Source of the DNA: an uncultured Bacteroidaceae bacterium
Lineage (GTDB): Bacteria > Bacteroidota > Bacteroidia > Bacteroidales > P3
DNA: 43,920 nt
Assembly: GCA_964616965.1 (NCBI GenBank)
Contig: CAZTVH010000002.1
Location: forward strand, 1 to 43,920
Direction: 5' to 3'
Part shown: positions 1-43,920 of the stretch, piece by piece
How the letters are laid out: each line of letters starts with the position of its first letter
Position numbering within the stretch: the first letter of the stretch is position 1
The notes under the pieces: generated by a model
The model's input: only the letters and a program-made list of their open reading frames with translations
Told to the model about the DNA's origin: nothing
Database searches by the model: none
Program-made: the position numbers and the translations under genes

Positions 1-233
1 ACAATGGACGGCTCTACTGCAGCGAATTGGTGCAAGAATGCTTCTTCGACCAAAAGGGGCAACGTCTCTTCCCATACAAACCCATGAACTTCTACGCCTC
101 CGACGGCACCCTGCCTGCCTATTGGCAGCACCACTTCGACAGCCTCGGCGTTGCAGTCCCACAAGACCTGCCCGGCACCAACCCCAACGACATGTCGCGC
201 TCACCCATCCTCCACCAATTTAGAATACAATAA
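1..233 (+). CDS. 3' end of a YiiX/YaeF-type permuted papain-like (NlpC/P60 superfamily) hydrolase; the 5' end lies outside the window
   Basis: Frame 3 is open from nt 3 (NGRLYCSELVQECFFDQKG...), upstream of the TTG used by the ORF track. The YCSELV cysteine motif is typical of this family. Stop TAA at 231-233, 5 nt before the next gene. Confidence 0.5.
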   Translation, partial: NGRLYCSELVQECFFDQKGQRLFPYKPMNFYASDGTLPAYWQHHFDSLGVAVPQDLPGTNPNDMSRSPILHQFRIQ

Positions 234-238
234 CTACC

Positions 239-2104
239 ATGCGACTAGAACTGCTGTCACCTGCCAAGAACCTTGAACAAGGGCGCGAGGCCGTCAACCA
301 CGGCGCCGATGCCGTCTACATTGGCGCACCCGCCTTTGGAGCGCGCACTGCCGCTGGCAACAGCATCGAGGACATTGAATCGTTGGCACACTACGCCCAC
401 CTCTACCACGCCAAGATATTTGCCACTGTCAACACACTGCTATTTGACAACGAAATTGACGACGCCGTCGCCATGCTGCATCAGCTCTACAATGCAGGCG
501 TAGATGCCGCCATCATCCAAGACCTAGGACTGCTCGAGTGCGACCTTCCCCCCATCGAGCTGCACGCCAGCACCCAGACCCACAACGCCAGCCTGCCACG
601 CATACAATTTCTAGAGAGCGTAGGATTCAGTCGCATCATTCTGGCACGCGAGACCTCGCTGCAACAGATGGAGGAGATACGCCGACACACCCATGCCGAC
701 CTCGAAGCCTTTGTACAAGGGGCTCTATGCGTCTCCTACAGCGGACAATGCTACATGAGCCAATACCTCAATGGCCGCAGCGGCAACCGAGGCTGTTGCT
801 CGCAGCCCTGTCGCTCCGCCTACGACCTATACAATGAGCAAGGCACACGCCTCAGACAGAACGAGCACCTCCTTTCGCTCAAAGACTTCTCCGCCGCACA
901 GCACCTGCGGCAGATGGTTGATGCAGGCATCACCTCGTTCAAAATCGAAGGCCGCCTCAAAGACCTCGGCTACGTCAAAAACGTCACCGCATACTACCGC
1001 CGCCTGCTCGACGACATAATAGAGGGTACCGAACATACACAGTCATCCTCCGGCCACTGCAAGTTCCACTTTGTTCCCGACCTCGAAAAGACCTTCAACC
1101 GAAGCTTTACCGACTACTTTCTGGAGAAACGTCAACCCATGGCAACCCTCAGCACACAGAAGTCAATCGGCAAGCGTATCGGCACTGTCAAACGCATTGA
1201 GCGCAACAGCATCACTATCGACAGCCGCGAGCCGCTCACCACTGGCGACGGGCTCTGCTTCATGAACGCCCAAGGCACATGGGAGGGATTCCTCGTCAAC
1301 CGAGTGGAACGCACCACCGTATTTCCTAACCATATGCCCGCAACCCTACAAGTGGGCACTGACATTTGGCGCAACAACGACCAAGCCTTTGAACGGTTGC
1401 TACAAGGCAACACCAGCAATAGGAAAATCGACCTTCGAATGGAACTCTCCGACACCGACGACGGACTGTGTCTGCGACTTATCGACAGCGACGGCTGCCA
1501 AGCCTCGGCCTCAATTGCTTGTATCAAAGAACGTGCACAAAACCCTGTCAAAGCCATAGAGCTGACACAGCGGCAGCTCGCCAAGCTGGGTGACACTATT
1601 TTCAGTGCAACCCACATCAACATCGATTGTCAGCAGCCCTACTTCCTTCCAGCCTCCACCCTCAACGAACTGCGCCGCCAAGCCGTGGCACAGCTACAGG
1701 AAGTGCGTGTGATACAACATCTGGCACATCGTGGCACTAGTCCCTCGCTGGAAGAACGCCGACAGAACACAACCCCCTACTTCGAACCCACGCTCGACTA
1801 TCGTGCCAACATCATCAACGAGCAGAGCAGCCAGTTCTACCAACGACATGGAGCCAACACCACAGAATATGGACTGGAGAAGAGCCTCGACTACCAAGGC
1901 AAGGCACTCATGACCACCAAATACTGCCTGCGCTACGAACTAGGCTGCTGCCTGAAGACCGACCGACCCAAGTGGCGGGTAGGCAACCCCGAAGCCTATC
2001 AAGGCAACCTATACCTGCAAAACGCCCGCAACCGTTTCGCCCTCACCTTCGACTGCACAAACTGCCAGATGCTGATAAAGACGTGCGGAAGTCATAAAAC
2101 ATGA
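239..2104 (+). CDS. Peptidase U32 family protein (collagenase-like, long form with C-terminal extension)
   Basis: 621 aa. The N-terminus MRLELLSPAKNLEQGREAVNHGADAVYIGAPAFGAR and the Cys-rich motif GALCVSYSGQCYMS are characteristic of U32 proteins. Confidence 0.8.
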   Translation: MRLELLSPAKNLEQGREAVNHGADAVYIGAPAFGARTAAGNSIEDIESLAHYAHLYHAKIFATVNTLLFDNEIDDAVAMLHQLYNAGVDAAIIQDLGLLECDLPPIELHASTQTHNASLPRIQFLESVGFSRIILARETSLQQMEEIRRHTHADLEAFVQGALCVSYSGQCYMSQYLNGRSGNRGCCSQPCRSAYDLYNEQGTRLRQNEHLLSLKDFSAAQHLRQMVDAGITSFKIEGRLKDLGYVKNVTAYYRRLLDDIIEGTEHTQSSSGHCKFHFVPDLEKTFNRSFTDYFLEKRQPMATLSTQKSIGKRIGTVKRIERNSITIDSREPLTTGDGLCFMNAQGTWEGFLVNRVERTTVFPNHMPATLQVGTDIWRNNDQAFERLLQGNTSNRKIDLRMELSDTDDGLCLRLIDSDGCQASASIACIKERAQNPVKAIELTQRQLAKLGDTIFSATHINIDCQQPYFLPASTLNELRRQAVAQLQEVRVIQHLAHRGTSPSLEERRQNTTPYFEPTLDYRANIINEQSSQFYQRHGANTTEYGLEKSLDYQGKALMTTKYCLRYELGCCLKTDRPKWRVGNPEAYQGNLYLQNARNRFALTFDCTNCQMLIKTCGSHKT

Positions 2105-2926
2105 AGGATACTTGAAAGAAAGGTCCTCCTTATGAGAACCTCTAAGTGGTCCCTCCCTCAACGAAATGCTCCATACGCCGCGTATCCTCAACGAGGGCAA
2201 CGCCAATACAATTCTCAGCCTTATTGGCCACAAAACCTGATATCACCTCCACACACTCTGCCAATGCCCGCGCGGAGGTGTTCCCAACAATAGAAACAAT
2301 TATTTCATAACAACTGATTGGTAGGTAGCACCCTGCCTGCCTTTGCCCTCGAACACCATCATGCCAACGCATCATGTGAGGCCACAGCTGACGTAGCGGA
2401 CGTTGTGGCTCCAGCGATAGTCTTCGGCTTAGTGGGGATTAGTGCAGATGGTAAATTGCAGTTATCTTGGCAAAGATAAATGAAATACAAACTAAGGAAA
2501 AACGAACAGCAAATAAATCAAAATACAAAATAGGCATTTACAGCGACTTAGCCAGTATATTCATACTGGTGTTCGACGGTGTTAAGACAATCATAGCAAC
2601 CAAGAGCCATTGGGATTCCTACGGATTTATACCGACCCTTCCGACTGCCACTCCCCTTTCCACAAATAGGTCCCTCGAAAATAATACCATAGAAATCATC
2701 TTTGAACTATGGGCCTATGTAAGCCTACAGGGTGAGAAATTGTACAATATCGAGAAGAAAAGTAAGATTTTGTATTGTTGCCTAGATGTAGCCTCAATCA
2801 CTTTTTGCGACCACGGATAGTACGAAGCAGAGGAATTGACGAAATATAATACACTAATAAATAGCATATTGTGTTTTTACGGGAAAATTAGGCTGCGAAA
2901 GGGGGTTTTTCCTAAAAAAATGATAG

Positions 2927-2934
2927 TACTTTTG
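2927..2934 (+). promoter_or_regulatory. Candidate Bacteroidetes -7 box TACTTTTG for the 3009 gene
   Basis: Exact match to TAnnTTTG, 75 nt upstream of ATG 3009. The -33 region is only T-rich (gggggttttt), with no clean TTTG. Confidence 0.45.
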
Positions 2935-3008
2935 CATCGTGAAAAAAGGCAGACACAAGTCAGCCAAAATAGAACAAGATAATAAATAAAAAAGAAAGGA
3001 GTTATAAA

Positions 3009-4082
3009 ATGAAAATGTCTCGTTTGTTTAGCATCGCACTTCTAGGTGTCGCTTTGGCAGTGACCCCAGTTTATGCTCAACGTGGCGGCGGTGGTGGCCG
3101 CAGTGGTGGCGGCGGTGGCCACAGCAGTGGAAGTGTCAGCAGCAGCCGCGGTGGCGGTGGCGGTTTCTCAAGCAGCAGCCGTAGCAGCGGCAGCAGCTAT
3201 TCTAGCAGCCGTAGCAGCAGTTCGAGCTACTCAGGCAGCCGTAGCAGTTCAAGCTATTCAGGCAGCCGCAGCAGTTCACCCAATATAAGCAGCAGCTCTC
3301 GTAGCAGTTCATCGTCGTCGTATTCTGGTTCCCGCTCGTCATCGTCCAGCTTTGGCGGACGCTCGGAAGGCGGTTCCGCCGTCTCACGCGGCAGCAGCCA
3401 CCAGTCGCGCACGGGCAGCGTTCCTGCCCAAATCCGCAGCCGTAATAACGCAGCCATGCGCGATGGAGAACGTGGTACGGGTGGTGCTGTTCGTGGCGAT
3501 GCCCGTCGTGGCGACACCCCTGCTGGGAGTAACGTCGGTAGCGGTCGCCCCCACGGTGTAGCACCCACTCCCAATGGTGGCTATGCCCGCCCCGGCAATC
3601 CCAACGGCCCTATGCCTCCTTCGCACCGTCCGATGCACCCCGCTCCCTACTTCATGCACCCCTGCCATCATCATATGGTGCACTGCCACAGACTTTACTG
3701 GGACCCATTCCCCCCGCGTCCCTGGTTCTGGCCCGGATTTTGGTTCTACTGCAACAACTACTGGTATGACTATCACGTTACCGATGTAGTGGTAGTGAGA
3801 GAATACGCCAGATCCACCTACAATGTCGACCTCATCACATACGCTATCAGTGGCGACTACATGTATGCCCTAATCAACGACCCCGACGGCCACACCTACT
3901 TACAAATCTACGACAAGAACGACAAACTGCTTGCCGAACAACAAGTGAGCCGCAAATACTGCAAGATGCAGATCGACCCCGAAAACGGTGGTTGCTGGAT
4001 TATGAAGAAACGCGACAAAGACCCGCTGCTGTTCTTCTACACCCCTGAAGGCCAACTGCTCATCTACGAAGCCGACAAATAG
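3009..4082 (+). CDS. Secreted protein of unknown function: signal peptide, Gly/Ser/Arg low-complexity region, His/Cys/Pro/aromatic segment, and a C-terminal globular domain of about 100 aa
   Basis: 357 aa. MKMSRLFSIALLGVALAVTPVYA|Q looks like a signal peptidase I signal. Its own promoter candidate lies upstream and a hairpin plus T-tract terminator lies downstream. I recognise no family. Confidence 0.7.
   Translation: MKMSRLFSIALLGVALAVTPVYAQRGGGGGRSGGGGGHSSGSVSSSRGGGGGFSSSSRSSGSSYSSSRSSSSSYSGSRSSSSYSGSRSSSPNISSSSRSSSSSSYSGSRSSSSSFGGRSEGGSAVSRGSSHQSRTGSVPAQIRSRNNAAMRDGERGTGGAVRGDARRGDTPAGSNVGSGRPHGVAPTPNGGYARPGNPNGPMPPSHRPMHPAPYFMHPCHHHMVHCHRLYWDPFPPRPWFWPGFWFYCNNYWYDYHVTDVVVVREYARSTYNVDLITYAISGDYMYALINDPDGHTYLQIYDKNDKLLAEQQVSRKYCKMQIDPENGGCWIMKKRDKDPLLFFYTPEGQLLIYEADK
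3082..3360 (+). repeat. Coding low-complexity / imperfect tandem repeats (GGC/AGC/CGT-rich; 27-30 nt units encoding SYSGSRSSS)
   Basis: agcagccgtagcagc recurs at about 3173, 3205 and 3233. The units agctactcaggcagccgtagcagttca and agctattcaggcagccgcagcagttca are adjacent. Confidence 0.8.
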
Positions 4083-4116
4083 TATTACTGGGTTTATAAA
4101 GTTATCATACTAAAAA

Positions 4117-4148
4117 AGCAGGAGCCGTTGCTGCGACTCCTGCTTTTT
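4117..4148 (+). terminator. Rho-independent terminator of the 3009-4082 gene (A-tract/stem/T-tract, potentially bidirectional)
   Basis: Stem gcaggag (4118-4124) pairs with ctcctgc (4137-4143), followed by ttttt (4144-4148) and preceded by aaaaaa. Confidence 0.75.
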
Positions 4149-4156
4149 GTATATGC

Positions 4157-4192
4157 AAAAAAGCCGCAAGAGCAGTTATACCCTTGCGGCTT
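4157..4192 (-). terminator. Rho-independent terminator ending the minus-strand glycan locus
   Basis: 10-bp stem aagccgcaag (4161-4170) pairs with cttgcggctt (4183-4192). On the minus strand it is followed by a T-run. It lies 21 nt after the degT-like stop. Confidence 0.75.
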
Positions 4193-4212
4193 TAGACATG
4201 TAGGACTATCTA

Positions 4213-5310
4213 CTATTTAACGATAAGTTCCAAGACCCTGTTTACGTCCTCTTCAGACAATTCGTGATGCATCGGAAGGCAGATGACTTCGTTTGCAATT
4301 CGCGTGGCAGTCGGTAGGTTTTCTGTGGCAGCACTCGGCAAGCCACGATAAGTGCTGAACGTACTGATAAGAGGATAGAAATATCGGCGGCTCATAATAC
4401 CTTGTTCCCGCATCTTGAAGAATAGCTCATCACGAGTCATGCCATACTCGTCAGCATTGACAAATATTGGGAAATAGCTATAGTTGTGCTTCACGCCTGG
4501 CATATCGTCAAAGAATCGAATTCCTTTCACTGGACGAAGAGCCTCACGGTAGCGTATTGCCACACGGTGGCGCGACTCAATAGCAGAATCAATCTGGCGG
4601 AGACACAGCAAACCAAAAACGGCCCTCACCTCGTCCATCTTGCTATTGATACCGGGAGCTATAACTTCCGTCTCACTTTCGAAACCAAAATTCTTGAGAT
4701 AGTCAATACGCTGTTTGGTCGATGGATCGTGCATTACCATAGCACCACCCTCTATCGTATTGAACACTTTGGTGGCATGGAAACTCAAAGTAGAAATGTC
4801 GCCATACTCTAAGATAGACTTCCCATCTACTTCGACACCGAAACAATGGGCAGCGTCGTATATCACTTTCAGCCCGTATTTGTCTGCAATTTGCTGGATA
4901 CGGACTATGTCGCACGGTTTCCCATAACAGTGAACGGGCATGATGGCAGTTGTTCGAGGGGTGATGGCAGCCTCAATCTTGTCGGGATCCATGCCGCAAT
5001 TGCTAGGGTCGATGTCAACGAAGACGGGTTTCAGACCATTCCACCAAATGCTATGGGTGGTGGCCACAAAGCTGTAGGGGGTCGTTATCACCTCACCACT
5101 AATTCTCAATGCCTGCAGAGCAGTGAGCAATGGTAGCGTACCGTTGGTGAAGAGGCTGATATACGGTACCTTGAGATAGGTGCAAAGAGCCGCTTCTAAT
5201 TGCTGGTGGAACTGCCCGTTGTTGGTAATCCACTTGCTCTCCCAAACCTTTTTCAACATCTGGGTGAACTCGTCCAAATCTGGCAGCAGAGGTGTGGTGA
5301 CGTTCATCAT
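4213..5310 (-). CDS. DegT/DnrJ/EryC1/StrS-family PLP-dependent sugar aminotransferase
   Basis: 365 aa. SFHATKVFNTIEGGAMV contains the PLP-lysine motif, and the family-typical N-terminus is WITNNGQFHQQLEAAL. Last gene of the locus. Confidence 0.85.
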   Translation of the reverse strand: MMNVTTPLLPDLDEFTQMLKKVWESKWITNNGQFHQQLEAALCTYLKVPYISLFTNGTLPLLTALQALRISGEVITTPYSFVATTHSIWWNGLKPVFVDIDPSNCGMDPDKIEAAITPRTTAIMPVHCYGKPCDIVRIQQIADKYGLKVIYDAAHCFGVEVDGKSILEYGDISTLSFHATKVFNTIEGGAMVMHDPSTKQRIDYLKNFGFESETEVIAPGINSKMDEVRAVFGLLCLRQIDSAIESRHRVAIRYREALRPVKGIRFFDDMPGVKHNYSYFPIFVNADEYGMTRDELFFKMREQGIMSRRYFYPLISTFSTYRGLPSAATENLPTATRIANEVICLPMHHELSEEDVNRVLELIVK

Positions 5311-5375
5311 AGGTTAATTTACTGAAGTTTGAGAAGTTTCGCTTTGGGACCATAGCCAATCTCTGACCTCCTCAC

Positions 5376-5417
5376 AACGTTCTGCTTCTGAGAGCGGAGA
5401 ACGACCTCAGCAGAGGT
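5376..5417. repeat. Partial or degenerate copy (copy 4) of the intergenic repeat family
   Basis: ctgcttctgagagcggagaacgacctcagcagagg resembles copy 2 plus strand (ccgctccctgaagcgga...gagaacgagcagag). Confidence 0.4.
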
Positions 5418-5591
5418 AGAAATAGGTATAGGCATGGGATTGTTTGTGTACAGACTCATTGAAAATACACAATTGCAATAATTTAGGGTGTCGCTCAAAA
5501 ATGCGCTTGCCAACCTATAGTCGTTAACCCTAACACATATACAAGCAGGCCAAACCTGCCAACATACTATCATTCAGTGTTAGGCCAAGGG

Positions 5592-8099
5592 CTACTTTCT
5601 CTTTCTCAATCTCCGGCCTGATTCGGTAGTTGATTTATTACCACCTTCTTCGTCGTCATCCTGGTTTACCGTCTCACTATAGCCGTAGCCATAGCCGTAG
5701 CCATAGCCATAACCATAGCCGTAACCATAGCCATAACCATAGCCGTAACCATAGTTGCGACCATAGATGGGCTGCTTTTCGTATTTCACATCATTCAGTA
5801 TGATGCACATGTTGGGGAAGGCACCGTCTTTGTAGAGACGCTCCACATCAAGCAACATTCGTTTGTCGAACTTTCTTGCACGGATAAGGAACACTGTGTG
5901 GTCGGCAACGTGTTTCACTATGTCGGTATCCACCACCATACCTGCAGGAGTACCGTCGAGAATGATATAGTCGTATTTGTCACGGAGATAGTTAATCAAA
6001 TTATCGAACAGAGAAGTACTCAACAACTCGGCAGGATTGGGCGGCAGCGGACCCGAAAAGAGAGAATCAACACCTGCAGCAATCACATCGTGCTGGATAA
6101 GGCTGTCGATATCAGACTCCTTTTGCGTAAGATAGTTCACAAGGCCGGGTTTTTTGCGAGAGTAGAATTTGCGTGTCAACGCGCCCTTTCGCAAATCTAG
6201 GTCTACCAACAGCACCTTCTTGCTTGCCAATCCGATACTGGCGGCAAGATTGCTAGTGGTGAAAGTTTTACCAGACCCGGGCACAAGAGATGAGAACAAC
6301 AAAATTTTAGCCTTACCTTGCTGGGTGGTACCCAAGAAGTCGATCTTTGCTCGCAAGTGTCTAAACGATTCGGCAATGCCGTCGTGTTCTTTCTCTGTTA
6401 TCACGATGTTACGGTCATCGTCATCTGGCAAAGCGGGAATTTCGGAGAGGAAGGGGATCGTGGTAGCCGATTCAATATCCGCATAAGTTTTCACCTGTGT
6501 GTCGAATAGTCTCTTCAGCAGATAGAAGGCCACCGGGACAAGTAGACCAATGATAGCACCGACAAAGGTCATGTGCGGGGTATTGGGCGACACTGGGACT
6601 TTGTTAGGCATTGCAGGATCGATAATCTTGGCATATCCCTCCAAAGAAGGTTTGCTTATCATCAGTTCCTCACGGCGGGTAAGCAGTGATACATACAACT
6701 CCTCTTTAATCTTCTGATTTCTCTCCAACTCGTCCAAATGCAAGCGCTGGATAGGCACGGCACGAACTCTTGCCGAGGCCTCGTTGGCGATATTGCGTTC
6801 GTTGACGATGCGCTGTTCCAAGGAAGATATGTAGCCCTCGGTCATGCTGATGAGGTCTTCGCGTTGTTGATTTTGGTTCTCAATGGCACGGGCAGCGACA
6901 GGGTTGTTCACTGTCCCCATCTCCTTATAGCGGGCCACGGTCTGAGCGTGGCTGTTGTACTTAGTCAGATAAGATGCCACAACGCCGTTAGAAACGGCAC
7001 CCATGGGCACCACCTCAGTACCGTCGCTAGCCTTGATGCTCGAGAGCAGGTCGCGAGCCATACTCAGCTCATTCTGCAGACGGGCAGCCTCATTGTCCGA
7101 CCGCAGGCTAGTGCTGACATACCCACTACCGAAAGCTCCAGATGCCATCACGTCCGAGCTGCTACGATATGCAGCAATGGCTGACTCTTGGGCACCCAAA
7201 TCACTACTAATAACGTTAATACGTTCATTAATATAATTATAGGTATCATTGATAATGCGTTTCTTGTCGTTTACTGCACCTTCGTTGTAAACGCGGATTA
7301 CCCCATTGATAAAGTCGGCACAACGCTGGGGAGAAGAGTCTTTCATATAGAGGTTCAGAATCGTATTGCGGTCGTCGTTGCGCTTCACCGTCAATCTGCC
7401 ACGGTAATATTCGGCAATGGACGACACATCTTGGTGGTCCACCCTGATTTCCTGCCCCACAGACCTATCCACAAAGGTCCATGTCTTGTGAACCGTCATT
7501 CGGCCCATCGGAGTCATCACCGGTTTGTCTAACGGAATCAGCAGAGCGTGATGATTCGGACGACGCAATAGTACATGGCCCTTATCCACAATCTTCAATG
7601 TTAAGTAATTAGGGAGCATAAAACCATTTGAGTCAAACTCCAATTCCACTGGCGAGATGGCATAGAGATTCTTTGTACGTTTCAAGAACCGGGTCTCAGT
7701 GCTATACATCACATTCAGTTTCAACTCTTCCACCACCTTTTGGATGGTCGATTTCGAAGTCAAAATCATCATCTCGTTGTTGATGGTACTGGAATAGAAC
7801 GGCTTGAGGCCCAAGGCATTCTTAATTGACATCTCTCGTGTATCGTCATCGCTGATGCCTAAACTATTGCCACTTCGGATTAGAATCTTCGCCTGACTAT
7901 AATAAACCTTGTCCTGTCGGCGTGCCACAAAGTTTGCAATCAAACCACCTATGACAGCGAAGATAATCAGCCAATGAATATTGCGGAGCAAAAGAAAAAT
8001 CAAATCCTTGATATGGAACGAAACAGACTGCTTCTCGTCAAGGAACGACAGATTAGTGTAGTTGGGATTTGTATTATTTGTATTGTTTGTATTGTCCAT
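5592..8099 (-). CDS. wzc: Polysaccharide co-polymerase / BY-kinase (Wzc-like, PCP-2a)
   Basis: 835 aa. Two TM segments (IHWLIIFAVIGGLIANFV and MTFVGAIIGLLVPVAFYLL) flank a long periplasmic region. Walker A is VPGSGKTFTTSNLA, A' is LLVDLDLRKG, B is YIILDGTP. A Tyr-rich C-terminal tail is present. Confidence 0.9.
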   Translation of the reverse strand: MDNTNNTNNTNPNYTNLSFLDEKQSVSFHIKDLIFLLLRNIHWLIIFAVIGGLIANFVARRQDKVYYSQAKILIRSGNSLGISDDDTREMSIKNALGLKPFYSSTINNEMMILTSKSTIQKVVEELKLNVMYSTETRFLKRTKNLYAISPVELEFDSNGFMLPNYLTLKIVDKGHVLLRRPNHHALLIPLDKPVMTPMGRMTVHKTWTFVDRSVGQEIRVDHQDVSSIAEYYRGRLTVKRNDDRNTILNLYMKDSSPQRCADFINGVIRVYNEGAVNDKKRIINDTYNYINERINVISSDLGAQESAIAAYRSSSDVMASGAFGSGYVSTSLRSDNEAARLQNELSMARDLLSSIKASDGTEVVPMGAVSNGVVASYLTKYNSHAQTVARYKEMGTVNNPVAARAIENQNQQREDLISMTEGYISSLEQRIVNERNIANEASARVRAVPIQRLHLDELERNQKIKEELYVSLLTRREELMISKPSLEGYAKIIDPAMPNKVPVSPNTPHMTFVGAIIGLLVPVAFYLLKRLFDTQVKTYADIESATTIPFLSEIPALPDDDDRNIVITEKEHDGIAESFRHLRAKIDFLGTTQQGKAKILLFSSLVPGSGKTFTTSNLAASIGLASKKVLLVDLDLRKGALTRKFYSRKKPGLVNYLTQKESDIDSLIQHDVIAAGVDSLFSGPLPPNPAELLSTSLFDNLINYLRDKYDYIILDGTPAGMVVDTDIVKHVADHTVFLIRARKFDKRMLLDVERLYKDGAFPNMCIILNDVKYEKQPIYGRNYGYGYGYGYGYGYGYGYGYGYGYGYSETVNQDDDEEGGNKSTTESGRRLRKRK
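5679..5753 (-). repeat. Hexanucleotide repeat encoding (YG)12Y in the Wzc tail
   Basis: 25 consecutive codons alternate TAT/TAC and GGC/GGT (plus strand ata/gta and gcc/acc). Confidence 0.95.
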
Positions 8100-8151
8100 C
8101 GTCGAATAATAATTGAATGGTGAAAAGAAATGAAACTACCTGGGCGGAATA

Positions 8152-8931
8152 TTAATCCTTAGGCTTCAAATAGCCGAAAATTGTAACGATAAAAGTCAGT
8201 GTCGAAACACCTATCGATAGCCATGAGGCGAAATTCCTTGCCTCACGGCGGGGAGTATCCTTAGTGTAGTTTTGAGTGATGATGAAATCGTTCTGTTGCA
8301 ACATAAAGAAAGGGTCCTGAAACACCGAAGAAGAGCGAGGGTCGAGATACCTCATCACCATCTTGCCGTCTACTTCGCGCATCACGGCAATCTTGTTGCG
8401 GCTGGTATAGGCGTTCAGTCCGCCCGCCAAGGCTAATGCCTCCAAGAAGGTGCATCGCTCGTTGCTGATAGTGATAGCCTTGCCGCCCTCGGCACCTAAG
8501 AAGAAAATCTTGAAGTTGGAGAATCGTACCACCACCACCGCGTCGGTTAGCATCCCATTGGCAATCAAAAGGTGGCTGATGGTATCCTGCAATTCCAGAC
8601 GAGTCATACCCGACACATGGATTGCACCCAGTACCGGGAACTGGATATTGCCATTCACATCCACCAGATAGGCTCCACGGCGATAGCTAGCCATGTTATT
8701 CGTCGAGAACGAACTGAGGTTAAAGGGCTTTGCCTGTACCTCGTCCGAGGAGAAGACGAAAATGTCCAACTCGTCGTAGGGGCAGATATGTGCCTGAAAC
8801 GCATTTTCGAGTTCGATTTGGGTGCCATGACGCATATCCTGTAGATAGTTCACCTCGGCAGGTGTGAGACAGGAACTCAAAAGCAACCCAGATAACAAAG
8901 AAATGAATAGTAACTTGTACACTCTTTTCAT
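8152..8931 (-). CDS. wza: Outer-membrane polysaccharide export lipoprotein (Wza/OPX family)
   Basis: 259 aa. Lipoprotein signal LLLSSC. Poly_export-like region is NYLQDMRHGTQIE...DELDIFVF. SLBB-like segment and C-terminal hydrophobic helix WLSIGVSTLTFIVTIFGYL. Confidence 0.8.
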   Translation of the reverse strand: MKRVYKLLFISLLSGLLLSSCLTPAEVNYLQDMRHGTQIELENAFQAHICPYDELDIFVFSSDEVQAKPFNLSSFSTNNMASYRRGAYLVDVNGNIQFPVLGAIHVSGMTRLELQDTISHLLIANGMLTDAVVVVRFSNFKIFFLGAEGGKAITISNERCTFLEALALAGGLNAYTSRNKIAVMREVDGKMVMRYLDPRSSSVFQDPFFMLQQNDFIITQNYTKDTPRREARNFASWLSIGVSTLTFIVTIFGYLKPKD

Positions 8932-9067
8932 GGTATGATAAATAAGATTGGTTAATAACGAGTTTTTTCCCTTTTTATTGCAAACATTGTTGAAAAACTT
9001 CTTCTGTCAACTTCTGTCCACCACTTCAAAAAGGTATGAAATAACATTACGGAAAGCGAATGCAGTG

Positions 9068-9820
9068 CTAATTCGATTGTTTTCTTCTTATCAAAAGATG
9101 TTTGACGCAATTCTTAATGGTCTGAGAACAAAATTCTTTAACATACTTAAATCCCAAAGGGTTCCACCGCTGAGGATGGGTAGTGATAAGCATGGCGTAG
9201 TGTGACTTCCGAAGAGGCGATTCAGGATTTTCCAGTTGGGCTATTACGTCGTCTGTGGTGTGGAACACAAGCCCCTGCGACTCCCACTGCTCTTGATACT
9301 GAGGTATCTTGTCGCGGACACTAACATGGTATCCATCCCACCGCCGCCCCGTGTCGGTAATATAGAGGGTTCGTGAGAAATCGGTATCAAAATAAGGTTC
9401 ATAGTCAATCCCCAGCGAATGGTAGTCGTAATGCTGCCAGAGGTCTTTGCTATCATAAGGGCTGCGTGGCGAGCCATGCATACAGATTTTGTTGATGGGG
9501 ACTATCTGCCGCAATTTCGCCAGATTATCACAAAAATCGCGATAGGCCTCTTCCATGTTTCCGCGACAGGTAGTTAGCGATTCATAATGATAACCTATCT
9601 CATGCCCTAGGGCAAAAATGGCCTTAACAATTGTCTCATTATAACTCTCTGGAACCATTCGAAAGTAATACACCGCCTTGAGACCTAAGCTATTTTCTAT
9701 CTCGGCTGTCCGCAACGAATTGTGTGGAAGCAGGTCGACATCATGTCTCAATTGAAACGAAACACCACTCTCCTTGAGAGCCTCCAACAACTGAGTATAT
9801 TTTCGAAGAGTAAAATCCAT
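9068..9820 (-). CDS. Hypothetical protein, possibly a CE4-superfamily (polysaccharide deacetylase-like) enzyme
   Basis: 250 aa. LRHDVD, HEIGYHYE and CMHGSP resemble the Asp/His metal-site motifs of divergent NodB-fold deacetylases. This is motif-level recognition only. Confidence 0.4.
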   Translation of the reverse strand: MDFTLRKYTQLLEALKESGVSFQLRHDVDLLPHNSLRTAEIENSLGLKAVYYFRMVPESYNETIVKAIFALGHEIGYHYESLTTCRGNMEEAYRDFCDNLAKLRQIVPINKICMHGSPRSPYDSKDLWQHYDYHSLGIDYEPYFDTDFSRTLYITDTGRRWDGYHVSVRDKIPQYQEQWESQGLVFHTTDDVIAQLENPESPLRKSHYAMLITTHPQRWNPLGFKYVKEFCSQTIKNCVKHLLIRRKQSN

Positions 9821-9868
9821 GAAACTAAACGCTGATTATTGTCACGAAAAGACTGATGACTCGACCAA

Positions 9869-11068
9869 TCAAAGTGACTTATTAATTCTGTCGACAATTT
9901 GTTGGGAAGCATTACCTTCACCATATGGGTTAGACACCTTACTGATTTCGTTGTAATAGTCCTCATTCTCAATAAGACGGCTCACTTCGCTTATTATGAG
10001 ATTATAATCTGTGCCAACAAGCTTCACCGTGCCCGCATCAAGGGCTTCGGGACGTTCGGTAGTGTCTCGCATTACCAGGACTGGCTTACCCAAGCCAGGT
10101 GCCTCCTCTTGTATTCCACCACTGTCTGTAAGCACCAAATAGCTCTTCTCCATCAAACAGACGAATGCAATGTACTGGAGCGGCTCGATAAAGAAAAAGT
10201 TGGGGTAAACCGAAAGGTCTTCTCCAAACACCTCATGGATAGGTCTGCGGACATTCGGGTTAAGATGCATCGGATAAACAAAATCCACATTGGGATACAT
10301 CCTCGACAAATCTTTCATGGCGGTTAACATGTTGATAAACCCTTCACCGAAATTCTCTCTTCGGTGACCCGTAATCAACACCAGCTTGCGGCCTGCCAAG
10401 CAGTCGTCTACAACACCCGTCTCACTCCCCATGCCACTTATTCGTCCTATGTCATAACCTGCTGCAGCAAGTATCCTTTTTTGCTCTTCGGCAAGAGCCT
10501 TATCCTTCTTTAGTTTATCCACAACCATAAGAAGGGCATCAATGACCGTATTACCCGTCACTACAATCCTCTTTTCATCCACATTCTCATCAATGAGATT
10601 TTGTCGGTTGAGAGTGGTCGGTGCAAAATGGTATGTGGCAATACGTCCCGTTATCTGGCGGTTCATCTCCTCCGGCCAAGGACTATAGATATTGCGTGTA
10701 CGAAGACCTGCTTCGACATGTCCGACAGGTATTTGTTGATAGAACGCTGCCAATGCGGCTGCGGTACTGGTAGTGGTATCGCCGTGCACCAACACCACAT
10801 CAGGCTGCGTCTGTTTCAACACATCGCGCATTCCGAGCAATACCCGCGTAGTTACATCATATAGGTCTTGCCCCGGCTTCATAATATTCAAATCGTAGTC
10901 GGGTTTCACTTCGAAAATCTTCAACACCTGATCAAGCATCTCTCGATGCTGCCCTGTCACACAGACTGTCGTTTCAAAGTCATTAGGATACTCTTTAAAC
11001 TTTCTCACTAACGGACACATCTTAATGGCTTCGGGTCTTGTGCCAAAGACTATCATAACCTTTTTCAT
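9869..11068 (-). CDS. wecB: UDP-N-acetylglucosamine 2-epimerase (non-hydrolysing)
   Basis: 399 aa. Motifs MIVFGTRPEAIKMCPLV, HVEAGLRT and LVLTDSGGIQEEAPGLGKPVLVMR. It carries an extra Gly/Ser-rich insertion, ISGMGSETGVVDD. Confidence 0.92.
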   Translation of the reverse strand: MKKVMIVFGTRPEAIKMCPLVRKFKEYPNDFETTVCVTGQHREMLDQVLKIFEVKPDYDLNIMKPGQDLYDVTTRVLLGMRDVLKQTQPDVVLVHGDTTTSTAAALAAFYQQIPVGHVEAGLRTRNIYSPWPEEMNRQITGRIATYHFAPTTLNRQNLIDENVDEKRIVVTGNTVIDALLMVVDKLKKDKALAEEQKRILAAAGYDIGRISGMGSETGVVDDCLAGRKLVLITGHRRENFGEGFINMLTAMKDLSRMYPNVDFVYPMHLNPNVRRPIHEVFGEDLSVYPNFFFIEPLQYIAFVCLMEKSYLVLTDSGGIQEEAPGLGKPVLVMRDTTERPEALDAGTVKLVGTDYNLIISEVSRLIENEDYYNEISKVSNPYGEGNASQQIVDRINKSL

Positions 11069-11078
11069 CGTCTACTAC

Positions 11079-12302
11079 TTAGATGTGGTACGTTCCTTCT
11101 ATTGGGCAGATATTATGACAATCCAAAATGACTTTCCCCTTCAGCTTATCCCAATTCTTCAAGATATGACTGTGCTTCACCATTATCACCACCATATCCA
11201 CTTCTTCCACAAACAGGTCGAAATCAAGAATTTGGTTGGGTGCCACAGCCTTATCGGTAAAGAACGGGTCGAAACTCTTCAACGGATTGGCAAGGTGGCG
11301 TTCCTGAACTCCAAGTAGCTGCAGGGTTGGGCTCTCACGTATATCATCCACATTCTCTTTGTATGTAATACCATAAAGGCCTACTCGGCTGCAATCCGTG
11401 ATACCTTGCTGGCGCATGATTTCGTATATCCGTTCCAACACAAAGACCGGCTGGGTATCGTTTGTTTTCATCGACTCATTTATCACGTTGGCAAGTTGTG
11501 GATAGTCGCCCACCAAGAACCAGGGGTCAACACTGATGCAATGCCCCCCCACACCAGGTCCGGGCTGAAGGATGTTCACACGGGGGTGCATATTGCAAAT
11601 ACGGATTATCTCATACACATCCATATTGTCATGCCGACAAATACGGGCCAACTCATTTGCAAAAGCGATGTTCACCGCACGGAAAGTATTCTCTACGACC
11701 TTGGTCATTTCAGCTGTGCGGATATCGGTGACAACTATCTCTCCCTGACAGAACGAAGCATAGCACTGACGGACACGCTCCCCCACCTCACGGCTGTCTG
11801 CGCCAATCGTCCTATTGTTGTGTATCAACTCGTACAGCATATTGCCAGGGATGATGCGTTCTGGAGCATGGACAAGGTGCAGGTCTTCCCCTATTTTAAA
11901 ACCTTTGGATTCAATCACAGGCCTTACAAACCTGTCTATCGTTCCCGGAGAGATGGTCGACTCTATCACCACTACACTCCCTTTCATACACACCTTCATC
12001 ACCTCACTCACCGCTGCCACCACATAGCTCGCATCCACCTTCTTCGAAAACTTATCATACGGGGTCGGAACAGACACTATATACATATCCGTCTTCTGGT
12101 ATTCTGTCGTAAACTTGATTCCCGCTTTGACAGCCGATGAATACAGTTCAACCAAGCCTTCTTCTTTGAAAGTGGTGTTACCCGCATTTAGCATCGCTAC
12201 CAACTCCTTGCTATAATCCGTACCCACCACTTCCAGCCCATGCGATGCCATCATGAGGGCCGTTGGGAGGCCGATATATCCTAATCCTATTACGTTAATC
12301 AT
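11079..12302 (-). CDS. wecC: UDP-N-acetyl-D-mannosamine dehydrogenase
   Basis: Start revised to ATG 12302 ([19 protein letters not shown] Rossmann motif). This forms an ATGA overlap with the upstream stop. Catalytic-Cys region is [16 protein letters not shown]. The ORF-track start at 12380 adds 26 implausible residues. Confidence 0.9.
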
Positions 12303-12832
12303 TGTCTGTATTTTATTATTCGAGCAGGATTTCCTGCAACTACTGCGTATGGTGGCACGTCGTGCGTGACAACACTGCACGCCCCTATTACGGCACCATC
12401 ACCGATTGTTTTAACATTGGATAGAATTGTTACACGTTCTGCAATCCACACATCGTTCCCTATTGTCAGACTCGTTTTTGGCCGTGAACCTTGTTGGCCA
12501 ATCGACTGCAACTTATCCATAAAGATATGTCCACCCCCGACGACATGCACATCCCTTGCTATCATGGTATTATTGCCTACAACTAAAGAAGAGTTCGTGA
12601 TTCTGAAGTTGTCGCCAAGTCCTGACTTGTTCCCTATCGAAATATCGTTTTTGCCAAAATACACTCGCCTCTCGATATTAATCCATTTCCCTGAGCTGAC
12701 AAACAAAACCTTACATATCCTACCCCGTATTCTACGACACAGCTCACCCATCACAGGGAACCGGCTGGTCGGTAGAAATTGGGCAAAGGTATAGTACAAT
12801 ATGAATGCTATCTTCTTCATATTATTGCTCAT
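12299..12832 (-). CDS. Left-handed beta-helix (hexapeptide-repeat) sugar acyl/acetyltransferase
   Basis: 177 aa. Hexapeptide repeats and C-terminal [31 protein letters not shown]. Confidence 0.8.
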
Positions 12833-13820
12833 TCAATATCTTGTCTACAATGTCGAAGACCTCTTTCTGAACATGGGCACTCCTCTCCACTGAGCCATTT
12901 CCACGTTTTGCAGCCTTTACATACTGGTATATCTCTTCGGGATTTCTCGATTTGAATTCAAGTCCCTTTTTCTGTAACTCAATATCAACCGAAAGAAATA
13001 TCTCACTCGGAAAGAAACTGACTGCCGGCACCCCCATCAAGGCTGCTTCCCTTGCAAATGTCCCCGCTCCTGTCAGCACTGCCGTTGCATTATAGCAAAC
13101 GTCCAAGCCCGGCAGCGGGCCTTCAGGATACCACACATTAGAAAAGCCTTCGGCATACTTCTTCTCCTCTTCATATCTCGGCAAAAATAGGATGTTGTAA
13201 TCCCCAAACCGTTTGAACAGCTCAGGCACTATCGTCTTACTATCTTTCGGGACGTACGATGCCTTTAGGTTCTCTGGCCGCACCACTATGTAGTCTTTGA
13301 AGGGAAGCCGCTCAACAAAACCCTTGTCAGGCGTGAAGTCAGCTATATATATATCCTCCTTGAACCCGTCAAAGGTAAGTATTTGCGATTCTTTCAGCCG
13401 ATATTTGCTTTGTATTTTTTTATAGTCGAAATAGGTTGGGAAGATAAAGTAATTTCCTAGCCTGAACGAGAAGTATTTAAACGAAATATCGTTATCGCTA
13501 AACACGATAGACTTTTTCCCTCTTAGGAAGGCGATAGTAGACGTATAGTTACCCCCTAGCGATAGGGCATAGTCGAATTTGGGTACTTTGAACAGCAGTA
13601 TTACCATCCTGCTAAACAGCCCCATTACTTTTTTTATCCTACTCTTTCCTTTATAAGAGCCATATACTGTGGCATTGATACCCCTTTGTTTCAACAGTGG
13701 GATAGTTTCGGAGAAGTCGCGAGCAGTGATTATCAACTTATGATTCTTCTCCAAATGTTTGATAATAGGCGCTAATACTATTACATGAGGAGTATTAGTG
13801 ATATCTATCCAAATTCTCAT
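12822..13820 (-). CDS. DUF354-like protein (GT-B / epimerase-like fold, function unknown)
   Basis: 332 aa. The N-terminus [35 protein letters not shown] matches my recollection of DUF354 N-termini. AT-richer than neighbouring genes. Confidence 0.5.
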
Positions 13821-13841
13821 AATGATAAGACTAGATATGTA

Positions 13842-14321
13842 TTAATTGAATGTCCTAATAACTTTGGCTGGCGACCCAACAGCCACACTATAGGGCGGTA
13901 TATCGTGCGTGACGACGCTACCAGCCCCTATTACGGCACCTTCGCCAATTGTCACACCTGGCATGAGGATGGCACCGATACCGATATGGGCACCGTCCTT
14001 GATGACCACGCGCCCTACCTTGAACGGACAGTCGATGACATACATGCCGGGTCTATAATACGAGAGGTCACGCTGGTGGCATAGTATCATCACTCCTTGC
14101 GTGACAAATACACCCTTGCCTATTTCTATCAACTCGGGGTTATGGTCGTCAAGATAGGCACCGCGGGAGATATGGGATCCCTTTCCCACTTTAACCCCCC
14201 GCAAACGGTGGCAGGCCACCGTGACAACGTACGGGAAGGTGAACATTGTAAGTATAGACAGTAGTCTAATCCACACTCCGCGAATAATCGACAGAGGCGT
14301 TCGTTGTTCAAATTTGGGCAT
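13842..14321 (-). CDS. Left-handed beta-helix acyl/acetyltransferase (second copy)
   Basis: 159 aa. IGIGAILMPGVTIGEGAVIGAGSVVTHDIPPYSVAVGSPAKVI. The N-terminal hydrophobic segment suggests membrane association. Confidence 0.75.
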   Translation of the reverse strand: MPKFEQRTPLSIIRGVWIRLLSILTMFTFPYVVTVACHRLRGVKVGKGSHISRGAYLDDHNPELIEIGKGVFVTQGVMILCHQRDLSYYRPGMYVIDCPFKVGRVVIKDGAHIGIGAILMPGVTIGEGAVIGAGSVVTHDIPPYSVAVGSPAKVIRTFN

Positions 14322-14377
14322 GCTTTTAGATTATTTAGATGTCTGCATTGTGATTAACAATAGGACGAATGCATCTC

Positions 14378-15778
14378 CTATTCACCATACTCATATTCCG
14401 ACACGCAGTAGTCTTCTTTCCCTGAAGGAAGGCAGGGTATCTCGTCGACAAACTCAAGGGAAATCTGCGAGCCCACAAAATGATTGCGATAGTTGGTGAC
14501 TATGTAGTCAAACTGCTCATGTGGCTCCGTTGGTTCTTTAAGCTTCAAGAGGATGGTTATGTCGCCCTGACAATCTTGTCGGATTTGGAATTTATCTATC
14601 TTGTTATACACCTTTTGATACTCCGCGTTGTGGTAATCCAACCCAGGATAAAACATCATGGGGAGCACGGTAGGCGAGATAGGCACCCCCTGCTTGTTAT
14701 ACATGAGCCTACCTGCCCTACCCATCACTTGGCCAACAAGCCTTGTCGGCCTACCGCACGAGCATTTGCCTTCTTTTATATACGCCATGTCGCCCACATG
14801 GTAGCGTAGGAAGGGGAATACATAGTTATTCAAATCGGTGGTGCAGACAAATCCTGTGGTGCCTGCAGGCAGGGGGACTCCTTGCTTGTCAGTGATTTCG
14901 ATTACGCACAAGTCCTCAGCTATATGCAGGCCCTCGCGCTTAGGGCATTCATGCGTGAGTATGCCTCCGTCGCTAGCTCCATACTCATCGTACACAGGTG
15001 CTTGAAACACCTCTTCCAGCTTGCGGCGGTATTCGGGCATCAGCACCTCCCCTGTAGTAAGCACCACCCTCACCGGCCTTACGGGCAGCCCTTGCTTCTC
15101 TATGTAACGTGCCAAGATATAGAGCGAGGAGCCATAGCCTCTCACGGCTTGGGGCTTCAGCCGCATAAATGCCTCGTAGTTGGCCTGCATAGCATGGTCT
15201 GAGACATCTGAGCTGCTGTACTTGAAGTTACGCATGATGACACGGTCGTAAAGGCCCTTGAGCGACAGCAACTGTTTGCGCTTGTTGATGGAGCTGCCTC
15301 CAAGCGAAAAAATCTTGTCGCCAAGGTGTAGGCCGTACCATTCCCATGCACAGAGGGTGGAGGCTTTCCAACTGCTCCATTCCTCTGAGTCGGTGCAGAA
15401 CTTGAGGGGTGTGCCAGTGCTACCTCCTGTGGACGACCTGCGGAGCCGATGGGGACTGACAGCGGTGCTGAACATGTCGTCATAGTTATCTCTGATTATC
15501 TGCTTGGTAAGGACAGGCAGCAACTGCAGGTCGTCACGCGACCGTATCTGCTCAGGCTTGATGCCGCAAGAATCGAACAGGCGTGTGTAGTATGGCACCG
15601 TCTCGTAGCAGTGCTTCACCAGCCGTTGGAGCTTGCGGTCCTGCAGGTCGCGCAATTCCGCCTCGGTGAGCCTGTCGTTACGACGCATCTCCTTGAGCTT
15701 GGCCACTACGCTACTCCCATATACCAAGTCGCCTATTGGCAGGAATAGATAACGGTCTAAATAGTTATAGAGTGTCAT
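14378..15778 (-). CDS. CapK / phenylacetate-CoA-ligase (PaaK, F390-synthetase)-like adenylate-forming enzyme
   Basis: 466 aa. N-terminal LQDRKLQRLVKHCYETVPYYTRLF and the AMP-binding loop SSTGGSTGTPLKF. Confidence 0.75.
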   Translation of the reverse strand: MTLYNYLDRYLFLPIGDLVYGSSVVAKLKEMRRNDRLTEAELRDLQDRKLQRLVKHCYETVPYYTRLFDSCGIKPEQIRSRDDLQLLPVLTKQIIRDNYDDMFSTAVSPHRLRRSSTGGSTGTPLKFCTDSEEWSSWKASTLCAWEWYGLHLGDKIFSLGGSSINKRKQLLSLKGLYDRVIMRNFKYSSSDVSDHAMQANYEAFMRLKPQAVRGYGSSLYILARYIEKQGLPVRPVRVVLTTGEVLMPEYRRKLEEVFQAPVYDEYGASDGGILTHECPKREGLHIAEDLCVIEITDKQGVPLPAGTTGFVCTTDLNNYVFPFLRYHVGDMAYIKEGKCSCGRPTRLVGQVMGRAGRLMYNKQGVPISPTVLPMMFYPGLDYHNAEYQKVYNKIDKFQIRQDCQGDITILLKLKEPTEPHEQFDYIVTNYRNHFVGSQISLEFVDEIPCLPSGKEDYCVSEYEYGE

Positions 15779-16694
15779 ATATTGCCATGATTTTTCTGGC
15801 CACCTCGGTGGTGGTCAAGCCTAACGAAATGATTCTTTCGCGTCCCGCAGTGCGGCCACCGAAGGCGAGAGCCGAACTTATGCCTTGGGCAAGAGCCTTC
15901 GCATCGCCGTATGGCACCACATAGGTACCCGGCAGACGGCCTGTAACCCACTGCACGTCGCCCACGTCAGTTGTCACAATGGGCAACCCGCACGCCATGG
16001 CCTCCTTTATCACATTGGGGGAACCCTCCATCACCGATGTGAGCAGCAGCACGTCGGCGGCACACATATATTCTACCACCTGGCTGTGGCTTCGGTCGAA
16101 CACGGGGATGAGTTCTACATTGGCATCGTCCAACAGGGCTACAGCCCGTTGCGCCAACGGGTAATTCTTCTCGCTACGCGAAGGGTTCGAGCACCAAATG
16201 ACGTATTTCTTCCCCTCCTCGAAACCACACCGCTCACGAGCGACACCGTGGTCTATCAATACAAACTGTTCAAGATTGACCCCATTGGGCACCACCGGCA
16301 GGCTCATTCCCAACTGGTCGGCTGTTCGCTGCGACTTCACGAGGGTGGCATCCCACACATGCTTGATAAAAAAACTGACCCAACGTTTCTTGAACGACGG
16401 TTGGGGAAAACTGCCCAATATGGACACCACCACTTTCGTCTTAGTGCAACATGTAGCCAACGACGCCACCAAGCCACACACCGAGTAGTGGGCATGGACC
16501 ACGTCGGGACGCTCCTTGCGGACCAACTTGCGAAGGCTGCCTATTGCTTTGGCATACGCCTTCCACCCACGGCCCTTGATGGGAAAAAGCACCATGTCTA
16601 GCCCCTCACGCCGTAGCGACTCGTACTGCGAGCCGACAAAGGCACTTACTGTACCCACCGCCTTGTTGCCACTGGCTACAAATACTACTTTCAT
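15765..16694 (-). CDS. GT-B glycosyltransferase, family 4-like
   Basis: I prefer ATG 16694 (MKVVFVASGN), 2 nt after the upstream stop. The ORF track starts at 16721. C-terminal EGSPNVIKEAMACGLPIVTTDVGD is typical of GT4. Confidence 0.8.
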   Translation of the reverse strand: MKVVFVASGNKAVGTVSAFVGSQYESLRREGLDMVLFPIKGRGWKAYAKAIGSLRKLVRKERPDVVHAHYSVCGLVASLATCCTKTKVVVSILGSFPQPSFKKRWVSFFIKHVWDATLVKSQRTADQLGMSLPVVPNGVNLEQFVLIDHGVARERCGFEEGKKYVIWCSNPSRSEKNYPLAQRAVALLDDANVELIPVFDRSHSQVVEYMCAADVLLLTSVMEGSPNVIKEAMACGLPIVTTDVGDVQWVTGRLPGTYVVPYGDAKALAQGISSALAFGGRTAGRERIISLGLTTTEVARKIMAIYDTL

Positions 16695-16696
16695 CT

Positions 16697-17710
16697 CTAT
16701 TTCAGATTGTTCCAATACCATTCGCAGGCCTGCTCGAACCCACTCAGCGCGTCGTATTTGGGGCGGTAGCCCAGCACCTGCTGCGCCTTAGCGATAGAAG
16801 CCTGAGAGTGAGGAATGTCGCCCGGTCGGTTTGTCCTATACACGGGCTCTATGTCGGCAATACCGGCATCGTACCGCGCCAGATTGCTACGCAGGCAGGC
16901 AAACAGCTGATTGAGCGTAGTGTTGCCTCCGTATGCCACATTGAACACCATGTCGATAGGGGCGTTTGCAGGCAAGGTCTTATTATATAGTTCTGCCTGC
17001 TGGAAAAGGGTTTCGGAAGGGACGCTGGCGGCAAGCTCGTTGGCCTGGATAACATTGTCGATATAGGTAAAGTCGCGCGAGTAGCTGCCGTCGCCGTTGA
17101 TAAAAGGCTGCTGATGGTTGATAAGTGCCTTCACCCAAAGAGGTATCACAGCCGCATAGGCCCCGTTAGGGTCCTGTCGACGACCAAAAACGTTGAAATA
17201 GCGCAACCCAACGGTCTCTATTCCGTAGAGATTGGAAAAGACATTGGCATACAGTTCGTTCACATACTTGGTGATAGCGTATGGCGAAAGCGGACGCCCG
17301 ATATTATGTTCGGTCTTGGGCAACAGCTTGCTATCCCCGTAAGTAGACGAACTGGCCGCATACACAAAACGGTGCACACCCGCATCGCGTGCCGCCACCA
17401 ACATGTTGAGGAACCCATCGATATTGTTGCTGTTCGTGTTAATCGGGTCATTGATGCTTCGTGGCACACTGCCCAAAGCTGCCTCATGCAGCACCACATA
17501 GGCACCCTCCACCACTCTGCGACAAGTGTCCAAATCACGGATATCACCCTCCACAAAATGGAAATTGGGCATAGACAGCAGGGGCTCTATGTTGCGGCGA
17601 AAGCCTGTCGACAAATTGTCCAAACAGGTCACTTCATACCCCTTCGACACAAAATGCTCGCACAAGTTAGAACCAATAAACCCGGCTCCGCCAGTAATCG
17701 TAATTTTCAT
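16697..17710 (-). CDS. SDR-family UDP-HexNAc / UDP-HexNAcA C4-epimerase (WbpP/TviC-like)
   Basis: 337 aa. Motifs TGGAGFIGSNLCEHF, FVEGDIRD, AASSSTYGD and YAITKYVNE (YxxxK). Confidence 0.8.
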   Translation of the reverse strand: MKITITGGAGFIGSNLCEHFVSKGYEVTCLDNLSTGFRRNIEPLLSMPNFHFVEGDIRDLDTCRRVVEGAYVVLHEAALGSVPRSINDPINTNSNNIDGFLNMLVAARDAGVHRFVYAASSSTYGDSKLLPKTEHNIGRPLSPYAITKYVNELYANVFSNLYGIETVGLRYFNVFGRRQDPNGAYAAVIPLWVKALINHQQPFINGDGSYSRDFTYIDNVIQANELAASVPSETLFQQAELYNKTLPANAPIDMVFNVAYGGNTTLNQLFACLRSNLARYDAGIADIEPVYRTNRPGDIPHSQASIAKAQQVLGYRPKYDALSGFEQACEWYWNNLK

Positions 17711-17907
17711 CCTTTCTTATCTATTATTCCTGTAATAACCTATTAAAAACCTATCATCCCTTCCACATCCATTGAACTGTGATTGGTGCATTATGAATTG
17801 TGAATTGACCAATAAAAACGGTACTCTTTAAACTAAAAAGTAAAAACTAAAAACTAAAACTTTTTCAATTTTTAATCTTCAATTTTCATTTTTCATTCCT
17901 CAAAGCT

Positions 17908-18028
17908 TCTTCCGTTCTCTGCTCCTTATCCGCTCGTACTCTGCTCCATATCCGCTCCAAGAAGCGGAAAACAACCTTAGAAGATGTGAGAATCATGAAG
18001 ATACAGTAGGAAGCCGCTTGAAACGGCA
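17908..18028 (+). repeat. Intergenic repeat family, copy 1 (orientation A)
   Basis: Contains TCCGTTCTC, CTCTGCTC, the hairpin tccgct-ccaaga-agcgga (17951-17968) and GTAGGAAGC. Ungapped, 49 of 65 positions are identical to the reverse complement of copy 2 (hand alignment). Confidence 0.7.
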
Positions 18029-18177
18029 TGAACCGATAAACGCTAGAAAAAATGAGTGTATGGGTTGGCTGAGAAGAAAGCCTATAGCCGAGGATAGGGG
18101 TCGGGAAGCTTTATAGTGGGCTGTACGTCAGCTTTTACTTGTCGAACTATAGAAATTAAGAGTGGGCAGCGGCAAGG

Positions 18178-19137
18178 CTATCTCCCTTGGAACTCGATGA
18201 TACGCCTGTCGAGGATGCTGCCTTTCTCGAAATTGTGACAGCCACGGAGTACGTCGTTCTCAAGAGGGCGGTCTTCGATAAGGAAGTCGACATATTTAAT
18301 AAATTCGGCACTAAGTGTCTCTGTGGCAGTTTTCCAGAAAAGCGAAGGGGTGTGGTCGACAACATAGTGTGTGATACCGTCTATCGTGTATGTGGGGTGC
18401 TCGATAGAAGTGGGGACACTGGTTTCGACACCGCCATTGCGGTCGCACGAGACATCGATGATGAGGGCACCCCGCTTCATGCGTTGTAGGTCGCGGCGAT
18501 AGATGATGTGGTCGCGTCGCGAGGTGTCCCAAAGAATGGCATTGACCACTACGTCGAAGTCGCCCAGCTCAAGCTGGAAAAGCCGTTCGGTCTTGCGGTC
18601 GTACTGCCTAACCTCGGCCCCCATATAGTTGAGTGTCTTGATAGCCCCACGGGCTATGTTGCCACGTCCTAGCACGGCCGCACGGGTGTTGTAGGGGAAG
18701 ATGCCGTGGCACATGTAGGCGTGGAAGACAGCGGCCTCGCCAGCTATCTCGTTGTTGCGCCAAAAGCTGTGGCGGCCATTTTCGTACATGTCCTCCCAGG
18801 CGAAGGAAGTGAGCCTGCGGGAGATGATTTTGTCGGTGATGTCGCGATTCTGCACTGCATGCACCCACCCAAAAATGGTTTGTCCGTCCAACGACTCTAA
18901 GTATTCGGCATCGCCAATTTTGGGGTCGGCTACAATGTCCATTTGGAGTATCTGGTCGCGAGTGGCGACATTGACACCTCCCCGCCTGTAGTCGTCGTCG
19001 CTGTAGCCCAGCACGTCGCCGTAGCCCGTTTCAATCCATATCTGGCCGGGATGGCGCAACTGCGCTATGTGGCCGGGAATCAGCGTGCGACGCCTTTCGT
19101 TTTCCTTGTGGGATATGGGCAGACCAACTGTTTTCAT
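18178..19137 (-). CDS. Alanine dehydrogenase/PNT-family enzyme resembling N5-(carboxyethyl)ornithine synthase (opine-type synthase)
   Basis: 319 aa. N-terminus MKTVGLPISHKENERRRTLIP and NAD motif VLGRGNIARGAIKTL. Length and architecture fit CEOS (about 313 aa) rather than AlaDH (about 370 aa). Confidence 0.55.
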   Translation of the reverse strand: MKTVGLPISHKENERRRTLIPGHIAQLRHPGQIWIETGYGDVLGYSDDDYRRGGVNVATRDQILQMDIVADPKIGDAEYLESLDGQTIFGWVHAVQNRDITDKIISRRLTSFAWEDMYENGRHSFWRNNEIAGEAAVFHAYMCHGIFPYNTRAAVLGRGNIARGAIKTLNYMGAEVRQYDRKTERLFQLELGDFDVVVNAILWDTSRRDHIIYRRDLQRMKRGALIIDVSCDRNGGVETSVPTSIEHPTYTIDGITHYVVDHTPSLFWKTATETLSAEFIKYVDFLIEDRPLENDVLRGCHNFEKGSILDRRIIEFQGR

Positions 19138-19197
19138 AGCTATATGTTGTGATTGGTGAATAGTGTATTGACAAATGAAATTGGCAGTCCTTTCAAT

Positions 19198-20595
19198 TTA
19201 GAAGAGTCCGCGCGTACCGAGTTTGAAGAAGGCCCATGCGAAAGCCATGATGGGGACCACCCAGTACCATATCTTCACCCACCGATAGTTTCGAGCCGAA
19301 ACAAGCGAGACACCGTACGCCGCCATCACCAGCAGTATGGGCACACCTGGCAAAAGAAACCTTTCAGCATTGGCAAATCCACTCATTGAGATGATACCCA
19401 GATAGGCCACCTCGAACGCACCCATGAGCGAGAGGTCGCGCCAGTTCTTGGAAAGGAACAGGGCATCGAATAGTGCGATAAGAACGAATATACCCAAGAA
19501 GTTACGCACATAGTTACCACCGTGTATCAACTGTTGGTTGTACTGCTCGTCGACATCCACCATAGTGGGGAAGGGAAGGACGAAAATCATTGGGGCCATC
19601 ACAGCACCGGTGGCATATTCAGCCCATTTATATCCTTTAATCATCTGTTGGGTACGCTTCGCCGACTGGTTGTCGGAACGGGTTTCCCACAAGCCCCTTG
19701 CCTCGTTGGCGATGGTACCGCCAGCCAATACTGCCAAGCCTATCACTGCCCAGGTGATGAGCACCACACGGTTCCAGTTGCCCACCAACCTGTTGGTGGT
19801 GAATATCAGAGCCGAAAAGATGGCAAAGACGACTGCGGCACCCAGCACGTTTCGGAAAAAGAAGATGCTGACCACCAACAATGCCTCAATGACGACATCC
19901 CACAGCAACAGCTTGCCTTTGTGCAGCATGCTGTCGGCCTTGTTCAAGGCGGCTACGGTCAGAAATATCATCTCGGTCTCCTTCAGGTGCAGACCACAAT
20001 ACAGGATAAGGTTGGGCATCAGACAGCAGAAAATACCCGACATACGAGCCACCTCCTCACTCAAATTGCGTTTCGCCATCTGATAAACCATCACACACAT
20101 CCATGAACTGATTAGGCACTTTATCACGCGGACAAGATAGATATTAGGGCCGAAGATATTGTATAGTACTGCCAGGTAGACAGGGTAGCCGCGGTCGCCA
20201 ATGGAGCGTGTCTTGAGATAGTCGAATGCTGCATCCCATCCCGACTCGTGATACCACATGGCCTCGTTATGATAGCCAAACGAGTCACTGGCACCAAACT
20301 CAAAGGGGATGCCCGTTTTGACGAGGTAGAAGAAGTAGGCAAAGGTGGTCCATACCAATCGCAAGACTAATGCCGTGAAAAAGAGTTTCCTGACATACTT
20401 GGCCTCCTCCAGCTCGCCCCATTTAAAGGTGTATCGGTTAGACAACAGGAAGAAAAGCAGCACCCAGATGATACCTACGACGATATAAACGGGCTTCATC
20501 ATGTGGCTATAGAACACTGCCGACACTGCGACTAGCGACGCGAGGTATATAAGAATAGCCCTAGTGGAGAACTGTTTGGGAAAATAGGGAATCAT
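19198..20595 (-). CDS. Polytopic membrane protein, GT-C fold (PMT_2/ArnT-like) glycosyltransferase candidate
   Basis: 465 aa with at least 10 hydrophobic segments. The first loop has acidic/aromatic SDSFGYHNEAMWYHE. The segment VRVIKCLISSWMCVMVYQMAKRNLSEEVARMSGIFCCLMPNLI follows the PMT_2 pattern. Confidence 0.5.
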   Translation of the reverse strand: MIPYFPKQFSTRAILIYLASLVAVSAVFYSHMMKPVYIVVGIIWVLLFFLLSNRYTFKWGELEEAKYVRKLFFTALVLRLVWTTFAYFFYLVKTGIPFEFGASDSFGYHNEAMWYHESGWDAAFDYLKTRSIGDRGYPVYLAVLYNIFGPNIYLVRVIKCLISSWMCVMVYQMAKRNLSEEVARMSGIFCCLMPNLILYCGLHLKETEMIFLTVAALNKADSMLHKGKLLLWDVVIEALLVVSIFFFRNVLGAAVVFAIFSALIFTTNRLVGNWNRVVLITWAVIGLAVLAGGTIANEARGLWETRSDNQSAKRTQQMIKGYKWAEYATGAVMAPMIFVLPFPTMVDVDEQYNQQLIHGGNYVRNFLGIFVLIALFDALFLSKNWRDLSLMGAFEVAYLGIISMSGFANAERFLLPGVPILLVMAAYGVSLVSARNYRWVKIWYWVVPIMAFAWAFFKLGTRGLF

Positions 20596-21602
20596 GTAAG
20601 AATGTGTGAATTCGAATTAATCTTTTTTAATCTGCTCTTGATGGAGGCCGCCCGGTCTAGGAGAGCAAATCGCAACCGCTGCCACCATAGGGGGGAATGA
20701 TATTGCTGATATATACTATGCGAGACATGGGCCCAGTCAACTTTCGCCAACTGTGCCAGGGCCTGGGCATGGTATTCTCTAGAGAGGTAGAAACGATAGA
20801 GTCCACTGGCGCGCAGGCGGTCAAGGAGGAGTTTGAGGTCGGCGTTGTGCCGTTCCTCCTCCTCCAGAAAGTCCAGATTCCACAACATGTGGTTCTCAGG
20901 CTTGTGCAGGCGACGGGTTGCCCGTTCCTTAGGAGAAAGGTCTTGATAATAATTAGCTAATGGCTGGTTGGCCAATGCCACTTTATGCCTTAACGCAATA
21001 CTAATCCAAAAAACAAAGTCTTCGCCAAACGTGATGCCACTCTTGAAACCACCCGATTCGACAAACAAGCCACGGGGCAGAGCAACCGAGCTCGACGTGA
21101 TGGGCATGCATAGGGTGCGGGCGTATGTCTTGCAATAGTTTATATAACCTCTCTGAAAATCCTTCCCCACACCGATAGGGGCTACCCGTCGCTCTCCATT
21201 CTTCACCAGATAGAAACCTGTGCCATACATCCCCGCCTCTGGACATTCGGCTATCAACTGCGCCATTGTTTCCAAAAAAGTGGGTTCCCACCAGTCGTCG
21301 GCATCCAGAAAGCATACATACTCGCCTTGTGCCATCTCCACACCTCGATTTCGGGCTGCGGTCACTCCCGCATTATCCTGCTGTATCACTCTGCACCTAT
21401 CGTGCCCCCCAATCGATTGGCGCACCACTTGCAAGGAGTTGTCGGTACTTCCATCATCCACCACTATAGTCTCGTAATCGGCATAGGTTTGCGCAAAAAC
21501 GCTGGCGAGTGTCCTAGCCACATAATCCGACTTGTTGTAGAGTGGAATTATCACCGAAAACTTCATGTTCTCAAAGGAGTTTAGTTTTTCTTCGGCAACC
21601 AA
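20592..21602 (-). CDS. GT2 (GT-A) glycosyltransferase
   Basis: FSVIIPLYNKSDYVARTLASVFAQTY, VVDDGSTDNS and FLDADDWW. Alternative start ATG 21566 (MKFSVII). ATGA overlap with the next gene at 20592-20595. Confidence 0.85.
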   Translation of the reverse strand: MVAEEKLNSFENMKFSVIIPLYNKSDYVARTLASVFAQTYADYETIVVDDGSTDNSLQVVRQSIGGHDRCRVIQQDNAGVTAARNRGVEMAQGEYVCFLDADDWWEPTFLETMAQLIAECPEAGMYGTGFYLVKNGERRVAPIGVGKDFQRGYINYCKTYARTLCMPITSSSVALPRGLFVESGGFKSGITFGEDFVFWISIALRHKVALANQPLANYYQDLSPKERATRRLHKPENHMLWNLDFLEEEERHNADLKLLLDRLRASGLYRFYLSREYHAQALAQLAKVDWAHVSHSIYQQYHSPLWWQRLRFALLDRAASIKSRLKKINSNSHILT

Positions 21603-22555
21603 GATCCCTCGTGATGGAGCAGGCGTTTCAGCCGTCGGTTCATCCTATAGGGCAAATTTCGCCAGCCCATCTTGCCGTAATTGTTAGGGTCGAAATAGAT
21701 GGTTTGGAAATCGTAGTCTGCCTGCCGCTGGATGCTGCAGTCGGTAGGGTGCCGCAACGGCAGGATAGGATATGTTTTTCGGGCGGCCATGGGGGAGAAT
21801 GAACTGCTTGTATGCGTGGCATCCTCGCAGAAACCGATGTTGGAGCAGAGGTTCACATTGGGGATGATACCCTTGCCCCCCCTGCGCCATATCGACATCC
21901 AGAACTGCTGGTCCCAGCTAGAGTCATGCAGTCCGTCGAGGTGTATCTCGTCAAGTCGGGCACACCAATATTCGCGTTCCCTCAGCTTTGCACCATAGCG
22001 TTTCAAGCAGCGCGAAAGATCCCGGCGTGAGAAGTCGGCTAACTTGATGTCGAAATACCGCCATGCCCTACGCCATGAAGCCCACGCGCAGAGTGTGTGG
22101 TTCATCTTCGAGAAGTAGTACGACCCGTCGCCATACCGCTTGCCCTCAATTTGCATACTCCCGATAGCCATGACGCTGTTGTCGTTGCGGTATCTGTCGA
22201 GCAATTCCGTCGCAAAGCCGAAAAAGTCCTGATGTGGCACTGCATCGTCTTCCAATATAATGCCCTCTTCCACATGGTCGAAAAACCAAGTGATGGCATA
22301 GGCGGGACCAGGACCGCAACCCATGTTCACCTCCGAGTAGTACCGCTGCACGTCGCACTGCCAGTTCACCATCTCATCAACCACACGCCTCACCTCCTCG
22401 CAACGTTCGCTATCGACAACATTGTTTGGGCGTGCTCCATCCTGAAACACAAACAGCCTTTCGGGGCGACAGGCTTGCAGCGCCTCCAGCACCCGTCTGG
22501 TCTGTTTCGGGCGATTGAACGTTATCAGTAGTATCGGTGTTGTCATTCGATTCAC
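21581..22555 (-). CDS. GT-A fold glycosyltransferase (GNT-I / HlpA-like nucleotide-diphospho-sugar transferase)
   Basis: PILLITFNRPKQTRRVLEAL and ILEDDAVP (EDD motif). GTG start at 22555 overlaps the upstream stop; alternative start ATG 22546. Confidence 0.65.
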   Translation of the reverse strand: MNRMTTPILLITFNRPKQTRRVLEALQACRPERLFVFQDGARPNNVVDSERCEEVRRVVDEMVNWQCDVQRYYSEVNMGCGPGPAYAITWFFDHVEEGIILEDDAVPHQDFFGFATELLDRYRNDNSVMAIGSMQIEGKRYGDGSYYFSKMNHTLCAWASWRRAWRYFDIKLADFSRRDLSRCLKRYGAKLREREYWCARLDEIHLDGLHDSSWDQQFWMSIWRRGGKGIIPNVNLCSNIGFCEDATHTSSSFSPMAARKTYPILPLRHPTDCSIQRQADYDFQTIYFDPNNYGKMGWRNLPYRMNRRLKRLLHHEGSWLPKKN

Positions 22556-23430
22556 AGTTTCACGCCATTCAGATAATAGCTGTCTATCGGCTTTCTTCCA
22601 ATACCTTTGAGTTTGCGATAGCGGTAGTTGGTTTCCCCATCGGTCAACACGGGCACAATGCCCTTTCTTCTAAGTAGCTGCTGCGTTGCCTCTGTACGCC
22701 TGCCCCAAGTGTAGGCAAAGAAAGGAACAAATCTGGGATGCCTGCCCAATATTTCCATGCACTTGTCTACAGACTCTTCAAACTCCTCAATACTCAACTT
22801 CTTAGCATCGGTGTGTTCGTAGCCGTGCATTCCCACTGACACCAAGTTGCCAGACAATTCCCACAACTGGTCGTGGGTGATGTATTGCGGGGCCTCGGCA
22901 TAGCCCTCCCTCTTACTTTTCCCGTCAAGATATTTAGGGTTGATAAAGAGGGTCACTGGTATTTGTTCTTTTTCAAGAAACGGCATGACACCGAGTATCG
23001 ACGCATCTCCGTCATCGCATGTCAACACCGCATACGGTTGTCTCCTGCACCACGGCCTACGCAATCGTTGGTAAGCATCCTGTAGTGATATGAACCTGTA
23101 TTTCGTCTTCAGCGACAGAATAAAGTTCTCAAATTCTTTTGTCTGAGACCAGTCAACCCGCTTGTTTCTACGCTCGTCGAAAGTATCCGACACAGCATGA
23201 AACACAAGCACCTCTATCGGTGCGTAGCACAACTTGTCCCACCATCGGGATATATTCTTAACTGTAAGCCGATTCACATTGAAAAAATAGATAATTGATA
23301 ATAGGCTGGCGCAGTCATTCGTCAATTCACTATTCACCAATTTCAGAAAATCCTCTTCATGTTGTGCCAAAAAGTCTTGTGGCCTCGTGTAACGAAGAGC
23401 TGCTCCAACGCGTAACGCAACGCCTTCCAT
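22552..23430 (-). CDS. Polysaccharide deacetylase (NodB homology, CE4)
   Basis: LTCDDGDAS (TFDDG-type motif 1) and HGYEH. ATG 23430 would overlap the upstream gene by 88 nt. TTG 23340 or GTG 23337, just after that stop, are plausible alternative starts. Confidence 0.75.
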   Translation of the reverse strand: MEGVALRVGAALRYTRPQDFLAQHEEDFLKLVNSELTNDCASLLSIIYFFNVNRLTVKNISRWWDKLCYAPIEVLVFHAVSDTFDERRNKRVDWSQTKEFENFILSLKTKYRFISLQDAYQRLRRPWCRRQPYAVLTCDDGDASILGVMPFLEKEQIPVTLFINPKYLDGKSKREGYAEAPQYITHDQLWELSGNLVSVGMHGYEHTDAKKLSIEEFEESVDKCMEILGRHPRFVPFFAYTWGRRTEATQQLLRRKGIVPVLTDGETNYRYRKLKGIGRKPIDSYYLNGVKL

Positions 23431-24254
23431 TTATTAGTGTCCGCGTACAGGTCTACATGGCATTGCAGGGTTTCGCCATAGACGTGACGGGCTTCGGGGA
23501 TGCGGTTTTTGCGATAAAACTCCTTGTCTATCGGAAGTGTCACGGTGCAATACTGAGCCTTTGATATCTGTGAGGCTATTCCGCCTGCATGGAGGCGGTA
23601 CACCCCGCCCACGAAGGCAAACAGGTAGCCCTTCCCAGCTTTGAGCAGATGATATATCTCATGCTGGTCTCGGTAATACTTGTATCGTTTCTGCCATTCA
23701 GGACTAAACATAGCAGTGCGGAAAAGCATGGTGAGCGGCTGTGTTATCCAGTCCTTGAAAAACATTTCTATGGTGACATCCACCCCCTGCTCTCCTCTCG
23801 CAAAAAGAGGACCACAGAGGTCTGGCTCAAATTGCCCGGTTTGCTCATTGTATCGTTGGCAACGATGGAAACAGATGGAGTATTCCGGATGGCTTTCCAT
23901 AAAGTCTACCTGCTTTTGCAGTTTCAACGGGTCGGTCCAATAATCGTCGCCCTCGCACGAGGCAATATATTTGCCTCTGGCACGGGAATAGTTGAACACT
24001 ATGTCCATCCGTCCCCTGTATCCATGCGTGAATCTGTTTTCTTTTTCATACAGGGGGAACACCTTGTCTGGATACTTTGCCTCATACTCGCGCAGGATAT
24101 CGTCTGTTCCGTCGGTCGAAGCGTCGTCGTGAACCAGTATCTCAAACGGGAAGTCAGTCTTCTGCATTAAGAACCCGTCCAGACATTGGCGAACAAAGCG
24201 TGCGTGGTTGTAGGTCAGGCAGCAGATACTCACTAAAGGTGTCGTTTCATTCAT
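23343..24254 (-). CDS. GT2 glycosyltransferase
   Basis: VSICCLTYNHARFVRQCLDGFLMQ, VHDDASTDGT and CEGDDYW. Confidence 0.85.
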   Translation of the reverse strand: MNETTPLVSICCLTYNHARFVRQCLDGFLMQKTDFPFEILVHDDASTDGTDDILREYEAKYPDKVFPLYEKENRFTHGYRGRMDIVFNYSRARGKYIASCEGDDYWTDPLKLQKQVDFMESHPEYSICFHRCQRYNEQTGQFEPDLCGPLFARGEQGVDVTIEMFFKDWITQPLTMLFRTAMFSPEWQKRYKYYRDQHEIYHLLKAGKGYLFAFVGGVYRLHAGGIASQISKAQYCTVTLPIDKEFYRKNRIPEARHVYGETLQCHVDLYADTNKWKALRYALEQLFVTRGHKTFWHNMKRIF

Positions 24255-25455
24255 ATTCTATCACCACCTTTCTGTCAATCTCATCTTGTAGCGATTCCAT
24301 TGCCTCACGGCTATCGGTGCAAGCCACATAGAACCCAATCCTATTGCCCCCATCCGTAGGCCGACAAATCTTGTCGCCCGGCTTGAAGTTCATCTGCCAA
24401 TAGAGCACTTCTTTGCGTGAGTCCAGCAGGTCGGTACCCCTGACCCTTGCCACAGTCCCCCCGGCTTCGGTTGTGTCGAAAAACTTCAGTACCGCCACTT
24501 TCCCGTTGCGCAAACTCTGAGGATCGATAGTCTCATTTACCTCACCCTTCACAAACATGTCTATCAGCATCCCATAGTTGTCCAAGCCAGTGAGAGCAGG
24601 CACTATGTGCGACGAGATGAGGTTGCCACCCCCGCGTGCTCCGATTTCCAGCAGGTAGAACTCGCCATCTTCATACCTATATTCCGCATGGGTGAAGCCG
24701 AAAGGCAGGCCGGAAAGTTCGACAAACTTATTGTTCACCTCTCTCAGCCGGTCATAGTCGTAGCGGGGGTTGTCGTACGAGAAAAAGAGATAGCTGTCCA
24801 AATTACGGTTGTAATCGAACTGGTTCTTTTCCGAAATGGCAAGACACACATGGCCCTGAGGCAAACGTATCCCGTCGACAGAGAACTCTGACCCAGAAAT
24901 AAACCGTTCGCAAATGACAGCCTTCCGATGATGGGAGTAGCCTATCGAGGCATCGAACAGCCGACGCAGCTGCCCCTCGTCCTCAATGGTGAAAACTCCT
25001 CTGCTGCTGTTGGCATCTATTGGTTTGATAATCATTTTGTGATGCAACGAGTGGAAAAAGTCAACTGCTTCATCCACCGTTTCGCAAACCCTATAGGCCG
25101 GATAGGGCAGACCGTGGTCTCGACAGAAATCCCTCATCAGCGACTTGTCGGTATACAGGCGGGCCATAGGTTCCGTCTGGGAGGGGAGGCCTAACTGTGA
25201 GGAGACAAAAGCCAAGGTCGGGGTTGCGATATCGCATTGGTCCGACATCACTGCCACCACCTCCAGCCGCCTAGCCGCCTCCAAGACTGCATCGCGGTCA
25301 AGGATGTCGGCATACACAATCTCATCGGCATACTTAAAAGCCGGAGCGTCGGGATAGGGATGCAGCACGGCTACACGGTAACCCCGTTCTTTCAGTTTCT
25401 TAATGAGCGGTATCTGCCACACAGTACCCGGCAGAACCATAACAGTCTTACACAT
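24247..25455 (-). CDS. ATP-grasp family ligase
   Basis: 402 aa. MIIKPIDANSSRGVF, ICERFISGSEFSVDG and HAEYRYEDGEFYLLEIGARGGG. Confidence 0.8.
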   Translation of the reverse strand: MCKTVMVLPGTVWQIPLIKKLKERGYRVAVLHPYPDAPAFKYADEIVYADILDRDAVLEAARRLEVVAVMSDQCDIATPTLAFVSSQLGLPSQTEPMARLYTDKSLMRDFCRDHGLPYPAYRVCETVDEAVDFFHSLHHKMIIKPIDANSSRGVFTIEDEGQLRRLFDASIGYSHHRKAVICERFISGSEFSVDGIRLPQGHVCLAISEKNQFDYNRNLDSYLFFSYDNPRYDYDRLREVNNKFVELSGLPFGFTHAEYRYEDGEFYLLEIGARGGGNLISSHIVPALTGLDNYGMLIDMFVKGEVNETIDPQSLRNGKVAVLKFFDTTEAGGTVARVRGTDLLDSRKEVLYWQMNFKPGDKICRPTDGGNRIGFYVACTDSREAMESLQDEIDRKVVIEYE

Positions 25456-25535
25456 ACATTATTATTTTGCAACATGCAAACAGCAACTTGTGAAATAAAG
25501 CGTTCGTGTCGCTGTTCACTAATCACTTATCACAA

Positions 25536-26558
25536 TTAGATAAGGGTTTTGATTTTATTGATATTATGCTCGTCTTCGGCAGTTAGCTCATGCTTGAAAG
25601 TGCCATCGCCTTGGGCGATGCCGAGAACTGAGTGTGCATCGTTATAGTTGTCAACCACCACGTCGCCCCTCTCTCCAACATATCCTCCACTCACCACAGG
25701 TATGCCGCCGATAATTGTCCTGCCCAAACGCGACTTCACCAACTCACTCGTCTCCATCACGTTCACTACCATTCCAGAAACGCCTGCCCTATCGTCGGAG
25801 CGATAGACCCTTGCTCCTCCCCGACGTTGTAGGCTTACGAAATCGGAGGAGAAACTATTGGTGCCGATGTCGAATATCCAATCAAAGTGCATTGCCGAAA
25901 GCTCCTCCTCGTAGGAGGTCTTTTGCTGCAGGCTGCACCCTATAAGAGTATCAAATCTTTCACCCTTCAGGTCAGCGACTGTGTGCAGATAGCGCGACGT
26001 TATCTCCACGTTGCCTCCAGCAGTGGGAAACAGGGGCTGTGGGTATTCTTTCCCATAGACACACACATCCATACCTCGCCCGACCATTTCAAGCAACAGT
26101 TTCGTCGCCAATATGCTGCGACCCACCAGAAGTCTACGGTCGCCAAAGCCTGCCATGCCCGTCTTGTGCTGTTCTATCTCCAGCATGAAGGCTATGGCCG
26201 AGGACACCCATGTCGCATAGTCGCTACAATATGCCACTGTCATACCCGCAGCCGTGGCCAGCTGCGAGGCGGTGCTGCGTATCTGCTCCGAGTTGCTACG
26301 CTTCGCGTCAATGTCCACCATCACCGTGTCGACAATGCCTTCTGCCTGCCCTATGATGAAGGGGAGGTGGCTTTCGTCGCCTAGCGACACAAAGCCAATG
26401 ATATTGGTGACACTCTCGCGCACTGCGGGAATACATGGTTCTCTATCCTCTTCAAGCGTATGCTGGAGCAGGATGAGTACCGAACGCTTGTTTGTGATTT
26501 CCATCAGACGCTCCATGTCTTGGAGCATCTGGCGGTATTTTTCCTTATAGTCTGTCAT
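25536..26558 (-). CDS. Hypothetical protein (orphan to my eye; possible degenerate Rossmann-like core)
   Basis: 340 aa, with codon usage like its neighbours and tight spacing in the operon. RRLLVGRSILATKLLLEMVGRGMDVCVYG resembles a beta-alpha-beta dinucleotide fold, with GRSxxA in place of GxGxxA. Confidence 0.6.
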   Translation of the reverse strand: MTDYKEKYRQMLQDMERLMEITNKRSVLILLQHTLEEDREPCIPAVRESVTNIIGFVSLGDESHLPFIIGQAEGIVDTVMVDIDAKRSNSEQIRSTASQLATAAGMTVAYCSDYATWVSSAIAFMLEIEQHKTGMAGFGDRRLLVGRSILATKLLLEMVGRGMDVCVYGKEYPQPLFPTAGGNVEITSRYLHTVADLKGERFDTLIGCSLQQKTSYEEELSAMHFDWIFDIGTNSFSSDFVSLQRRGGARVYRSDDRAGVSGMVVNVMETSELVKSRLGRTIIGGIPVVSGGYVGERGDVVVDNYNDAHSVLGIAQGDGTFKHELTAEDEHNINKIKTLI

Positions 26559-26602
26559 TTGTTTTCGAAGAAAGTGAACTCATGAATCAAAGCATTCACA
26601 AA

Positions 26603-27604
26603 TCACATATTCACATATTTCAACAGCCTGTCCGTCAGACGGACCCAAAGGCTGTCGCGTCTCTTGAGAGTCGACTGCAGGTATCGGTGCACCCATCTTT
26701 CCCAGAGCGTACGAGAATCCTTCAACCCGTAGGTGCTGCAGAAAACGTCATCCCATATATCCAACCGTCTCAAATCCTTCATTGCATGACGTGGCATACG
26801 CTCCACAATATAGTCGTCCATATAGCATTTCGCCACCTCGGTATCTACCATATCAAGTATATCGAACTGCCGATAGAGCATCTCTTCGGGCAATGGCAGA
26901 ACCGACGTGGGCAGCAGGGTTGAGGCCCTGTAGCTACGGCTGAGTGAGACGGGCGAGCGATGGTTCATCTCCCAGTCGACAAACTGGTAGAACCGTGCCT
27001 TCGATGCCACACGATGAACGTTGAGGTAGGCAAAATGCATCACATAGAAGTCTCTCACATAGTACATCTGCTTCTCCTCTATCGGATAGGGTATACGCAT
27101 GGAGTGCATGTTGCGGACATAGTTGCCGTGGGGTTCCTTTCCGTCATCGTGAAAAAGCCAAGGGTACCATGTCGATTGCCAATATTCAGACTTATTCGGA
27201 CATATCTGCGCCCACCTGAACCAAAAAACATCGCCTGGTTTTGAGTTGAGAATTCTCTGCCAATCCTGGGTGCCAAATGCGTTGGCCGCAAGCACCTCGT
27301 CTGCATCAAGTCCCCACAGCAGCGTGTCTCTTCCATTTGCGATTTCGCGAGCCTTGTTTATTAGCATCGACTGCCGCTCAGACTCGTTGAATTCAGGATT
27401 GTTATTGTCTATCATTACTATCTGTGCTCTATCCTGCGCCGACGCGTTCCTTTGTGCATAATCCTTTATTATTTCGCGTGTGCCGTCGGTGGACATCTGG
27501 TCGGCGATGACGATATAGTCAGCCCATCGGCTGGTGGATTCGAGAAAAGCTCGCAGAACCCACGCTTCGTTGCGGACGGGAGTCATTACTATTTGGATTG
27601 GCAT
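26603..27604 (-). CDS. GT2-like (Glyco_tranf_2_4-type) glycosyltransferase
   Basis: VMTPVRNEAWVLRAFLESTSRWADYIVIADQMSTDGT and GLDADEV. Confidence 0.6.
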   Translation of the reverse strand: MPIQIVMTPVRNEAWVLRAFLESTSRWADYIVIADQMSTDGTREIIKDYAQRNASAQDRAQIVMIDNNNPEFNESERQSMLINKAREIANGRDTLLWGLDADEVLAANAFGTQDWQRILNSKPGDVFWFRWAQICPNKSEYWQSTWYPWLFHDDGKEPHGNYVRNMHSMRIPYPIEEKQMYYVRDFYVMHFAYLNVHRVASKARFYQFVDWEMNHRSPVSLSRSYRASTLLPTSVLPLPEEMLYRQFDILDMVDTEVAKCYMDDYIVERMPRHAMKDLRRLDIWDDVFCSTYGLKDSRTLWERWVHRYLQSTLKRRDSLWVRLTDRLLKYVNM

Positions 27605-27621
27605 GGCTGTGAATTTAAGAG

Positions 27622-28647
27622 TTATACCACTTTGTGAGAATAGGCGGGGACAAACTCAAATTTTTTCCCTTCTTTCAGCTGTTTGGCTGTTATTTCAAAG
27701 AGCTCTTCCGAAGGATTTATGACATTGATTTTGCATACTTCTCCCATTAATACATCGGGGTCGACACCGTATTCTGACGACACTTTTTCCAAAAGTCCCG
27801 TGAAGGAGTCGTGGAAGTTGACCATCCCGACGTTTATCTCTCGTTTGGTACTGCCTTTGAGCAGGAGGTTCCCCACCACCTGCTCGGCCAGCTCCGCCAA
27901 CTGAAGGGCGTTGCAGCCCTGCGGCATGATGCGGGCCTTCTGACAGATGGCAATCATCGACTCCAATTGGGCGTTGCCCGCTCCGCGTCCGAGGCCGCGC
28001 AGAGTCGCGTCGACCATCTCGGCTCCCGCCTGCAAGGCTGCCAGACTATTGGCATTGGCCAATAGGAGGTTGTTATGCCCGTGGAAACCAACCGAGATAT
28101 CGTAGAACTCTTTAATTGCATGCACATACCCTGCCACCTGGTCGGGCAGCATTCCTCCTGCAGAATCAACCAAATAGATGCAGTCGGCACCAGCACCCGC
28201 GATGCCTTCGGCTGTCTTCACCAAATGGTAACGGCTGACGGCGTATGTCTTCATCAGGTTGCAGCAGACATAGAGGCCTAGCGATTTGGCATAACTGATA
28301 CTGTCGAACGTCTTTTCAATCTCGGTGGAGTTGCCCCCTACACGAACAAAGGAGCCCCCGTTATCCTTAAACCATTTCAAGTCGTCCTTTGTGCCACCAC
28401 AACCGGGTATAAAGAACATGCCTATATGCGACTCGCCTTTGCATGGCATACATATGCGCATGAAATCGCTGTCGTCAAGGGGATGCTCCCCCACACGGTA
28501 TGAACCTAGGCCAAGTGTGTTGCCAATCTCAATATACTTGATACCGGCTGCCGACAACTCAGTGACAATCTTACGCAGCGTTTCAGCCTCCCAATGGTTA
28601 TGGGTCACATAGCCTCCGTCGCGTATGGTGCAATCTAGTATATTCAT
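27622..28647 (-). CDS. HMGL-like / DRE-TIM metallolyase (4-hydroxy-2-oxovalerate aldolase-like, pyruvate-utilising)
   Basis: 341 aa. ILDCTIRDGGY and VGFHGHNNLLLANANSLAALQAGAEMVDATLRGLGRGAGNAQLE closely follow the DmpG/BphI-type motifs. Confidence 0.75.
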   Translation of the reverse strand: MNILDCTIRDGGYVTHNHWEAETLRKIVTELSAAGIKYIEIGNTLGLGSYRVGEHPLDDSDFMRICMPCKGESHIGMFFIPGCGGTKDDLKWFKDNGGSFVRVGGNSTEIEKTFDSISYAKSLGLYVCCNLMKTYAVSRYHLVKTAEGIAGAGADCIYLVDSAGGMLPDQVAGYVHAIKEFYDISVGFHGHNNLLLANANSLAALQAGAEMVDATLRGLGRGAGNAQLESMIAICQKARIMPQGCNALQLAELAEQVVGNLLLKGSTKREINVGMVNFHDSFTGLLEKVSSEYGVDPDVLMGEVCKINVINPSEELFEITAKQLKEGKKFEFVPAYSHKVV

Positions 28648-28690
28648 ATGGATGGCGGAAAACTCCGCTGGGTGATAGAGGTAAAAGAAC

Positions 28691-29800
28691 CTATCGTATT
28701 AAAAGTCTGTATAGTTTGTCCAAATCCGCCTCGCTAACCTTGCTCCGCTTGCTGTTCTGCTTGTATTGGAGCAGTATTCTGAACAGGCGTAGTTTGCTGA
28801 CAAGGCCCCGCTGCCCTCCGGAATAGTACCTAAATATGAACCCTTCAAACTGAGATAGGTATTGTTTTATGCCGGCTTGGAGGGCTATCTTGTGAAAGAG
28901 CGAACGCTTCAGCACATGTACGAGACGTAGGTTGGGCTGTGATAAGAACAAGTTTCTGAACCGTGGTATGAGCAGGGCATGTTGGTACGGTAGCAATCCG
29001 TATGACACCTCCTTATCCCACCCTTTGGCCGAATTGCTGATGCTGCCACCGTACTGTACCCACACATAGTCGGCCCTATCAACAAAAATGGCTTTGCCAA
29101 ATTGCAAATGGTAGTAGGTGATGACGGTATCGTCATACAGCCGTCCGTATCGTTCGGCAGGGTTCTCGCCCAAGGGGTTGCGCCGAATCATGTAGGTCTG
29201 GTTCAGCCCCAGCAGGCCCCACTGCGCAATGGCGGCAGGGGTGAGTTTTGCCCCGGTTTTGAGCATACTGTGTTGGGGCCACGCAAAGCCTGTCTCCAAG
29301 GATGCGCCGTCGCACACCTGCCAAACCCTTTGTTGGCACATAGCGCAGTCGGGGTTGGCCAACAACGTGTCGAGCTGAAGCTGGTATATGTCGTCGGACT
29401 TCAAATAGTCGTCGGCATCGATATTGACAAAGAACTCACCTCTCGCATTACGGTAGGCGTTGGCCTTGTTCCATCCGCAACGCTCGCTACGCCCAGAGGG
29501 GTTGCACTCGTCGGAGTTGCACTTCACCCCCCGCACTATGGTGGGGTGGAGTTGCTGATATTGCTGGATTAGCTCCCATGTGCCATCGGTGGAACGGTCG
29601 TCTGACACAATCACTTCGTATGGCACATCGAGCCGTTGCGCTAGAATACTGTCGAGGCAACGCGACAAGAGGTGGCGCTGATTGTGAGCAATCACCAATA
29701 CGCTAAGCACTATGTGGTCTGTCTGGTCCAAGGGTGAGGATGCTTGTGTATGTGTTGAAATGTTGATACGTTGATATGTGGTGTGGCAGCCAATTCCCAT
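28691..29800 (-). CDS. GT2 glycosyltransferase
   Basis: LSVLVIAHNQRHLLSRCLDSILAQ, VSDDRSTDGT and NIDADDY. Confidence 0.8.
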   Translation of the reverse strand: MGIGCHTTYQRINISTHTQASSPLDQTDHIVLSVLVIAHNQRHLLSRCLDSILAQRLDVPYEVIVSDDRSTDGTWELIQQYQQLHPTIVRGVKCNSDECNPSGRSERCGWNKANAYRNARGEFFVNIDADDYLKSDDIYQLQLDTLLANPDCAMCQQRVWQVCDGASLETGFAWPQHSMLKTGAKLTPAAIAQWGLLGLNQTYMIRRNPLGENPAERYGRLYDDTVITYYHLQFGKAIFVDRADYVWVQYGGSISNSAKGWDKEVSYGLLPYQHALLIPRFRNLFLSQPNLRLVHVLKRSLFHKIALQAGIKQYLSQFEGFIFRYYSGGQRGLVSKLRLFRILLQYKQNSKRSKVSEADLDKLYRLLIR

Positions 29801-29818
29801 TCCTTCGGGAACGCCTAC

Positions 29819-31057
29819 CTACTCCCACGACGAACGCAGCACTACCTTAGAGGCACGGTCGTACGGGGTGATGCGCTTGATGAAAGTCTCGTTTTGAGTG
29901 ACACGGAAGCGAACGCAGCTGAGCACCTTGTCAAAAGTGTTATAAGGGTTGCCCAACCAGATGCTCGAATTGTAGCATCCCGGTGCAAAATTGACATTGT
30001 GCATACGGCAGTGGGCCGTGATTTTCTCCCCACGGGTCATGTGCGGGATATGGTAGTCGTCGTCGTAGTTCGAAACATGTGCTATCTGTTTGCCTAGCTC
30101 GTCGGTGATATCGAAACTGATGTCCACCATGTCGGCCTCGCGGACGGCCTCGATGTCGACCTCAATATCGAGGTCTTCGCCAAGGGTGACAGTGCCACTG
30201 GAGAGACGGAAGTCGCGCACACGGACGGCACCATTGCCCGTACGGTTGAAGTCGCCCACGCTTTTCATTCCACCCAAATAGTAGTCCACCACATCGCTCA
30301 CATCGCCCGTCATTTCAACCATACCGTTCTTGAGCAGTATGCCGTGGCGGCAAAGCTGCTGAATGCTCGCCATATTGTGACTCACGAAGAGAACCGTTCG
30401 CCCTTCCGAACTACTGACATCCTGCATCTTGCCGATAGCCTTCTTCTGGAACTCGGCATCGCCAACTGCCAACACCTCGTCGACAACCAGTATTTCAGGT
30501 TCCAAAAATGCGGCCACCGCAAAACCCAGACGCACCGTCATACCTGAACTATATCGTTTGACCGGAGTGTCGATATAGCGCTCGCAGCCGCTGAAGTCGA
30601 CAATCTCGTCCAGCTTGCGACTAATCTCCATCTTGGTCATGCCCAGTATGGCCCCGTTGAGGAAGATATTCTCGCGGCCCGTCATTTCAGGGTGAAATCC
30701 CGTGCCCACCTCCAACAACGAACCTATGCGGCCACGCGCCTTGATGGTGCCGGTTGTGGGTCCGGTAACTTTCGATAGGATTTTCAATAGGGTACTCTTT
30801 CCTGCCCCATTCCTTCCGATTATTCCCACGACATCGCCTTGTTCAACTTTGAAATCGATGTCCTTCAAAGCCCAAACATACTCGCTGTCGGCTTTTTGCG
30901 AACGGTCGTTAACCGACCCCACCTTCAAATAGGGGTCTTCTTTGCCACGAACGTTGACTACCCACCACCGATTGAGGTCGTGGCTGAGTGTACGGGTGGA
31001 TACAAGTCCTAGCCGATACTGCTTGGAGACATTGTTGAATTCTATTGCTGTTGCCAT
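29819..31057 (-). CDS. wzt: Polysaccharide ABC exporter ATP-binding protein (Wzt/TagH type) with C-terminal Wzt_C-like beta-sandwich domain
   Basis: Start revised to ATG 31057 (MATAIEFNNVSKQY), 4 nt after the fcl stop. Walker A GRNGAGKST, signature YSSGM, Walker B ILVVDE. About 165 extra C-terminal residues. Confidence 0.88.
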   Translation of the reverse strand: MATAIEFNNVSKQYRLGLVSTRTLSHDLNRWWVVNVRGKEDPYLKVGSVNDRSQKADSEYVWALKDIDFKVEQGDVVGIIGRNGAGKSTLLKILSKVTGPTTGTIKARGRIGSLLEVGTGFHPEMTGRENIFLNGAILGMTKMEISRKLDEIVDFSGCERYIDTPVKRYSSGMTVRLGFAVAAFLEPEILVVDEVLAVGDAEFQKKAIGKMQDVSSSEGRTVLFVSHNMASIQQLCRHGILLKNGMVEMTGDVSDVVDYYLGGMKSVGDFNRTGNGAVRVRDFRLSSGTVTLGEDLDIEVDIEAVREADMVDISFDITDELGKQIAHVSNYDDDYHIPHMTRGEKITAHCRMHNVNFAPGCYNSSIWLGNPYNTFDKVLSCVRFRVTQNETFIKRITPYDRASKVVLRSSWE

Positions 31058-31061
31058 ATTG

Positions 31062-32003
31062 CTATCTTTCTGCCCGCATAGGGTTGTGTAAAAAATCGTT
31101 ATACGCCAAACGGATGCCCTCGTCAAGTTCGGTCTTGTAGGTCCAACCCAATGCCGTAGCCTTGCTCACATCGAGCAGTTTGCGCGGAGTACCATTGGGG
31201 CGGCTCGCATCCCATCGTATCGTGCCCCCATATCCCACTATATGTGCCACCAGCTCGGCAAGTGCCTTGATGGTGATTTCTTTGCCGGTGCCGGCATTGA
31301 CGGTCTCGTCGCCACTATAGTGGTTCATCAGGAAGACACAGAGATTGGCAAGGTCATCCACATAGAGAAACTCGCGCAGCGGCGACCCGTCGCCCCAGCA
31401 CACCACCTCTTCTACTCCCTGAACCTTAGCCTCGTGGAAACGGCGTATCATGGCGGGGAGCACATGGCTGTGTTCGGGATGGTAATTGTCGTTAGGGCCA
31501 TATAGGTTTGTGGGCATGACGCTTATGTAGTCGGTACCATACTGACGGTTGAGGTATTCGCAGTATTTCAGCCCCGATATCTTTGCGAGGGCGTAGGCCT
31601 CGTTTGTCTTTTCCAACTCGGAGGTCAGCAGGCAGCTCTCCGGCATAGGCTGTGGAGCCAGACGGGGATAGATGCAGCTCGACCCCAAGAACTCAAGTTT
31701 CTTGCACCCGTTGCGCCATGCCGCATGGATGACGTTCATCTCCAACACCATATTCTCATACATGAAGTCGGCCAACGCACTCTGGTTGGCAACGATGCCG
31801 CCCACCTTGGCAGCGGCGAGAAACACATACTCAGGTTTTTCTTCCTCGAAGAATTGCTCCACCGCCTCTTGCCGTGTCAGGTCCAGCTCTGCGTGTGTGC
31901 GCGTTACGAGGTTGCTGTAGCCCTGCCGCTGGAGTTCTCTCACTATGGCAGAACCCACCATGCCCCGGTGGCCAGCCACATATATCTTTGAGTCTTGGTT
32001 CAT
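31062..32003 (-). CDS. fcl: GDP-L-fucose synthase (GDP-4-keto-6-deoxymannose 3,5-epimerase/4-reductase)
   Basis: 313 aa. [26 protein letters not shown] and GSSCIYP. Confidence 0.92.
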
Positions 32004-32100
32004 CTCTTATCAGTTTTCCCTACTTGGGGATTGTCTCCCATGATTGATTGGTGCATTTGGAGCTGGAAGTGTTCTATTACTGAAGTCTGACACACATTAT

Positions 32101-32108
32101 CAAACGTA
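32101..32108 (-). promoter_or_regulatory. Candidate internal -7 box (minus strand TACGTTTG) upstream of fcl
   Basis: Exact TAnnTTTG match, 98 nt upstream of ATG 32003 inside the 372-nt gap. A CTTG lies 17 nt upstream as a weak -33. Confidence 0.35.
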
Positions 32109-32200
32109 CCCGTCTTCAAGCACAACAAGCTTAATTCACCGCATTTTATCTTATTCCAAACAAGCCTCTACAGGTGATTATTACTGCCTTGACTGATTTC

Positions 32201-32322
32201 TACCGCTTCTTGCCGCTTCCTACCACATTCTGCCGATTTCCACCCCTTTTAATGTCGTTACCCGCTCCCTGAAGCGGACATTGAGCAGAGAACGAGCAGA
32301 GATGATGTGGAGAACGGAGGGA
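32201..32322 (-). repeat. Intergenic repeat family, copy 2 (orientation B, inverted relative to copies 1 and 3)
   Basis: Its reverse complement aligns without gaps to copy 1 with identical internal spacing (40 nt before the hairpin, 38 nt between the hairpin and GTAGGAAGC). Hairpin ccgct-ccctga-agcgg at 32262-32277. Confidence 0.7.
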
Positions 32323-32375
32323 GGAGGTGTACGGTTGGCTAGAGTTAAGAAAAGGTAATGGTCAACTTTTGATGA

Positions 32376-33464
32376 TTACTTCACTATGCCTTTTTCTAGG
32401 TATTCGGCTAGGTTGTAGCGCACCTTGGCGGCCGCATCATCGGAGGCCACCTTGGCCATGTCGCTCTCTACCATGAGCCGCACGAGCTGATGGAAAGGGG
32501 TTTTAGAGGGGTTCCAGCCCAGCAGCCGCTTGGCCTTAGAGGCATCGCCCAAGAGGTTCACCACGTCGGTGGGACGGTAGAAGTCGGGGCTGACCTCGAC
32601 CAGCACGCGGCCGGTGGCGCAGTCGATGCCCTTTTCATCCACCCCTTCGCCTTCCCAGCGCAACTCGATGCCGACATAGTGGAACGCCAGCTGGCAGAAC
32701 TCCCGCACGCTATGCTGCTCGCCTGTGGCGATGACAAAGTCGTCGGGCCTGTCGTGCTGGAGTATCATCCACATGCACTCGACATAGTCTTTGGCATAAC
32801 CCCAGTCGCGCAACGAGGAGAGGTTGCCCAGTTGCAGCCGCTGCTGTTTGCCCTGACGGATGCGCGCCGCTGCCAATGTTATCTTGCGCGTGACGAAGGT
32901 CTCGCCTCGGCGCTCGCTCTCGTGGTTGAAGAGGATGCCGTTGCAGCAGAACATGTTGTAGGCTTCGCGGTATTCTTTGACAATCCAATACCCGTATAGT
33001 TTCGCCACAGCGTAAGGGCTGTATGGGTAAAAGGGGGTCTCTTCGTTCTGAGGCACAGACACAACGCGTCCGTACAGTTCAGAGGTGCTGGCCTGATAGA
33101 TGCGGCAGCTATGCTCCAGCCCGCACTGGCGCACCGCCTCTAGGATGCGCAGCACGCCGGTGGCATCGACATTGGCCGTGTATTCGGGAGCATCGAAACT
33201 GACCTGCACATGGCTCTGTGCAGCGAGGTTGTAAATCTCGTCGGGACGGGTTTTCGCCACCAGCTGGATGATACTCAGCGTGTCGCCCATATCGCCATAG
33301 TGAAGGTGGAATTGCTCGTGCCCTTCGAGGTGGGCTATCCGTTCGCGGTAGTCTACGGACGAACGTCGGATGATACCATGCACTTCGTAGCCTTTGGCCA
33401 AGAGAAATTCGGCAAGGTAGCTGCCATCCTGTCCGGTGATACCTGTTATCAGAGCAGTTCTCAT
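32376..33464 (-). CDS. gmd: GDP-mannose 4,6-dehydratase
   Basis: 362 aa. [26 protein letters not shown] and YAVAKLY. Confidence 0.95.
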
Positions 33465-33521
33465 GAATAAGTTGTAAGTTGAGAGTTCTTTTTGCGAATT
33501 GACAAATGGCTGCGGCGGGGC

Positions 33522-34658
33522 TCACCGACGCAGTCCCATCTCTTTCACGCGCTGCATCACCTGCTCAATGACGGGTGCCATGTCGTAATACTTGTATTCT
33601 GCCAAACGGCCTCCGAAGATAACATCATTTTCATGGTCGGCCATAGCTTTGTATTGCTGGTAGAGGGTATCGTTACGGGCATCGTTGACGGGATAGTAGG
33701 GCTCCATGCCTGGCTTCCACTCGGTGCTGAACTCTTTTGAGACCACGGTCTTGGGACAGTCGTAGACGGCTTGTCCAAACATTTCGAAATGTTTGTGTTC
33801 GATGATGCGGGTGTAGGGCACTTCACGGTCGGTATAGTTGACCACCGCGTTGCCCTGATGGTTGGAGGTATCCATTATCTCGTGTTCGAAGGTTACTGTC
33901 CGAAAGTCGAGATGGCCTAATTTGAAATCGTAGTATTCGTCAATCTGGCCAGTATAGACTATCTTGTCGGCCAATGGCACGAGCTCGCCACGATGGGCAT
34001 GGAAGTCGCAGCCGAGGCGAGTCTCCACACCGTCGAGCAGCCCCTCGACCAGACGGTTGTAGCCTCCACAGGGCACCCCTTGGTAGAGGTCGTTGAAATA
34101 GTTGTTGTCGAAGACAAAGCGCAACGGCAACCTCCGAATGATAAAGGCGGGCAGGTCGACACATTTGCGGCCCCACTGCTTCTCGGTGTAGCCTTTGATT
34201 AGCACCTCGTATATATCGTGGCCCACCAGGCTCAAGGCCTGCTCTTCCAAGTTTCGGGGGGCCTCGCCATGCAACAACGACAGGGCCTCGGCACGCTGCT
34301 CCTCTATCTTGGCTTTCGCCTCTTCGGGCGTGGTGACACCCCACATCTGATAGAAGGTGTTCATATTGAAAGGCAGATTGTATAGCCGCCCCCGATAGTT
34401 GGCCACGGGGCTGTTGGTGTAGCGGTTGAAGGGGACTATGCTGTTCACAAGGTTCCACACCTCTGTGTTAGAGGTATGGAAGATGTGGGCACCATATTTA
34501 TGGACATTGATGCCTTCTATATTCTCGCAATAGACATTGCCACCCAGATGCGGACGCTTGTCGATGACCAGACACTGCTTTCCCGCCTGCCGGGCAAAAT
34601 AAGCAAAGGTGGCTCCAAAGAGTCCTGAGCCAACAATGAGGTAGTCGTAGCGTTTCAT
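33522..34658 (-). CDS. glf: UDP-galactopyranose mutase
   Basis: 378 aa. YDYLIVGSGLFGATFA, HLGGN and GRLAEYKYYDM. Confidence 0.93.
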   Translation of the reverse strand: MKRYDYLIVGSGLFGATFAYFARQAGKQCLVIDKRPHLGGNVYCENIEGINVHKYGAHIFHTSNTEVWNLVNSIVPFNRYTNSPVANYRGRLYNLPFNMNTFYQMWGVTTPEEAKAKIEEQRAEALSLLHGEAPRNLEEQALSLVGHDIYEVLIKGYTEKQWGRKCVDLPAFIIRRLPLRFVFDNNYFNDLYQGVPCGGYNRLVEGLLDGVETRLGCDFHAHRGELVPLADKIVYTGQIDEYYDFKLGHLDFRTVTFEHEIMDTSNHQGNAVVNYTDREVPYTRIIEHKHFEMFGQAVYDCPKTVVSKEFSTEWKPGMEPYYPVNDARNDTLYQQYKAMADHENDVIFGGRLAEYKYYDMAPVIEQVMQRVKEMGLRR

Positions 34659-34715
34659 TTCGAATTGAGAGTTGAGAATTGAAAAATGAGGATTGAAAAT
34701 CAGCTGCTATGCCGG

Positions 34716-36200
34716 TTATTTCAAGATATATCCTTCTTTATCGCCCAGCACTTGATAGACTTGGTAGTTGCCTATATCATAAAGATGCTCCATGTAGAGG
34801 ACACTGTTCCAATAACTGATTTCGTCGGGAGTGCTTAAAACCATTTTTGTCATGTCCTTGGGATAGCGGCCCGAACCTTCAAAATACAGATTACCATTGG
34901 TGGGGGCAAGATAGTAGTACCATTTGTATGGAACGTATGTCGACTCTTGGCTGTTGATATGGGCAGCCTCTATATCGCGCATGTTTTGTGCGTCCACCTC
35001 ATGCCGGAAGTCAATCCGCTTCCTATCGCGATAGGAGGGACTCAGGCAGAACCACACGCACATTCCCACACATACCACCGGGACCAGCAGGCGTTGGGTA
35101 TGGGTGCGACTGACCCACACGCAAAAGGCAATCAGACACGGCAAGTAGGCCACCCAGGTGTAGTACCACGCATATCGGCCTGCCAAGATAAAGAACCACG
35201 GGGCGAGCAGCCCTGAAAGCAACAATGCCTTCTCGGTCTGCGAAGGCTTGGTCTTCTCCCTGCGGCATAGCGCTACAATGCCCAATATCACAACCATCGC
35301 TGCCAACACCAGGTACTCTTTGTTAGCAAAAAGCCCCTCGATGGTCATACTGTCGATACGCTCCCAGAAGGTCATCGTCTTTTCGATTGGGACATTGTTC
35401 TCGAATGAGAGGCGACCTGTCTCAAAGAAGTGGATGATGCTCTGCATGGTGTAGCTGAAGCCGAACATCGTCTGCAAAAAGGCTTTTGCACAATGATGGC
35501 TCGCCATAAAGGCAACCACCCCGGCAAAGGCGATAACAGAACTCAACCCATACCACACATATAGGCGCCACTGCCGCAGCGATTGGCGCAGGTCGACCAG
35601 ACCATGCAGCAGAAGCACTACGCAAGTGAACAACACCCCCTCAAACCCAGTCCACATCTGCAATGCGCTCCACACGCACATCCATGCCACATCCCATCGA
35701 TTGCCCGTCTGGTATGCACGAAAGAAAGCATCCAAGGTCAGCACGCCCAGCAGCAGGCAGAGGGTTTCCACCCGTCCACAAGTGAAGATACCAAACAGCC
35801 CGTCGGCAGCCCAATAGCCAAAGGCGAAACAGACTACAACCCATTTGGAGCGCAACAACTTGCCCCACTCGAAACGCAGACAAACCACCAAATAGGCAGC
35901 AAAAGCAAACAGCAGGTTGGGCAGCTGCGCGGTGAAATAGGAGAACCCTACCACCCTGTACCACACCGCCATAGTCAAGGCATACAGGGGGCTGTACGAA
36001 GGCTGTCCCCCACCCCACACATGGGTGATGAAATTGCCCTGCGACATACGGTAACCCCAGTCTGCCCAAAAGGCATCGTCATACCACGACTCATGCGGTC
36101 GAAAGCAGAGCATAAACACCCCTACGGCCAGACCTAACAGCCCTAAGGCTATGGCCAGACCCTTGGAGTCAATCCGATTGTTACGCCATATGGGTTTCAT
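34716..36200 (-). CDS. Polytopic GT-C fold glycosyltransferase (GtrC/ArnT-like role)
   Basis: 494 aa with at least 11 hydrophobic segments. First-loop acidic motif is SWYDDAFWADWGY. It lies directly downstream of the GtrA- and GtrB-like genes. Confidence 0.55.
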   Translation of the reverse strand: MKPIWRNNRIDSKGLAIALGLLGLAVGVFMLCFRPHESWYDDAFWADWGYRMSQGNFITHVWGGGQPSYSPLYALTMAVWYRVVGFSYFTAQLPNLLFAFAAYLVVCLRFEWGKLLRSKWVVVCFAFGYWAADGLFGIFTCGRVETLCLLLGVLTLDAFFRAYQTGNRWDVAWMCVWSALQMWTGFEGVLFTCVVLLLHGLVDLRQSLRQWRLYVWYGLSSVIAFAGVVAFMASHHCAKAFLQTMFGFSYTMQSIIHFFETGRLSFENNVPIEKTMTFWERIDSMTIEGLFANKEYLVLAAMVVILGIVALCRREKTKPSQTEKALLLSGLLAPWFFILAGRYAWYYTWVAYLPCLIAFCVWVSRTHTQRLLVPVVCVGMCVWFCLSPSYRDRKRIDFRHEVDAQNMRDIEAAHINSQESTYVPYKWYYYLAPTNGNLYFEGSGRYPKDMTKMVLSTPDEISYWNSVLYMEHLYDIGNYQVYQVLGDKEGYILK

Positions 36201-36284
36201 TGCGCAGGTTTGCTATTGCATGATTGCTTGAGGGTTTACTCATTTGAGCCCATAGCCACTCAAACATTTGCACACTTAAAGGCA

Positions 36285-37007
36285 CTACTTTGCCAATGAC
36301 TTGTTTATCTTTCTGAAATCGCCAAGCGATTTGAGCCCTATCTTGAATATACGTTTCAGATTGATGGAGTTCACACCACCCTGACGGGGACGGAATGTAA
36401 TCGGATACCAACCAATCTTCTCCTTTTTCTTCACCGCAATGGCACTCACCGCCACATTGGCAAGGAAGAAATCCTGAGGGATGTACTCCATGACAGCCTG
36501 CAGCCGTTTGGCATTCATAAGACGGAACGGAGTGTTGGAATCTTTTACCCACACATGGAACATCAGCCACACCACAATCCGCAAGGTTCTTGTCACCACA
36601 ATCCGCGAAAAACCGTCCTGCCTGCCACCGCGCGTGCCTATTTGGAAGTCATAGTCGTGGCGGTGCTCCCACATCTGCCAAAACTCGTCGGGCAGAGTCT
36701 GCCCGTCGCTGTCGGTCTGAAACACATAGTCCGCCCCGTGCTCTAATGCGTAGCGATACAGATACAGCACCGTGGCCCCATGTCCCGAATTGGGCTTGTC
36801 CAATGGCAGGAGGTATTTATAGCTGTTCTGCAATTGGCTCAAGATAGAGAAAGTACCATCCTTGCTGCCGTCATTGGCAATCACCACTCGGGCTTCGCCT
36901 CCCTCGGCATTGACGCGCTCCGCCACAGGGTGCCACTGCCGGACCACATCTTCTATATTAGCCTCCTCATTGTATGCGGGCATCACCAGATAAAGAGTCT
37001 CTTTCAT
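36285..37007 (-). CDS. GT2 polyprenyl-phosphate glycosyltransferase (GtrB/ArnC/DPM1-like), short form
   Basis: LVMPAYNEEANIEDVV, ANDGSKDGT and QTDSDGQ. 240 aa, so it lacks the two C-terminal TM helices of classical GtrB. Confidence 0.65.
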   Translation of the reverse strand: MKETLYLVMPAYNEEANIEDVVRQWHPVAERVNAEGGEARVVIANDGSKDGTFSILSQLQNSYKYLLPLDKPNSGHGATVLYLYRYALEHGADYVFQTDSDGQTLPDEFWQMWEHRHDYDFQIGTRGGRQDGFSRIVVTRTLRIVVWLMFHVWVKDSNTPFRLMNAKRLQAVMEYIPQDFFLANVAVSAIAVKKKEKIGWYPITFRPRQGGVNSINLKRIFKIGLKSLGDFRKINKSLAK

Positions 37008-37419
37008 TCTTTGTCGGTTTAAAGGTTATATACTTGTTTAATATAAACTGAATCAAAGCAACCACCACGATGGTTATCAGTTTGCACACTATCTCGTTCC
37101 ACGATGCCAAGTCGACCATGATATACAACATCAGCGTCGATATGCCCAAGCCTGTCAGGCCGACAAGATAGAACGACAAAAACCGCAGCGAGGTCTTGTC
37201 CTTAATCTTAAAATTCAACTGACGGTTGAGTATAAAAGAGGTGAAAATGCCAATATGCACACTGACTATGTTTGCCCACAAATAGGGCAATATGTCGAAA
37301 TGACAAAGGAGGGTGTAGATGACAAAGTCCAACGTCGCACACACCGCACCTATAATCCCGTATAGGATGAGATTACGAAAACGGCGGTACAAACCAGAAA
37401 CAGTATCCAACAATTTCAT
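36967..37419 (-). CDS. GtrA-family small membrane protein
   Basis: 150 aa with four hydrophobic helices. N-terminal RFRNLILYGIIGAVCATLDFVIY is typical of GtrA-like proteins. It overlaps the next gene by 41 nt. Confidence 0.7.
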   Translation of the reverse strand: MKLLDTVSGLYRRFRNLILYGIIGAVCATLDFVIYTLLCHFDILPYLWANIVSVHIGIFTSFILNRQLNFKIKDKTSLRFLSFYLVGLTGLGISTLMLYIMVDLASWNEIVCKLITIVVVALIQFILNKYITFKPTKNERDSLSGDARIQ

Positions 37420-37440
37420 ATCCTAATTCTCTGAGCCAAC

Positions 37441-38310
37441 TTACACCGTGTCCATGAAACTCTTCTGCGTCTTATTGAAGATGACTATTCCCAAACCGAG
37501 CAATATCACCATAAACACAAAACTATACGCCAGCCAATGCCAGCCGACAAACTCACCCGCGCCCAAAGCCCCATACTTGAATGACTCCAGCACCGGGGTC
37601 ACGGGGTTGAGCCGCATGATGGTGTATAGGTCGAACCCTGCCACCATCTTTCCCTTCACCAAACTAAGCGGATATACAATCGGGGTGGCATACATCCACA
37701 ACGACACCACGAACGAGAACAAAATCTGCAAGTCCCTATACTTAGTGGTCATACTCGATATCACAAGGCCGAATCCCAAAGCCAGCCCCGCCATCATCAG
37801 CACCAACAGGGGAAACAGCAGCACATACCATGTCAAATGCGCATTGCATCCCTGTATGCCATAAATAACATACACCACGATAAAGAGCCCCATCTGGATG
37901 CCAAACCGCAGCAGATTAGACGTCACATTGGCCAGCGGCGTTATCAGACGTGGGAAATAGACCTTGCCAAACAATCCGCTGTTGCTCACAAAGGTATTGG
38001 ACGTACGGCTCAGGCAGTCTGAGAAATACTGCCACATACAGGTACCCGCCAAGTAGAACAACGGCTGGGGAATGCCATCGGTGCCGATGCCGGCAATGCC
38101 GCCAAACACCACCATATACATAACGACCGTCATCACAGGCTGTATCACAAACCACAACGGCCCCAACACTGTCTGCTTATATTGCGTAATGATATTGCGC
38201 TTCACAAATAATGTGTAGAGGTCGCGATACCTCCACAACTCCTTAAAATCAACCGCCAGCAACTTGTCCTTCGGCTTAATGACGGTTGACCATTCTTGCG
38301 TCTCTGTCAT
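37441..38310 (-). CDS. wzm: ABC-2 type polysaccharide exporter permease
   Basis: 289 aa with six hydrophobic helices. N-terminal ELWRYRDLYTLFVKRNIITQYKQTVLGPLW is the classic Wzm/KpsM/TagG opening. Confidence 0.88.
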   Translation of the reverse strand: MTETQEWSTVIKPKDKLLAVDFKELWRYRDLYTLFVKRNIITQYKQTVLGPLWFVIQPVMTVVMYMVVFGGIAGIGTDGIPQPLFYLAGTCMWQYFSDCLSRTSNTFVSNSGLFGKVYFPRLITPLANVTSNLLRFGIQMGLFIVVYVIYGIQGCNAHLTWYVLLFPLLVLMMAGLALGFGLVISSMTTKYRDLQILFSFVVSLWMYATPIVYPLSLVKGKMVAGFDLYTIMRLNPVTPVLESFKYGALGAGEFVGWHWLAYSFVFMVILLGLGIVIFNKTQKSFMDTV

Positions 38311-38349
38311 TGAAAATAGTATTTCTTTAATCTTTAATTTTATATTTTT

Positions 38350-39537
38350 CTAGTGCGAATGCTTATGATGGAAAAATATATTCCCCACAATGCCCCAGAA
38401 ATATTTCCAATCGGTCCTGAAGGGGTGCTTCAGATAAGCCTCCACATACCGCCGCTCCGACTCTTGGATGCCCTCCAACGTCTCGGGCTGCTCCTTCTCA
38501 TAATAGAGCGGCGGTAGTAGGCCGGGCTTGGTCTGTATTCTCAACTGCTGCATCTCAGGCGTATACAGGCTGAAAAACTGTTTCGACAAAGGCCTCACAC
38601 CCACCAGCTTCATCTCCCCCTTCAACAAATTCACAACCATCGGCAACTCGTCGAGCCACGTCTTGCGCAAAAACGCTCCCATCGTATTCACTCGGTAGTC
38701 GTGATAGAACTTACCCGTCTTATCCAACCGCCGGTGCTGGTACACATATTCCTGCAGATACTCACTATACGAATACATCGTGCGGAACTTATACACCGTT
38801 ATAATCTTTCCGTTCTTGCCCACCCTCCGCAACTTGGCTATCGGCGACGAGCTGGGAACCCCTTCCCGTATAGGCTCCTTGGCCTTGCGGGCTATCACGC
38901 GAAACTCCCCGTGTGCCGTATTCTCATACACCACCTCGAAACCCGCATGATACAGCCGCCCCAATATCTCCACGCGGTGGAACGTGCGGTTGCGCCCCTT
39001 GCTGATGGCAAAATAGATATTCTTCAACCCCGCCACCTTCGGAAACACCCGGTGCCACAGATAGTGGAAACCATAATAAACCCTGTTTATCCCTTTCGGA
39101 TAGCGGCTGTAGATAACCGCCTTCTTCACCGACGACGTGCGGCAACAACACACCAAATACCCCCCCTGCGTCAAATTCTCGTTGGCGTTGAACAAAAACT
39201 TGTCAAGCTCATAAATCGTGTGCAGCGGACGCTTCACAAAAATAGCCTCATACAGCCCACCCTCTGCCTTACACTGCGGAAGCGGGTTCCCACCGTTGTT
39301 CTTCATCCCCCACAGCAGCGTGGTGGGGGCAAACTCGTCGTGATGGTCTGCAAACCAACGGTACACCTGCTTAATCGGCTCCTGCTCCACATGCTCAAAG
39401 ACCCTGCGCACATCCGCATTCTCAATGTCCTCGGCCTTCAAATCGTCACACCCCTCGCTCCCCTGCTCGACAAAGTTGCCGGCAGGAAAGTACATTTTCC
39501 CCTTTACAGGATCCAACGGAAACAGCGGTTTTCTCAT
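38350..39537 (-). CDS. Polyprenyl-phosphate glycosyl-1-phosphate transferase (bacterial sugar transferase domain) fused to an N-terminal domain of about 230 aa with no obvious TM helix
   Basis: C-terminal RRVGKNGKIITVYKFRTM and LRKTWLDELPMVVNLLKGEMKLVGVRP. I see no hydrophobic stretch of at least 18 aa in the N-terminal part. Confidence 0.75.
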   Translation of the reverse strand: MRKPLFPLDPVKGKMYFPAGNFVEQGSEGCDDLKAEDIENADVRRVFEHVEQEPIKQVYRWFADHHDEFAPTTLLWGMKNNGGNPLPQCKAEGGLYEAIFVKRPLHTIYELDKFLFNANENLTQGGYLVCCCRTSSVKKAVIYSRYPKGINRVYYGFHYLWHRVFPKVAGLKNIYFAISKGRNRTFHRVEILGRLYHAGFEVVYENTAHGEFRVIARKAKEPIREGVPSSSPIAKLRRVGKNGKIITVYKFRTMYSYSEYLQEYVYQHRRLDKTGKFYHDYRVNTMGAFLRKTWLDELPMVVNLLKGEMKLVGVRPLSKQFFSLYTPEMQQLRIQTKPGLLPPLYYEKEQPETLEGIQESERRYVEAYLKHPFRTDWKYFWGIVGNIFFHHKHSH

Positions 39538-40031
39538 TCCGTAATCGTTTCTAAAAACTCAGGCGGTATATGCATAGTCGCAACAGCTGCCACACCCCTC
39601 ACACTCACCACCAGCCGCCTGTCCTTCTTAATTCGCTTGATATAACCTTCGGCACCCTTGAACACCCCCTCCGTCACCCTCACACGGTCGCCTTTATGAT
39701 ATTCGGGCCTGTCCTCGCCCAGATAGCACAATCCCTGCTGCCCCGCCGTGCACACGAAGATAAACACCTCCATCTCACGGTCCGGAATTGCCGAGGGCTT
39801 GTGCGTCAGCGGGTCGCGATAAACCCACAGCTTGTCATGATAATCGTTCTCAAACTGCGCCACATAGCCATTCGTGGCCTTCACAAACAACAGCGATGCT
39901 ATCATACTCGGAATAAAGAAGTCCACCCCGTCCACCGCCAGTTGCTCCCTCAGCGGTGTCATCCTGTTGTAATACACCTTCATCGCATACCATCGCGCAA
40001 CCTCTGGTTTTTCCTCCTTATTCATCATCAA
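39534..40031 (-). CDS. upxY: UpxY-family (NusG-like) locus-specific transcription antiterminator
   Basis: 165 aa. NGN-like WYAMKVYYNRMTPLREQL and KOW GDRVRVTEGVFKGAEGYIKRI. First gene of the locus, with a 4-nt overlap onto the next gene. Confidence 0.85.
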   Translation of the reverse strand: MMMNKEEKPEVARWYAMKVYYNRMTPLREQLAVDGVDFFIPSMIASLLFVKATNGYVAQFENDYHDKLWVYRDPLTHKPSAIPDREMEVFIFVCTAGQQGLCYLGEDRPEYHKGDRVRVTEGVFKGAEGYIKRIKKDRRLVVSVRGVAAVATMHIPPEFLETITE

Positions 40032-40327
40032 TCACTCCTTACCTATACTGCCTGTCTTGAACTATTCATTTCCTTTCTCCGCCTCACCAGCCTTCCCCTC
40101 GCTCGCCGTGCCCACACTCCCCCACACTTTACGCCTCGGCAAACACACCCAATCCACCCTCGCCCACAGGCACAATTCTCCTCCTCCCCCTATGCAGCGG
40201 CACGAGGCTTCTGGATGATTCATGGATTTAAATAACCCACTTTTACGCCCACCCCTATCCAAGGGCGGTAACGTAATCAACCTTTGCTGTGTATATTATA
40301 AAAAACATACAGCCCATTATCAGTTTG
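40032..40327 (-). promoter_or_regulatory. Long G-rich 5' leader of the glycan operon
   Basis: Lies between the -7 box candidate and the upxY ATG. In plus-strand line 40081-40140 I count 33 C against 9 G, so the transcript is G-rich and C-poor. Confidence 0.5.
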
Positions 40328-40335
40328 CAAATATA
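40328..40335 (-). promoter_or_regulatory. Candidate -7 box (minus strand TATATTTG) of the upxY operon promoter
   Basis: Exact TAnnTTTG match inside the only AT-rich patch of the 670-nt gap. The upstream GTTG/TTTC is only a weak -33. Confidence 0.5.
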
Positions 40336-40495
40336 CGACTTTTTATAGAAACAACGAGCATTTTTTTTAAAAACTCACTTTTCTTTCCTACTTTGCCACT
40401 ACCGTTTGGCCTGCTCGCCCTGCCGCAGCCCCGCCCTTATCAGACCATGCCACCCGCCCTACACCCTTTTCCCCACCTCTACCCAATGCTGCCGC

Positions 40496-40612
40496 CTCTT
40501 CCCGCTCTCTACTGCATGCTACCAATTCCCACTCCTTCAGAGGTTGTTATCCGCACCCTGATGCGGAGACAAAACGAAGAAGAAGCTGACATGGAGCGGA
40601 TAACAGAGGGGG
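40496..40612 (+). repeat. Intergenic repeat family, copy 3 (orientation A)
   Basis: TTCCCGCTCTCT aligns to TTCCGTTCTCT of copy 1. Hairpin tccgca-ccctga-tgcgga at 40550-40567, where the T/A pair of the other copies is replaced by A/T. There is a 10-nt insertion before the hairpin. Confidence 0.55.
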
Positions 40613-40646
40613 CTAGGCGGGTGGCGTGGTGCCGGCGACTAAACGT

Positions 40647-40680
40647 TAAAAAGGGGCACCGCGCAAGTGCGGATGCCCCT
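40647..40680 (-). terminator. Rho-independent terminator of the M49-like lipoprotein gene
   Basis: Stem aggggcaccgc (40652-40662) pairs with gcgg-a-tgcccct (40669-40680), loop gcaagt. On the minus strand it is followed by TTTTT. It lies 21 nt after the stop. Confidence 0.8.
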
Positions 40681-40701
40681 AAAGGTCACGACAGGTGTCG
40701 T

Positions 40702-42345
40702 TTACTGAGCCAGACCGAGGGCCTTCAGGCCCTGGTTGTAGCGGATGTCGCGGGGGATGTTGTTGGTGGCAATCATGTCAAGGTCTTTCTGCAGGTCGGG
40801 GCGGATGGTGCCGTTCTTGGCCGCATAGCTGCCTGCAAACTCAATGTCGCCTTCGCCCTCGACTTGAAGGATGAGGGCTGCCCAGCTCTTCATGGCCTCT
40901 TCGGCCTTGGCAACATCAATGACGTATTTGCCCTGCTCGTTGCGAGTGAAGGCTCCCTGGTCCTGAAGGTAGTTGAAGCACATCATGTTGGCAATGCCGT
41001 GAGCCTCGGTGGCACCGAAGCGGACACTGCGCAGTATGCCGGCAATGAAGGTGACGAAGGCGTCTTCCTTGGTGCAGTTGGTGATTTCGCCCATCTCGAT
41101 AAGTTTGGCGGTGAGGAACAGTCCGCAGATGTCGGCCTTGGCTTCCTCCCACTTGCTGTACTCTTTGCCAAGGGCTTCGCGCATGCTCTTGCCGTCGGTG
41201 ACGGTGTTCTTGATGCCTAGGCCGTGGGCCACTTCGTGGAAGCAGACGTTGCTGAAGAAGGCGTTGAAGTTGACATTGTCAATCTGGTCGTCGCAGACCA
41301 GAAGGTTGGCAATGGGCATGAGGATGGTTTCGAACTTGGCCTGCATGGCGTTCTTGAGCTGCAGACGGCGGGCGCCCATAGTCTTGTGGATGCGCTCGTC
41401 GTTGGGCAGGTTGATGGCGATGGTCTTGGAGCCCGCGTTGCAGTCGCCGGCGTAGTAGACCACGTCGTAGACGTTGATGTCGCAGTCGGTGCCGGGCACT
41501 TCCTTCTTATACTTGGGGTCGCAGGGCAGGAGTTTCTGCATCTCGGGGAGCATGGCGGCGAATTTGCTGAGGTCGTTGCTCCACTGCTCGTCTTTGACCA
41601 GCACGAAGGCCTCGTGGCTGCACTTCAGGCCGTTGATGCCGTCGTCGTAGTTCTCGATGGGTCCCACGACGAAGTCGAGCTTGCTGTCTTTCATGTCCAT
41701 CCAGACCATGTCGCTCTCGAAGTAGTCGTCGGTCTTGAAGGCCTCGCGACGGGCCTCAAGATACTTCTTCAGGCCGGGATTCTCGGCGAGGGCGATGGCT
41801 TTCTCGAGGAGGGCATCGACCTTGGCGAGCTGCTCCTTGTAAGCCTCATGATAGGGCAGGACATAGAGCTTGCCGTTCTCGTCGCGGCGGATGACGCTGT
41901 ACTGGCTGTTTTTGAGCGTATCATCCAGAGCCTCAAACTCTTCCTTGGTCATATCCTGGGGATAGAAGTTGCAGCCGAGGGGACGTTCGCCATAACCGGG
42001 GATGAAGGGTTTCTCGCTGTCGAGACGGTCCCATGCGCCATACTGGATGTTGGCGAAAGCACGGATAGCGGGGTCGCAGATGGTGTCGAGACTCTTGCGG
42101 TTCTCGTTGCCAAAATACTGATCCCAGTAGATTTCATCCATCACCTTGCCGATTTCGATGAAAATCTTGACAAGTTCCTTCTCGTTGGGGGAGAGCGTCT
42201 GGATGAGGTCGGACGTGAGTTCGAACTCGGCGTACTCATTCACTTTTTGCTGAATTTCGGGGTCGGCGGTGCAATCTTTCTTGCTTTTGCAACCCACAGC
42301 GGCTAACATTGAAATAGCCATAGCTAAAACGGTTAATTTTTTCAT
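40702..42345 (-). CDS. Lipoprotein, dipeptidyl-peptidase III (M49)-family zinc hydrolase, HExxH variant
   Basis: I prefer ATG 42345 (MKKLTVLAMAISMLAAVGC lipobox); the ORF track uses TTG 42378. Motifs FFSNVCFHEVAHGLG and WEEAKADICGLF match the two M49 zinc motifs of the short bacterial/plant type. Confidence 0.65.
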   Translation of the reverse strand: MKKLTVLAMAISMLAAVGCKSKKDCTADPEIQQKVNEYAEFELTSDLIQTLSPNEKELVKIFIEIGKVMDEIYWDQYFGNENRKSLDTICDPAIRAFANIQYGAWDRLDSEKPFIPGYGERPLGCNFYPQDMTKEEFEALDDTLKNSQYSVIRRDENGKLYVLPYHEAYKEQLAKVDALLEKAIALAENPGLKKYLEARREAFKTDDYFESDMVWMDMKDSKLDFVVGPIENYDDGINGLKCSHEAFVLVKDEQWSNDLSKFAAMLPEMQKLLPCDPKYKKEVPGTDCDINVYDVVYYAGDCNAGSKTIAINLPNDERIHKTMGARRLQLKNAMQAKFETILMPIANLLVCDDQIDNVNFNAFFSNVCFHEVAHGLGIKNTVTDGKSMREALGKEYSKWEEAKADICGLFLTAKLIEMGEITNCTKEDAFVTFIAGILRSVRFGATEAHGIANMMCFNYLQDQGAFTRNEQGKYVIDVAKAEEAMKSWAALILQVEGEGDIEFAGSYAAKNGTIRPDLQKDLDMIATNNIPRDIRYNQGLKALGLAQ

Positions 42346-42386
42346 TACTAATATGTTTAAATGTTTTTTCAACAACAAATAATTTG

Positions 42387-42394
42387 CAAAGTTA
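42387..42394 (-). promoter_or_regulatory. Candidate -7 box (minus strand TAACTTTG) for the lipoprotein gene
   Basis: Exact TAnnTTTG match, 42 nt upstream of ATG 42345. Confidence 0.45.
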
Positions 42395-42402
42395 CATTTT
42401 TT

Positions 42403-42433
42403 TTTGGTATGTTAGAAAAAAGTTGTACTTTTG
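42403..42433 (+). promoter_or_regulatory. Candidate promoter of tRNA-Ser: -33 TTTG (42403-42406) and -7 TACTTTTG (42426-42433)
   Basis: Both consensus elements are present with a 19-nt spacer. The -7 box ends 30 nt before the tRNA 5' end. Confidence 0.6.
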
Positions 42434-42463
42434 CAGCCGATTTCAACCGAAAAACAGGACATT

Positions 42464-42551
42464 GGAAAGGTGCTCGAGTGGTTGAAGAGGCCCGCCTGGA
42501 AAGCGAGTAAGCGTTAAAAGCGCTTCAAGGGTTCGAATCCCTTCCTTTCCG
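42464..42551 (+). tRNA. tRNA-Ser (anticodon GGA), type II with long variable arm
   Basis: Acceptor GGAAAGG/CCTTTCC, D-loop with GG, anticodon loop CTGGAAA, variable arm AAGCG-TTAAAAG-CGCTT, T-arm AAGGG-TTCGAAT-CCCTT, discriminator G, no encoded CCA. One C-A mismatch in the anticodon stem (CCCGC/GCGAG). Confidence 0.9.
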
Positions 42552-42570
42552 CAAGCATCGAAGCTTGCGA

Positions 42571-42596
42571 AGCAGAACTGTGGTTCTGCTTTTTTT
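42571..42596 (+). terminator. Rho-independent terminator after tRNA-Ser
   Basis: agcagaac (42571-42578) pairs with gttctgct (42583-42590), followed by a T-run to 42596. Confidence 0.8.
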
Positions 42597-42611
42597 GAAT
42601 GTATAATTGCC

Positions 42612-43445
42612 ATGAGACTATCCATTATCACTATCAACTGGAACAATGCCCAAGGACTGGAAAAAACCATTCGTAGCGTTGTCTCACAGAATTATAAAGA
42701 TTTCGAGTACGTCGTCATCGATGGCGGAAGTAACGATGGTAGCGTGGATATAATCAAACGATACGCTGAGGCATTCCCCATCAACTGGCTGTCGGAGCCC
42801 GACAAGGGCATCTACAATGCAATGAATAAAGGAATTGCAAAGGCCAGCGGAGAATACCTCCATTTCCTCAACAGCGGCGATATGCTGCTGGACAACGATG
42901 TGGTAGCCAAAATGATTGGGCAAATTGACAGAAACAACTATCCCGACATACTTGTTGGCAGAATGATAAAGCAAATGCCCGATGGCTCACTTTACCGAAA
43001 CCCTGTCAACGACAATTATTCGTTTATCCGTTTTTACAATGCAAGCCTCCCCCACCCGACGACATATATCAAGAAGGAACTGTTCGACAAATATGGGTTG
43101 TATGACGAGTCGCTCAAGATTGTTTCGGATTGGAAATGGTTTATGCAGGTCGTTGCCTTCAACGGGGTCAAGCCTATTGCCGTAGATGTCGATGTGACCA
43201 TCTTCGACATGACAGGCATCAGCAACACCAACAACGAGTTGCGTATGGCGGAAAGGAGGTCTGTTTTCGCCGAAACTGTACCAGCGTGCTTTCTCTCCGA
43301 CTATGATAACTATTGTAATTACATACTGATGATGAGCCGCATCCGAAGGCATCCGAAGGCGTTCAAGCTGACCTATCTGTTAGAACGGGCACTATTCAAG
43401 ATTGAAAAAAAGAGAGCACGGAAAAGAGACCTCTACTCGCACTAA
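42612..43445 (+). CDS. GT2 glycosyltransferase (WcaE-like)
   Basis: 277 aa. LSIITINWNNAQGLEKTIRSVVSQ, VIDGGSNDGS and FLNSGD. Confidence 0.8.
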   Translation: MRLSIITINWNNAQGLEKTIRSVVSQNYKDFEYVVIDGGSNDGSVDIIKRYAEAFPINWLSEPDKGIYNAMNKGIAKASGEYLHFLNSGDMLLDNDVVAKMIGQIDRNNYPDILVGRMIKQMPDGSLYRNPVNDNYSFIRFYNASLPHPTTYIKKELFDKYGLYDESLKIVSDWKWFMQVVAFNGVKPIAVDVDVTIFDMTGISNTNNELRMAERRSVFAETVPACFLSDYDNYCNYILMMSRIRRHPKAFKLTYLLERALFKIEKKRARKRDLYSH

Positions 43446-43488
43446 AAACAATTTGTGAGAAAAAATAGCGTAATTCAAAAAAAAAGCG

Positions 43489-43496
43489 TATTTTTG
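43489..43496 (+). promoter_or_regulatory. Candidate -7 box TATTTTTG upstream of the tryptophanase-family gene
   Basis: Exact TAnnTTTG match. It would give a leader of about 195 nt before ATG 43698. No well-spaced -33 TTTG. Confidence 0.4.
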
Positions 43497-43697
43497 CAAT
43501 TCCAAAATATGATTATGAACAGTCTGCATATAAACCCTCGTAGTATTTTCTTAAACATTAAGAAGAGAGATGTTTATGACTGTTTCATGGCCATGGATTG
43601 AGCTTGCTCTCCGTGGTCGTTTTGTTTTGCCAGTAGGGGCAAAAAGTATATTTTGGCAATCATTTTTTATTAATAATCACCAAAAAATATATCAATT

Positions 43698-43920
43698 ATG
43701 GAACTTCCATTTGCAGAAGCGTGGAAAATCAAAATGGTCGAACCCATTAAGAAATCCACCCGCGAACAGCGCGAAAAATGGCTCGAAGAAGCCCACCAGA
43801 ACATCTTTATGCTGAAGAGCGACTATGTCTACATCGACCTTCTGACCGACTCCGGCACCGGCGCTATGAGCGACCGCCAGTGGGCCGCCATGATGATGGG
43901 CGACGAGAGCTACGGCGGCG
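43698..43920 (+). CDS. tnaA: Tryptophanase / tyrosine phenol-lyase family (beta-eliminating lyase), N-terminal 74 codons; runs off the window
   Basis: My own translation (absent from the ORF track because no stop is in the window): [74 protein letters not shown]. Compare E. coli TnaA ...[14 protein letters not shown]...AAMMRGDEAY. The fragment cannot separate TnaA from Tpl. Confidence 0.8.

Follow-up and report, generated by a model that had tools for sequence, protein, structure and literature searches.

A UpxY-controlled glycan locus of an uncultured Bacteroidaceae bacterium that may couple ABC-transporter-dependent assembly to Wza/Wzc-type export

How a glycan might reach the cell surface when its locus joins the inner membrane exporter of one pathway to the export proteins of another is the question raised by a locus of an uncultured Bacteroidaceae bacterium, in which an ABC transporter (Wzm/Wzt) is encoded together with an OPX lipoprotein (Wza) and a PCP-2a kinase (Wzc). 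PCP-3 proteins are usually paired with ABC systems and PCP-2a proteins with Wzy systems (PMC12220298), which counts against a joint route. The original prediction left the choice between a hybrid export route and two fused modules sharing machinery; synteny favours the former and disfavours a fusion of independent modules. The reading that we favour, as probable rather than assured, is that of one UpxY-controlled locus for a capsule-like heteropolysaccharide, which would be exported in an ABC-transporter-dependent manner through the PCP-2a/OPX pair and decorated by GT-C enzymes in the periplasm; the polymer is probably acidic.

Within the window (the whole stretch of 43,920 nucleotides that was analysed), the ORF listing together with Pfam and NCBIfam scans gives 33 credible genes from 40031 to 4213, all on the minus strand, as had been claimed for this 36-kb run, besides a doubtful 34th ORF of 84 aa (5319-5573) that finds no support in the scans. 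The locus opens with the gene of its single UpxY antiterminator, which is not followed by UpxZ in the gene order, and closes at two strong bidirectional hairpins, common to the locus and to the convergent plus-strand gene, flanked by A and T runs and with folding energies of -17 to -23 kcal/mol whichever strand is folded. These hairpins (4113-4196) were not picked up by a generic terminator scan; they uphold the boundary originally placed at convergent terminators. The upxY promoter candidate likewise stands, its -7 box being one of only two intergenic minus-strand matches to TAnnTTTG in the locus, and a second -7-like box inside the 372-nt gap makes more than one transcript possible. Upstream lies a Peptidase_M49 gene (40702-42378), also on the minus strand; plus-strand ORFs at 40222-42306 are its shadows and were rejected as genes. 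Apart from the four large spacers of table 1, intergenic distances range from -88 to +84 nt; both ATGA overlaps reported earlier (12299-12302 and 20592-20595) are real, and a third is found at 39534-39537. Such tight coding behind a single UpxY speaks for one locus.

Table 1. Positions of the features of the locus, in the order of transcription.
Feature	Position	Strand	Support or remark
Bacteroides-type -7 promoter box TATATTTG	40328-40335	-	upstream of upxY; read directly
UpxY-family (NusG-like) antiterminator	39534-40031	-	NF033644 111.7 bits (cut-off 100)
Bac_transf phosphoglycosyl-transferase-like protein, 395 aa	38350-39537	-	Pfam Bac_transf 87.9 bits
Wzm, ABC-2 permease	37441-38310	-	ABC2_membrane 58.8 bits
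GtrA-family protein	36967-37419	-	GtrA_DPMS_TM 80.7 bits
GT2, 240 aa	36285-37007	-	best NCBIfam matches PpgS, PgfS, ArnC, all far below cut-off
GT-C1, GT-C glycosyltransferase, 494 aa	34716-36200	-	AF2 and Foldseek
Glf, UDP-galactopyranose mutase	33522-34658	-	GLF 256 bits
Gmd	32376-33464	-	GDP_Man_Dehyd 484.6 bits
Spacer, 372 nt	32004-32375		
Fcl	31062-32003	-	GDPFucSynFcl 476 bits, slightly under cut-off (500)
Wzt, ABC ATPase with C-terminal carbohydrate-binding Wzt_C domain	29819-31057	-	ABC_tran 79.8 bits, Wzt_C 40.8 bits
Variable glycan-building block	20592-29800	-	Pfam and NCBIfam: four GT2s, HMGL-like aldolase, ATP-grasp ligase, polysaccharide deacetylase, two function-unknown proteins
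GT-C2, polytopic GT-C-like protein, 465 aa	19198-20595	-	9 hydropathy TM segments
Spacer, 467 nt, inside the block of the next row	17711-18177		
Precursor/modification block	9869-19137	-	Pfam and NCBIfam: AlaDH-like, TviC-like epimerase, GT4, PaaK-like adenylating enzyme, two hexapeptide acyltransferases, DUF354, WecC-like dehydrogenase, 2-epimerase
unk250, cytoplasmic protein, 250 aa	9068-9820	-	always directly upstream of Wza
Spacer, 136 nt	8932-9067		
Wza, short OPX lipoprotein with C-terminal helix	8152-8931	-	Poly_export 54.7 bits
Wzc, PCP-2a BY-kinase, 835 aa	5592-8099	-	Wzz, GNVR 38.8 bits, AAA_31 42.2 bits
Spacer, 281 nt	5311-5591		
DegT-family sugar aminotransferase, last gene	4213-5310	-	DegT_DnrJ_EryC1 330.9 bits
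Two bidirectional hairpin terminators	4113-4152, 4153-4196	either	read directly and folded

The family assignments of UpxY, Wzm, Wzt (with Wzt_C), Wza and Wzc all exceed curated cut-offs, so that both sets of export components recognized earlier are confirmed by Pfam and NCBIfam. Wzm finds its best NCBIfam match in a galactan export permease; Wzt, which likely starts at the ATG at 31057, has homologues of 412-417 aa in over 120 clusters that share at least 64% identity with it. The 259-aa Wza fits the short-OPX class of Bacteroidetes (PMC9601211); its lipobox reads LLSSC, and residues 234-252 make up a hydrophobic helix. Wzc has two TM segments, Walker A (PGSGKT), A′ (VLLVDLDLR) and B (YIILDGTP) motifs and a (GY)n tail as tyrosine cluster; it scores 128.7 bits as a BY-kinase (TIGR01007, cut-off 108) versus only 18.5 bits with the model of BexC/CtrB/KpsE (TIGR01010). 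Searches of Pfam, NCBIfam and the PDB returned no match for unk250, which may be a CE4-like deacetylase in view of motifs spotted by eye (RHDVD, HEIGYH and RSPY).

None of the 34 ORFs matches Polysacc_synt, MATE, Wzy_C or O-antigen ligase families at E ≤ 0.01, in line with the claim that Wzx and a clear Wzy are missing, and the hydropathy census agrees that only four proteins have at least three TM segments, namely Wzm, the GtrA-like protein and the two GT-C-like proteins, neither of which scores as Wzx or Wzy. The AF2 model of GT-C1 (pLDDT 82.2, pTM 0.85) confirms, at the level of prediction, a GT-C fold: the top 32 PDB matches in Foldseek are all GT-C enzymes, ArnT, STT3, PglB, ALG9/12, Emb and Aft among them, the best being ArnT (5f15, E 5e-7), and of its homologues P0008 is named GT39 and P0010 matches PMT_2. 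The single-sequence model of GT-C2 is unusable (pLDDT 42.7) and a PDB profile search returned no match; it is termed GT-C-like on sub-threshold or family-level Pfam matches, 37 of the 49 family members matching PMT_2 and 28 Glyco_transf_22, none Wzy_C or Polysacc_synt and one, weakly, EpsG. Its residues D103, K204 and E205 are invariant, and GT-C2 is a conserved hallmark of this locus class. Across the window and 94 related loci the polytopic ORFs are GT-C1, GT-C2, MBOAT, Acyl_transf_3, UbiA, Wzm and an LtaS-like enzyme only, and a WaaL or Wzy_C family gene is found in none of the 94. This absence holds for the locus and its relatives, and other parts of the genome could still encode Wzx, Wzy, WaaL or Wzb. 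To call the locus self-contained was indeed too strong, as it holds neither a Wzb phosphatase nor a ligase, and its sole initiating-transferase candidate, the Bac_transf-like protein, has no membrane helix (maximum 19-residue hydropathy 0.7), a point against the favoured route. This protein aligns only to WbaP 368-477 and PglC 50-140 and retains the KFRTM, DELP and LVGVRP motifs.

Among the precursor genes, Gmd and Fcl form the GDP-L-fucose pathway, the pair being divided by the 372-nt gap. The GtrA-family protein and the 240-aa GT2 are a probable polyprenyl-phosphate-sugar synthase pair, with GT-C1 as the predicted third component of a periplasmic glycosylation system; small GtrA-family protein, GT2 of about 240 aa and GT-C are likewise encoded together in Shigella Gtr, mycobacterial PpgS-Rv3632-Rv3779 and streptococcal/lactococcal GacI-L and Csd, from which the present GT2 is set apart by its low scores. 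The GtrA and GT2 cassette is kept in L001 and L004-L008 and, with its GT-C, accompanies Glf in several genomes (L001, L006-L008), which hints at a Galf donor, although we know of no described case of such a cassette using one.

We infer that GT2 and GT4 enzymes would assemble the whole chain on a polyprenyl carrier at the cytoplasmic face, from precursors that the locus itself supplies (GDP-L-Fuc, UDP-Galf, ManNAcA- or GalNAcA-type uronic acids and an amino-dideoxy sugar). Wzm/Wzt would carry it across the inner membrane, the Wzt_C module probably reading a chain end in the manner of E. coli O9a; polyprenyl-phosphate-sugar-dependent decoration in the periplasm would fall to the GtrA, GT2 and GT-C1 cassette, which possibly adds Galf, and to GT-C2, and a conduit of Wzc and Wza would lead out to the surface. 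A polymer that is linked to Und-PP and exported by an ABC transporter would be chemically the same kind of substrate as that passed by Wzy to Wzc/Wza, so that Wzm/Wzt and cytoplasmic polymerisation could replace Wzx/Wzy, and Wzc/Wza could replace KpsE/KpsD.

The linkage on which this scheme relies recurs among relatives. The order GT-C2, epimerase, GT4 and, further downstream, unk250, Wza, Wzc is kept in about 20-30 related MAG or metagenome loci; where at least 9.5 kb follows GT-C2, unk250 is present in 30 of 32 loci and Wza and/or Wzc in 20. Wzt lies beyond the 10-kb flank in most of them, and its co-occurrence with Wza/Wzc is seen directly in a handful only: in L053, L057 and L070 a Wzt of 71-88% identity shares one stretch of about 20-21 kb with Wza/Wzc, and L011, with a Wzt at 94%, matches the gene order of the window between Wzt and unk250, where its sequence ends short of Wza. 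In L092, a distant Wza-Wza-Wzc set (24-29% identity) is placed directly upstream of Gmd-Fcl-Wzm-Wzt (63-84%), which argues that the coupling is independent of gene order; L095, of the same locus type, has a Wzc relative at 50%. The precursor/modification block keeps its order in L009, L010 and L011 at 75-97% identity, and the variable block is partly swapped out in relatives. The DegT gene is not found 3′ of Wzc in relatives, its 62-72% homologues lying within other Wzm/Wzt loci.

Known systems share parts of this arrangement. Like group 2/3 capsules (KpsMT-KpsE-KpsD) and Vi (VexABCD), the locus is predicted, from its genes, to polymerise in the cytoplasm and to combine an ABC exporter with a PCP plus OPX conduit that leads to the surface, but with a kinase-bearing PCP-2a instead of PCP-3, a Wzt_C-type ATPase instead of KpsT and, by Pfam and NCBIfam, no KpsC/KpsS-type poly-Kdo anchor genes among its ORFs. 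With the Wza-Wzb-Wzc systems of E. coli group 1 capsule and colanic acid it has in common an OPX lipoprotein with a C-terminal helix and a PCP-2a with Walker A/A′/B motifs and C-terminal tyrosine cluster; those systems are Wzx/Wzy-dependent, whereas here Wzx, Wzy and Wzb are missing, the OPX is of the short Bacteroidetes type and an ABC transporter would serve the inner membrane step. PCP-2a/OPX and ABC-2 genes also coexist, both implicated in one organism's exopolysaccharide, in Synechocystis (Sll0923 Wzc, Sll1581 Wza, Slr0977/Slr0982 KpsM/KpsT) and in the capsule region of Vibrio cholerae O31 NRT36S (PMC4594306, PMC8205485, PMC1847822); there, however, the genes do not form one tight operon and the routes are inseparable because Wzx/Wzy homologues are also present, unlike in this locus and its relatives.

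The alternative that survives best, though we hold it unlikely, is that Wzm/Wzt deliver an O-antigen-like glycan, attached to lipid A-core or another lipid by a ligase encoded elsewhere, with the 3′ Wza/Wzc as general machinery mainly for Wzx/Wzy-type CPS loci elsewhere. Terminator-controlled O-antigen export, known from E. coli O9a and K. pneumoniae O12, has Wzt_C as its hallmark, and the systems of which this domain is typical finish with ligation by WaaL instead of OPX export. The locus resembles such Wzm/Wzt(CBM) pathways (E. coli O9a, K. pneumoniae O2a/O12) in its permease, Wzt_C-bearing ATPase, Glf and lack of Wzx/Wzy, and K. pneumoniae O2, where the gmlABC three-component side-chain system adjoins wzm-wzt-wbbM-glf-wbbNO, in its adjacent GtrA-like, GT2 and GT-C trio for putative periplasmic decoration after export; moreover, O-antigen or galactan exporters are the best NCBIfam matches of Wzm and Wzt, and anchor genes of the KpsC/KpsS type are lacking. 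In the O9a and Klebsiella pathways, WaaL joins the glycan to lipid A-core and Lpt transports it, with no OPX/PCP, whereas PCP-2a kinase and OPX are conserved parts of the present locus, which shows no ligase and is under UpxY control. Wza/Wzc could serve other loci, one OPX being shared by several pathways in some bacteria, such as Synechocystis, with XssT (PMC8205485). Against this reading, about 20 relatives keep unk250-Wza-Wzc at the 3′ end of this locus class, L092 joins another OPX/PCP-2a lineage to a homologous Wzm/Wzt core, WaaL and Wzy_C genes are missing from the related loci, and every gene lies downstream of the single UpxY.

A dual-chain assembly as in the Lactococcus cell-wall polysaccharide, in which a single lipid-linked chain or block would come from the ABC transporter and GT-C2, seen as a core gene and not a serotype-specific one, would as a Wzc-controlled periplasmic polymerase or ligase replacing Wzy/WaaL join blocks or anchor the chain, is more doubtful still. 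GT-C2 and the adjoining GT2_a are conserved (31-85% identity) even where the remaining transferases differ between loci, as would be expected of machinery and not of decoration; GT-C2 seems to have no dedicated donor synthase beside it, because GT2_a resembles an ordinary cytoplasmic GT2 and not a polyprenyl-phosphate-sugar synthase, and a periplasmic polymerase is what PCP-2a kinases normally regulate (PMC12220298). Nevertheless, the GT-C2 family is similar only to PMT_2 and ALG9-like enzymes, whose donors are polyprenyl-phosphate sugars and which transfer one sugar at a time, and modelling yielded no usable structure. To our knowledge, such assembly with a GT-C polymerase or ligase has no Gram-negative precedent, which also counts against it.

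A chance fusion of independent, normally complete loci of ABC type (40031-18178) and Wza/Wzc type (17710-4213) is highly improbable and largely refuted: the G+C mosaic (0.46 for 4213-14321 versus 0.52-0.53 for the remainder), the 467-nt gap and a repeated intergenic element in the gaps would fit it, but the junction GT-C2, (AlaDH-like), epimerase, GT4 is kept in L006, L009-L011, L015-L018, L053 and L070, with L009-L011 collinear across that gap, no Wzx, Wzy or initiating transferase is encoded within the Wza/Wzc-type part, and neither part is found as a separate locus among relatives.

ABC export through a PCP-2a/OPX conduit is, therefore, the reading that we retain. Since the pairing of an ABC exporter with Wza/Wzc recurs in related uncultured bacteria of gut and rumen, a known export pathway seems to have here a genuine but uncharacterised variant.

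The glycan locus is an unbroken minus-strand run of 33 credible genes (ORF list and family scans), in agreement with the gene run and the export families put forward in the original prediction, while an 84-aa ORF inside the run finds no support in the family scans. Spacers within the locus range from -88 to +84 nt, with exceptions of 136, 281, 372 and 467 nt; the two ATGA overlaps quoted earlier are both real, and an additional one joins upxY to the next gene. Two strong hairpins with A and T runs at their sides (dG -17 to -23 kcal/mol, either strand) delimit the locus at its 3' end; scans for sigma-70 promoters and generic terminators, which are uninformative for Bacteroidetes, missed them. 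At the 5' end, the UpxY-family NusG-like gene stands first, downstream of a Bacteroides-type -7 box (TAnnTTTG), and no UpxZ was seen at the locus. The real upstream neighbour is a Peptidase_M49 gene, and the plus-strand ORFs listed over it are its shadows. The G+C content is a mosaic, being 0.46 in 4213-14321 vs 0.52-0.53 across the remaining locus, and reaching 0.55-0.58 in places in the flanks. Beyond the locus, on the other strand, a WcaE-like GT2 comes after a tRNA gene; it is 46-54% identical to a GT2 that, in at least 10 related loci, immediately precedes GT2_a (the GT2 adjoining the polytopic protein GT-C2) and GT-C2 itself.

Three copies of a repeat of about 120 nt (core TCCGCWTCAGGGWGCGGRTAAC), approximately 70% identical to each other, are found upstream of the upxY promoter and within each of the two longest gaps; the repeat has no match in the related loci and no Rfam family. 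Since 8-105 nt separate Gmd from Fcl in relatives, the 372-nt gap looks like the result of an insertion of this element. The same gap contains, about 100 nt upstream of fcl, a second intergenic minus-strand sequence that fits the Bacteroides -7 consensus TAnnTTTG; it is the only one besides the box at upxY and a possible internal promoter for fcl-wzt.

Features of the locus and its surroundings, in the direction of transcription of the run; gene assignments are from Pfam/NCBIfam family scans
Feature	Position (nt)	Strand	Evidence or remark
WcaE-like GT2	42612-43445	+	beyond locus
tRNA-Ser(GGA)	42464-42552	+	beyond locus
6-TM ORF	41224-42306	+	shadow
Peptidase_M49 gene	40702-42378	-	upstream neighbour
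Repeat copy	40480-40600		upstream of upxY promoter
-7 box TATATTTG	40328-40335		5' end of locus
Gene run	40031-4213	-	UpxY to DegT
UpxY		-	NF033644 111.7 bits, cut-off 100
ATGA overlap	39534-39537		upxY/next gene
Bac_transf phosphoglycosyl-transferase-like protein, 395 aa	38350-39537	-	Bac_transf 87.9 bits
Wzm		-	PF01061 58.8 bits, cut-off 26.9; 5 hydropathy TM segments
GtrA-GT2-GT-C1-Glf cassette	33522-37419	-	four genes
GtrA		-	within cassette
GT2, 240 aa		-	best named matches PpgS, PgfS, ArnC, all well under cut-off
GT-C1, 494-aa polytopic	34716-36200	-	
Glf		-	
Gmd		-	followed by 372-nt gap
Repeat copy	32200-32320		in 372-nt gap
-7 box match TACGTTTG	32101-32108	-	in 372-nt gap
Fcl		-	3' of 372-nt gap
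Wzt		-	ABC_tran 79.8 bits; Wzt_C 40.8 bits, cut-off 30.4
GT2_d	28691-29800	-	directly after Wzt
Mixed block		-	four GT2s including GT2_d, HMGL-like aldolase, ATP-grasp amino-acid ligase, polysaccharide deacetylase, two unknown proteins
GT-C2, 465-aa polytopic	19198-20595	-	
AlaDH-like enzyme		-	followed by 467-nt gap
Repeat copy	17911-18026		in 467-nt gap
TviC-like UDP-GlcNAcA 4-epimerase		-	3' of 467-nt gap
GT4		-	
PaaK/F390-like adenylating enzyme		-	
Two hexapeptide acyltransferases, DUF354		-	
WecC-like UDP-ManNAc dehydrogenase		-	
UDP-GlcNAc 2-epimerase		-	
unk250, 250 aa	9068-9820	-	
Wza		-	
Wzc		-	
Tyrosine cluster of Wzc	5592-5700	-	residues 779-807
84-aa ORF	5319-5573		no support
DegT		-	closes run
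Hairpins	4113-4152; 4153-4196		3' end of locus

The precursor genes point to a polymer containing fucose, galactofuranose, an aminouronic acid and an amino-dideoxy sugar, and the presence of ATP-grasp, PaaK-like, AlaDH-like and aldolase genes suggests that it also bears non-carbohydrate acyl or amino-acid substituents.

The ABC-2 permease and the Wzt ATPase with its Wzt_C domain both score over the Pfam cut-offs, and no WbdD-like terminator was identified in the locus. Wzc is a genuine PCP-2a, with Wzz and GNVR domains, two TM segments and kinase motifs (Walker A PGSGKT, Walker A' VLLVDLDLR, Walker B YIILDGTP); its score of 18.5 bits against the PCP-3 model TIGR01010 (cut-off 437.5) and its full kinase domain set it apart from the KpsE type. 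Its tyrosine cluster is a near-perfect (GY) repeat of about 13 units, after which the C-terminus is acidic and then ends in a basic tail. Wza is an OPX lipoprotein (PF02563 54.7 bits, lipobox LLSSC) of 259 aa with a hydrophobic helix at the C-terminus; by length, lipobox and helix it belongs to the short Bacteroidetes OPX type, suggested by Schwabe et al. to act like Wza (PMC9601211). No LMWPc or PHP match that would reveal a Wzb phosphatase is present in the window, and the corresponding gene may be located elsewhere in the genome; likewise, the poly-Kdo linker enzymes KpsC/KpsS (Capsule_synth) have no Pfam match in the window.

GT2_d, with 44-82% identity, lies directly after Wzt in all Wzt-bearing loci examined (including L006, L011 and L091-L094) except L053 and L057, and, tied to the exporter, could serve as a conserved adaptor or as a terminating transferase. 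The protein unk250 immediately precedes Wza in 30 of 32 related loci and has no match in Pfam, NCBIfam or PDB. Its motifs RHDVD, HEIGYH and RSPY, as read by eye, resemble those of CE4 enzymes and a signal peptide is absent, so that it may be a cytoplasmic deacetylase within the conserved core. A role as beta-barrel partner of the short OPX, such as that of EpsX in Myxococcus, was rejected, unk250 having no signal peptide and Wza a C-terminal helix of its own.

The absence of Wzx and of a clear Wzy stated in the original prediction holds throughout the locus, and neither was found in the sequenced stretches of its relatives. No window protein matches Polysacc_synt, MATE, Wzy_C or O-antigen ligase at E <= 0.01, and proteins with at least three TM segments predicted by hydropathy are limited to Wzm, GtrA, GT-C1 and GT-C2. 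A census of ORFs with a length of 250 aa or more and a minimum of 5-6 TM segments by hydropathy, carried out on the window and 94 loci, yielded the GT-C2 and GT-C1 families, MBOAT, Acyl_transf_3, UbiA, Wzm and one LtaS-like enzyme, and nothing else. The plus-strand 6-TM ORF was considered as a hidden Wzy and discarded as a shadow of the Peptidase_M49 gene.

Neither GT-C1 nor GT-C2 scores as Wzx or Wzy; GT-C1 is GT-C-like, and GT-C2 probably so. GT-C1 has just 13 homologues among 5.8 billion proteins, one of them called GT39 by NCBI and one matching PMT_2. When its AlphaFold model, built from these homologues (pLDDT 82, pTM 0.85), was compared with the PDB by Foldseek, the best 32 matches were all GT-C (ArnT, STT3, PglB, ALG9/12/3, EmbA/B/C and AftA/B/D; E 5e-7 to 9e-3), none of them a MOP, Wzy, WaaL or SEDS structure; as modelled, GT-C1 has the GT-C fold. 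The assignment of GT-C2 is weaker. The window protein reaches 22.8 bits with Glyco_transf_22 (cut-off 23.8) and 16.6 bits with PMT_2, and among the 49 aligned family members 37 match PMT_2 (best E 2e-8), 28 Glyco_transf_22, one, weakly, EpsG, and none Wzy_C or Polysacc_synt. An Asp of the first loop is invariant throughout the family, whose profile finds no match among PDB sequences; the hhalign comparison with GT-C1 is not significant and the single-sequence AF2 model has a pLDDT of 42.7.

As to the lipid-linked intermediates, PpgS, PgfS and ArnC, the best named matches of the 240-aa GT2, are polyprenyl-phosphate-sugar synthases. This gene, GtrA, GT-C1 and Glf move as a four-gene cassette, also found in the related loci L001 (8873-12691) and L006 (562-4386). 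In L001, from a Paludibacteraceae MAG, they form a lone island between unrelated genes; L004 and L005 carry the GtrA-GT2-GT-C1 trio without Glf; in L006 and L007 the trio lies inside a shorter version of the window locus, with the order UpxY, PGT-like, Wzm, GtrA, GT2, GT-C1, Glf, Wzt, GT2, WbqC, GT2 and then deacetylase, GT2, GT-C2, epimerase and GT4. Because Glf travels with GtrA-GT2-GT-C1, the gene content suggests polyprenyl-phosphate-galactofuranose as the lipid-linked donor of the GT-C enzyme of the cassette; we know of no description of such a donor.

The sole candidate for an initiating transferase in the locus is the 395-aa Bac_transf protein, which adjoins Wzm in all three loci where the position is visible (the window, L007 at 1165-2349 and L091 at 5267-6448). 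Its KFRTM, DELP and LVGVRP motifs align with WbaP and PglC, and the catalytic core with the Asp-Glu dyad is present. The re-entrant helix N-terminal to the core is absent, the alignment beginning at PglC residue 50 and WbaP residue 368, and the maximum 19-residue hydropathy of 0.7 leaves no hydrophobic segment anywhere; about 230 soluble residues take the place of the membrane helix. The family comprises 444 representatives at 50% identity (E <= 1e-30); long sampled members (502-662 aa) have an N-terminal TM bundle and short ones (363-383 aa) do not, and a helix right before the core occurs in no sampled member.

The association of the two sets of export genes is found again in relatives. A search of GTDB genomes and JGI metagenomes for GT-C2 gave 80 metagenome loci and two MAGs, one of an uncultured Bacteroidales and one, Bacteroidales RGIG2732, from goat omasum. 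In these, tblastn with all window proteins outlined a conserved backbone that leads from GT2_a and GT-C2 through a variable block to unk250, Wza and Wzc. Among the loci with at least 9.5 kb 3' of GT-C2, unk250 is present in 30/32 and a same-strand Wza and/or Wzc in 20/32, and several of those lacking Wza/Wzc simply stop just past unk250. Three loci (L009, L010 and L011) keep the gene order of the window over the 467-nt gap, with protein identities of 75-97%. As a distance of 9.2 kb separates Wzt and GT-C2 in the window, Wzt usually falls just outside the 10-kb flank of relatives; nevertheless, Wzt (71-88%) occurs together with Wza/Wzc in L053, L057 and L070, and L011, whose Wzt is 94% identical, follows the window as far as unk250, where its sequence ends. 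That the two halves are independent modules, as had been considered, is therefore disfavoured by the conservation of the backbone and of the 467-nt junction.

More distant loci extend the picture. In L092, a distant Wza-Wza-Wzc set (24-29% identity) is directly upstream of Gmd-Fcl-Wzm-Wzt (63-84% to the window), and therefore ABC and PCP-2a/OPX components have been assembled in two gene orders, with different OPX/PCP lineages. L095 has a Wzc relative (50% identity) after a 467-aa protein without Pfam match and of the size of GT-C2, a GT4, a 250-aa protein without Pfam match and Wza. Wzt homologues of at least 64% identity form at least 120 clusters among the matches listed, so that the ABC core is common among uncultured Bacteroidales. 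The locus type is conserved and apparently widespread among uncultured Bacteroidales of the rumen and gut.

Further Wzm/Wzt loci of the group carry a (GtrA)-UbiA-HAD-GT-C module (L092 12335-15440, L093 14438-17546), which recalls the mycobacterial decaprenyl-phosphate-ribose/arabinose donor pathway, and some (L093, L094) contain LicD and cytidylyltransferase genes. Some relatives have a Dlt/AlgI-like pair (AMP-binding enzyme and MBOAT) in the variable block, and others Acyl_transf_3 genes (L010 131-4298, L009 3841-5379, L026 3285-4691); their presence indicates that in relatives the polymer is probably acylated outside the cytoplasm.

Gene content and conserved linkage in relatives support the hybrid export route, one of the two readings in the original prediction. 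ABC and Wza/Wzc components would act in series. Chain synthesis on a polyprenyl carrier would be finished in the cytoplasm, and Wzm/Wzt would carry out the polymer, the Wzt_C module recognizing the chain end; GT-C enzymes would then decorate it in the periplasm using polyprenyl-phosphate sugars as donors, before Wzc/Wza move it over the periplasm and the outer membrane. Wzy normally delivers Und-PP-linked polymer at the outer face of the inner membrane to Wzc/Wza, which would be indifferent to whether it arrives through Wzx/Wzy or an ABC transporter. Alternatively, the ABC glycan might be an O-antigen-like chain ligated elsewhere, with Wza/Wzc as shared machinery; the Wzt_C domain speaks for this scheme, which the conserved linkage of Wza/Wzc to the locus makes rather unlikely. 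In a dual-chain scheme, GT-C2 might instead be a periplasmic polymerase or ligase controlled by Wzc, an attractive view since GT-C2 shows the behaviour of conserved machinery and lacks a neighbouring donor synthase, but its similarity only to GT-C families that transfer monosaccharides renders this quite improbable. A further proposal, quite improbable, is a third-style capsule line of many uncultured Bacteroidales, in which a helix-less PGT-like enzyme would be the initiator, a Wzt_C-type ABC transporter would flip the cytoplasm-made polymer or block, GT-C2 would process it in the periplasm as a Wzy- or WaaL-independent polymerase or ligase, the BY-kinase PCP-2a would gate and the short OPX expel it, and the portable GtrA-GT2-GT-C-Glf cassette would provide a lipid-linked galactofuranose donor. 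A fusion of two loci by chance is largely refuted by the synteny in relatives.

In the textbook pairings, Wzx/Wzy go with PCP-2a/OPX, and ABC transporters with PCP-3/OPX or WaaL/Lpt. Reviews similarly assign PCP-3 to ABC systems and PCP-2a to Wzy systems (PMC12220298), so that a locus with the hybrid route is a variant of this scheme. Its 5' half is similar to Klebsiella O2-type loci (wzm, wzt and glf with the gml three-component system), and its 3' end to group 1 capsule export (PCP-2a with Y-cluster, OPX), although the Wzx, Wzy and Wzb of group 1 were not found in the window; the overall logic is that of group 2 capsules, but with PCP-2a in place of KpsE and without KpsC/KpsS. Wzc/Wza and KpsMT-like genes coexist in cyanobacteria (PMC4594306, PMC8205485), and the region of the wzm-dependent capsule of V. 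cholerae O31 also has wza-wzb-wzc (PMC1847822), Wzx and Wzy being present in both cases. No characterized ABC-dependent capsule of Bacteroidales was found in the literature searched, nor any description of the window locus type in that linking UpxY or Bacteroides to Wzm/Wzt.

If a Wzt_C-type exporter indeed couples to a tyrosine-kinase PCP-2a, the outer export module would be interchangeable, and the question arises of what the BY-kinase regulates without Wzy. Automated pathway calls that sort loci by PCP type would also be affected. If true, rumen and gut Bacteroidales would harbour a large overlooked class of surface glycans, which bear on phage susceptibility and on the interaction with host immunity.

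What the first reader, a model, noticed from the sequence alone, without database searches (positions are those of the whole stretch)
17908..18028. Roughly 120-nt repeat family with a conserved hairpin occupies the four largest intergenic gaps of the locus
Copies lie at 17908-18028, 32201-32322 and 40496-40612, with a partial copy at 5376-5417. These are the four largest gaps of the locus: the 467-, 372- and 281-nt internal gaps and the 670-nt region upstream of upxY. Shared blocks are TCCGTTCTC, CTCTGCTC, a 5-6 bp hairpin with a 6-nt loop, and GTAGGAAGC. Copy 1 aligned to the reverse complement of copy 2 gives 49 of 65 ungapped identities by hand, with identical block spacing. The hairpin shows a compensatory change: tccgcT...Agcgga in copies 1 and 2 against tccgcA...Tgcgga in copy 3. 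Copies 2 and 3 share the loop CCCTGA. Restriction to module boundaries suggests a punctuation or regulatory role, or a small mobile or recombinogenic element that marks where cassettes were joined.
Basis: seen in the sequence. Interest (0 to 1): 0.65.

Follow-up and report, generated by a model that had tools for sequence, protein, structure and literature searches.

The report
Insertion-polymorphic intergenic repeat in polysaccharide locus
The four big gaps of this rumen Bacteroidales polysaccharide operon hold copies of one non-coding repeat, two decayed short-repeat arrays converging on a small palindrome, and three of the copies are insertions absent from close relatives, so it behaves like a small mobile or duplicative element and not like a marker of where gene cassettes were joined.

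Summary
Three full copies of about 180-205 nt (17882-18080 +, 32150-32342 -, 40438-40642 -) and one shortened copy (5347-5430 +) are homologous far above shuffled background. They lie only in the four largest gaps.

Each copy has a left arm with 11/22-nt periodicity, a 6-bp palindrome, a conserved GCGG-NN-AAC-R-AC spacer, and a right arm with 10/20-nt periodicity around a CGGTA-like core.

In syntenic loci of relatives, the flanking genes at three sites are adjacent or overlapping: gmd/fcl, ceo-like/epimerase and wzc/degT. Those copies therefore sit in lineage-specific 280-470-nt insertions.

Only the site upstream of the upxY promoter carries related elements in other lineages. Some are pristine tandem arrays, for example (CCTTATCCGCT)x4, hairpin, (CGGTAAAATG)x6. 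Two further lineages lack the element there but keep the promoter and leader.

Metagenomes that hold this strain contain several more partial copies in other contexts.

The copies show no coding signal, no intrinsic terminator and no Rfam match, and nothing beyond the palindrome has structural support.

Best reading: a new MITE/REPIN/BrickBuilt-like composite intergenic repeat. The mobilising mechanism and any regulatory effect are unproven. The cassette-junction idea is refuted. Interest is moderate.

The parts
17882..18080 (+). Copy c1, full length, inverted relative to operon transcription. Left arm 17905-17957 (22-nt unit x2, 11-nt sub-period), palindrome TCCGCT-CCAAGA-AGCGGA 17951-17968, right arm about 17969-18050, outer block GTGTATGGGTTGGCT 18056-18078.
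   Evidence: nhmmer E 7e-53 and 1e-49; TRF 17913-17957, period 22, 91%; autocorrelation at lag 22 = 0.65 in the left arm and at lag 10 = 0.41 in the right arm.
32150..32342 (-). Copy c2, full length, same direction as the operon. Palindrome at 32261-32278. In element orientation the left arm is 32279-32329 and the right arm 32151-32260.
   Evidence: nhmmer E 2e-55 and 5e-51; right-arm lag-10 autocorrelation 0.45, p 0.004.
32004..32375 (-). The roughly 370-nt insertion between gmd (32376-33464) and fcl (31062-32003) that carries c2.
   Evidence: gmd and fcl are 17 nt apart in L041 and overlap by 4 nt in L042, L204-L219 and L223-L232. The blastn synteny break is at window 31994/32377.
32101..32108 (-). 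TAcgTTTG, a match to the Bacteroidetes -7 promoter motif TAnnTTTG, preceded by TTG about 20 nt upstream. It lies about 95 nt upstream of the fcl start. Possible internal promoter, motif match only.
   Evidence: the DNA search: in the four gaps only this site and the upxY promoter match on the sense strand. The motif consensus is from my own knowledge.
40438..40642 (-). Copy c3, full length, same direction as the operon. Palindrome TCCGCA-CCCTGA-TGCGGA 40550-40567. Outer inverted repeat 40444-40467 / 40607-40630 (24 nt, 79% complementary).
   Evidence: nhmmer E 2e-46 and 5e-50; inverted repeat from the repeat finder.
40328..40335 (-). upxY promoter -7 box TAtaTTTG, invariant in all relatives. 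It places c3 in the non-transcribed spacer upstream of the promoter.
40650..40685 (-). Intrinsic terminator of the upstream M49 peptidase gene (GGGGCA...TGCCCC followed by a T run). It bounds the spacer that holds c3.
   Evidence: Sequence; inner stem found by the terminator scan; conserved in L041, L042 and L219.
5347..5430 (+). Copy c4, shortened, inverted relative to the operon. Palindrome TCTGCT-TCTGAG-AGCGGA 5381-5398, two or three right-arm units, then a block that aligns with the outer right block of c1.
   Evidence: nhmmer E 6e-6 (independent model) and 3e-15; alignment A6.
5311..5591 (-). The 281-nt insertion between wzc-like (5592-8099) and degT-like (4213-5310) that carries c4.
   Evidence: The two genes overlap in L043 and L046.
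17711..18177 (-). The 467-nt gap between the N5-(carboxyethyl)ornithine-synthase-like gene (18178-19137) and the epimerase gene (16697-17710) that carries c1.
   Evidence: The gap is 78 nt in L046-L050. It is 511 nt of unrelated sequence in L043-L045.

Best explanation
The copies belong to a previously undescribed, lineage-restricted, non-coding composite repeat.

Anatomy: two convergent arrays of short helically spaced units. The left arm has about 11-nt units of the type CTCCTTATCCG. The right arm has about 10-nt units of the type GAAGCGGTAG, which is roughly the reverse complement of the left unit. The arms meet at a 6-bp palindrome formed by the innermost inverted units. In some copies a weak outer inverted repeat is present.

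History: its resident site is the non-transcribed spacer between the M49-peptidase terminator and the upxY promoter. There, related lineages carry fresher versions with perfect tandem arrays. In the window's lineage it was additionally copied, in either orientation, into three intergenic points of the operon, together with or followed by other filler DNA. This split genes that are adjacent or translationally coupled in relatives.

Mechanism I commit to: it is a small non-autonomous mobile or duplicative element in the manner of MITEs, REPINs or the P. gingivalis BrickBuilt element. The repeated CGGTA-type units and the palindrome would be the protein- or hairpin-recognition features, and the arrays evolve by slippage and homogenisation.

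Shown: homology, anatomy, empty sites, the patchy but syntenic upxY-upstream occurrence, and extra copies in metagenomes.

Inferred: mobilisation in trans, tolerance of the in-operon copies because UpxY-modified polymerase reads through, and any promoter contribution (c2).
For: - Homology and restriction to the four gaps.
- Periodic arm structure: TRF and autocorrelation.
- Fresher relatives at the upxY-upstream site:
  - L219-L222: (CCTTATCCGCT)x4.1, TCCGCTC-TGG-GAGCGGA, (CGGTAAAATG)x5.7, E 2e-18.
  - L041: (GAATCGGTAA)x6.1.
  - L042: (CATCTTACCG)x9, an 11-bp perfect palindrome, then (GAACGGCAAAC)x3.
- All six versions align in one register (A6).
- Empty sites in colinear relatives: c2, c1, c4.
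- The element is absent from the upxY-upstream spacer in two lineages that keep the promoter and leader: L204-L218 and L223-L232.
- Both orientations and a shortened copy occur.
- Other copies in other contexts, 80-89% alike over 35-92 nt, recur in four independent metagenomes at depths similar to the window strain.
- Not coding: mismatches by codon phase are 19/19/20.
- No Rfam family at E<=5 in the gaps.
- No terminators in the elements.
- A Bacteroidales precedent exists for a minisatellite-bearing intergenic MITE with promoter activity: BrickBuilt (PMC4596501).
Against: - No target-site duplication could be defined.
- Terminal inverted repeats are convincing only in c3 (24 nt, 79%).
- The copies are only about 60-65% identical to each other.
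- The inserted segments (280-470 nt) are larger than the shared core, and the extra DNA is unrelated between sites.
- No transposase or RAYT partner is known, and the genome is not available.
- Across roughly 510 kb of related polysaccharide loci (366 kb; a further 148 kb) the element occurs only at the upxY-upstream site. This also fits a site-bound functional element copied locally by recombination.
- The strict core pattern found no Bacteroidota hit in 185,579 species genomes.
- The metagenome and viral pattern scans returned only chance hits.
- Genome-wide dispersal is therefore supported only by short Logan-contig matches.
Confidence: 0.5

Rival explanations
1. Functional upstream control module. 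The convergent, helically phased CGGTA/TATCCG arrays would be a binding array for an unknown regulator or nucleoid protein, or intrinsically curved DNA, that tunes UpxY-type polysaccharide promoters. The three in-operon copies would be duplications that created new internal control points.
For: - Same site and same architecture in four lineages despite complete turnover of unit sequence, with the CGGTA core kept every 10 bp.
- 10-11-bp periodicity.
- Strongly phased AA/TT in L219 and L042, p<0.001.
- No other occurrence in roughly 510 kb of related loci.
- c2 is followed by a TTG...TAcgTTTG promoter-like motif in the right direction.
- One other metagenomic copy is followed by an A8-TG run like that preceding the upxY promoter (by eye).
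Against: - Two lineages (25 loci) keep the promoter and leader but lack the element.
- The window copies are degenerate, with weak A-tract phasing, p 0.05-0.24.
- c1 and c4 are inverted and have no consensus promoter nearby.
- The region downstream of c2 is not homologous to upxY promoter regions, z<2.
- No candidate binding protein is known.
Confidence: 0.22
2. Structured RNA element, such as a cis-acting processing or stability site or a small RNA, whose conserved hairpin acts in the transcript.
For: - The hairpin is 97% paired across 6 versions, with 2 compensatory pairs; 13 of 500 shuffles do as well.
- All four non-Watson-Crick pairs are G-U on the element strand.
- One metatranscriptome contig covers 31993-32278.
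Against: - c3 and its orthologues lie upstream of the conserved promoter and downstream of a terminator.
- The copies are in both orientations relative to transcription.
- Folding z-scores are -0.2 to -1.5.
- RNAalifold covariation term is -0.44 kcal/mol.
- No Rfam hit and no terminator tails.
- The palindrome is explained by the head-to-head junction of the arrays.
- The RNA data are very shallow contigs without strand information.
Confidence: 0.08
3. Scars or recombination sites marking where gene cassettes of the locus were joined.
For: The copies lie in the largest gaps. c1 and c2 are in inverted orientation 14 kb apart.
Against: - Gene order is colinear across all three internal sites in relatives that lack the element.
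- c2 lies inside the gmd-fcl pair.
- No strand-changing or skipping joints appear at the copies in four metagenomes.
Confidence: 0.04
4. Chance similarity of low-complexity, compositionally skewed intergenic DNA.
For: The arms are pyrimidine- or purine-rich and internally repetitive.
Against: - Gapless 173-nt alignment, E 2e-19.
- Alignment scores lie 20-35 sd above shuffles.
- c4 and the L219, L041 and L042 elements were detected independently by a profile.
- None was found in 1.37 Mb of unrelated loci.
Confidence: 0.01

Closest known systems
BrickBuilt (and MITEPgRS/MITE464) of Porphyromonas gingivalis: MITEs that enclose a minisatellite (PMC4596501)
   Same: Both occur in Bacteroidales hosts and are strictly intergenic. 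Both are a composite of tandem short repeats plus flanking parts, with partial or degenerate copies, a narrow host range and presence/absence differences between strains. Both are suspected to influence neighbouring transcription.
   Different: - BrickBuilt has one direct array of 23-nt units between non-repetitive leader and tail regions, with IS5-type 12-nt TIRs (GAGACCTTTGCA). That TIR is absent from the gaps here.
- The units here are 10-11 nt and arranged as two convergent arrays around a palindrome.
- There is no sequence similarity.
- No partner IS is identified here.
REP / BIME / REPIN elements mobilised by RAYT transposases (Enterobacteria, Pseudomonas)
   Same: Both are short GC-rich extragenic palindromes in mosaic arrays, in both orientations, often between convergent or co-directional genes. 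GTAG tetranucleotides occur in the units (CGGTAG). By eye the left unit CCTTATCCGC resembles the E. coli REP arm CCTTATCCGGC; this comparison is from my own memory and was not tested.
   Different: REPs are present in tens to hundreds of near-identical copies per genome and are tied to a RAYT gene. Here copy number is unknown, the copies are 60-65% alike, the arrays are direct repeats and not alternating palindromes, and no RAYT could be sought.
Correia/NEMIS elements of Neisseria and BOX elements of Streptococcus pneumoniae
   Same: All are 100-200-nt modular intergenic insertions that can sit inside operons, can fold, and can bring promoter or processing signals.
   Different: Those families have defined TIRs and TSDs (Correia) or boxA-B-C modules and high copy numbers. 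None of these features was met here.
Invertible promoter inverted repeats of Bacteroides capsule loci
   Same: Both are located upstream of upxY-led polysaccharide operons.
   Different: Here the promoter is not flanked by the repeats. The element lies wholly upstream of the promoter, and no inversion joints are seen in four metagenomes.

Membership tests
MITE (non-autonomous transposon) | Terminal inverted repeats at both ends | tested here: inconclusive
   c3 has a 24-nt outer inverted repeat, 79% complementary (z about 2.2). c2 and c1 carry only one recognisable outer block each. The arms of c1 and c2 are no more complementary than shuffles.
MITE (non-autonomous transposon) | Target-site duplication flanking the insertion | tested here: not met
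   No direct repeat is seen at the borders of the c2, c1 or c4 insertions when aligned with empty sites. The borders are blurred by additional unrelated inserted DNA.
MITE (non-autonomous transposon) | Presence/absence polymorphism at orthologous sites | tested here: met
   Empty sites exist for c1, c2 and c4 in colinear relatives.
MITE (non-autonomous transposon) | Multiple dispersed copies in one genome and a cognate transposase with matching ends | not testable with these tools
   The window is a whole metagenomic contig. There is only indirect evidence: about 5-8 other partial copies per metagenome. Collection scans gave chance hits only.
BrickBuilt / MITEPgRS | IS5-like TIR GAGACCTTTGCA and a 23-nt (or 41-nt) internal minisatellite | tested here: not met
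   With up to 2 mismatches the TIR occurs only at 3010 and 13053, not in any gap, and below chance expectation. The periods here are 10, 11 and 22 nt.
REP/REPIN-RAYT | High-copy 20-40-nt palindrome with a GTAG head, and a RAYT gene flanked by REPs | not testable with these tools
   A palindrome is present and GTAG occurs in the units. Copy number and RAYT need the genome.
Any Rfam RNA family | Covariance-model match | tested here: not met
   Only tRNA-Ser passes gathering thresholds. Nothing in the four gaps matches at E<=5.
Intrinsic terminator | GC-rich hairpin followed by a T run | tested here: not met
   None of the element hairpins is called. The only call near the elements is the M49 gene terminator.
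Bacteroides invertible-promoter system | Inverted repeats flanking the promoter, with both orientations present in populations | tested here: not met
   The promoter at 40328-40335 lies outside the element. No strand-changing joints appear in X1-X4.
Protein-coding gene or pseudogene | Codon-position bias of substitutions | tested here: not met
   Mismatches by phase are 19/19/20, 21/20/20 and 18/19/18. One frame is open in all three full copies, but this is consistent with the pyrimidine-rich composition.

The most novel reading that the evidence does not exclude
The convergent, helically phased CGGTA/TATCCG arrays around a palindrome are a dedicated upstream control module of UpxY-type polysaccharide promoters in a clade of rumen Bacteroidales. 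The module would be a binding array for an unknown regulator, or tunable curved DNA whose repeat number sets promoter strength. This lineage would have re-used the module by copying it into its operon to create new internal control points, uncoupling gmd/fcl and wzc/degT.
Probability: 0.15. Interest if true: 0.65.

Novelty: new variant of a known kind. Interest (0 to 1): 0.42.

Why it matters
Polysaccharide loci of gut and rumen Bacteroidales are among the most variable parts of their genomes. That variation is usually described as gene-cassette exchange and promoter inversion. This case shows a third source: a small composite repeat that turns over rapidly upstream of the upxY promoter and can be inserted between tightly coupled genes of a UpxY-controlled operon.

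If the arrays influence transcription, repeat number or presence would be a simple heritable tuning knob for surface-glycan expression. If they are purely selfish, they are a useful marker of strain history. They would also be the first such element described for rumen Prevotella-like bacteria. Small mobile repeats are barely catalogued in Bacteroidales beyond P. gingivalis.

Tried and rejected
1. Long-palindrome or extended RNA structure. The arm complementarity of c1 and c2 equals shuffles, fold z-scores are -0.2 to -1.5, and the RNAalifold covariation term is -0.44. Only the 6-bp palindrome is supported.

2. Small ORF. One frame is open in all three full copies, but substitutions show no codon phase. 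Rejected.

3. The c2 insertion as a duplicate of the whole upxY promoter module. The downstream regions are not alike, z<2. Rejected.

4. Collection scans for more copies:
   - Genome contigs with TCCGCNNCANGRNGCGGNNAACRAC gave 40 single hits in unrelated phyla, at about the chance expectation I estimated.
   - Viral contigs with a looser pattern gave 46 hits, none real by profile.
   - Metagenome contigs with GCGGANANKGAGCAGAGNACG gave 100 hits (capped), none real. Many appear to be one conserved sequence of a human-gut organism, judging by identical scores and contig names; this was not checked. The pattern choice wasted that scan.

5. blastn of c2 against plasmids and phages found no match.

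6. Extending the contig through exact-protein look-ups of the end genes and of gmd found nothing on record.

7. RNA evidence. Metatranscriptome contigs are 2-7x deep and unstranded, so they are uninformative.

8. Curved-DNA test. AA/TT phasing is strong in L219 and L042 but not significant in the window copies.

9. Fcl homologues with long N-termini (P0001-P0004) were checked as possible read-through of a c2-like insert. They contain internal duplications, probably assembly artefacts.

Full report
**Context**

The window is a polysaccharide biosynthesis locus transcribed almost entirely on the minus strand, from 42378 down to 4213 (ORF map).
- It starts with a UpxY-family antiterminator at 39534-40031 (NF033644, 111.7 bits against a cutoff of 100).
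- It continues through a sugar transferase, an ABC-2 transporter, glf, gmd, fcl and many glycosyltransferases.
- It ends with Wza-like and Wzc-like export genes and a DegT aminotransferase.
- Public runs that hold the sequence are bovine gut/rumen metagenomes.
- The protein collection lists the window itself as a whole 43,920-nt contig. No more of the same genome is therefore available.

**Observation check**

The repeat family is real.
- blastn between the four gaps aligns c1 with reverse-complemented c2 over 173 nt without gaps (65% identity, E 2e-19), and c1 with c3 over 125 nt (E 6e-12).
- Local alignment scores are 54, 51 and 36, against 10.6 +/- 1.3 for shuffles.
- A profile built from c1-c3 finds the partial fourth copy independently (5381-5428, E 6e-6) and nothing else in 43.9 kb.
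- A later 6-sequence profile gives the extents 17882-18080 (+), 32150-32342 (-), 40438-40642 (-) and 5347-5430 (+).
- The four gaps are indeed the four largest in the locus.
- c2 and c3 point with the operon. c1 and c4 are inverted.

**Anatomy**

In element orientation each copy has five parts.
- A pyrimidine-rich left arm with 11/22-nt periodicity. In c1 this is a 22-nt unit x2 at 91% (TRF), with lag-22 autocorrelation 0.65.
- A 6-bp palindrome with a 6-nt loop.
- A conserved spacer, GCGG-NN-AAC-R-AC.
- A purine-rich right arm with 10/20-nt periodicity around a CGGTA/CGGCA core.
- In some copies, an outer block GTGTAKGGG.TGG.

The left units (CTCCTTATCCG) are approximately the reverse complement of the right units (CGGTAGGAAG). 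The whole element is therefore two convergent arrays, and the palindrome is simply the junction of the innermost inverted units. This also explains the weak antisense self-hits of the profile.

Beyond that palindrome no structure is supported.
- Arm complementarity equals shuffles for c1 and c2.
- RNA fold z-scores are -0.2 to -1.5.
- The RNAalifold covariation term is -0.44 kcal/mol.

Across six versions the palindrome is 97% paired, with two compensatory pairs; 13 of 500 shuffles do as well.

The other tests were negative.
- Substitutions show no codon phase.
- No hairpin has a T tail.
- Rfam has nothing in the gaps, even at E<=5.

**Relatives: the decisive evidence**

Protein look-ups recovered syntenic loci at about 70-84% nucleotide identity.

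*Site c2.*
- gmd and fcl are 17 nt apart in L041.
- They overlap by 4 nt in L042, L204-L219 and L223-L232.
- The alignment shows a clean insertion of about 370 nt in the window, between the gmd stop and the fcl start.

*Site c1.*
- The two flanking genes are 78 nt apart in L046-L050.
- L043-L045 carry 511 nt of unrelated sequence at the same place.

*Site c4.*
- wzc and degT overlap in L043 and L046.

Gene order is colinear on both sides of each site. These are insertions into an existing operon, not cassette junctions.

*Site c3 is different.*
- The spacer between the M49 peptidase terminator and the invariant upxY promoter (GTCGTATATTTGCAAA; -7 box at 40328-40335) carries related elements in three other lineages.
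- L219-L222 have a pristine version: (CCTTATCCGCT)x4.1, TCCGCTC-TGG-GAGCGGA, (CGGTAAAATG)x5.7. The profile E-value is 2e-18.
- L041 has (GAATCGGTAA)x6.1, in register with the right arm of c3.
- L042 has (CATCTTACCG)x9, an 11-bp perfect palindrome, and (GAACGGCAAAC)x3.
- Two further lineages, L204-L218 and L223-L232 (25 loci), lack the element but keep the terminator, promoter and leader.
- The profile finds no other copy in the roughly 510 kb of related loci searched (366 kb; a further 148 kb), and none in 1.37 Mb of unrelated loci.

**Further copies**

I laid the Logan contigs of four metagenomes on the gaps at 80% likeness.
- Besides the contig that spans each gap, about five other contigs per run match 35-92 nt of c2 at 83-89% and then diverge.
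- One other contig matches the c3 palindrome region, and in X4 one matches c4.
- The same flanks recur in several runs, at depths similar to the window strain.
- Their flanks again show TTACCGATTC-type units and TCCGC hairpins.

More family members therefore exist, probably in the same genome, but their contexts cannot be read. Pattern scans of the genome, viral and metagenome collections returned only chance hits. blastn against plasmids and phages found nothing.

**Interpretation**

The data best fit a small non-coding composite repeat that is resident upstream of the upxY promoter. It evolves there by slippage and homogenisation, so units are alike within a lineage and different between lineages. 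In this lineage it has been copied into three more intergenic positions.

This is the behaviour of MITE, REPIN or BrickBuilt-type elements. BrickBuilt of P. gingivalis is the nearest described analogue: a minisatellite inside an intergenic MITE with promoter activity (PMC4596501).

Membership in any of these families is not established.
- The BrickBuilt TIR is absent.
- Only c3 has a fair outer inverted repeat.
- No target-site duplication is visible.
- The partner enzyme cannot be sought without the genome.

The main rival is that the arrays are a functional upstream module, either a binding array or curved DNA.
- In its favour: conserved site and architecture, and strong A-tract phasing in L219 and L042.
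- Against it: loss in two lineages, degenerate window copies, and mixed orientation.

An RNA role is unlikely because c3 and its orthologues lie outside the transcript. The in-operon copies carry no terminators. Their tolerance inside a UpxY-controlled operon, and a possible internal promoter after c2 (TAcgTTTG at 32101-32108), are inferences.

**Verdict**

The element is a new variant of a known kind, of moderate interest.

Noticed in passing
window 40251-40266 (-), within the conserved upxY 5' leader about 40100-40310: The leader downstream of the upxY promoter is strongly conserved in all lineages examined. It contains a 4-bp hairpin with an invariant loop TTGGATAG and compensatory stem changes: GCCC/GGGT in the window, GCTC/GAGC in L041, GCTC/GAGT in L204, GTCC/GGAC in L223. 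A second conserved block, GAATCATCCA, follows. This is a candidate recognition element for UpxY-dependent antitermination.
   Followed up: partly
window 17823-17902 and 34662-34700: Heptamer simple repeats, (AAACTAA)n, (TTTTCAA)n and (GAATTGA)n, lie in intergenic DNA. In four rumen metagenomes, stretch 17823-17902 is covered at depths of hundreds to thousands by hundreds of different contigs. This is a separate, ubiquitous low-complexity intergenic motif of this community.
   Followed up: partly
window 17778-17808, 19148-19178, and inverted at 23315-23341: A second short repeat, about ATTGGTGAATAGTGTATTGACAAATGA, lies shortly upstream of gene starts. The 19152-19178 and 23315-23341 arms are 93% complementary. 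Metagenome depth over 17775-17806 is 3-25 times that of the flanks, so it too is multi-copy.
   Followed up: no
L043 9488-9998 (also L044, L045): At the site where the window has c1, these relatives carry 511 nt of unrelated sequence with several GC hairpins, while L046-L050 have 78 nt. This intergenic point is a hotspot that has accepted different inserts in different lineages.
   Followed up: partly
window 40340-40457 and 40040-40200 (-); same places in L041 and L042: Long G-rich/purine-rich tracts (GGNGG-type) lie between the element and the promoter, and between the leader and the upxY start. They are lineage-specific in sequence but recur in position. They are absent in L204-type loci.
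   Followed up: no
window 5679-5754 (-), 3' end of the wzc-like gene 5592-8099: A 12-nt tandem repeat x6.3 encodes a C-terminal (Y-G)n tyrosine-rich tail of the Wzc-like tyrosine kinase. The tail region does not align with the relatives L043 and L046.
   Followed up: no
window 3009-4082 (+): A 357-aa ORF with 12-30-nt tandem repeats encoding a Gly/Ser-rich N-terminal region has no Pfam or NCBIfam match.
   Followed up: no
window 12348-12409 and 13891-13952: A 62-nt direct repeat at 79% identity lies inside two ORFs on the minus strand, 11079-12380/12299-12832 and 13842-14321. They are probably paralogous gene segments; in relatives the gene at the second position is a hexapeptide-repeat acetyltransferase.
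   Followed up: no
window 42464-42551 (+): A tRNA-Ser(GGA) gene lies between the M49 peptidase gene and a GT2 gene at the edge of the locus.
   Followed up: yes
proteins P0001-P0004 (Fcl homologues in the public collection): The top-scoring Fcl homologues are 375-424 aa because they contain internal exact duplications of 60-110 residues. These are probably assembly artefacts of the source metagenomes and not real variants.
   Followed up: yes

What the first reader, a model, noticed from the sequence alone, without database searches (positions are those of the whole stretch)
18178..19137. Opine-type (carboxyethyl-ornithine-synthase-like) dehydrogenase inside a glycan locus
This 319-aa AlaDH/PNT-family protein has a GRGNIA NAD motif. 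It has the size and layout of Lactococcus N5-(carboxyethyl)ornithine synthase, which reductively condenses pyruvate with the side-chain amine of ornithine or lysine. Amide-linked N-epsilon-(1-carboxyethyl)lysine and related opine-type amino acids are known decorations of uronic acids in Proteus and Providencia O-antigens. This locus makes a uronic acid (WecC gives ManNAcA; a TviC-like epimerase is also present). It also contains two possible amide-forming enzymes, the ATP-grasp ligase and the CapK/PaaK-like adenylating enzyme. The gene is set off by the 467-nt repeat-containing gap on its 3' side.
Basis: partly seen in the sequence, partly recalled or inferred. Interest (0 to 1): 0.65.

Follow-up and report, generated by a model that had tools for sequence, protein, structure and literature searches.

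The report
Opine-type dehydrogenase in a capsule locus
This gene encodes a relative of the Lactococcus enzyme that joins pyruvate to an amino-acid amine. Here and in dozens of unrelated bacteria it sits in surface-polysaccharide loci next to amide-forming ligases, so it is the best candidate yet for the enzyme that makes the "carboxyethyl-amino-acid" decorations long known on bacterial glycans.

Summary
Window 18178-19137 (minus strand) is an intact 319-aa AlaDH/PNT-fold ORF with G157-R-G-N-I-A162. It lies inside a long minus-strand polysaccharide locus and is followed by a 467-nt spacer.

It is not an alanine dehydrogenase or PntA. It scores 104 bits against the alaDH cut-off of 392, which a control AlaDH passes. 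In a 114-sequence tree it falls with Lactococcus N5-(carboxyethyl)ornithine synthase (CEOS) and against AlaDH/PntA (bootstrap 97/100). It belongs to a separate lineage there, 29% identical to CEOS. The pyruvate-binding and catalytic residues of AlaDH are kept (R16, K73, H93, D232).

Homologues at 48-80% identity were found in 79 genome loci across Bacteroidota, Bacillota and other phyla. In 42 of them an amide ligase gene (three ATP-grasp families, or a CapK/PaaK-like enzyme) is immediately adjacent; 10.9 are expected by chance. UDP-sugar 6-dehydrogenase genes occur only in the ligase-positive loci. A natural ATP-grasp/CEOS-like fusion exists. A sister clade sits in Providencia, Shewanella, Vibrio and Aeromonas O-antigen or capsule loci beside a RimK-like ligase, ugd and an epimerase.

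The best reading is a glycan-dedicated reductive carboxyethylase. The amine substrate, the cofactor and the ligase partner in this window are inferred, not shown.

The parts
18178..19137 (-). CEOS-like (opine-type) NAD(P)H-dependent dehydrogenase, 319 aa, AlaDH/PNT fold
   Evidence: ORF and Pfam. CEOS superclade at 97/100 bootstrap. AlphaFold2 model with pLDDT 92.7; best PDB match is M. tuberculosis AlaDH with NAD+ and pyruvate, TM 0.87. Close homologues are named N(5)-(carboxyethyl)ornithine synthase by NCBI and JGI.
18652..18669 (-). Dinucleotide-binding motif G157-R-G-N-I-A162. It is followed at the end of the next strand by D180-R181-K182.
   Evidence: Sequence. D-R-K or D-R-R occurs in 118 of 119 close homologues. 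AlaDH has D/E at this position and the Lactococcus clade has Y/T.
18442..19092 (-). Span holding the conserved pyruvate-binding and catalytic residues R16 (19090-19092), K73 (18919-18921), H93 (18859-18861) and D232 (18442-18444)
   Evidence: Alignment with two AlaDHs, PntA and CEOS. These positions are conserved in nearly all sequences of the CEOS-like clades and the AlaDHs. The correspondence to AlaDH R15/K75/H96/D270 (M. tuberculosis numbering) rests on my own knowledge of that enzyme.
17711..18177 (.). 467-nt AT-rich spacer between the CEOS-like gene and the epimerase gene, probably a boundary between transcription units
   Evidence: Repeats and GC 0.39. No second copy in the window. The equivalent gap is 60 nt in the 80%-identical loci. 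It is 511 nt of non-alignable sequence in the 89%-identical loci. RNA contigs end at 17770 and 18074. A DNA depth spike and loose ends at 17827-17868 show a short repeat that also occurs elsewhere in the metagenome.
16697..17710 (-). SDR 4-epimerase, best match TviC (UDP-GlcNAcA 4-epimerase); WbpP-type UDP-GlcNAc 4-epimerase not excluded
   Evidence: NCBIfam 352 bits, below the equivalog cut-off of 760. It lies directly downstream of the CEOS-like gene in the window and in L001, L017, L018 and L099-L101.
15765..16721 (-). GT4 glycosyltransferase of the conserved module
   Evidence: Pfam; synteny.
14378..15778 (-). CapK/PaaK-like adenylate-forming enzyme, a candidate amide-forming partner
   Evidence: NCBIfam PaaK and F390-synthetase matches, all below cut-off. 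Best PDB match PaaK 4r1l, E 7e-29. This family lies within 8 kb of the CEOS-like gene in 11 loci and is adjacent in 5.
13842..14321 (-). Hexapeptide-repeat acyltransferase, 159 aa
   Evidence: Pfam. It is directly adjacent to the CEOS-like gene in L019, L021 and L027.
12822..13820 (-). DUF354 protein, function unknown
   Evidence: Pfam PF04007. No NCBIfam hit and no credible PDB sequence match. Syntenic in the window's subclade.
11079..12380 (-). Nucleotide-sugar 6-dehydrogenase, WecC-like: the source of a hexuronic acid (UDP-ManNAcA most likely)
   Evidence: NCBIfam NDP-sugar dehydrogenase 410 bits against a cut-off of 190. UDP-ManNAc dehydrogenase 335 bits against a cut-off of 459. The true start is probably downstream of the listed GTG, because the Pfam match begins at residue 28.
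9869..11068 (-). UDP-GlcNAc 2-epimerase (WecB)
   Evidence: Pfam Epimerase_2, E 1.8e-116.
19198..20595 (-). 465-aa polytopic membrane protein, weakly GT-C/PMT-like, immediately upstream
   Evidence: Pfam Glyco_transf_22, E 6.8e-05; PMT_2 (weak) in the L099 copy. Syntenic in L001, L017, L018, L029 and L099.
24247..25455 (-). ATP-grasp ligase with an L-amino-acid-ligase C-terminal domain, the second candidate amide-forming enzyme
   Evidence: Pfam LAL_C2 and ATP-grasp_4. Best PDB match L-amino acid ligase 3vot, E 6e-16. The same family lies within 8 kb of the CEOS-like gene in 5 loci, among them the window, L018, L035 and L043.
4213..5310 (-). DegT-type sugar aminotransferase at the end of the locus; relevant to the rival in which the opine acylates an amino sugar
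   Evidence: Pfam, E 1.4e-98.

Best explanation
The ORF encodes an NAD(P)H-dependent opine-forming enzyme of the CEOS-like branch of the AlaDH/PNT superfamily. The enzyme has been recruited to surface-polysaccharide biosynthesis.

Proposed mechanism, inferred from the family:
1. Pyruvate binds at the conserved Arg16/Lys73 site.
2. A primary amine much larger than ammonia forms an imine with it.
3. Hydride transfer from the nicotinamide cofactor, with His93 and Asp232 as catalytic residues, reduces the imine to an N-(1-carboxyethyl) secondary amine.

The amine is most probably the side-chain amino group of a diamino acid such as L-lysine or L-ornithine. It may be free, or already amide-linked through its alpha-amine to the C6 carboxylate of a hexuronic acid of the repeat unit. 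In this locus that acid would be ManNAcA from WecB/WecC, or GalNAcA through the TviC-like epimerase.

A separate ATP-dependent ligase makes the amide bond. In most related loci this is a TupA-type, 'sugar-transfer-associated' or RimK-type ATP-grasp enzyme. In this window the candidates are the CapK/PaaK-like enzyme (14378-15778) and the LAL-type ATP-grasp (24247-25455).

Shown: fold, clade, conserved catalytic residues, conserved synteny, the statistical association with ligase and uronic-acid genes, and probable transcription.

Inferred: the keto acid, the amine, the order of ligation and alkylation, the cofactor (the D180-R-K motif suggests NADH or dual use) and the ligase partner.
For: Family:
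- Pfam AlaDh_PNT_N and AlaDh_PNT_C.
- AlphaFold2 model with pLDDT 92.7, matching the M. tuberculosis AlaDH-NAD-pyruvate complex at TM 0.87.
- The protein fails the alaDH equivalog (104.5 against 391.85) and pntA (37.8 against 444.4). L. lactis CEOS fails them in the same way (61.6), and a control Bacillus AlaDH passes (459).
- In a neighbour-joining tree of 114 sequences the split CEOS-like versus AlaDH/PntA has bootstrap 97/100.
- Relative to AlaDH, the window protein shares the deletions seen in Lactococcus CEOS.
- R16, K73, H93 and D232 are conserved.
- NCBI and JGI name the 80-82% identical homologues N(5)-(carboxyethyl)ornithine synthase.

Glycan link:
- The module membrane protein / CEOS-like / epimerase / GT4 / CapK-like / hexapeptide transferase / DUF354 / Wza / Wzc / DegT is conserved in loci at 78-89% identity.
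- Of 79 loci from many phyla, 50 have an amide ligase gene within three genes and 42 have one adjacent. Random gene order gives 10.9 +/- 2.6, with a maximum of 21 in 5000 permutations.
- A UDP-sugar 6-dehydrogenase gene is present in 24 of the 50 ligase-positive loci and in 0 of the 29 ligase-negative loci (Fisher p = 1.5e-6).
- The ligase type changes among closely related CEOS-like genes (TupA, ST, RimK, CapK).
- P0247 is a natural fusion of an ATP-grasp domain and a CEOS-like domain.

Precedent:
- A TupA-like ATP-grasp domain (Cj1438C) has been shown to amidate the C6 carboxylate of GlcA in the Campylobacter jejuni capsule (PMC11800379).
- N-epsilon-(1-carboxyethyl)-L-lysine is amide-linked to GalA in Providencia rustigianii O14 (PMC10609480) and Proteus mirabilis O13 (S4 table of PMC5560731).
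- In Providencia rettgeri the sister-clade gene lies in the order cpxA, wzi, RimK-like, CEOS-like, wzx, two GTs, wzy, epimerase, ugd, wza.

Expression: RNA contigs lie over the gene.
Against: - No biochemical or structural-chemical data exist for this protein or for any glycan-locus member.
- The protein is only 29% identical to characterised CEOS and lies outside the Lactococcus clade.
- It differs from that clade at conserved positions: N129-E130 against S-F/Y, C231 against A, D261-H262 against N/P-N. The amine or the keto acid may therefore differ.
- In the window and its nearest relatives no ligase is adjacent. The CapK-like gene is three genes away, across a spacer that probably separates transcription units.
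- L001, L017 and L018 show no sugar 6-dehydrogenase within +/-10 kb.
- 29 of 79 loci, mostly coherent subclades in Listeria, Carnobacterium, Clostridium, Virgibacillus and Lachnospiraceae, have no ligase or glycan genes nearby. The family is therefore not exclusively glycan-linked.
- No Proteus homologue appeared among the named top hits of the sister clade.
Confidence: 0.55

Rival explanations
1. Same chemistry, different attachment. The enzyme makes a free opine-type amino acid (alanopine-like, or carboxyethyl-lysine). The CapK/PaaK-like enzyme activates that product's carboxylate. It is then transferred, directly or through the hexapeptide acyltransferase, to the amino group of an amino sugar made by the DegT aminotransferase. 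The result is an N-acyl substituent, as in Providencia alcalifaciens O35 where alanopine acylates Qui4N.
For: In the window's own subclade the genes most tightly linked to the CEOS-like gene are the hexapeptide transferase, DUF354 and the CapK-like enzyme, not an ATP-grasp. A DegT aminotransferase closes the locus. PaaK-family enzymes activate carboxylic acids. Alanopine on Qui4N is a documented structure (PMC10609480). L001, L017 and L018 lack a nearby uronic-acid dehydrogenase.
Against: Across the family the strongest associations are with ATP-grasp ligases of types linked to uronic-acid amidation, and with UDP-sugar 6-dehydrogenase plus epimerase pairs. The window itself encodes WecB, WecC and a TviC-like epimerase.
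Confidence: 0.2
2. A soluble metabolic CEOS-type enzyme. It converts free ornithine or lysine to carboxyethyl derivatives (a compatible solute, a redox sink or similar), has no role in the glycan, and merely resides in the locus.
For: Characterised CEOS acts on free amino acids (my own knowledge). On plasmids the Lactococcus, Vagococcus and Enterococcus genes sit among stress and metal genes. 29 of 79 homologue loci have no glycan or ligase genes and no conserved neighbours. The 467-nt spacer sets the gene apart on one side.
Against: Synteny inside polysaccharide loci is kept from 89% down to about 50% identity and across phyla, and ligase adjacency is four times the chance level. The gene is co-oriented with the upstream glycan gene and only 60 nt from it. 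An ATP-grasp fusion exists.
Confidence: 0.12
3. It alkylates a non-amino-acid amine of the glycan, for example an amino sugar nucleotide or ethanolamine phosphate. It might also use a keto acid other than pyruvate, such as 4-hydroxy-2-oxovalerate from the aldolase-like enzyme at 27622-28647.
For: N-(1-carboxyethyl)ethanolamine phosphate occurs in Proteus mirabilis O14ab (S4 table of PMC5560731). The residues that differ from the Lactococcus clade lie in conserved active-site-proximal motifs. An aldolase-like gene that passes its NCBIfam subfamily cut-off is in the same locus.
Against: The recurrent partner is an amino-acid-type amide ligase, which this chemistry would not need. The aldolase-like gene is not part of the conserved module.
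Confidence: 0.08
4. It is an ordinary L-alanine dehydrogenase (or another amino-acid dehydrogenase) that supplies alanine for an alanyl substituent, or a stray transhydrogenase dI-like domain.
For: The best PDB sequence and fold matches are AlaDH, because no CEOS structure has been solved. The D180 cofactor position is AlaDH-like. Some databases label relatives 'alanine dehydrogenase'.
Against: The protein fails the alaDH equivalog by a wide margin while a control passes. It is separated from AlaDH and PntA at 97/100 bootstrap. It lacks about 50 residues present in AlaDH. There is no pntB partner gene and no membrane domain. Alanine is an abundant metabolite that needs no dedicated gene.
Confidence: 0.04

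Closest known systems
N5-(carboxyethyl)ornithine synthase (CEOS, EC 1.5.1.24) of Lactococcus lactis
   Same: Same superfamily and same superclade (97/100 bootstrap). Same short format of about 310-320 aa, with the same deletions relative to AlaDH. Same conserved Arg/Lys/His/Asp set. NCBI gives close homologues the same name.
   Different: Only 29% identity over 86% of the query, and a separate lineage. It carries about 30 extra C-terminal residues. The motifs differ: NNE, SCD and VDHTPS against KNS, AAD and VPNTPS. The cofactor site is D-R-K against Y-R-K. It is embedded in a polysaccharide locus instead of standing alone.
Sister 'long' clade annotated as CEOS or alanine dehydrogenase in O-antigen and capsule loci of Providencia rettgeri, Vibrio cholerae, V. 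anguillarum, Aeromonas, Shewanella and Edwardsiella, and on an E. coli plasmid
   Same: Glycan-locus context with an adjacent ATP-grasp ligase plus ugd and an epimerase. It shares with the window protein the NNE, SCD and DH motifs that the Lactococcus clade lacks. Identity is 31-36%.
   Different: These proteins are about 371 aa, with an insertion of roughly 40 residues after the second strand of the nucleotide-binding domain. Their cofactor motif is T/S-R-R, which is NADPH-like. They form a distinct clade at 100/100 bootstrap.
L-alanine dehydrogenase (for example M. tuberculosis Rv2780, PDB 2vhx)
   Same: Same fold (TM 0.87) and the same pyruvate-binding and catalytic residues.
   Different: 23-25% identity. 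It fails the equivalog model. It lacks the loop before the GxGxxA motif and about 40 residues of the NAD domain. It is in a different clade.
Uronic-acid amidation systems of surface glycans, for example the Campylobacter jejuni HS:2 Cj1438 C-terminal TupA-like ATP-grasp amidoligase
   Same: [quoted passage not shown]
   Different: The C. jejuni system attaches serinol or ethanolamine and has no reductive carboxyalkylation step. The window itself has no TupA-type gene; it has a CapK-like enzyme and a LAL-type ATP-grasp.
Classical opine dehydrogenases (octopine, alanopine and strombine dehydrogenases, Pfam Octopine_DH) and saccharopine dehydrogenase
   Same: Same overall reaction type: reductive condensation of a 2-oxo acid with an amino-acid amine.
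   Different: No Pfam Octopine_DH match. No saccharopine dehydrogenase among the PDB sequence hits or the top 50 fold hits. The resemblance to the octopine-type enzymes is one of function, not membership.

Membership tests
AlaDH/PNT superfamily | Two-domain fold with AlaDh_PNT_N and AlaDh_PNT_C and a GxGxxA dinucleotide-binding motif | tested here: met
   Pfam E 1.9e-13 and 1.9e-23, both above the gathering scores. The model matches AlaDH at TM 0.87. GRGNIA at residues 157-162.
CEOS-like branch (N5-(carboxyethyl)ornithine synthase and relatives) | Groups with characterised Lactococcus CEOS rather than with AlaDH or PntA in a phylogeny | tested here: met
   Superclade of 92 sequences at bootstrap 97/100. 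Neighbour-joining only; the deeper branching order inside the superclade is unresolved.
CEOS-like branch | Orthology with the characterised enzyme (same clade, high identity) | tested here: not met
   29% identity. The Lactococcus clade (100/100) excludes the window protein. Several clade-specific motif differences.
CEOS-like branch | Retention of the pyruvate-binding and catalytic Arg, Lys, His and Asp | tested here: met
   R16, K73, H93 and D232.
CEOS (EC 1.5.1.24) | NADPH-dependent condensation of pyruvate with the side-chain amine of L-Orn or L-Lys | not testable with these tools
   This needs an enzyme assay. The cofactor motif D180-R-K differs from the Y-R-K of the Lactococcus clade.
L-alanine dehydrogenase (TIGR00518 equivalog) | Score at or above the curated cut-off of 391.85 bits | tested here: not met
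   104.5 bits. A control Bacillus AlaDH scores 459.
Transhydrogenase alpha subunit (PntA) | Score at or above the cut-off, a C-terminal membrane domain and a pntB partner gene | tested here: not met
   37.8 bits against 444.4 and 57.5 against 383. The protein is 319 aa and soluble-sized. There is no pntB-like neighbour.
Octopine-type opine dehydrogenases | Pfam Octopine_DH domain | tested here: not met
   No such match at E <= 1.
Glycan amino-acid decoration cassette (amide ligase plus modifying enzyme in a polysaccharide locus) | Conserved co-location with an amide ligase and with glycan assembly genes | tested here: met
   A ligase within three genes in 50 of 79 loci and adjacent in 42, against 10.9 expected. 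In the window the ligase candidates lie three genes downstream (CapK-like) and five genes upstream (LAL-type ATP-grasp).
Glycan amino-acid decoration cassette | A carboxyethyl-amino compound actually present on the polymer | not testable with these tools
   This needs NMR and MS of the polysaccharide from a carrier strain.

The most novel reading that the evidence does not exclude
A widespread and so far unrecognised two-component cassette installs opine-type amino acids on capsules and O-antigens. It consists of a CEOS-like reductive carboxyethylase and an interchangeable amide ligase (TupA-, ST- or RimK-type ATP-grasp, or CapK-like). It occurs across Bacteroidota, Bacillota, Proteobacteria and other phyla, including abundant rumen and gut commensals. 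Its proteobacterial sister clade would be the missing gene for the N-epsilon-(1-carboxyethyl)lysine ('alaninolysine') of Providencia, Proteus and Shewanella O-antigens.
Probability: 0.45. Interest if true: 0.7.

Novelty: new variant of a known kind. Interest (0 to 1): 0.6.

Why it matters
Carboxyethyl-amino-acid substituents have been described chemically on bacterial O-antigens for decades. Examples are carboxyethyl-lysine on GalA, alanopine on Qui4N and carboxyethyl-ethanolamine phosphate. In the literature I could search, no gene has been assigned to the carboxyethylation step.

If the CEOS-like genes in glycan loci do this job, three things follow:
- A missing enzyme of glycan tailoring is identified and can be tested directly.
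- Serotype-specific charged, zwitterion-like epitopes become predictable from sequence.
- Such decorations are predicted to be common in rumen and gut Bacteroidales and Clostridia, whose capsule chemistry is almost unknown.

The case also shows that the automatic name "N(5)-(carboxyethyl)ornithine synthase" hides at least three lineages with different genomic roles.

Tried and rejected
**Literature.** They combined carboxyethyl, lysine, O-antigen, gene cluster, ornithine synthase, TupA-like, alanine dehydrogenase, alanopine and related terms. None returned a paper linking a CEOS-like or AlaDH-like gene to a glycan locus. One search ('wemR') was wasted on unrelated words, and one call had a malformed term. 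The Iyer et al. 2009 amidoligase paper is not held. The Proteus O-antigen genetics paper does not discuss amino-acid substituent genes; only its structure table was useful.

**Spacer.**
- Rfam found nothing in the 467-nt spacer; the only hit in the window is a tRNA at 42464-42551.
- Promoter- and terminator-like sites around the gene occur at chance frequency.
- The spacer has no second copy in the window.
- It does not align with the 511-nt spacer of the 89%-identical loci.
- I therefore rejected the ideas of a conserved regulatory RNA or of a mobile element defined within this window.

**DUF354.** A PDB sequence search gave only chance-level hits.

**Selection.** A dN/dS ratio could not be computed because synonymous sites are saturated.

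**Composition.** There is no compositional sign of recent transfer: the gene's GC is 0.55 against 0.50-0.56 for its surroundings.

**Stand-alone homologues.** Their neighbours are all singletons in my clustering, so no alternative conserved context emerged.

**Structure.** The structure search could not discriminate CEOS from AlaDH, because no CEOS-type structure has been solved.
Full report
**1. Observation**

The ORF list shows an ATG-to-stop frame of 319 aa at 18178..19137 on the minus strand. The translation carries G157-R-G-N-I-A162. Pfam assigns AlaDh_PNT_N and AlaDh_PNT_C above their gathering scores.

The gene lies in a run of co-oriented minus-strand genes from about 4213 to 40031. 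That run encodes:
- glycosyltransferases
- WecB, a WecC-like dehydrogenase and a TviC-like epimerase
- Wza, Wzc, a Wzm/Wzt pair and a sugar-phosphate transferase
- GDP-fucose and Galf genes
- a CapK/PaaK-like adenylating enzyme and an ATP-grasp ligase

The 3' gap is 467 nt (17711-18177). It is AT-rich and holds short tandem repeats.

The gene is intact and constrained. It aligns end to end with 120 homologues of 74-100% identity. Against the 89%-identical copy in L099, nucleotide identity is only 75%, dN is 0.077 and synonymous sites are saturated.

The window's sequence is found in bovine gut metagenomes. Contigs of one bovine metatranscriptome lie over the gene.

**2. Which enzyme family**

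The protein fails the curated alanine dehydrogenase model (104.5 bits against a cut-off of 391.85) and the PntA models. As a control, a Bacillus plasmid AlaDH passes at 459 bits. Lactococcus CEOS (61.6 bits) and the other CEOS-annotated proteins fail in the same way as the window protein. NCBIfam has no CEOS-specific model, so the public name given to the 80-82% identical homologues does not come from one of these models.

I retrieved an annotated L. lactis CEOS and relatives, two AlaDHs and E. coli PntA. I combined them with the 50%-identity cluster representatives that HMMER finds in 1.8 billion proteins. Only 80 of those representatives reach E <= 1e-30, so this is a modest family.

A neighbour-joining tree of 114 sequences puts the window protein in a 92-member superclade with Lactococcus CEOS. 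That superclade is separated from AlaDH and PntA at 97/100 bootstrap. Two clades inside it are solid at 100/100:
- the Lactococcus/Enterococcus/Vagococcus clade
- a 'long' clade of about 371 aa that contains proteins from an E. coli plasmid and from Streptomyces

The window protein belongs to neither. It represents a third lineage of about 319 aa.

The alignment shows that the window protein keeps four residues corresponding to the pyruvate-binding and catalytic residues of AlaDH: Arg16, Lys73, His93 and Asp232. It shares with CEOS the loss of a loop before the GxGxxA motif and of about 40 residues of the NAD domain.

It also differs from the Lactococcus clade at several conserved positions, and at those positions it agrees with the 'long' clade:

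| Position | Window and 'long' clade | Lactococcus clade |
|---|---|---|
| 129-130 | N-E | S-F/Y |
| 231 | C | A |
| 261-262 | D-H | N/P-N |

The residue at the end of the second strand of the Rossmann fold is Asp180, followed by Arg-Lys. D-R-K or D-R-R occurs in 118 of 119 close homologues. AlaDH has D/E at this position, the Lactococcus clade has Y/T and the long clade has T/S. Cofactor preference may therefore be NADH or dual; this is inference.

The AlphaFold2 model is confident (pLDDT 92.7). Its best PDB match is the M. tuberculosis AlaDH-NAD-pyruvate complex (TM 0.87). No CEOS-type structure has been solved, and no saccharopine dehydrogenase appears among the top matches.

**3. Is it part of the glycan locus?**

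Loci encoding 80% and 89% identical proteins keep the same order: GT2, 465-aa membrane protein, CEOS-like, epimerase, GT4, CapK-like, hexapeptide transferase, DUF354, about 250-aa protein, Wza, Wzc, DegT.

A scan of one genome per species returned 80 loci at 48-80% identity. They come from Bacteroidales, Capnocytophaga, many Clostridia, Massilia, Listeria, Virgibacillus, Lentisphaerae, Fibrobacteria, Opitutales, Actinomyces and Mycoplasmatota. I called ORFs in these loci, clustered them with BLASTP and named the recurrent families with Pfam.

The commonest immediate neighbours of the CEOS-like gene are amide ligases:

| Ligase family | Loci where adjacent |
|---|---|
| TupA-like ATP-grasp (PF14305) | 24 |
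| 'Sugar-transfer-associated' ATP-grasp (PF14397) | 12 |
| RimK-like ATP-grasp | 8 |
| CapK-like adenylating enzyme | 5 (within 8 kb in 11) |

Overall, 50 of 79 loci have such a gene within three genes and 42 have one adjacent. Random gene order within each locus gives 10.9 +/- 2.6, with a maximum of 21 in 5000 permutations.

A UDP-sugar 6-dehydrogenase gene occurs in 24 of the 50 ligase-positive loci and in none of the 29 ligase-negative loci (p = 1.5e-6).

In a tree of the CEOS-like proteins, the ligase type switches among close relatives. The window's subclade has the CapK-like enzyme at +3, or the hexapeptide transferase and DUF354 adjacent. The next branches have TupA-, ST- or RimK-type ligases adjacent.

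One database protein (P0247) is a fusion of an ATP-grasp domain and a CEOS-like domain.

The ligase-negative loci form coherent subclades with no conserved neighbours at all (Listeria/Carnobacterium; Clostridium akagii/acidisoli/Virgibacillus; a Lachnospiraceae group). These genes stand alone, like the Lactococcus gene.

**4. The sister clade and the known chemistry**

The 'long'-clade gene on E. coli plasmid NZ_AP027746.1 sits in an IS-flanked wza-wzb-wzc/wzx/wzy locus. It lies directly after an ORF that clusters with the RimK-like ligases, and an epimerase and ugd lie downstream.

Its relatives occur in Aeromonas (99%), Shewanella (87-88%), Vibrio cholerae and V. anguillarum (78%), Providencia rettgeri (77%), Edwardsiella, Pseudoalteromonas and Serratia.

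In P. rettgeri the gene order is cpxA, wzi, RimK-like, CEOS-like, wzx, GT4, 273-aa protein, GT2, wzy, epimerase, ugd, wza, wzb. That content would fit a trisaccharide unit containing GalA with an amino-acid substituent. Such a unit is reported for Providencia rustigianii O14: GalNAc-GlcNAc-GalA6(N-epsilon-carboxyethyl-Lys) (PMC10609480). The match of locus to structure is my inference; the serotype of the sequenced strains is unknown.

Proteus mirabilis O13 carries GalA6(R-carboxyethyl-L-Lys), and O14ab carries carboxyethyl-ethanolamine phosphate (S4 table of PMC5560731). A Shewanella fidelis O-antigen with carboxyethyl-lysine is from my own recollection.

[quoted passage not shown] TupA-like enzymes in polysaccharide loci are generally predicted to add amino acids (PMC13419641).

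None of my searches found a paper assigning the carboxyethylation step to a gene (section 7).

**5. Mechanism proposed**

Pyruvate binds at Arg16/Lys73. A primary amine too large for AlaDH, most plausibly the side-chain amine of Lys or Orn, condenses with it. The imine is reduced by NAD(P)H, with His93 and Asp232 as catalytic residues. The product is an N-(1-carboxyethyl) amino acid.

An ATP-dependent ligase joins the amino acid's alpha-amine to a uronic-acid carboxylate. In this window that acid would be ManNAcA from WecB/WecC, or GalNAcA through the TviC-like epimerase.

The order of the two steps is open, and so is the identity of the ligase here. The candidates are the CapK-like enzyme (14378-15778) and the LAL-type ATP-grasp (24247-25455), whose best PDB match is an L-amino-acid ligase.

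The main variant I cannot exclude is that the opine's own carboxylate is activated by the CapK-like enzyme and transferred to an amino sugar, as with alanopine on Qui4N. In the window's subclade the tightest neighbours are the hexapeptide transferase, DUF354 and the CapK-like enzyme, and L001, L017 and L018 show no sugar dehydrogenase within 10 kb.

**6. The spacer**

The 467-nt gap is not conserved. It is 60 nt in the 80%-identical loci, and 511 nt of unalignable AT-rich sequence in the 89%-identical loci.

RNA contigs end about 60 nt upstream of the epimerase start (17770) and about 100 nt past the CEOS-like stop (18074). DNA contigs break at the A/T repeat at 17827-17868, where there is a depth spike.

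I read the gap as a variable boundary between transcription units that contains a short sequence repeated elsewhere in the metagenome. I do not read it as a functional part of the finding.

**7. Comparison, novelty and verdict**

The protein works like CEOS and is a member of the CEOS-like branch. It is not an orthologue of the characterised enzyme, and it fails the membership tests for AlaDH, PntA and octopine-type opine dehydrogenases.

The family name already exists in public annotation, and the glycan chemistry is known. Two things appear new:
- the systematic pairing of this enzyme type with interchangeable amide ligases inside polysaccharide loci across phyla
- the resulting gene assignment for carboxyethyl-amino-acid decorations

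I rate it a new variant of a known kind, with interest 0.6. My confidence is 0.55 in the glycan-decorating opine synthase reading and lower for the specific substrates.

Noticed in passing
window 27622-28647 (-): A 341-aa HMGL-like protein passes the NCBIfam 4-hydroxy-2-oxovalerate aldolase subfamily cut-off (244.5 against 229) inside the glycan locus. It could supply a 2-oxo acid for a non-sugar substituent, as in the 2,4-dihydroxypentanoic acid ethers of Providencia O31 (PMC10609480). It could also supply an alternative keto acid for the CEOS-like enzyme.
   Followed up: no
window 29819-31126, 37441-38310 and 5592-8931 (-): Two export routes share one co-oriented gene run. One is an ABC transporter pair (Wzt with a Wzt_C carbohydrate-binding domain, and Wzm). 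The other is Wza with a Wzc-like tyrosine kinase. Either two glycan loci are joined here or the locus is a hybrid.
   Followed up: no
proteins P0247, P0227 and P0195 (cluster representatives): These are domain fusions of the CEOS-like module. P0247 is ATP-grasp plus CEOS-like. P0227 is CEOS-like plus NUDIX. P0195 has a 650-residue N-terminal part with no Pfam match, followed by the CEOS-like module.
   Followed up: partly
loci L021, L023, L026, L027, L034, L035, L037, L042, L043, L050, L052, L063, L092: PGA_cap (CapA-like, PF09587) proteins recur beside the CEOS-like and ATP-grasp genes, in 13 of 79 loci and adjacent in 4. Several loci also carry up to four ATP-grasp genes. This hints at short peptide side chains rather than single amino acids.
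   Followed up: partly
window 17827-17868: The A/T repeat (AAACTAAAAAGTAAAAACTAAAAACTAA) is an assembly breakpoint in DNA run X1. Depth there is 49 against about 6, with many loose ends leading to different sequences. The short motif therefore recurs elsewhere in that metagenome. It has no second copy in the window.
   Followed up: partly
L009 (E. coli plasmid NZ_AP027746.1, 159133-182962): An IncFIB/IncY plasmid from a human faecal E. coli carries a capsule-type locus bracketed by IS91, IS5 and ISAs1 transposases. Its CEOS-like protein is 99% identical to an Aeromonas hydrophila protein, which indicates recent inter-genus transfer of a serotype locus.
   Followed up: partly
window 11079-12380 and 12299-12832 (-): The listed GTG start of the WecC-like ORF overlaps the upstream hexapeptide transferase ORF by 82 nt, and the Pfam match begins at residue 28. 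The real start is probably further downstream.
   Followed up: no
window 42464-42551 (+): A tRNA gene is the only Rfam match in the window. It lies just beyond the divergently oriented genes at the far end of the locus.
   Followed up: no
S4 table of PMC5560731: Proteus mirabilis O14ab carries N-(1-carboxyethyl)ethanolamine phosphate. Reductive carboxyethylation in glycans is therefore not limited to amino-acid amines. The cluster accession is KY710694.
   Followed up: no

What the first reader, a model, noticed from the sequence alone, without database searches (positions are those of the whole stretch)
24247..28647. Four-gene non-sugar tailoring cassette: HMGL-like aldolase, GT2-like protein, orphan protein and ATP-grasp ligase
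A DmpG/BphI-like pyruvate aldolase (DRE-TIM) has no role in ordinary nucleotide-sugar synthesis. Here it sits in an operon with an ATP-grasp ligase and an unclassifiable 340-aa protein with a degenerate dinucleotide-fold motif. A NodB-type deacetylase (22552-23430) lies just downstream. One coherent reading, which is inference only, has three steps. A pyruvate-derived 4-hydroxy-2-oxo acid is built and then reduced or aminated. It is then ligated by the ATP-grasp enzyme onto an amino sugar whose N-acetyl group was removed by the deacetylase. The product would be an unusual N-acyl substituent. I do not recognise this gene combination from any characterised polysaccharide pathway.
Basis: inference. 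Interest (0 to 1): 0.75.

Follow-up and report, generated by a model that had tools for sequence, protein, structure and literature searches.

The report
Aldolase–oxidoreductase–ligase glycan-tailoring module
A rumen Bacteroidales surface-polysaccharide locus carries a conserved, uncharacterised enzyme trio: a pyruvate aldolase, a new NAD(P)-type partner protein that is fused to the aldolase in other bacteria, and an amide-forming ligase, which together most likely build an unusual acid and attach it to a sugar amine.

Summary
The four ORFs exist exactly as described, on the minus strand, and the domain calls are correct. Comparative data change the anatomy.

- **Conserved unit.** It is a trio: a DmpG-clade aldolase (28647..27622), the 340-aa "orphan" (26558..25536) and an L-amino-acid-ligase-type ATP-grasp (25455..24247). 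They are adjacent in all 13 related Bacteroidales loci tested. A GT2 (24254..23343) follows in 12 of 13 and a NodB deacetylase in 11 of 13.
- **GT2-like gene.** The gene at 27604..26603 is a lineage-specific insertion, seen only in the closest relative.
- **Aldolase.** It keeps Arg, Asp and His-x-His, but DmpG His21 is Tyr and Tyr291 is His, and this holds across the clade.
- **Orphan.** It founds a family with no Pfam model (720 representatives). Its central domain is an NAD(P)-binding Rossmann domain. Many lineages fuse it to the C-terminus of the aldolase, and one fuses it to NeuB.
- **Wider distribution.** The aldolase clade sits next to ATP-grasp ligases, DegT aminotransferases, NodB or PIG-L deacetylases and nonulosonic-acid genes.

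Best reading (inferred): pyruvate plus an aldehyde gives a 4-hydroxy-2-oxo acid. The orphan reductively aminates or reduces it. The ATP-grasp then amide-links the product to a sugar amine exposed by deacetylation. I found no paper describing this module. The chemistry is unproven.

The parts
27622..28647 (-). Class-II (metal-dependent) pyruvate aldolase of a distinct DmpG-like clade with the signature 'RDG[GS]Y ... FHGH ... FHDSF'.
   Evidence: PF00682 at 1.1e-30, NF006049 at 244.5 bits (cutoff 229), TIGR03217 at 213.9 bits (cutoff 286). PDB 4jn6 at 1.2e-45 and 1nvm at 1.5e-32. R9, D10, H189 and H191 are invariant. Tyr13 replaces DmpG His21 in 121 of 123 sequences. His279 replaces Tyr291 in 126 of 126. 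Phe78 replaces BphI Leu87. There is a sub-threshold DmpG_comm hit at residues 270-325 (E 0.055).
26603..27604 (-). GT2-like protein with a DxD motif ('DAD') and an uncharacterised C-terminal half. It is a lineage-specific insertion between aldolase and orphan, not a core member. The start is probably Met7 (27586).
   Evidence: Weak PF13704 and PF00535 hits. 85% identical gene at the same position only in L022. No homologue in 13 other trio loci or in the 80 aldolase-seeded loci. The NCBI gene call is 327 aa.
25536..26558 (-). Orphan: founding member of a family with no Pfam model. It is a two-domain NAD(P)-oxidoreductase-like partner of the aldolase.
   Evidence: No Pfam, NCBIfam or PDB sequence hits. 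The profile search finds 720 representatives, including about 700-aa aldolase::orphan fusions and one orphan::NeuB fusion. Among 93 members, 44 hit Shikimate_DH, 42 hit 2-Hacid_dh_C and 17 hit ELFV_dehydrog on the central Rossmann domain. The AF2 model has pLDDT 96.7 and pTM 0.90. Best Foldseek matches are Glu/Phe dehydrogenases (TM 0.38-0.44) and D-2-hydroxyacid dehydrogenases.
24247..25455 (-). ATP-grasp amide ligase of the L-amino-acid-ligase type.
   Evidence: PF18603 LAL_C2 at 48 bits, PF13535, and PDB 3vot at 6e-16. It is the most conserved gene of the trio (64-78% identity) and follows the orphan in 13 of 13 Bacteroidales loci. An LAL_C2 ATP-grasp lies within a few kb of the aldolase in 39 of 54 loci of at least 8 kb.
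23343..24254 (-). GT2 glycosyltransferase. Its start overlaps the ATP-grasp stop by 8 nt, so it is probably translationally coupled. It is a co-conserved part of the module.
   Evidence: PF00535 at 6.8e-18. A homologue follows the ATP-grasp directly in 12 of 13 loci.
22552..23430 (-). NodB-type (CE4) deacetylase with no obvious signal peptide. The true start is probably downstream of 23430.
   Evidence: PF01522 at 38.6 bits. The 'CDDGD' and 'HGYEH' metal motifs are present. A homologue lies within about 8 kb in 11 of 13 loci. Homologues are 240-252 aa.
29819..31126 (-). Context: Wzt ABC-transporter ATPase with a C-terminal carbohydrate-binding domain. Together with Wzm (37441-38310) it marks the locus as an ABC-transporter-dependent glycan pathway.
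   Evidence: PF00005 plus PF14524 Wzt_C, and PF01061 for Wzm. Wzt is syntenic in L003-L011 and L022.
18178..19137 (-). Context: alanine-dehydrogenase/PNT-like NAD enzyme at the distal end of the locus. It is an occasional accessory with an unresolved role.
   Evidence: PF01262 and PF05222. Present at the same position only in L011 (78% identity) and L022.

Best explanation
The region encodes a conserved glycan-tailoring module inside a Wzm/Wzt (ABC-transporter-dependent) polysaccharide locus of a rumen Bacteroidales bacterium.

Proposed steps:
1. The DmpG-clade aldolase condenses the pyruvate enolate (from pyruvate, or from oxaloacetate as RhiG does) with a small aldehyde. The product is a 4-hydroxy-2-oxo acid. 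This is inferred from the conserved metal and pyruvate ligands.
2. The 340-aa orphan is an NAD(P)-dependent partner that works in physical contact with the aldolase, because the two are one polypeptide in many other bacteria. It converts the 2-oxo group, most likely by reductive amination to a gamma-hydroxy-alpha-amino acid, or alternatively by reduction to a 2,4-dihydroxy acid. This is inferred.
3. The LAL-type ATP-grasp activates that acid as an acyl phosphate and forms an amide with a free sugar amine. This is inferred.
4. The amine is provided by the translationally coupled GT2, which installs an N-acetyl-hexosamine, and the cytoplasmic NodB deacetylase, which strips the acetyl group. In other loci a DegT aminotransferase provides the amine instead. 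This is inferred from co-conservation.

The GT2-like gene between aldolase and orphan is a recent insertion and not part of the mechanism.
For: Shown:
- The trio is adjacent in 13 of 13 orphan-seeded Bacteroidales loci. GT2 is present in 12 of 13 and NodB in 11 of 13.
- The aldolase ligands R9, D10, H189 and H191 are invariant.
- Aldolase::orphan fusions occur in many lineages, and one orphan::NeuB fusion exists. NeuB is another enzyme that makes a 4-hydroxy-2-oxo (3-deoxy-2-ulosonic) acid.
- The orphan family's central domain is an NAD(P) Rossmann domain. The confident model is most similar to Glu/Phe/Leu dehydrogenases and D-2-hydroxyacid dehydrogenases, all of which act on the C2 carbonyl of 2-oxo acids.
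- The ATP-grasp carries the LAL_C2 domain of L-amino-acid ligases.
- In aldolase-seeded loci of at least 8 kb, an ATP-grasp is nearby in 39 of 54, DegT in 27 and NeuB in 16.
- Two unrelated deacetylase families, NodB and PIG-L, flank the pair in different lineages.
- Class I/II/III aminotransferases lie within 5 kb in 11 of 22 orphan-absent loci but in 5 of 32 orphan-present loci (Fisher p = 0.014). This fits the orphan replacing a 2-oxo-acid transaminase.
- No UDP-sugar 6-dehydrogenase appears in any Pfam-annotated trio locus.

Precedent: the aldolase RhiG makes 2-keto-4-hydroxy-5-phosphonopentanoate (PMC8942020). From my own knowledge, the rest of that pathway is transamination followed by ATP-grasp ligation.
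Against: - No enzyme activity or glycan structure is known for any member.
- The Foldseek TM-scores are only 0.26-0.44 at about 10% identity. The orphan is therefore not a member of any solved dehydrogenase family, and its catalytic residues cannot be mapped.
- The window's own orphan has a degenerate Gly motif (G-R-S-I-L-A), so NAD(P) binding is assumed from homology.
- Many orphan-containing loci also carry DegT, so the amination step is ambiguous.
- The aminotransferase anticorrelation is not corrected for phylogeny.
- The catalytic His21 of DmpG is replaced by Tyr, so the chemistry may differ from simple DmpG-type aldol addition.
- The aldehyde is unknown.
- The distantly related ATP-grasps next to other aldolase clade members share only about 26% identity with the window's enzyme.
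Confidence: 0.5

Rival explanations
1. The orphan is a functional analogue of DmpF. It produces a reactive aldehyde by NAD(P)-dependent redox chemistry and passes it through a protein tunnel to the aldolase. The 4-hydroxy-2-oxo acid product is then processed by other enzymes (DegT or other aminotransferases) before ATP-grasp ligation.
For: - The fusion order is aldolase, then DmpG_comm-like domain, then orphan. This places the orphan where DmpF docks on DmpG.
- The two DmpG tunnel-gate and catalytic residues, His21 and Tyr291, are both retained in swapped form (Tyr13 and His279) across the clade.
- NeuB, the other fusion partner, also consumes an aldehyde.
- DegT is enriched in orphan-present loci, 17 of 32 against 4 of 22.
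Against: - The orphan is unrelated to DmpF-type acylating aldehyde dehydrogenases.
- Its only candidate thiol, Cys208, is conserved in just 24 of 118 family members.
- Structural neighbours act on 2-oxo, 2-hydroxy or 2-amino acids, not on aldehydes.
- Window-type loci have no aminotransferase near the trio, so a 2-oxo acid would be left unprocessed.
Confidence: 0.2
2. The amide runs the other way. The ATP-grasp activates a sugar carboxylate (a uronic acid or the C1 carboxyl of an ulosonic acid) and couples it to the amino group of the amino acid made by the aldolase and the orphan. This would resemble the amino-acid amides of uronic acids known in many O-antigens.
For: From my own knowledge, ATP-grasp amidoligases that decorate glucuronic acid are known in Campylobacter jejuni capsule biosynthesis. 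A UDP-ManNAc dehydrogenase and a 2-epimerase lie in the same window at 9869-12380. NeuB co-occurs with the aldolase in 16 of 54 loci.
Against: - No UDP-sugar 6-dehydrogenase lies in any of the annotated trio loci.
- The window's dehydrogenase belongs to the neighbouring Wza/Wzc locus and is not syntenic with the trio.
- Deacetylases from two unrelated families co-occur with the module, which points to a sugar amine as acceptor.
- The C. jejuni enzyme belongs to a different ATP-grasp subtype (from memory, not tested here).
Confidence: 0.12
3. The aldolase extends a sugar aldehyde by three carbons. This would make a higher 3-deoxy-2-ulosonic acid in a pyruvate-dependent counterpart of NeuB or KdsA chemistry. 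The orphan and the ATP-grasp would then tailor that sugar acid.
For: The orphan domain is fused either to this aldolase or to NeuB. The aldolase clade often lies in nonulosonic-acid clusters.
Against: - In L021, and in many of the aldolase loci that also contain NeuB, NeuB and a CMP-transferase sit beside the aldolase, so the aldolase is not replacing NeuB.
- No cytidylyltransferase accompanies the trio in the window or in the Bacteroidales loci.
- Phe78 and Ile80 occupy the positions of BphI Leu87 and Leu89 that line the aldehyde pocket, which suggests a small pocket (PMC3962088).
Confidence: 0.08

Closest known systems
DmpFG / BphIJ / HsaFG aldolase-dehydrogenase complexes (4-hydroxy-2-oxovalerate aldolase plus acylating acetaldehyde dehydrogenase)
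   Same: DRE-TIM barrel with a C-terminal communication-like domain. The Arg/Asp/His-x-His pyruvate and metal site is kept. There is a dedicated NAD(P)-type partner protein, shown here by adjacency and by natural fusions.
   Different: The partner is an unrelated family with no Semialdhyde_dh or AcetDehyd-dimer domain and no conserved Cys. His21 and Tyr291 are swapped to Tyr and His. Leu87 is Phe. The equivalog model TIGR03217 is not reached. The context is glycan biosynthesis, not aromatic or steroid catabolism.
RhiG step of rhizocticin/plumbemycin biosynthesis (HMGL-like aldolase making 2-keto-4-hydroxy-5-phosphonopentanoate; PMC8942020)
   Same: A DmpG-like aldolase is used anabolically to build a 4-hydroxy-2-oxo acid. 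That acid is aminated and then joined by ATP-grasp L-amino-acid ligases (the later steps are from my own knowledge).
   Different: No PEP mutase or phosphonopyruvate decarboxylase is present here. The product is expected on a polysaccharide rather than in a peptide antibiotic. A dehydrogenase-like partner stands in place of, or alongside, an aminotransferase.
L-amino-acid ligases (BL00235/3VOT, BacD/YwfE, RizA, TabS)
   Same: ATP-grasp fold plus the LAL_C2 C-terminal domain. Best PDB hit is 3vot at 6e-16.
   Different: Low identity. The enzyme is embedded between an aldolase pair and a glycosyltransferase, so the nucleophile is probably a sugar amine rather than a second amino acid.
'Glycosylate, deacetylate, re-acylate' logic: NodC/NodB/NodA (Nod factors), MshA/MshB/MshC (mycothiol), BshA/BshB/BshC (bacillithiol)
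   Same: The gene logic is a GT, then a GlcNAc deacetylase (NodB type here, PIG-L/LmbE type in the fusion loci), then attachment of a new acyl or aminoacyl group to the freed amine.
   Different: The acyl donor would be made in situ by an aldolase pair and activated by an ATP-grasp. The known systems use an acyl-ACP transferase or a Cys-tRNA-synthetase-like ligase. The acceptor here is a polysaccharide.
Vibrio cholerae O1 O-antigen (perosamine N-acylated with 2,4-dihydroxybutanoate, ABC-transporter dependent; from my own knowledge)
   Same: A Wzm/Wzt-exported glycan whose amino sugar carries a short hydroxy-acid amide. Some related loci (L016) combine GMD, DegT, Wzm/Wzt and this module.
   Different: The acid-forming genes (rfbK-O) are completely different. 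The window itself has no DegT in this locus.

Membership tests
4-hydroxy-2-oxovalerate aldolase (DmpG/BphI/HsaF, EC 4.1.3.39) | HMGL-like DRE-TIM barrel with metal ligands Asp18, His200, His202 and enolate-stabilising Arg17 (DmpG numbering) | tested here: met
   PF00682 at 1.1e-30. R9, D10, H189 and H191 align with these residues and are invariant in 123-126 clade members.
4-hydroxy-2-oxovalerate aldolase (DmpG/BphI/HsaF, EC 4.1.3.39) | Catalytic His21 and stereo-controlling Tyr291 (BphI His20 and Tyr290) | tested here: not met
   His21 is Tyr13 in 121 of 123 sequences. Tyr291 is His279 in 126 of 126. The role of Tyr290 is taken from PMC3962088.
4-hydroxy-2-oxovalerate aldolase (DmpG/BphI/HsaF, EC 4.1.3.39) | Curated model cut-offs | tested here: inconclusive
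   Subfamily model NF006049 scores 244.5 bits, above its cutoff of 229. Equivalog TIGR03217 scores 213.9 bits, below its cutoff of 286.
4-hydroxy-2-oxovalerate aldolase (DmpG/BphI/HsaF, EC 4.1.3.39) | Adjacent DmpF-type acylating acetaldehyde dehydrogenase and a meta-cleavage or steroid catabolic context | tested here: not met
   No such gene exists in the window. The neighbours are glycosyltransferases, Wzm/Wzt and a deacetylase.
4-hydroxy-2-oxovalerate aldolase (DmpG/BphI/HsaF, EC 4.1.3.39) | DmpG communication domain (PF07836) | tested here: inconclusive
   The window protein scores 13.5 bits (E 0.055) at residues 270-325, below the cutoff of 27. Fused relatives reach 25-38 bits.
L-amino-acid ligase type ATP-grasp | ATP-grasp fold plus LAL_C2 domain | tested here: met
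   PF18603 at 48 bits (cutoff 29.4), PF13535 at 38.9 bits (cutoff 27), PDB 3vot at 6e-16.
L-amino-acid ligase type ATP-grasp | ATP-dependent ligation of two free L-amino acids | not testable with these tools
   This needs an enzyme assay. The context suggests a sugar amine as nucleophile.
Glu/Leu/Phe/Val (ELFV) amino-acid dehydrogenases | ELFV_dehydrog domains with the catalytic Lys/Asp of the N-terminal domain | tested here: not met
   The window orphan has no Pfam hit. Only 17 of 93 family members hit PF00208 weakly, on the Rossmann part. Foldseek TM is 0.38-0.44 at about 10% identity. The conserved residues K24, R47, D77, D82 and K86 do not follow the ELFV Lys-Lys-Asp order (comparison from my own knowledge).
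D-isomer-specific 2-hydroxyacid dehydrogenases | 2-Hacid_dh_C NAD domain with the Arg-Glu-His catalytic triad | tested here: not met
   42 of 93 members hit PF02826 weakly, and the window protein does not. No His is among the columns conserved in at least 80% of 118 family members. TM is 0.26-0.31.
NAD(P)-binding Rossmann oxidoreductases (general) | A beta-alpha-beta unit with a GxGxxG/A motif | tested here: inconclusive
   The family consensus is G146 (95%), G148 (47%) and G/A151 (66%). The window has G-R-S-I-L-A. Many Rossmann Pfam families hit the relatives. The model shows a strand at 141-145 followed by a helix at 149-160.
CE4 / NodB polysaccharide deacetylase | PF01522 with the Asp-Asp and His-x3-His metal and catalytic motifs | tested here: met
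   38.6 bits (cutoff 23.1). 'CDDGD' and 'HGYEH' are present.
GT2 glycosyltransferase (for the 26603-27604 gene) | GT-A N-terminal domain with a DxD motif | tested here: inconclusive
   PF13704 at 32.8 bits (cutoff 27.5) and PF00535 at 32.4 bits (cutoff 23.3), over the first ~150 residues only. 'DAD' is present at residues 100-102. The C-terminal ~180 aa match nothing.

The most novel reading that the evidence does not exclude
The aldolase and the orphan form a new kind of channelling bienzyme. It would be a biosynthetic counterpart of DmpFG built with an unrelated NAD(P) partner, and it is covalently fused in many phyla. It would manufacture a previously unseen gamma-hydroxy amino acyl (or dihydroxyacyl) decoration on amino sugars and nonulosonic acids. 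In Wzm/Wzt loci with a Wzt carbohydrate-binding domain, such as this one, the decoration could be the non-reducing-end cap that terminates chain growth and licenses export.
Probability: 0.15. Interest if true: 0.8.

Novelty: new variant of a known kind. Interest (0 to 1): 0.66.

Why it matters
Non-acetyl N-acyl and aminoacyl groups on bacterial surface sugars shape antigenicity, phage recognition and host interaction. The genes that make most of them are unknown.

This module has three useful properties:
- It is widespread. It occurs in rumen and gut Bacteroidales and, in fused form, in marine, soil and freshwater bacteria, often beside nonulosonic-acid genes.
- It includes a protein family with no Pfam model and no close solved structure.
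- It reuses a catabolic aldolase-dehydrogenase architecture for biosynthesis.

Defining its product would annotate hundreds of glycan loci. It would also supply a new pyruvate aldolase clade with a His/Tyr-swapped active site, and possibly opposite C4 stereochemistry, for biocatalysis.

Tried and rejected
- **Four-gene unit including the GT2-like gene.** Rejected. The gene is found only in the closest relative, L022.
- **Orphan as a DmpF-like thiol-dependent aldehyde dehydrogenase acting through invariant Cys208.** Rejected. Cys is present in only 24 of 118 family members.
- **Sequence searches of the orphan against the PDB.** Nothing was found with either the single sequence or the profile.
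- **First shallow AF2 model (26 sequences, pLDDT 79.7).** It was replaced by a deep-alignment model (pLDDT 96.7). The better model did not improve the PDB matches, so the family has no close solved relative.
- **A 323-aa gene upstream of the L021 fusion as a GT2-like homologue.** Rejected (E 1.7).
- **Literature searches.** Six searches combined this aldolase with ATP-grasp, O-antigen, nonulosonic or polysaccharide terms. Five returned no papers and one returned only unrelated ones. The Leptospira pan-genome paper only lists an HOA aldolase as lineage-specific.
- **Sigma-70 promoter and terminator scan of 17.5-32.5 kb.** Uninformative for a Bacteroidales operon.
- **Ordinary catabolic aldolase that sits here by chance.** Rejected on the basis of synteny across more than 50 loci.
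- **The third homologous-protein search (on the ATP-grasp or the GT2-like gene).** Deliberately not spent, because it would not discriminate between the hypotheses.

Full report
**Observation**

All genes between about 18 and 39.5 kb of the window are on the minus strand. They form one polysaccharide locus, in transcription order:
- initiating sugar transferase (39537..38350)
- Wzm (38310..37441)
- GtrA-like protein and a small GT2
- a 494-aa protein with no Pfam match
- Glf
- GMD and a GDP-fucose-synthase-like reductase
- Wzt with a Wzt_C carbohydrate-binding domain (31126..29819)
- GT2 (29800..28691)

The reported genes follow, and then a GT2, a NodB deacetylase, an unknown 324-aa protein, a GT2, a PMT_2-like protein and an AlaDH/PNT-like enzyme.

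- **Aldolase.** HMGL-like, at subfamily level in the 4-hydroxy-2-oxovalerate aldolase group. NF006049 scores 244.5 bits against a cutoff of 229, but the equivalog TIGR03217 scores 213.9 against 286. The best solved structure is HsaF, 4jn6, at 1.2e-45.
- **GT2-like protein.** Only weak N-terminal GT2 hits.
- **340-aa protein.** No Pfam, NCBIfam or PDB sequence match.
- **ATP-grasp.** It carries the LAL_C2 domain of L-amino-acid ligases.

**What is conserved**

The orphan has only 30 close clusters among 5.8 billion proteins, all about 340 aa, from Bacteroidales metagenome bins. It has 10 loci among 185,579 species genomes, mostly rumen Bacteroidales MAGs.

In every Bacteroidales locus retrieved, the aldolase, the orphan and the ATP-grasp are directly adjacent, in that order and only a few bases apart. 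For loci with at least 3 kb of flank the counts are:
- ATP-grasp: 13 of 13
- the downstream GT2 (window 24254..23343, overlapping the ATP-grasp stop by 8 nt): 12 of 13
- NodB deacetylase: 11 of 13
- DegT aminotransferase: 5 of 13, and immediately upstream of the aldolase in L002, L003, L004 and L012

The GT2-like gene between aldolase and orphan is found only in the closest relative, L022. There it is 85% identical and the whole locus is syntenic. It is absent everywhere else. It is therefore a recent insertion. The 'four-gene cassette' should be redrawn as a trio plus the GT2 and the deacetylase.

**The aldolase**

Alignment with DmpG (1nvm), HsaF (4jn6) and two other solved aldolases shows that the enolate-stabilising Arg and the metal ligands are kept. 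They are R9, D10, H189 and H191, and they are invariant in 123-126 clade members.

Two hallmark residues are exchanged. DmpG His21 is Tyr13 in 121 of 123 sequences, and Tyr291 is His279 in 126 of 126. The position of BphI Leu87 is Phe78. In BphI, Leu87 and Tyr290 flank C4 of the substrate, and an L87W/Y290F enzyme has inverted 4R specificity (PMC3962088). The clade may therefore differ in C4 stereochemistry or aldehyde preference. That is inference.

The same 'RDGGY' motif occurs in the unpublished Bacteroides vulgatus structure 3dxi. A communication-domain-like segment is detectable only below threshold in the window protein.

**The orphan**

A profile search of 1.84 billion representatives finds 720 relatives. 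Three results define the family.

1. *Fusions.* Many relatives are about 700-aa proteins in which an HMGL-like aldolase, often with a DmpG_comm domain, is fused to the N-terminus of the orphan domain. One relative is an orphan::NeuB fusion. A distant Arcobacter homologue sits beside a NeuB fusion protein. These fusions show that the aldolase and the orphan act together. NeuB, like the aldolase, joins a C3 donor to an aldehyde and yields a 4-hydroxy-2-oxo acid.

2. *Cofactor domain.* The central domain of relatives hits NAD(P) Rossmann families. Of 93 members, 44 hit Shikimate_DH, 42 hit 2-Hacid_dh_C, 40 hit F420_oxidored and 17 hit ELFV_dehydrog. The family consensus at residues 146-151 is GxGxxG/A, where the window has G-R-S-I-L-A.

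3. *Structure.* A deep-alignment AlphaFold model is very confident (pLDDT 96.7, pTM 0.90). Even so, its best PDB matches are only fold-level. Glu/Phe dehydrogenases give TM 0.38-0.44 and D-2-hydroxyacid dehydrogenases give TM 0.26-0.31, at about 10% identity.

The orphan is thus a new two-domain NAD(P)-oxidoreductase-like family. Its nearest structural neighbours all work on the C2 carbonyl of 2-oxo acids. The subfamily-invariant Cys208 is not conserved family-wide (24 of 118), which argues against a DmpF-type thiohemiacetal mechanism.

**Wider context of the aldolase clade**

The aldolase clade is much larger than the orphan family, with 639 hits at E <= 1e-20. I examined 54 loci of at least 8 kb. 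They came from the orphan- and aldolase-seeded scans and from contig look-ups. Genes found near the aldolase:
- ATP-grasp: 39 loci
- orphan, adjacent or fused: 32
- DegT: 27
- Wzt: 17
- NeuB: 16
- NodB: 13
- PIG-L deacetylase: 7

Examples:
- L021 is a pseudaminic/legionaminic-type cluster (PseB-like, DegT, GNAT, CMP-transferase, NeuB). It also has an aldolase::orphan fusion followed by an LAL_C2 ATP-grasp, all in a Wzt_C locus.
- L018 has, in order, a PIG-L deacetylase, the aldolase::orphan fusion, a GNAT, a methyltransferase, a FemAB-like protein, a TylF-type methyltransferase and DegT.
- L016 has, in order, GMD, a reductase, two Wzm, Wzt, a GT, the ATP-grasp, the aldolase, an orphan-like protein and DegT.

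The module therefore always sits beside enzymes that create or expose a sugar amine. Two unrelated deacetylase families can play that part. No UDP-sugar 6-dehydrogenase appears in any annotated trio locus.

Class I/II/III aminotransferases, the kinds that act on 2-oxo acids, lie within 5 kb in 11 of 22 orphan-absent loci but in only 5 of 32 orphan-present loci (Fisher p = 0.014, not corrected for phylogeny). This is what is expected if the orphan substitutes for a 2-oxo-acid transaminase.

**Mechanism**

The best-supported reading has four steps:
1. Aldol addition of pyruvate to a small aldehyde gives a 4-hydroxy-2-oxo acid.
2. The aldolase-bound orphan converts C2 with NAD(P)H. Reductive amination to a gamma-hydroxy-alpha-amino acid is the more likely outcome, which suits an L-amino-acid-ligase-type enzyme. 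Reduction to a 2,4-dihydroxy acid is the alternative.
3. The ATP-grasp activates the acid as an acyl phosphate and forms an amide with a sugar amine.
4. In this locus the amine comes from the coupled GT2 and the cytoplasmic NodB deacetylase.

Only the gene associations, the ligand conservation, the fusions and the fold class are shown. Every chemical step is inferred.

Rivals:
- The orphan is a DmpF-like aldehyde supplier. The fusion topology and the retained gate residues favour this. The lack of a conserved thiol and the structural neighbours argue against it.
- The ligation runs in reverse, onto a uronic or ulosonic carboxylate. No dehydrogenase is present in the loci, and the deacetylases point to an amine acceptor.
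- The aldolase extends a sugar by three carbons. NeuB co-occurs rather than being replaced, and the aldehyde pocket looks small.

**Comparison with known systems**

The aldolase works like DmpG, BphI and HsaF but fails three defining features of that family: the catalytic His, the Tyr and the DmpF partner with its catabolic context. I therefore file it as a sister clade rather than a member.

The pathway logic most resembles two precedents. One is RhiG in rhizocticin biosynthesis (PMC8942020), an anabolic DmpG-like aldolase whose product is aminated and then joined by ATP-grasp ligases. The other is the 'glycosylate, deacetylate, re-acylate' schemes of Nod factors, mycothiol and bacillithiol. 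Six literature searches returned no paper linking this aldolase clade with ATP-grasp ligases or glycan tailoring.

**Verdict**

The feature is a new variant of a known kind, namely biosynthesis of an N-acyl or aminoacyl glycan substituent. It contains a new protein family and a repurposed aldolase-partner architecture. Interest is about 0.66. It is limited by the absence of any biochemical or structural-glycan data, and raised by the breadth of distribution and the direct testability.

Noticed in passing
window 4213-17710 (minus strand): A second, separate capsule-type locus lies directly downstream. It contains DegT (4213-5310), a Wzc-like tyrosine-kinase/chain-length protein (5592-8099), Wza (8152-8931), UDP-GlcNAc 2-epimerase (9869-11068), a UDP-ManNAc-type dehydrogenase (11079-12380), two hexapeptide acyltransferases, DUF354, a weak AMP-binding/CapK-like protein (14378-15778), a GT4 and an epimerase. 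It is not syntenic with the trio in other genomes.
   Followed up: partly
window 34716-37419 and 19198-20595 (minus strand): A GtrA-like protein (36967-37419), a 240-aa GT2 (36285-37007), a 494-aa protein with no Pfam match (34716-36200) and a PMT_2/GT-C-like 465-aa protein (19198-20595) occur in this locus. Together they suggest Und-P-sugar-dependent periplasmic side-chain glycosylation on top of the Wzm/Wzt pathway.
   Followed up: no
window 18178-19137 (minus strand): An alanine-dehydrogenase/PNT-family enzyme (319 aa) closes the locus. It recurs at the same place only in L011 (78% identity) and L022. It could be a second 2-oxo-acid/amine redox enzyme, for example an opine-type N-carboxyalkyl synthase. 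Its link to the trio is unresolved.
   Followed up: partly
window 21581-22555 (minus strand): A 324-aa protein with no Pfam or NCBIfam match lies between the NodB deacetylase and the next GT2. Weak homologues (22-26% identity) occur downstream of the module in L003 and L004, and a 321-aa gene sits at the same position in L022.
   Followed up: no
L014 (Arcobacter iocasae NZ_CP090177.1), locus coordinates 5526-14844: The most distant orphan homologue (23% identity, 363 aa, weak Shikimate_DH and 2-Hacid_dh_C hits) lies in a nonulosonic-acid cluster. It sits directly after an unusual FAD/GLF-like::NeuB fusion protein (798 aa) and before a methyltransferase, a CMP-transferase and a FemAB-like GNAT.
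   Followed up: partly
L017 12237-14947; L006 13094-17928: Several trio loci insert an AMP-binding adenylating enzyme, an 80-aa ACP-sized ORF, GNAT-like proteins and DUF1919 between the GT2 and the deacetylase. This hints at a second, carrier-protein-dependent acylation in those strains.
   Followed up: no
window 40222-42378 and 42464-42552: Two plus-strand ORFs without Pfam matches (40222-41220 and 41224-42306) are overlapped by a 558-aa minus-strand ORF (40702-42378) in a region of raised GC (0.58). A tRNA-Ser(GGA) follows at 42464-42552. I did not resolve which strand is coding.
   Followed up: no
window 22552-23430: The deacetylase ORF, taken from its first ATG, overlaps the upstream GT2 by 88 nt and is about 45 aa longer than its homologues (240-252 aa). 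The real start is probably an internal non-ATG codon.
   Followed up: partly
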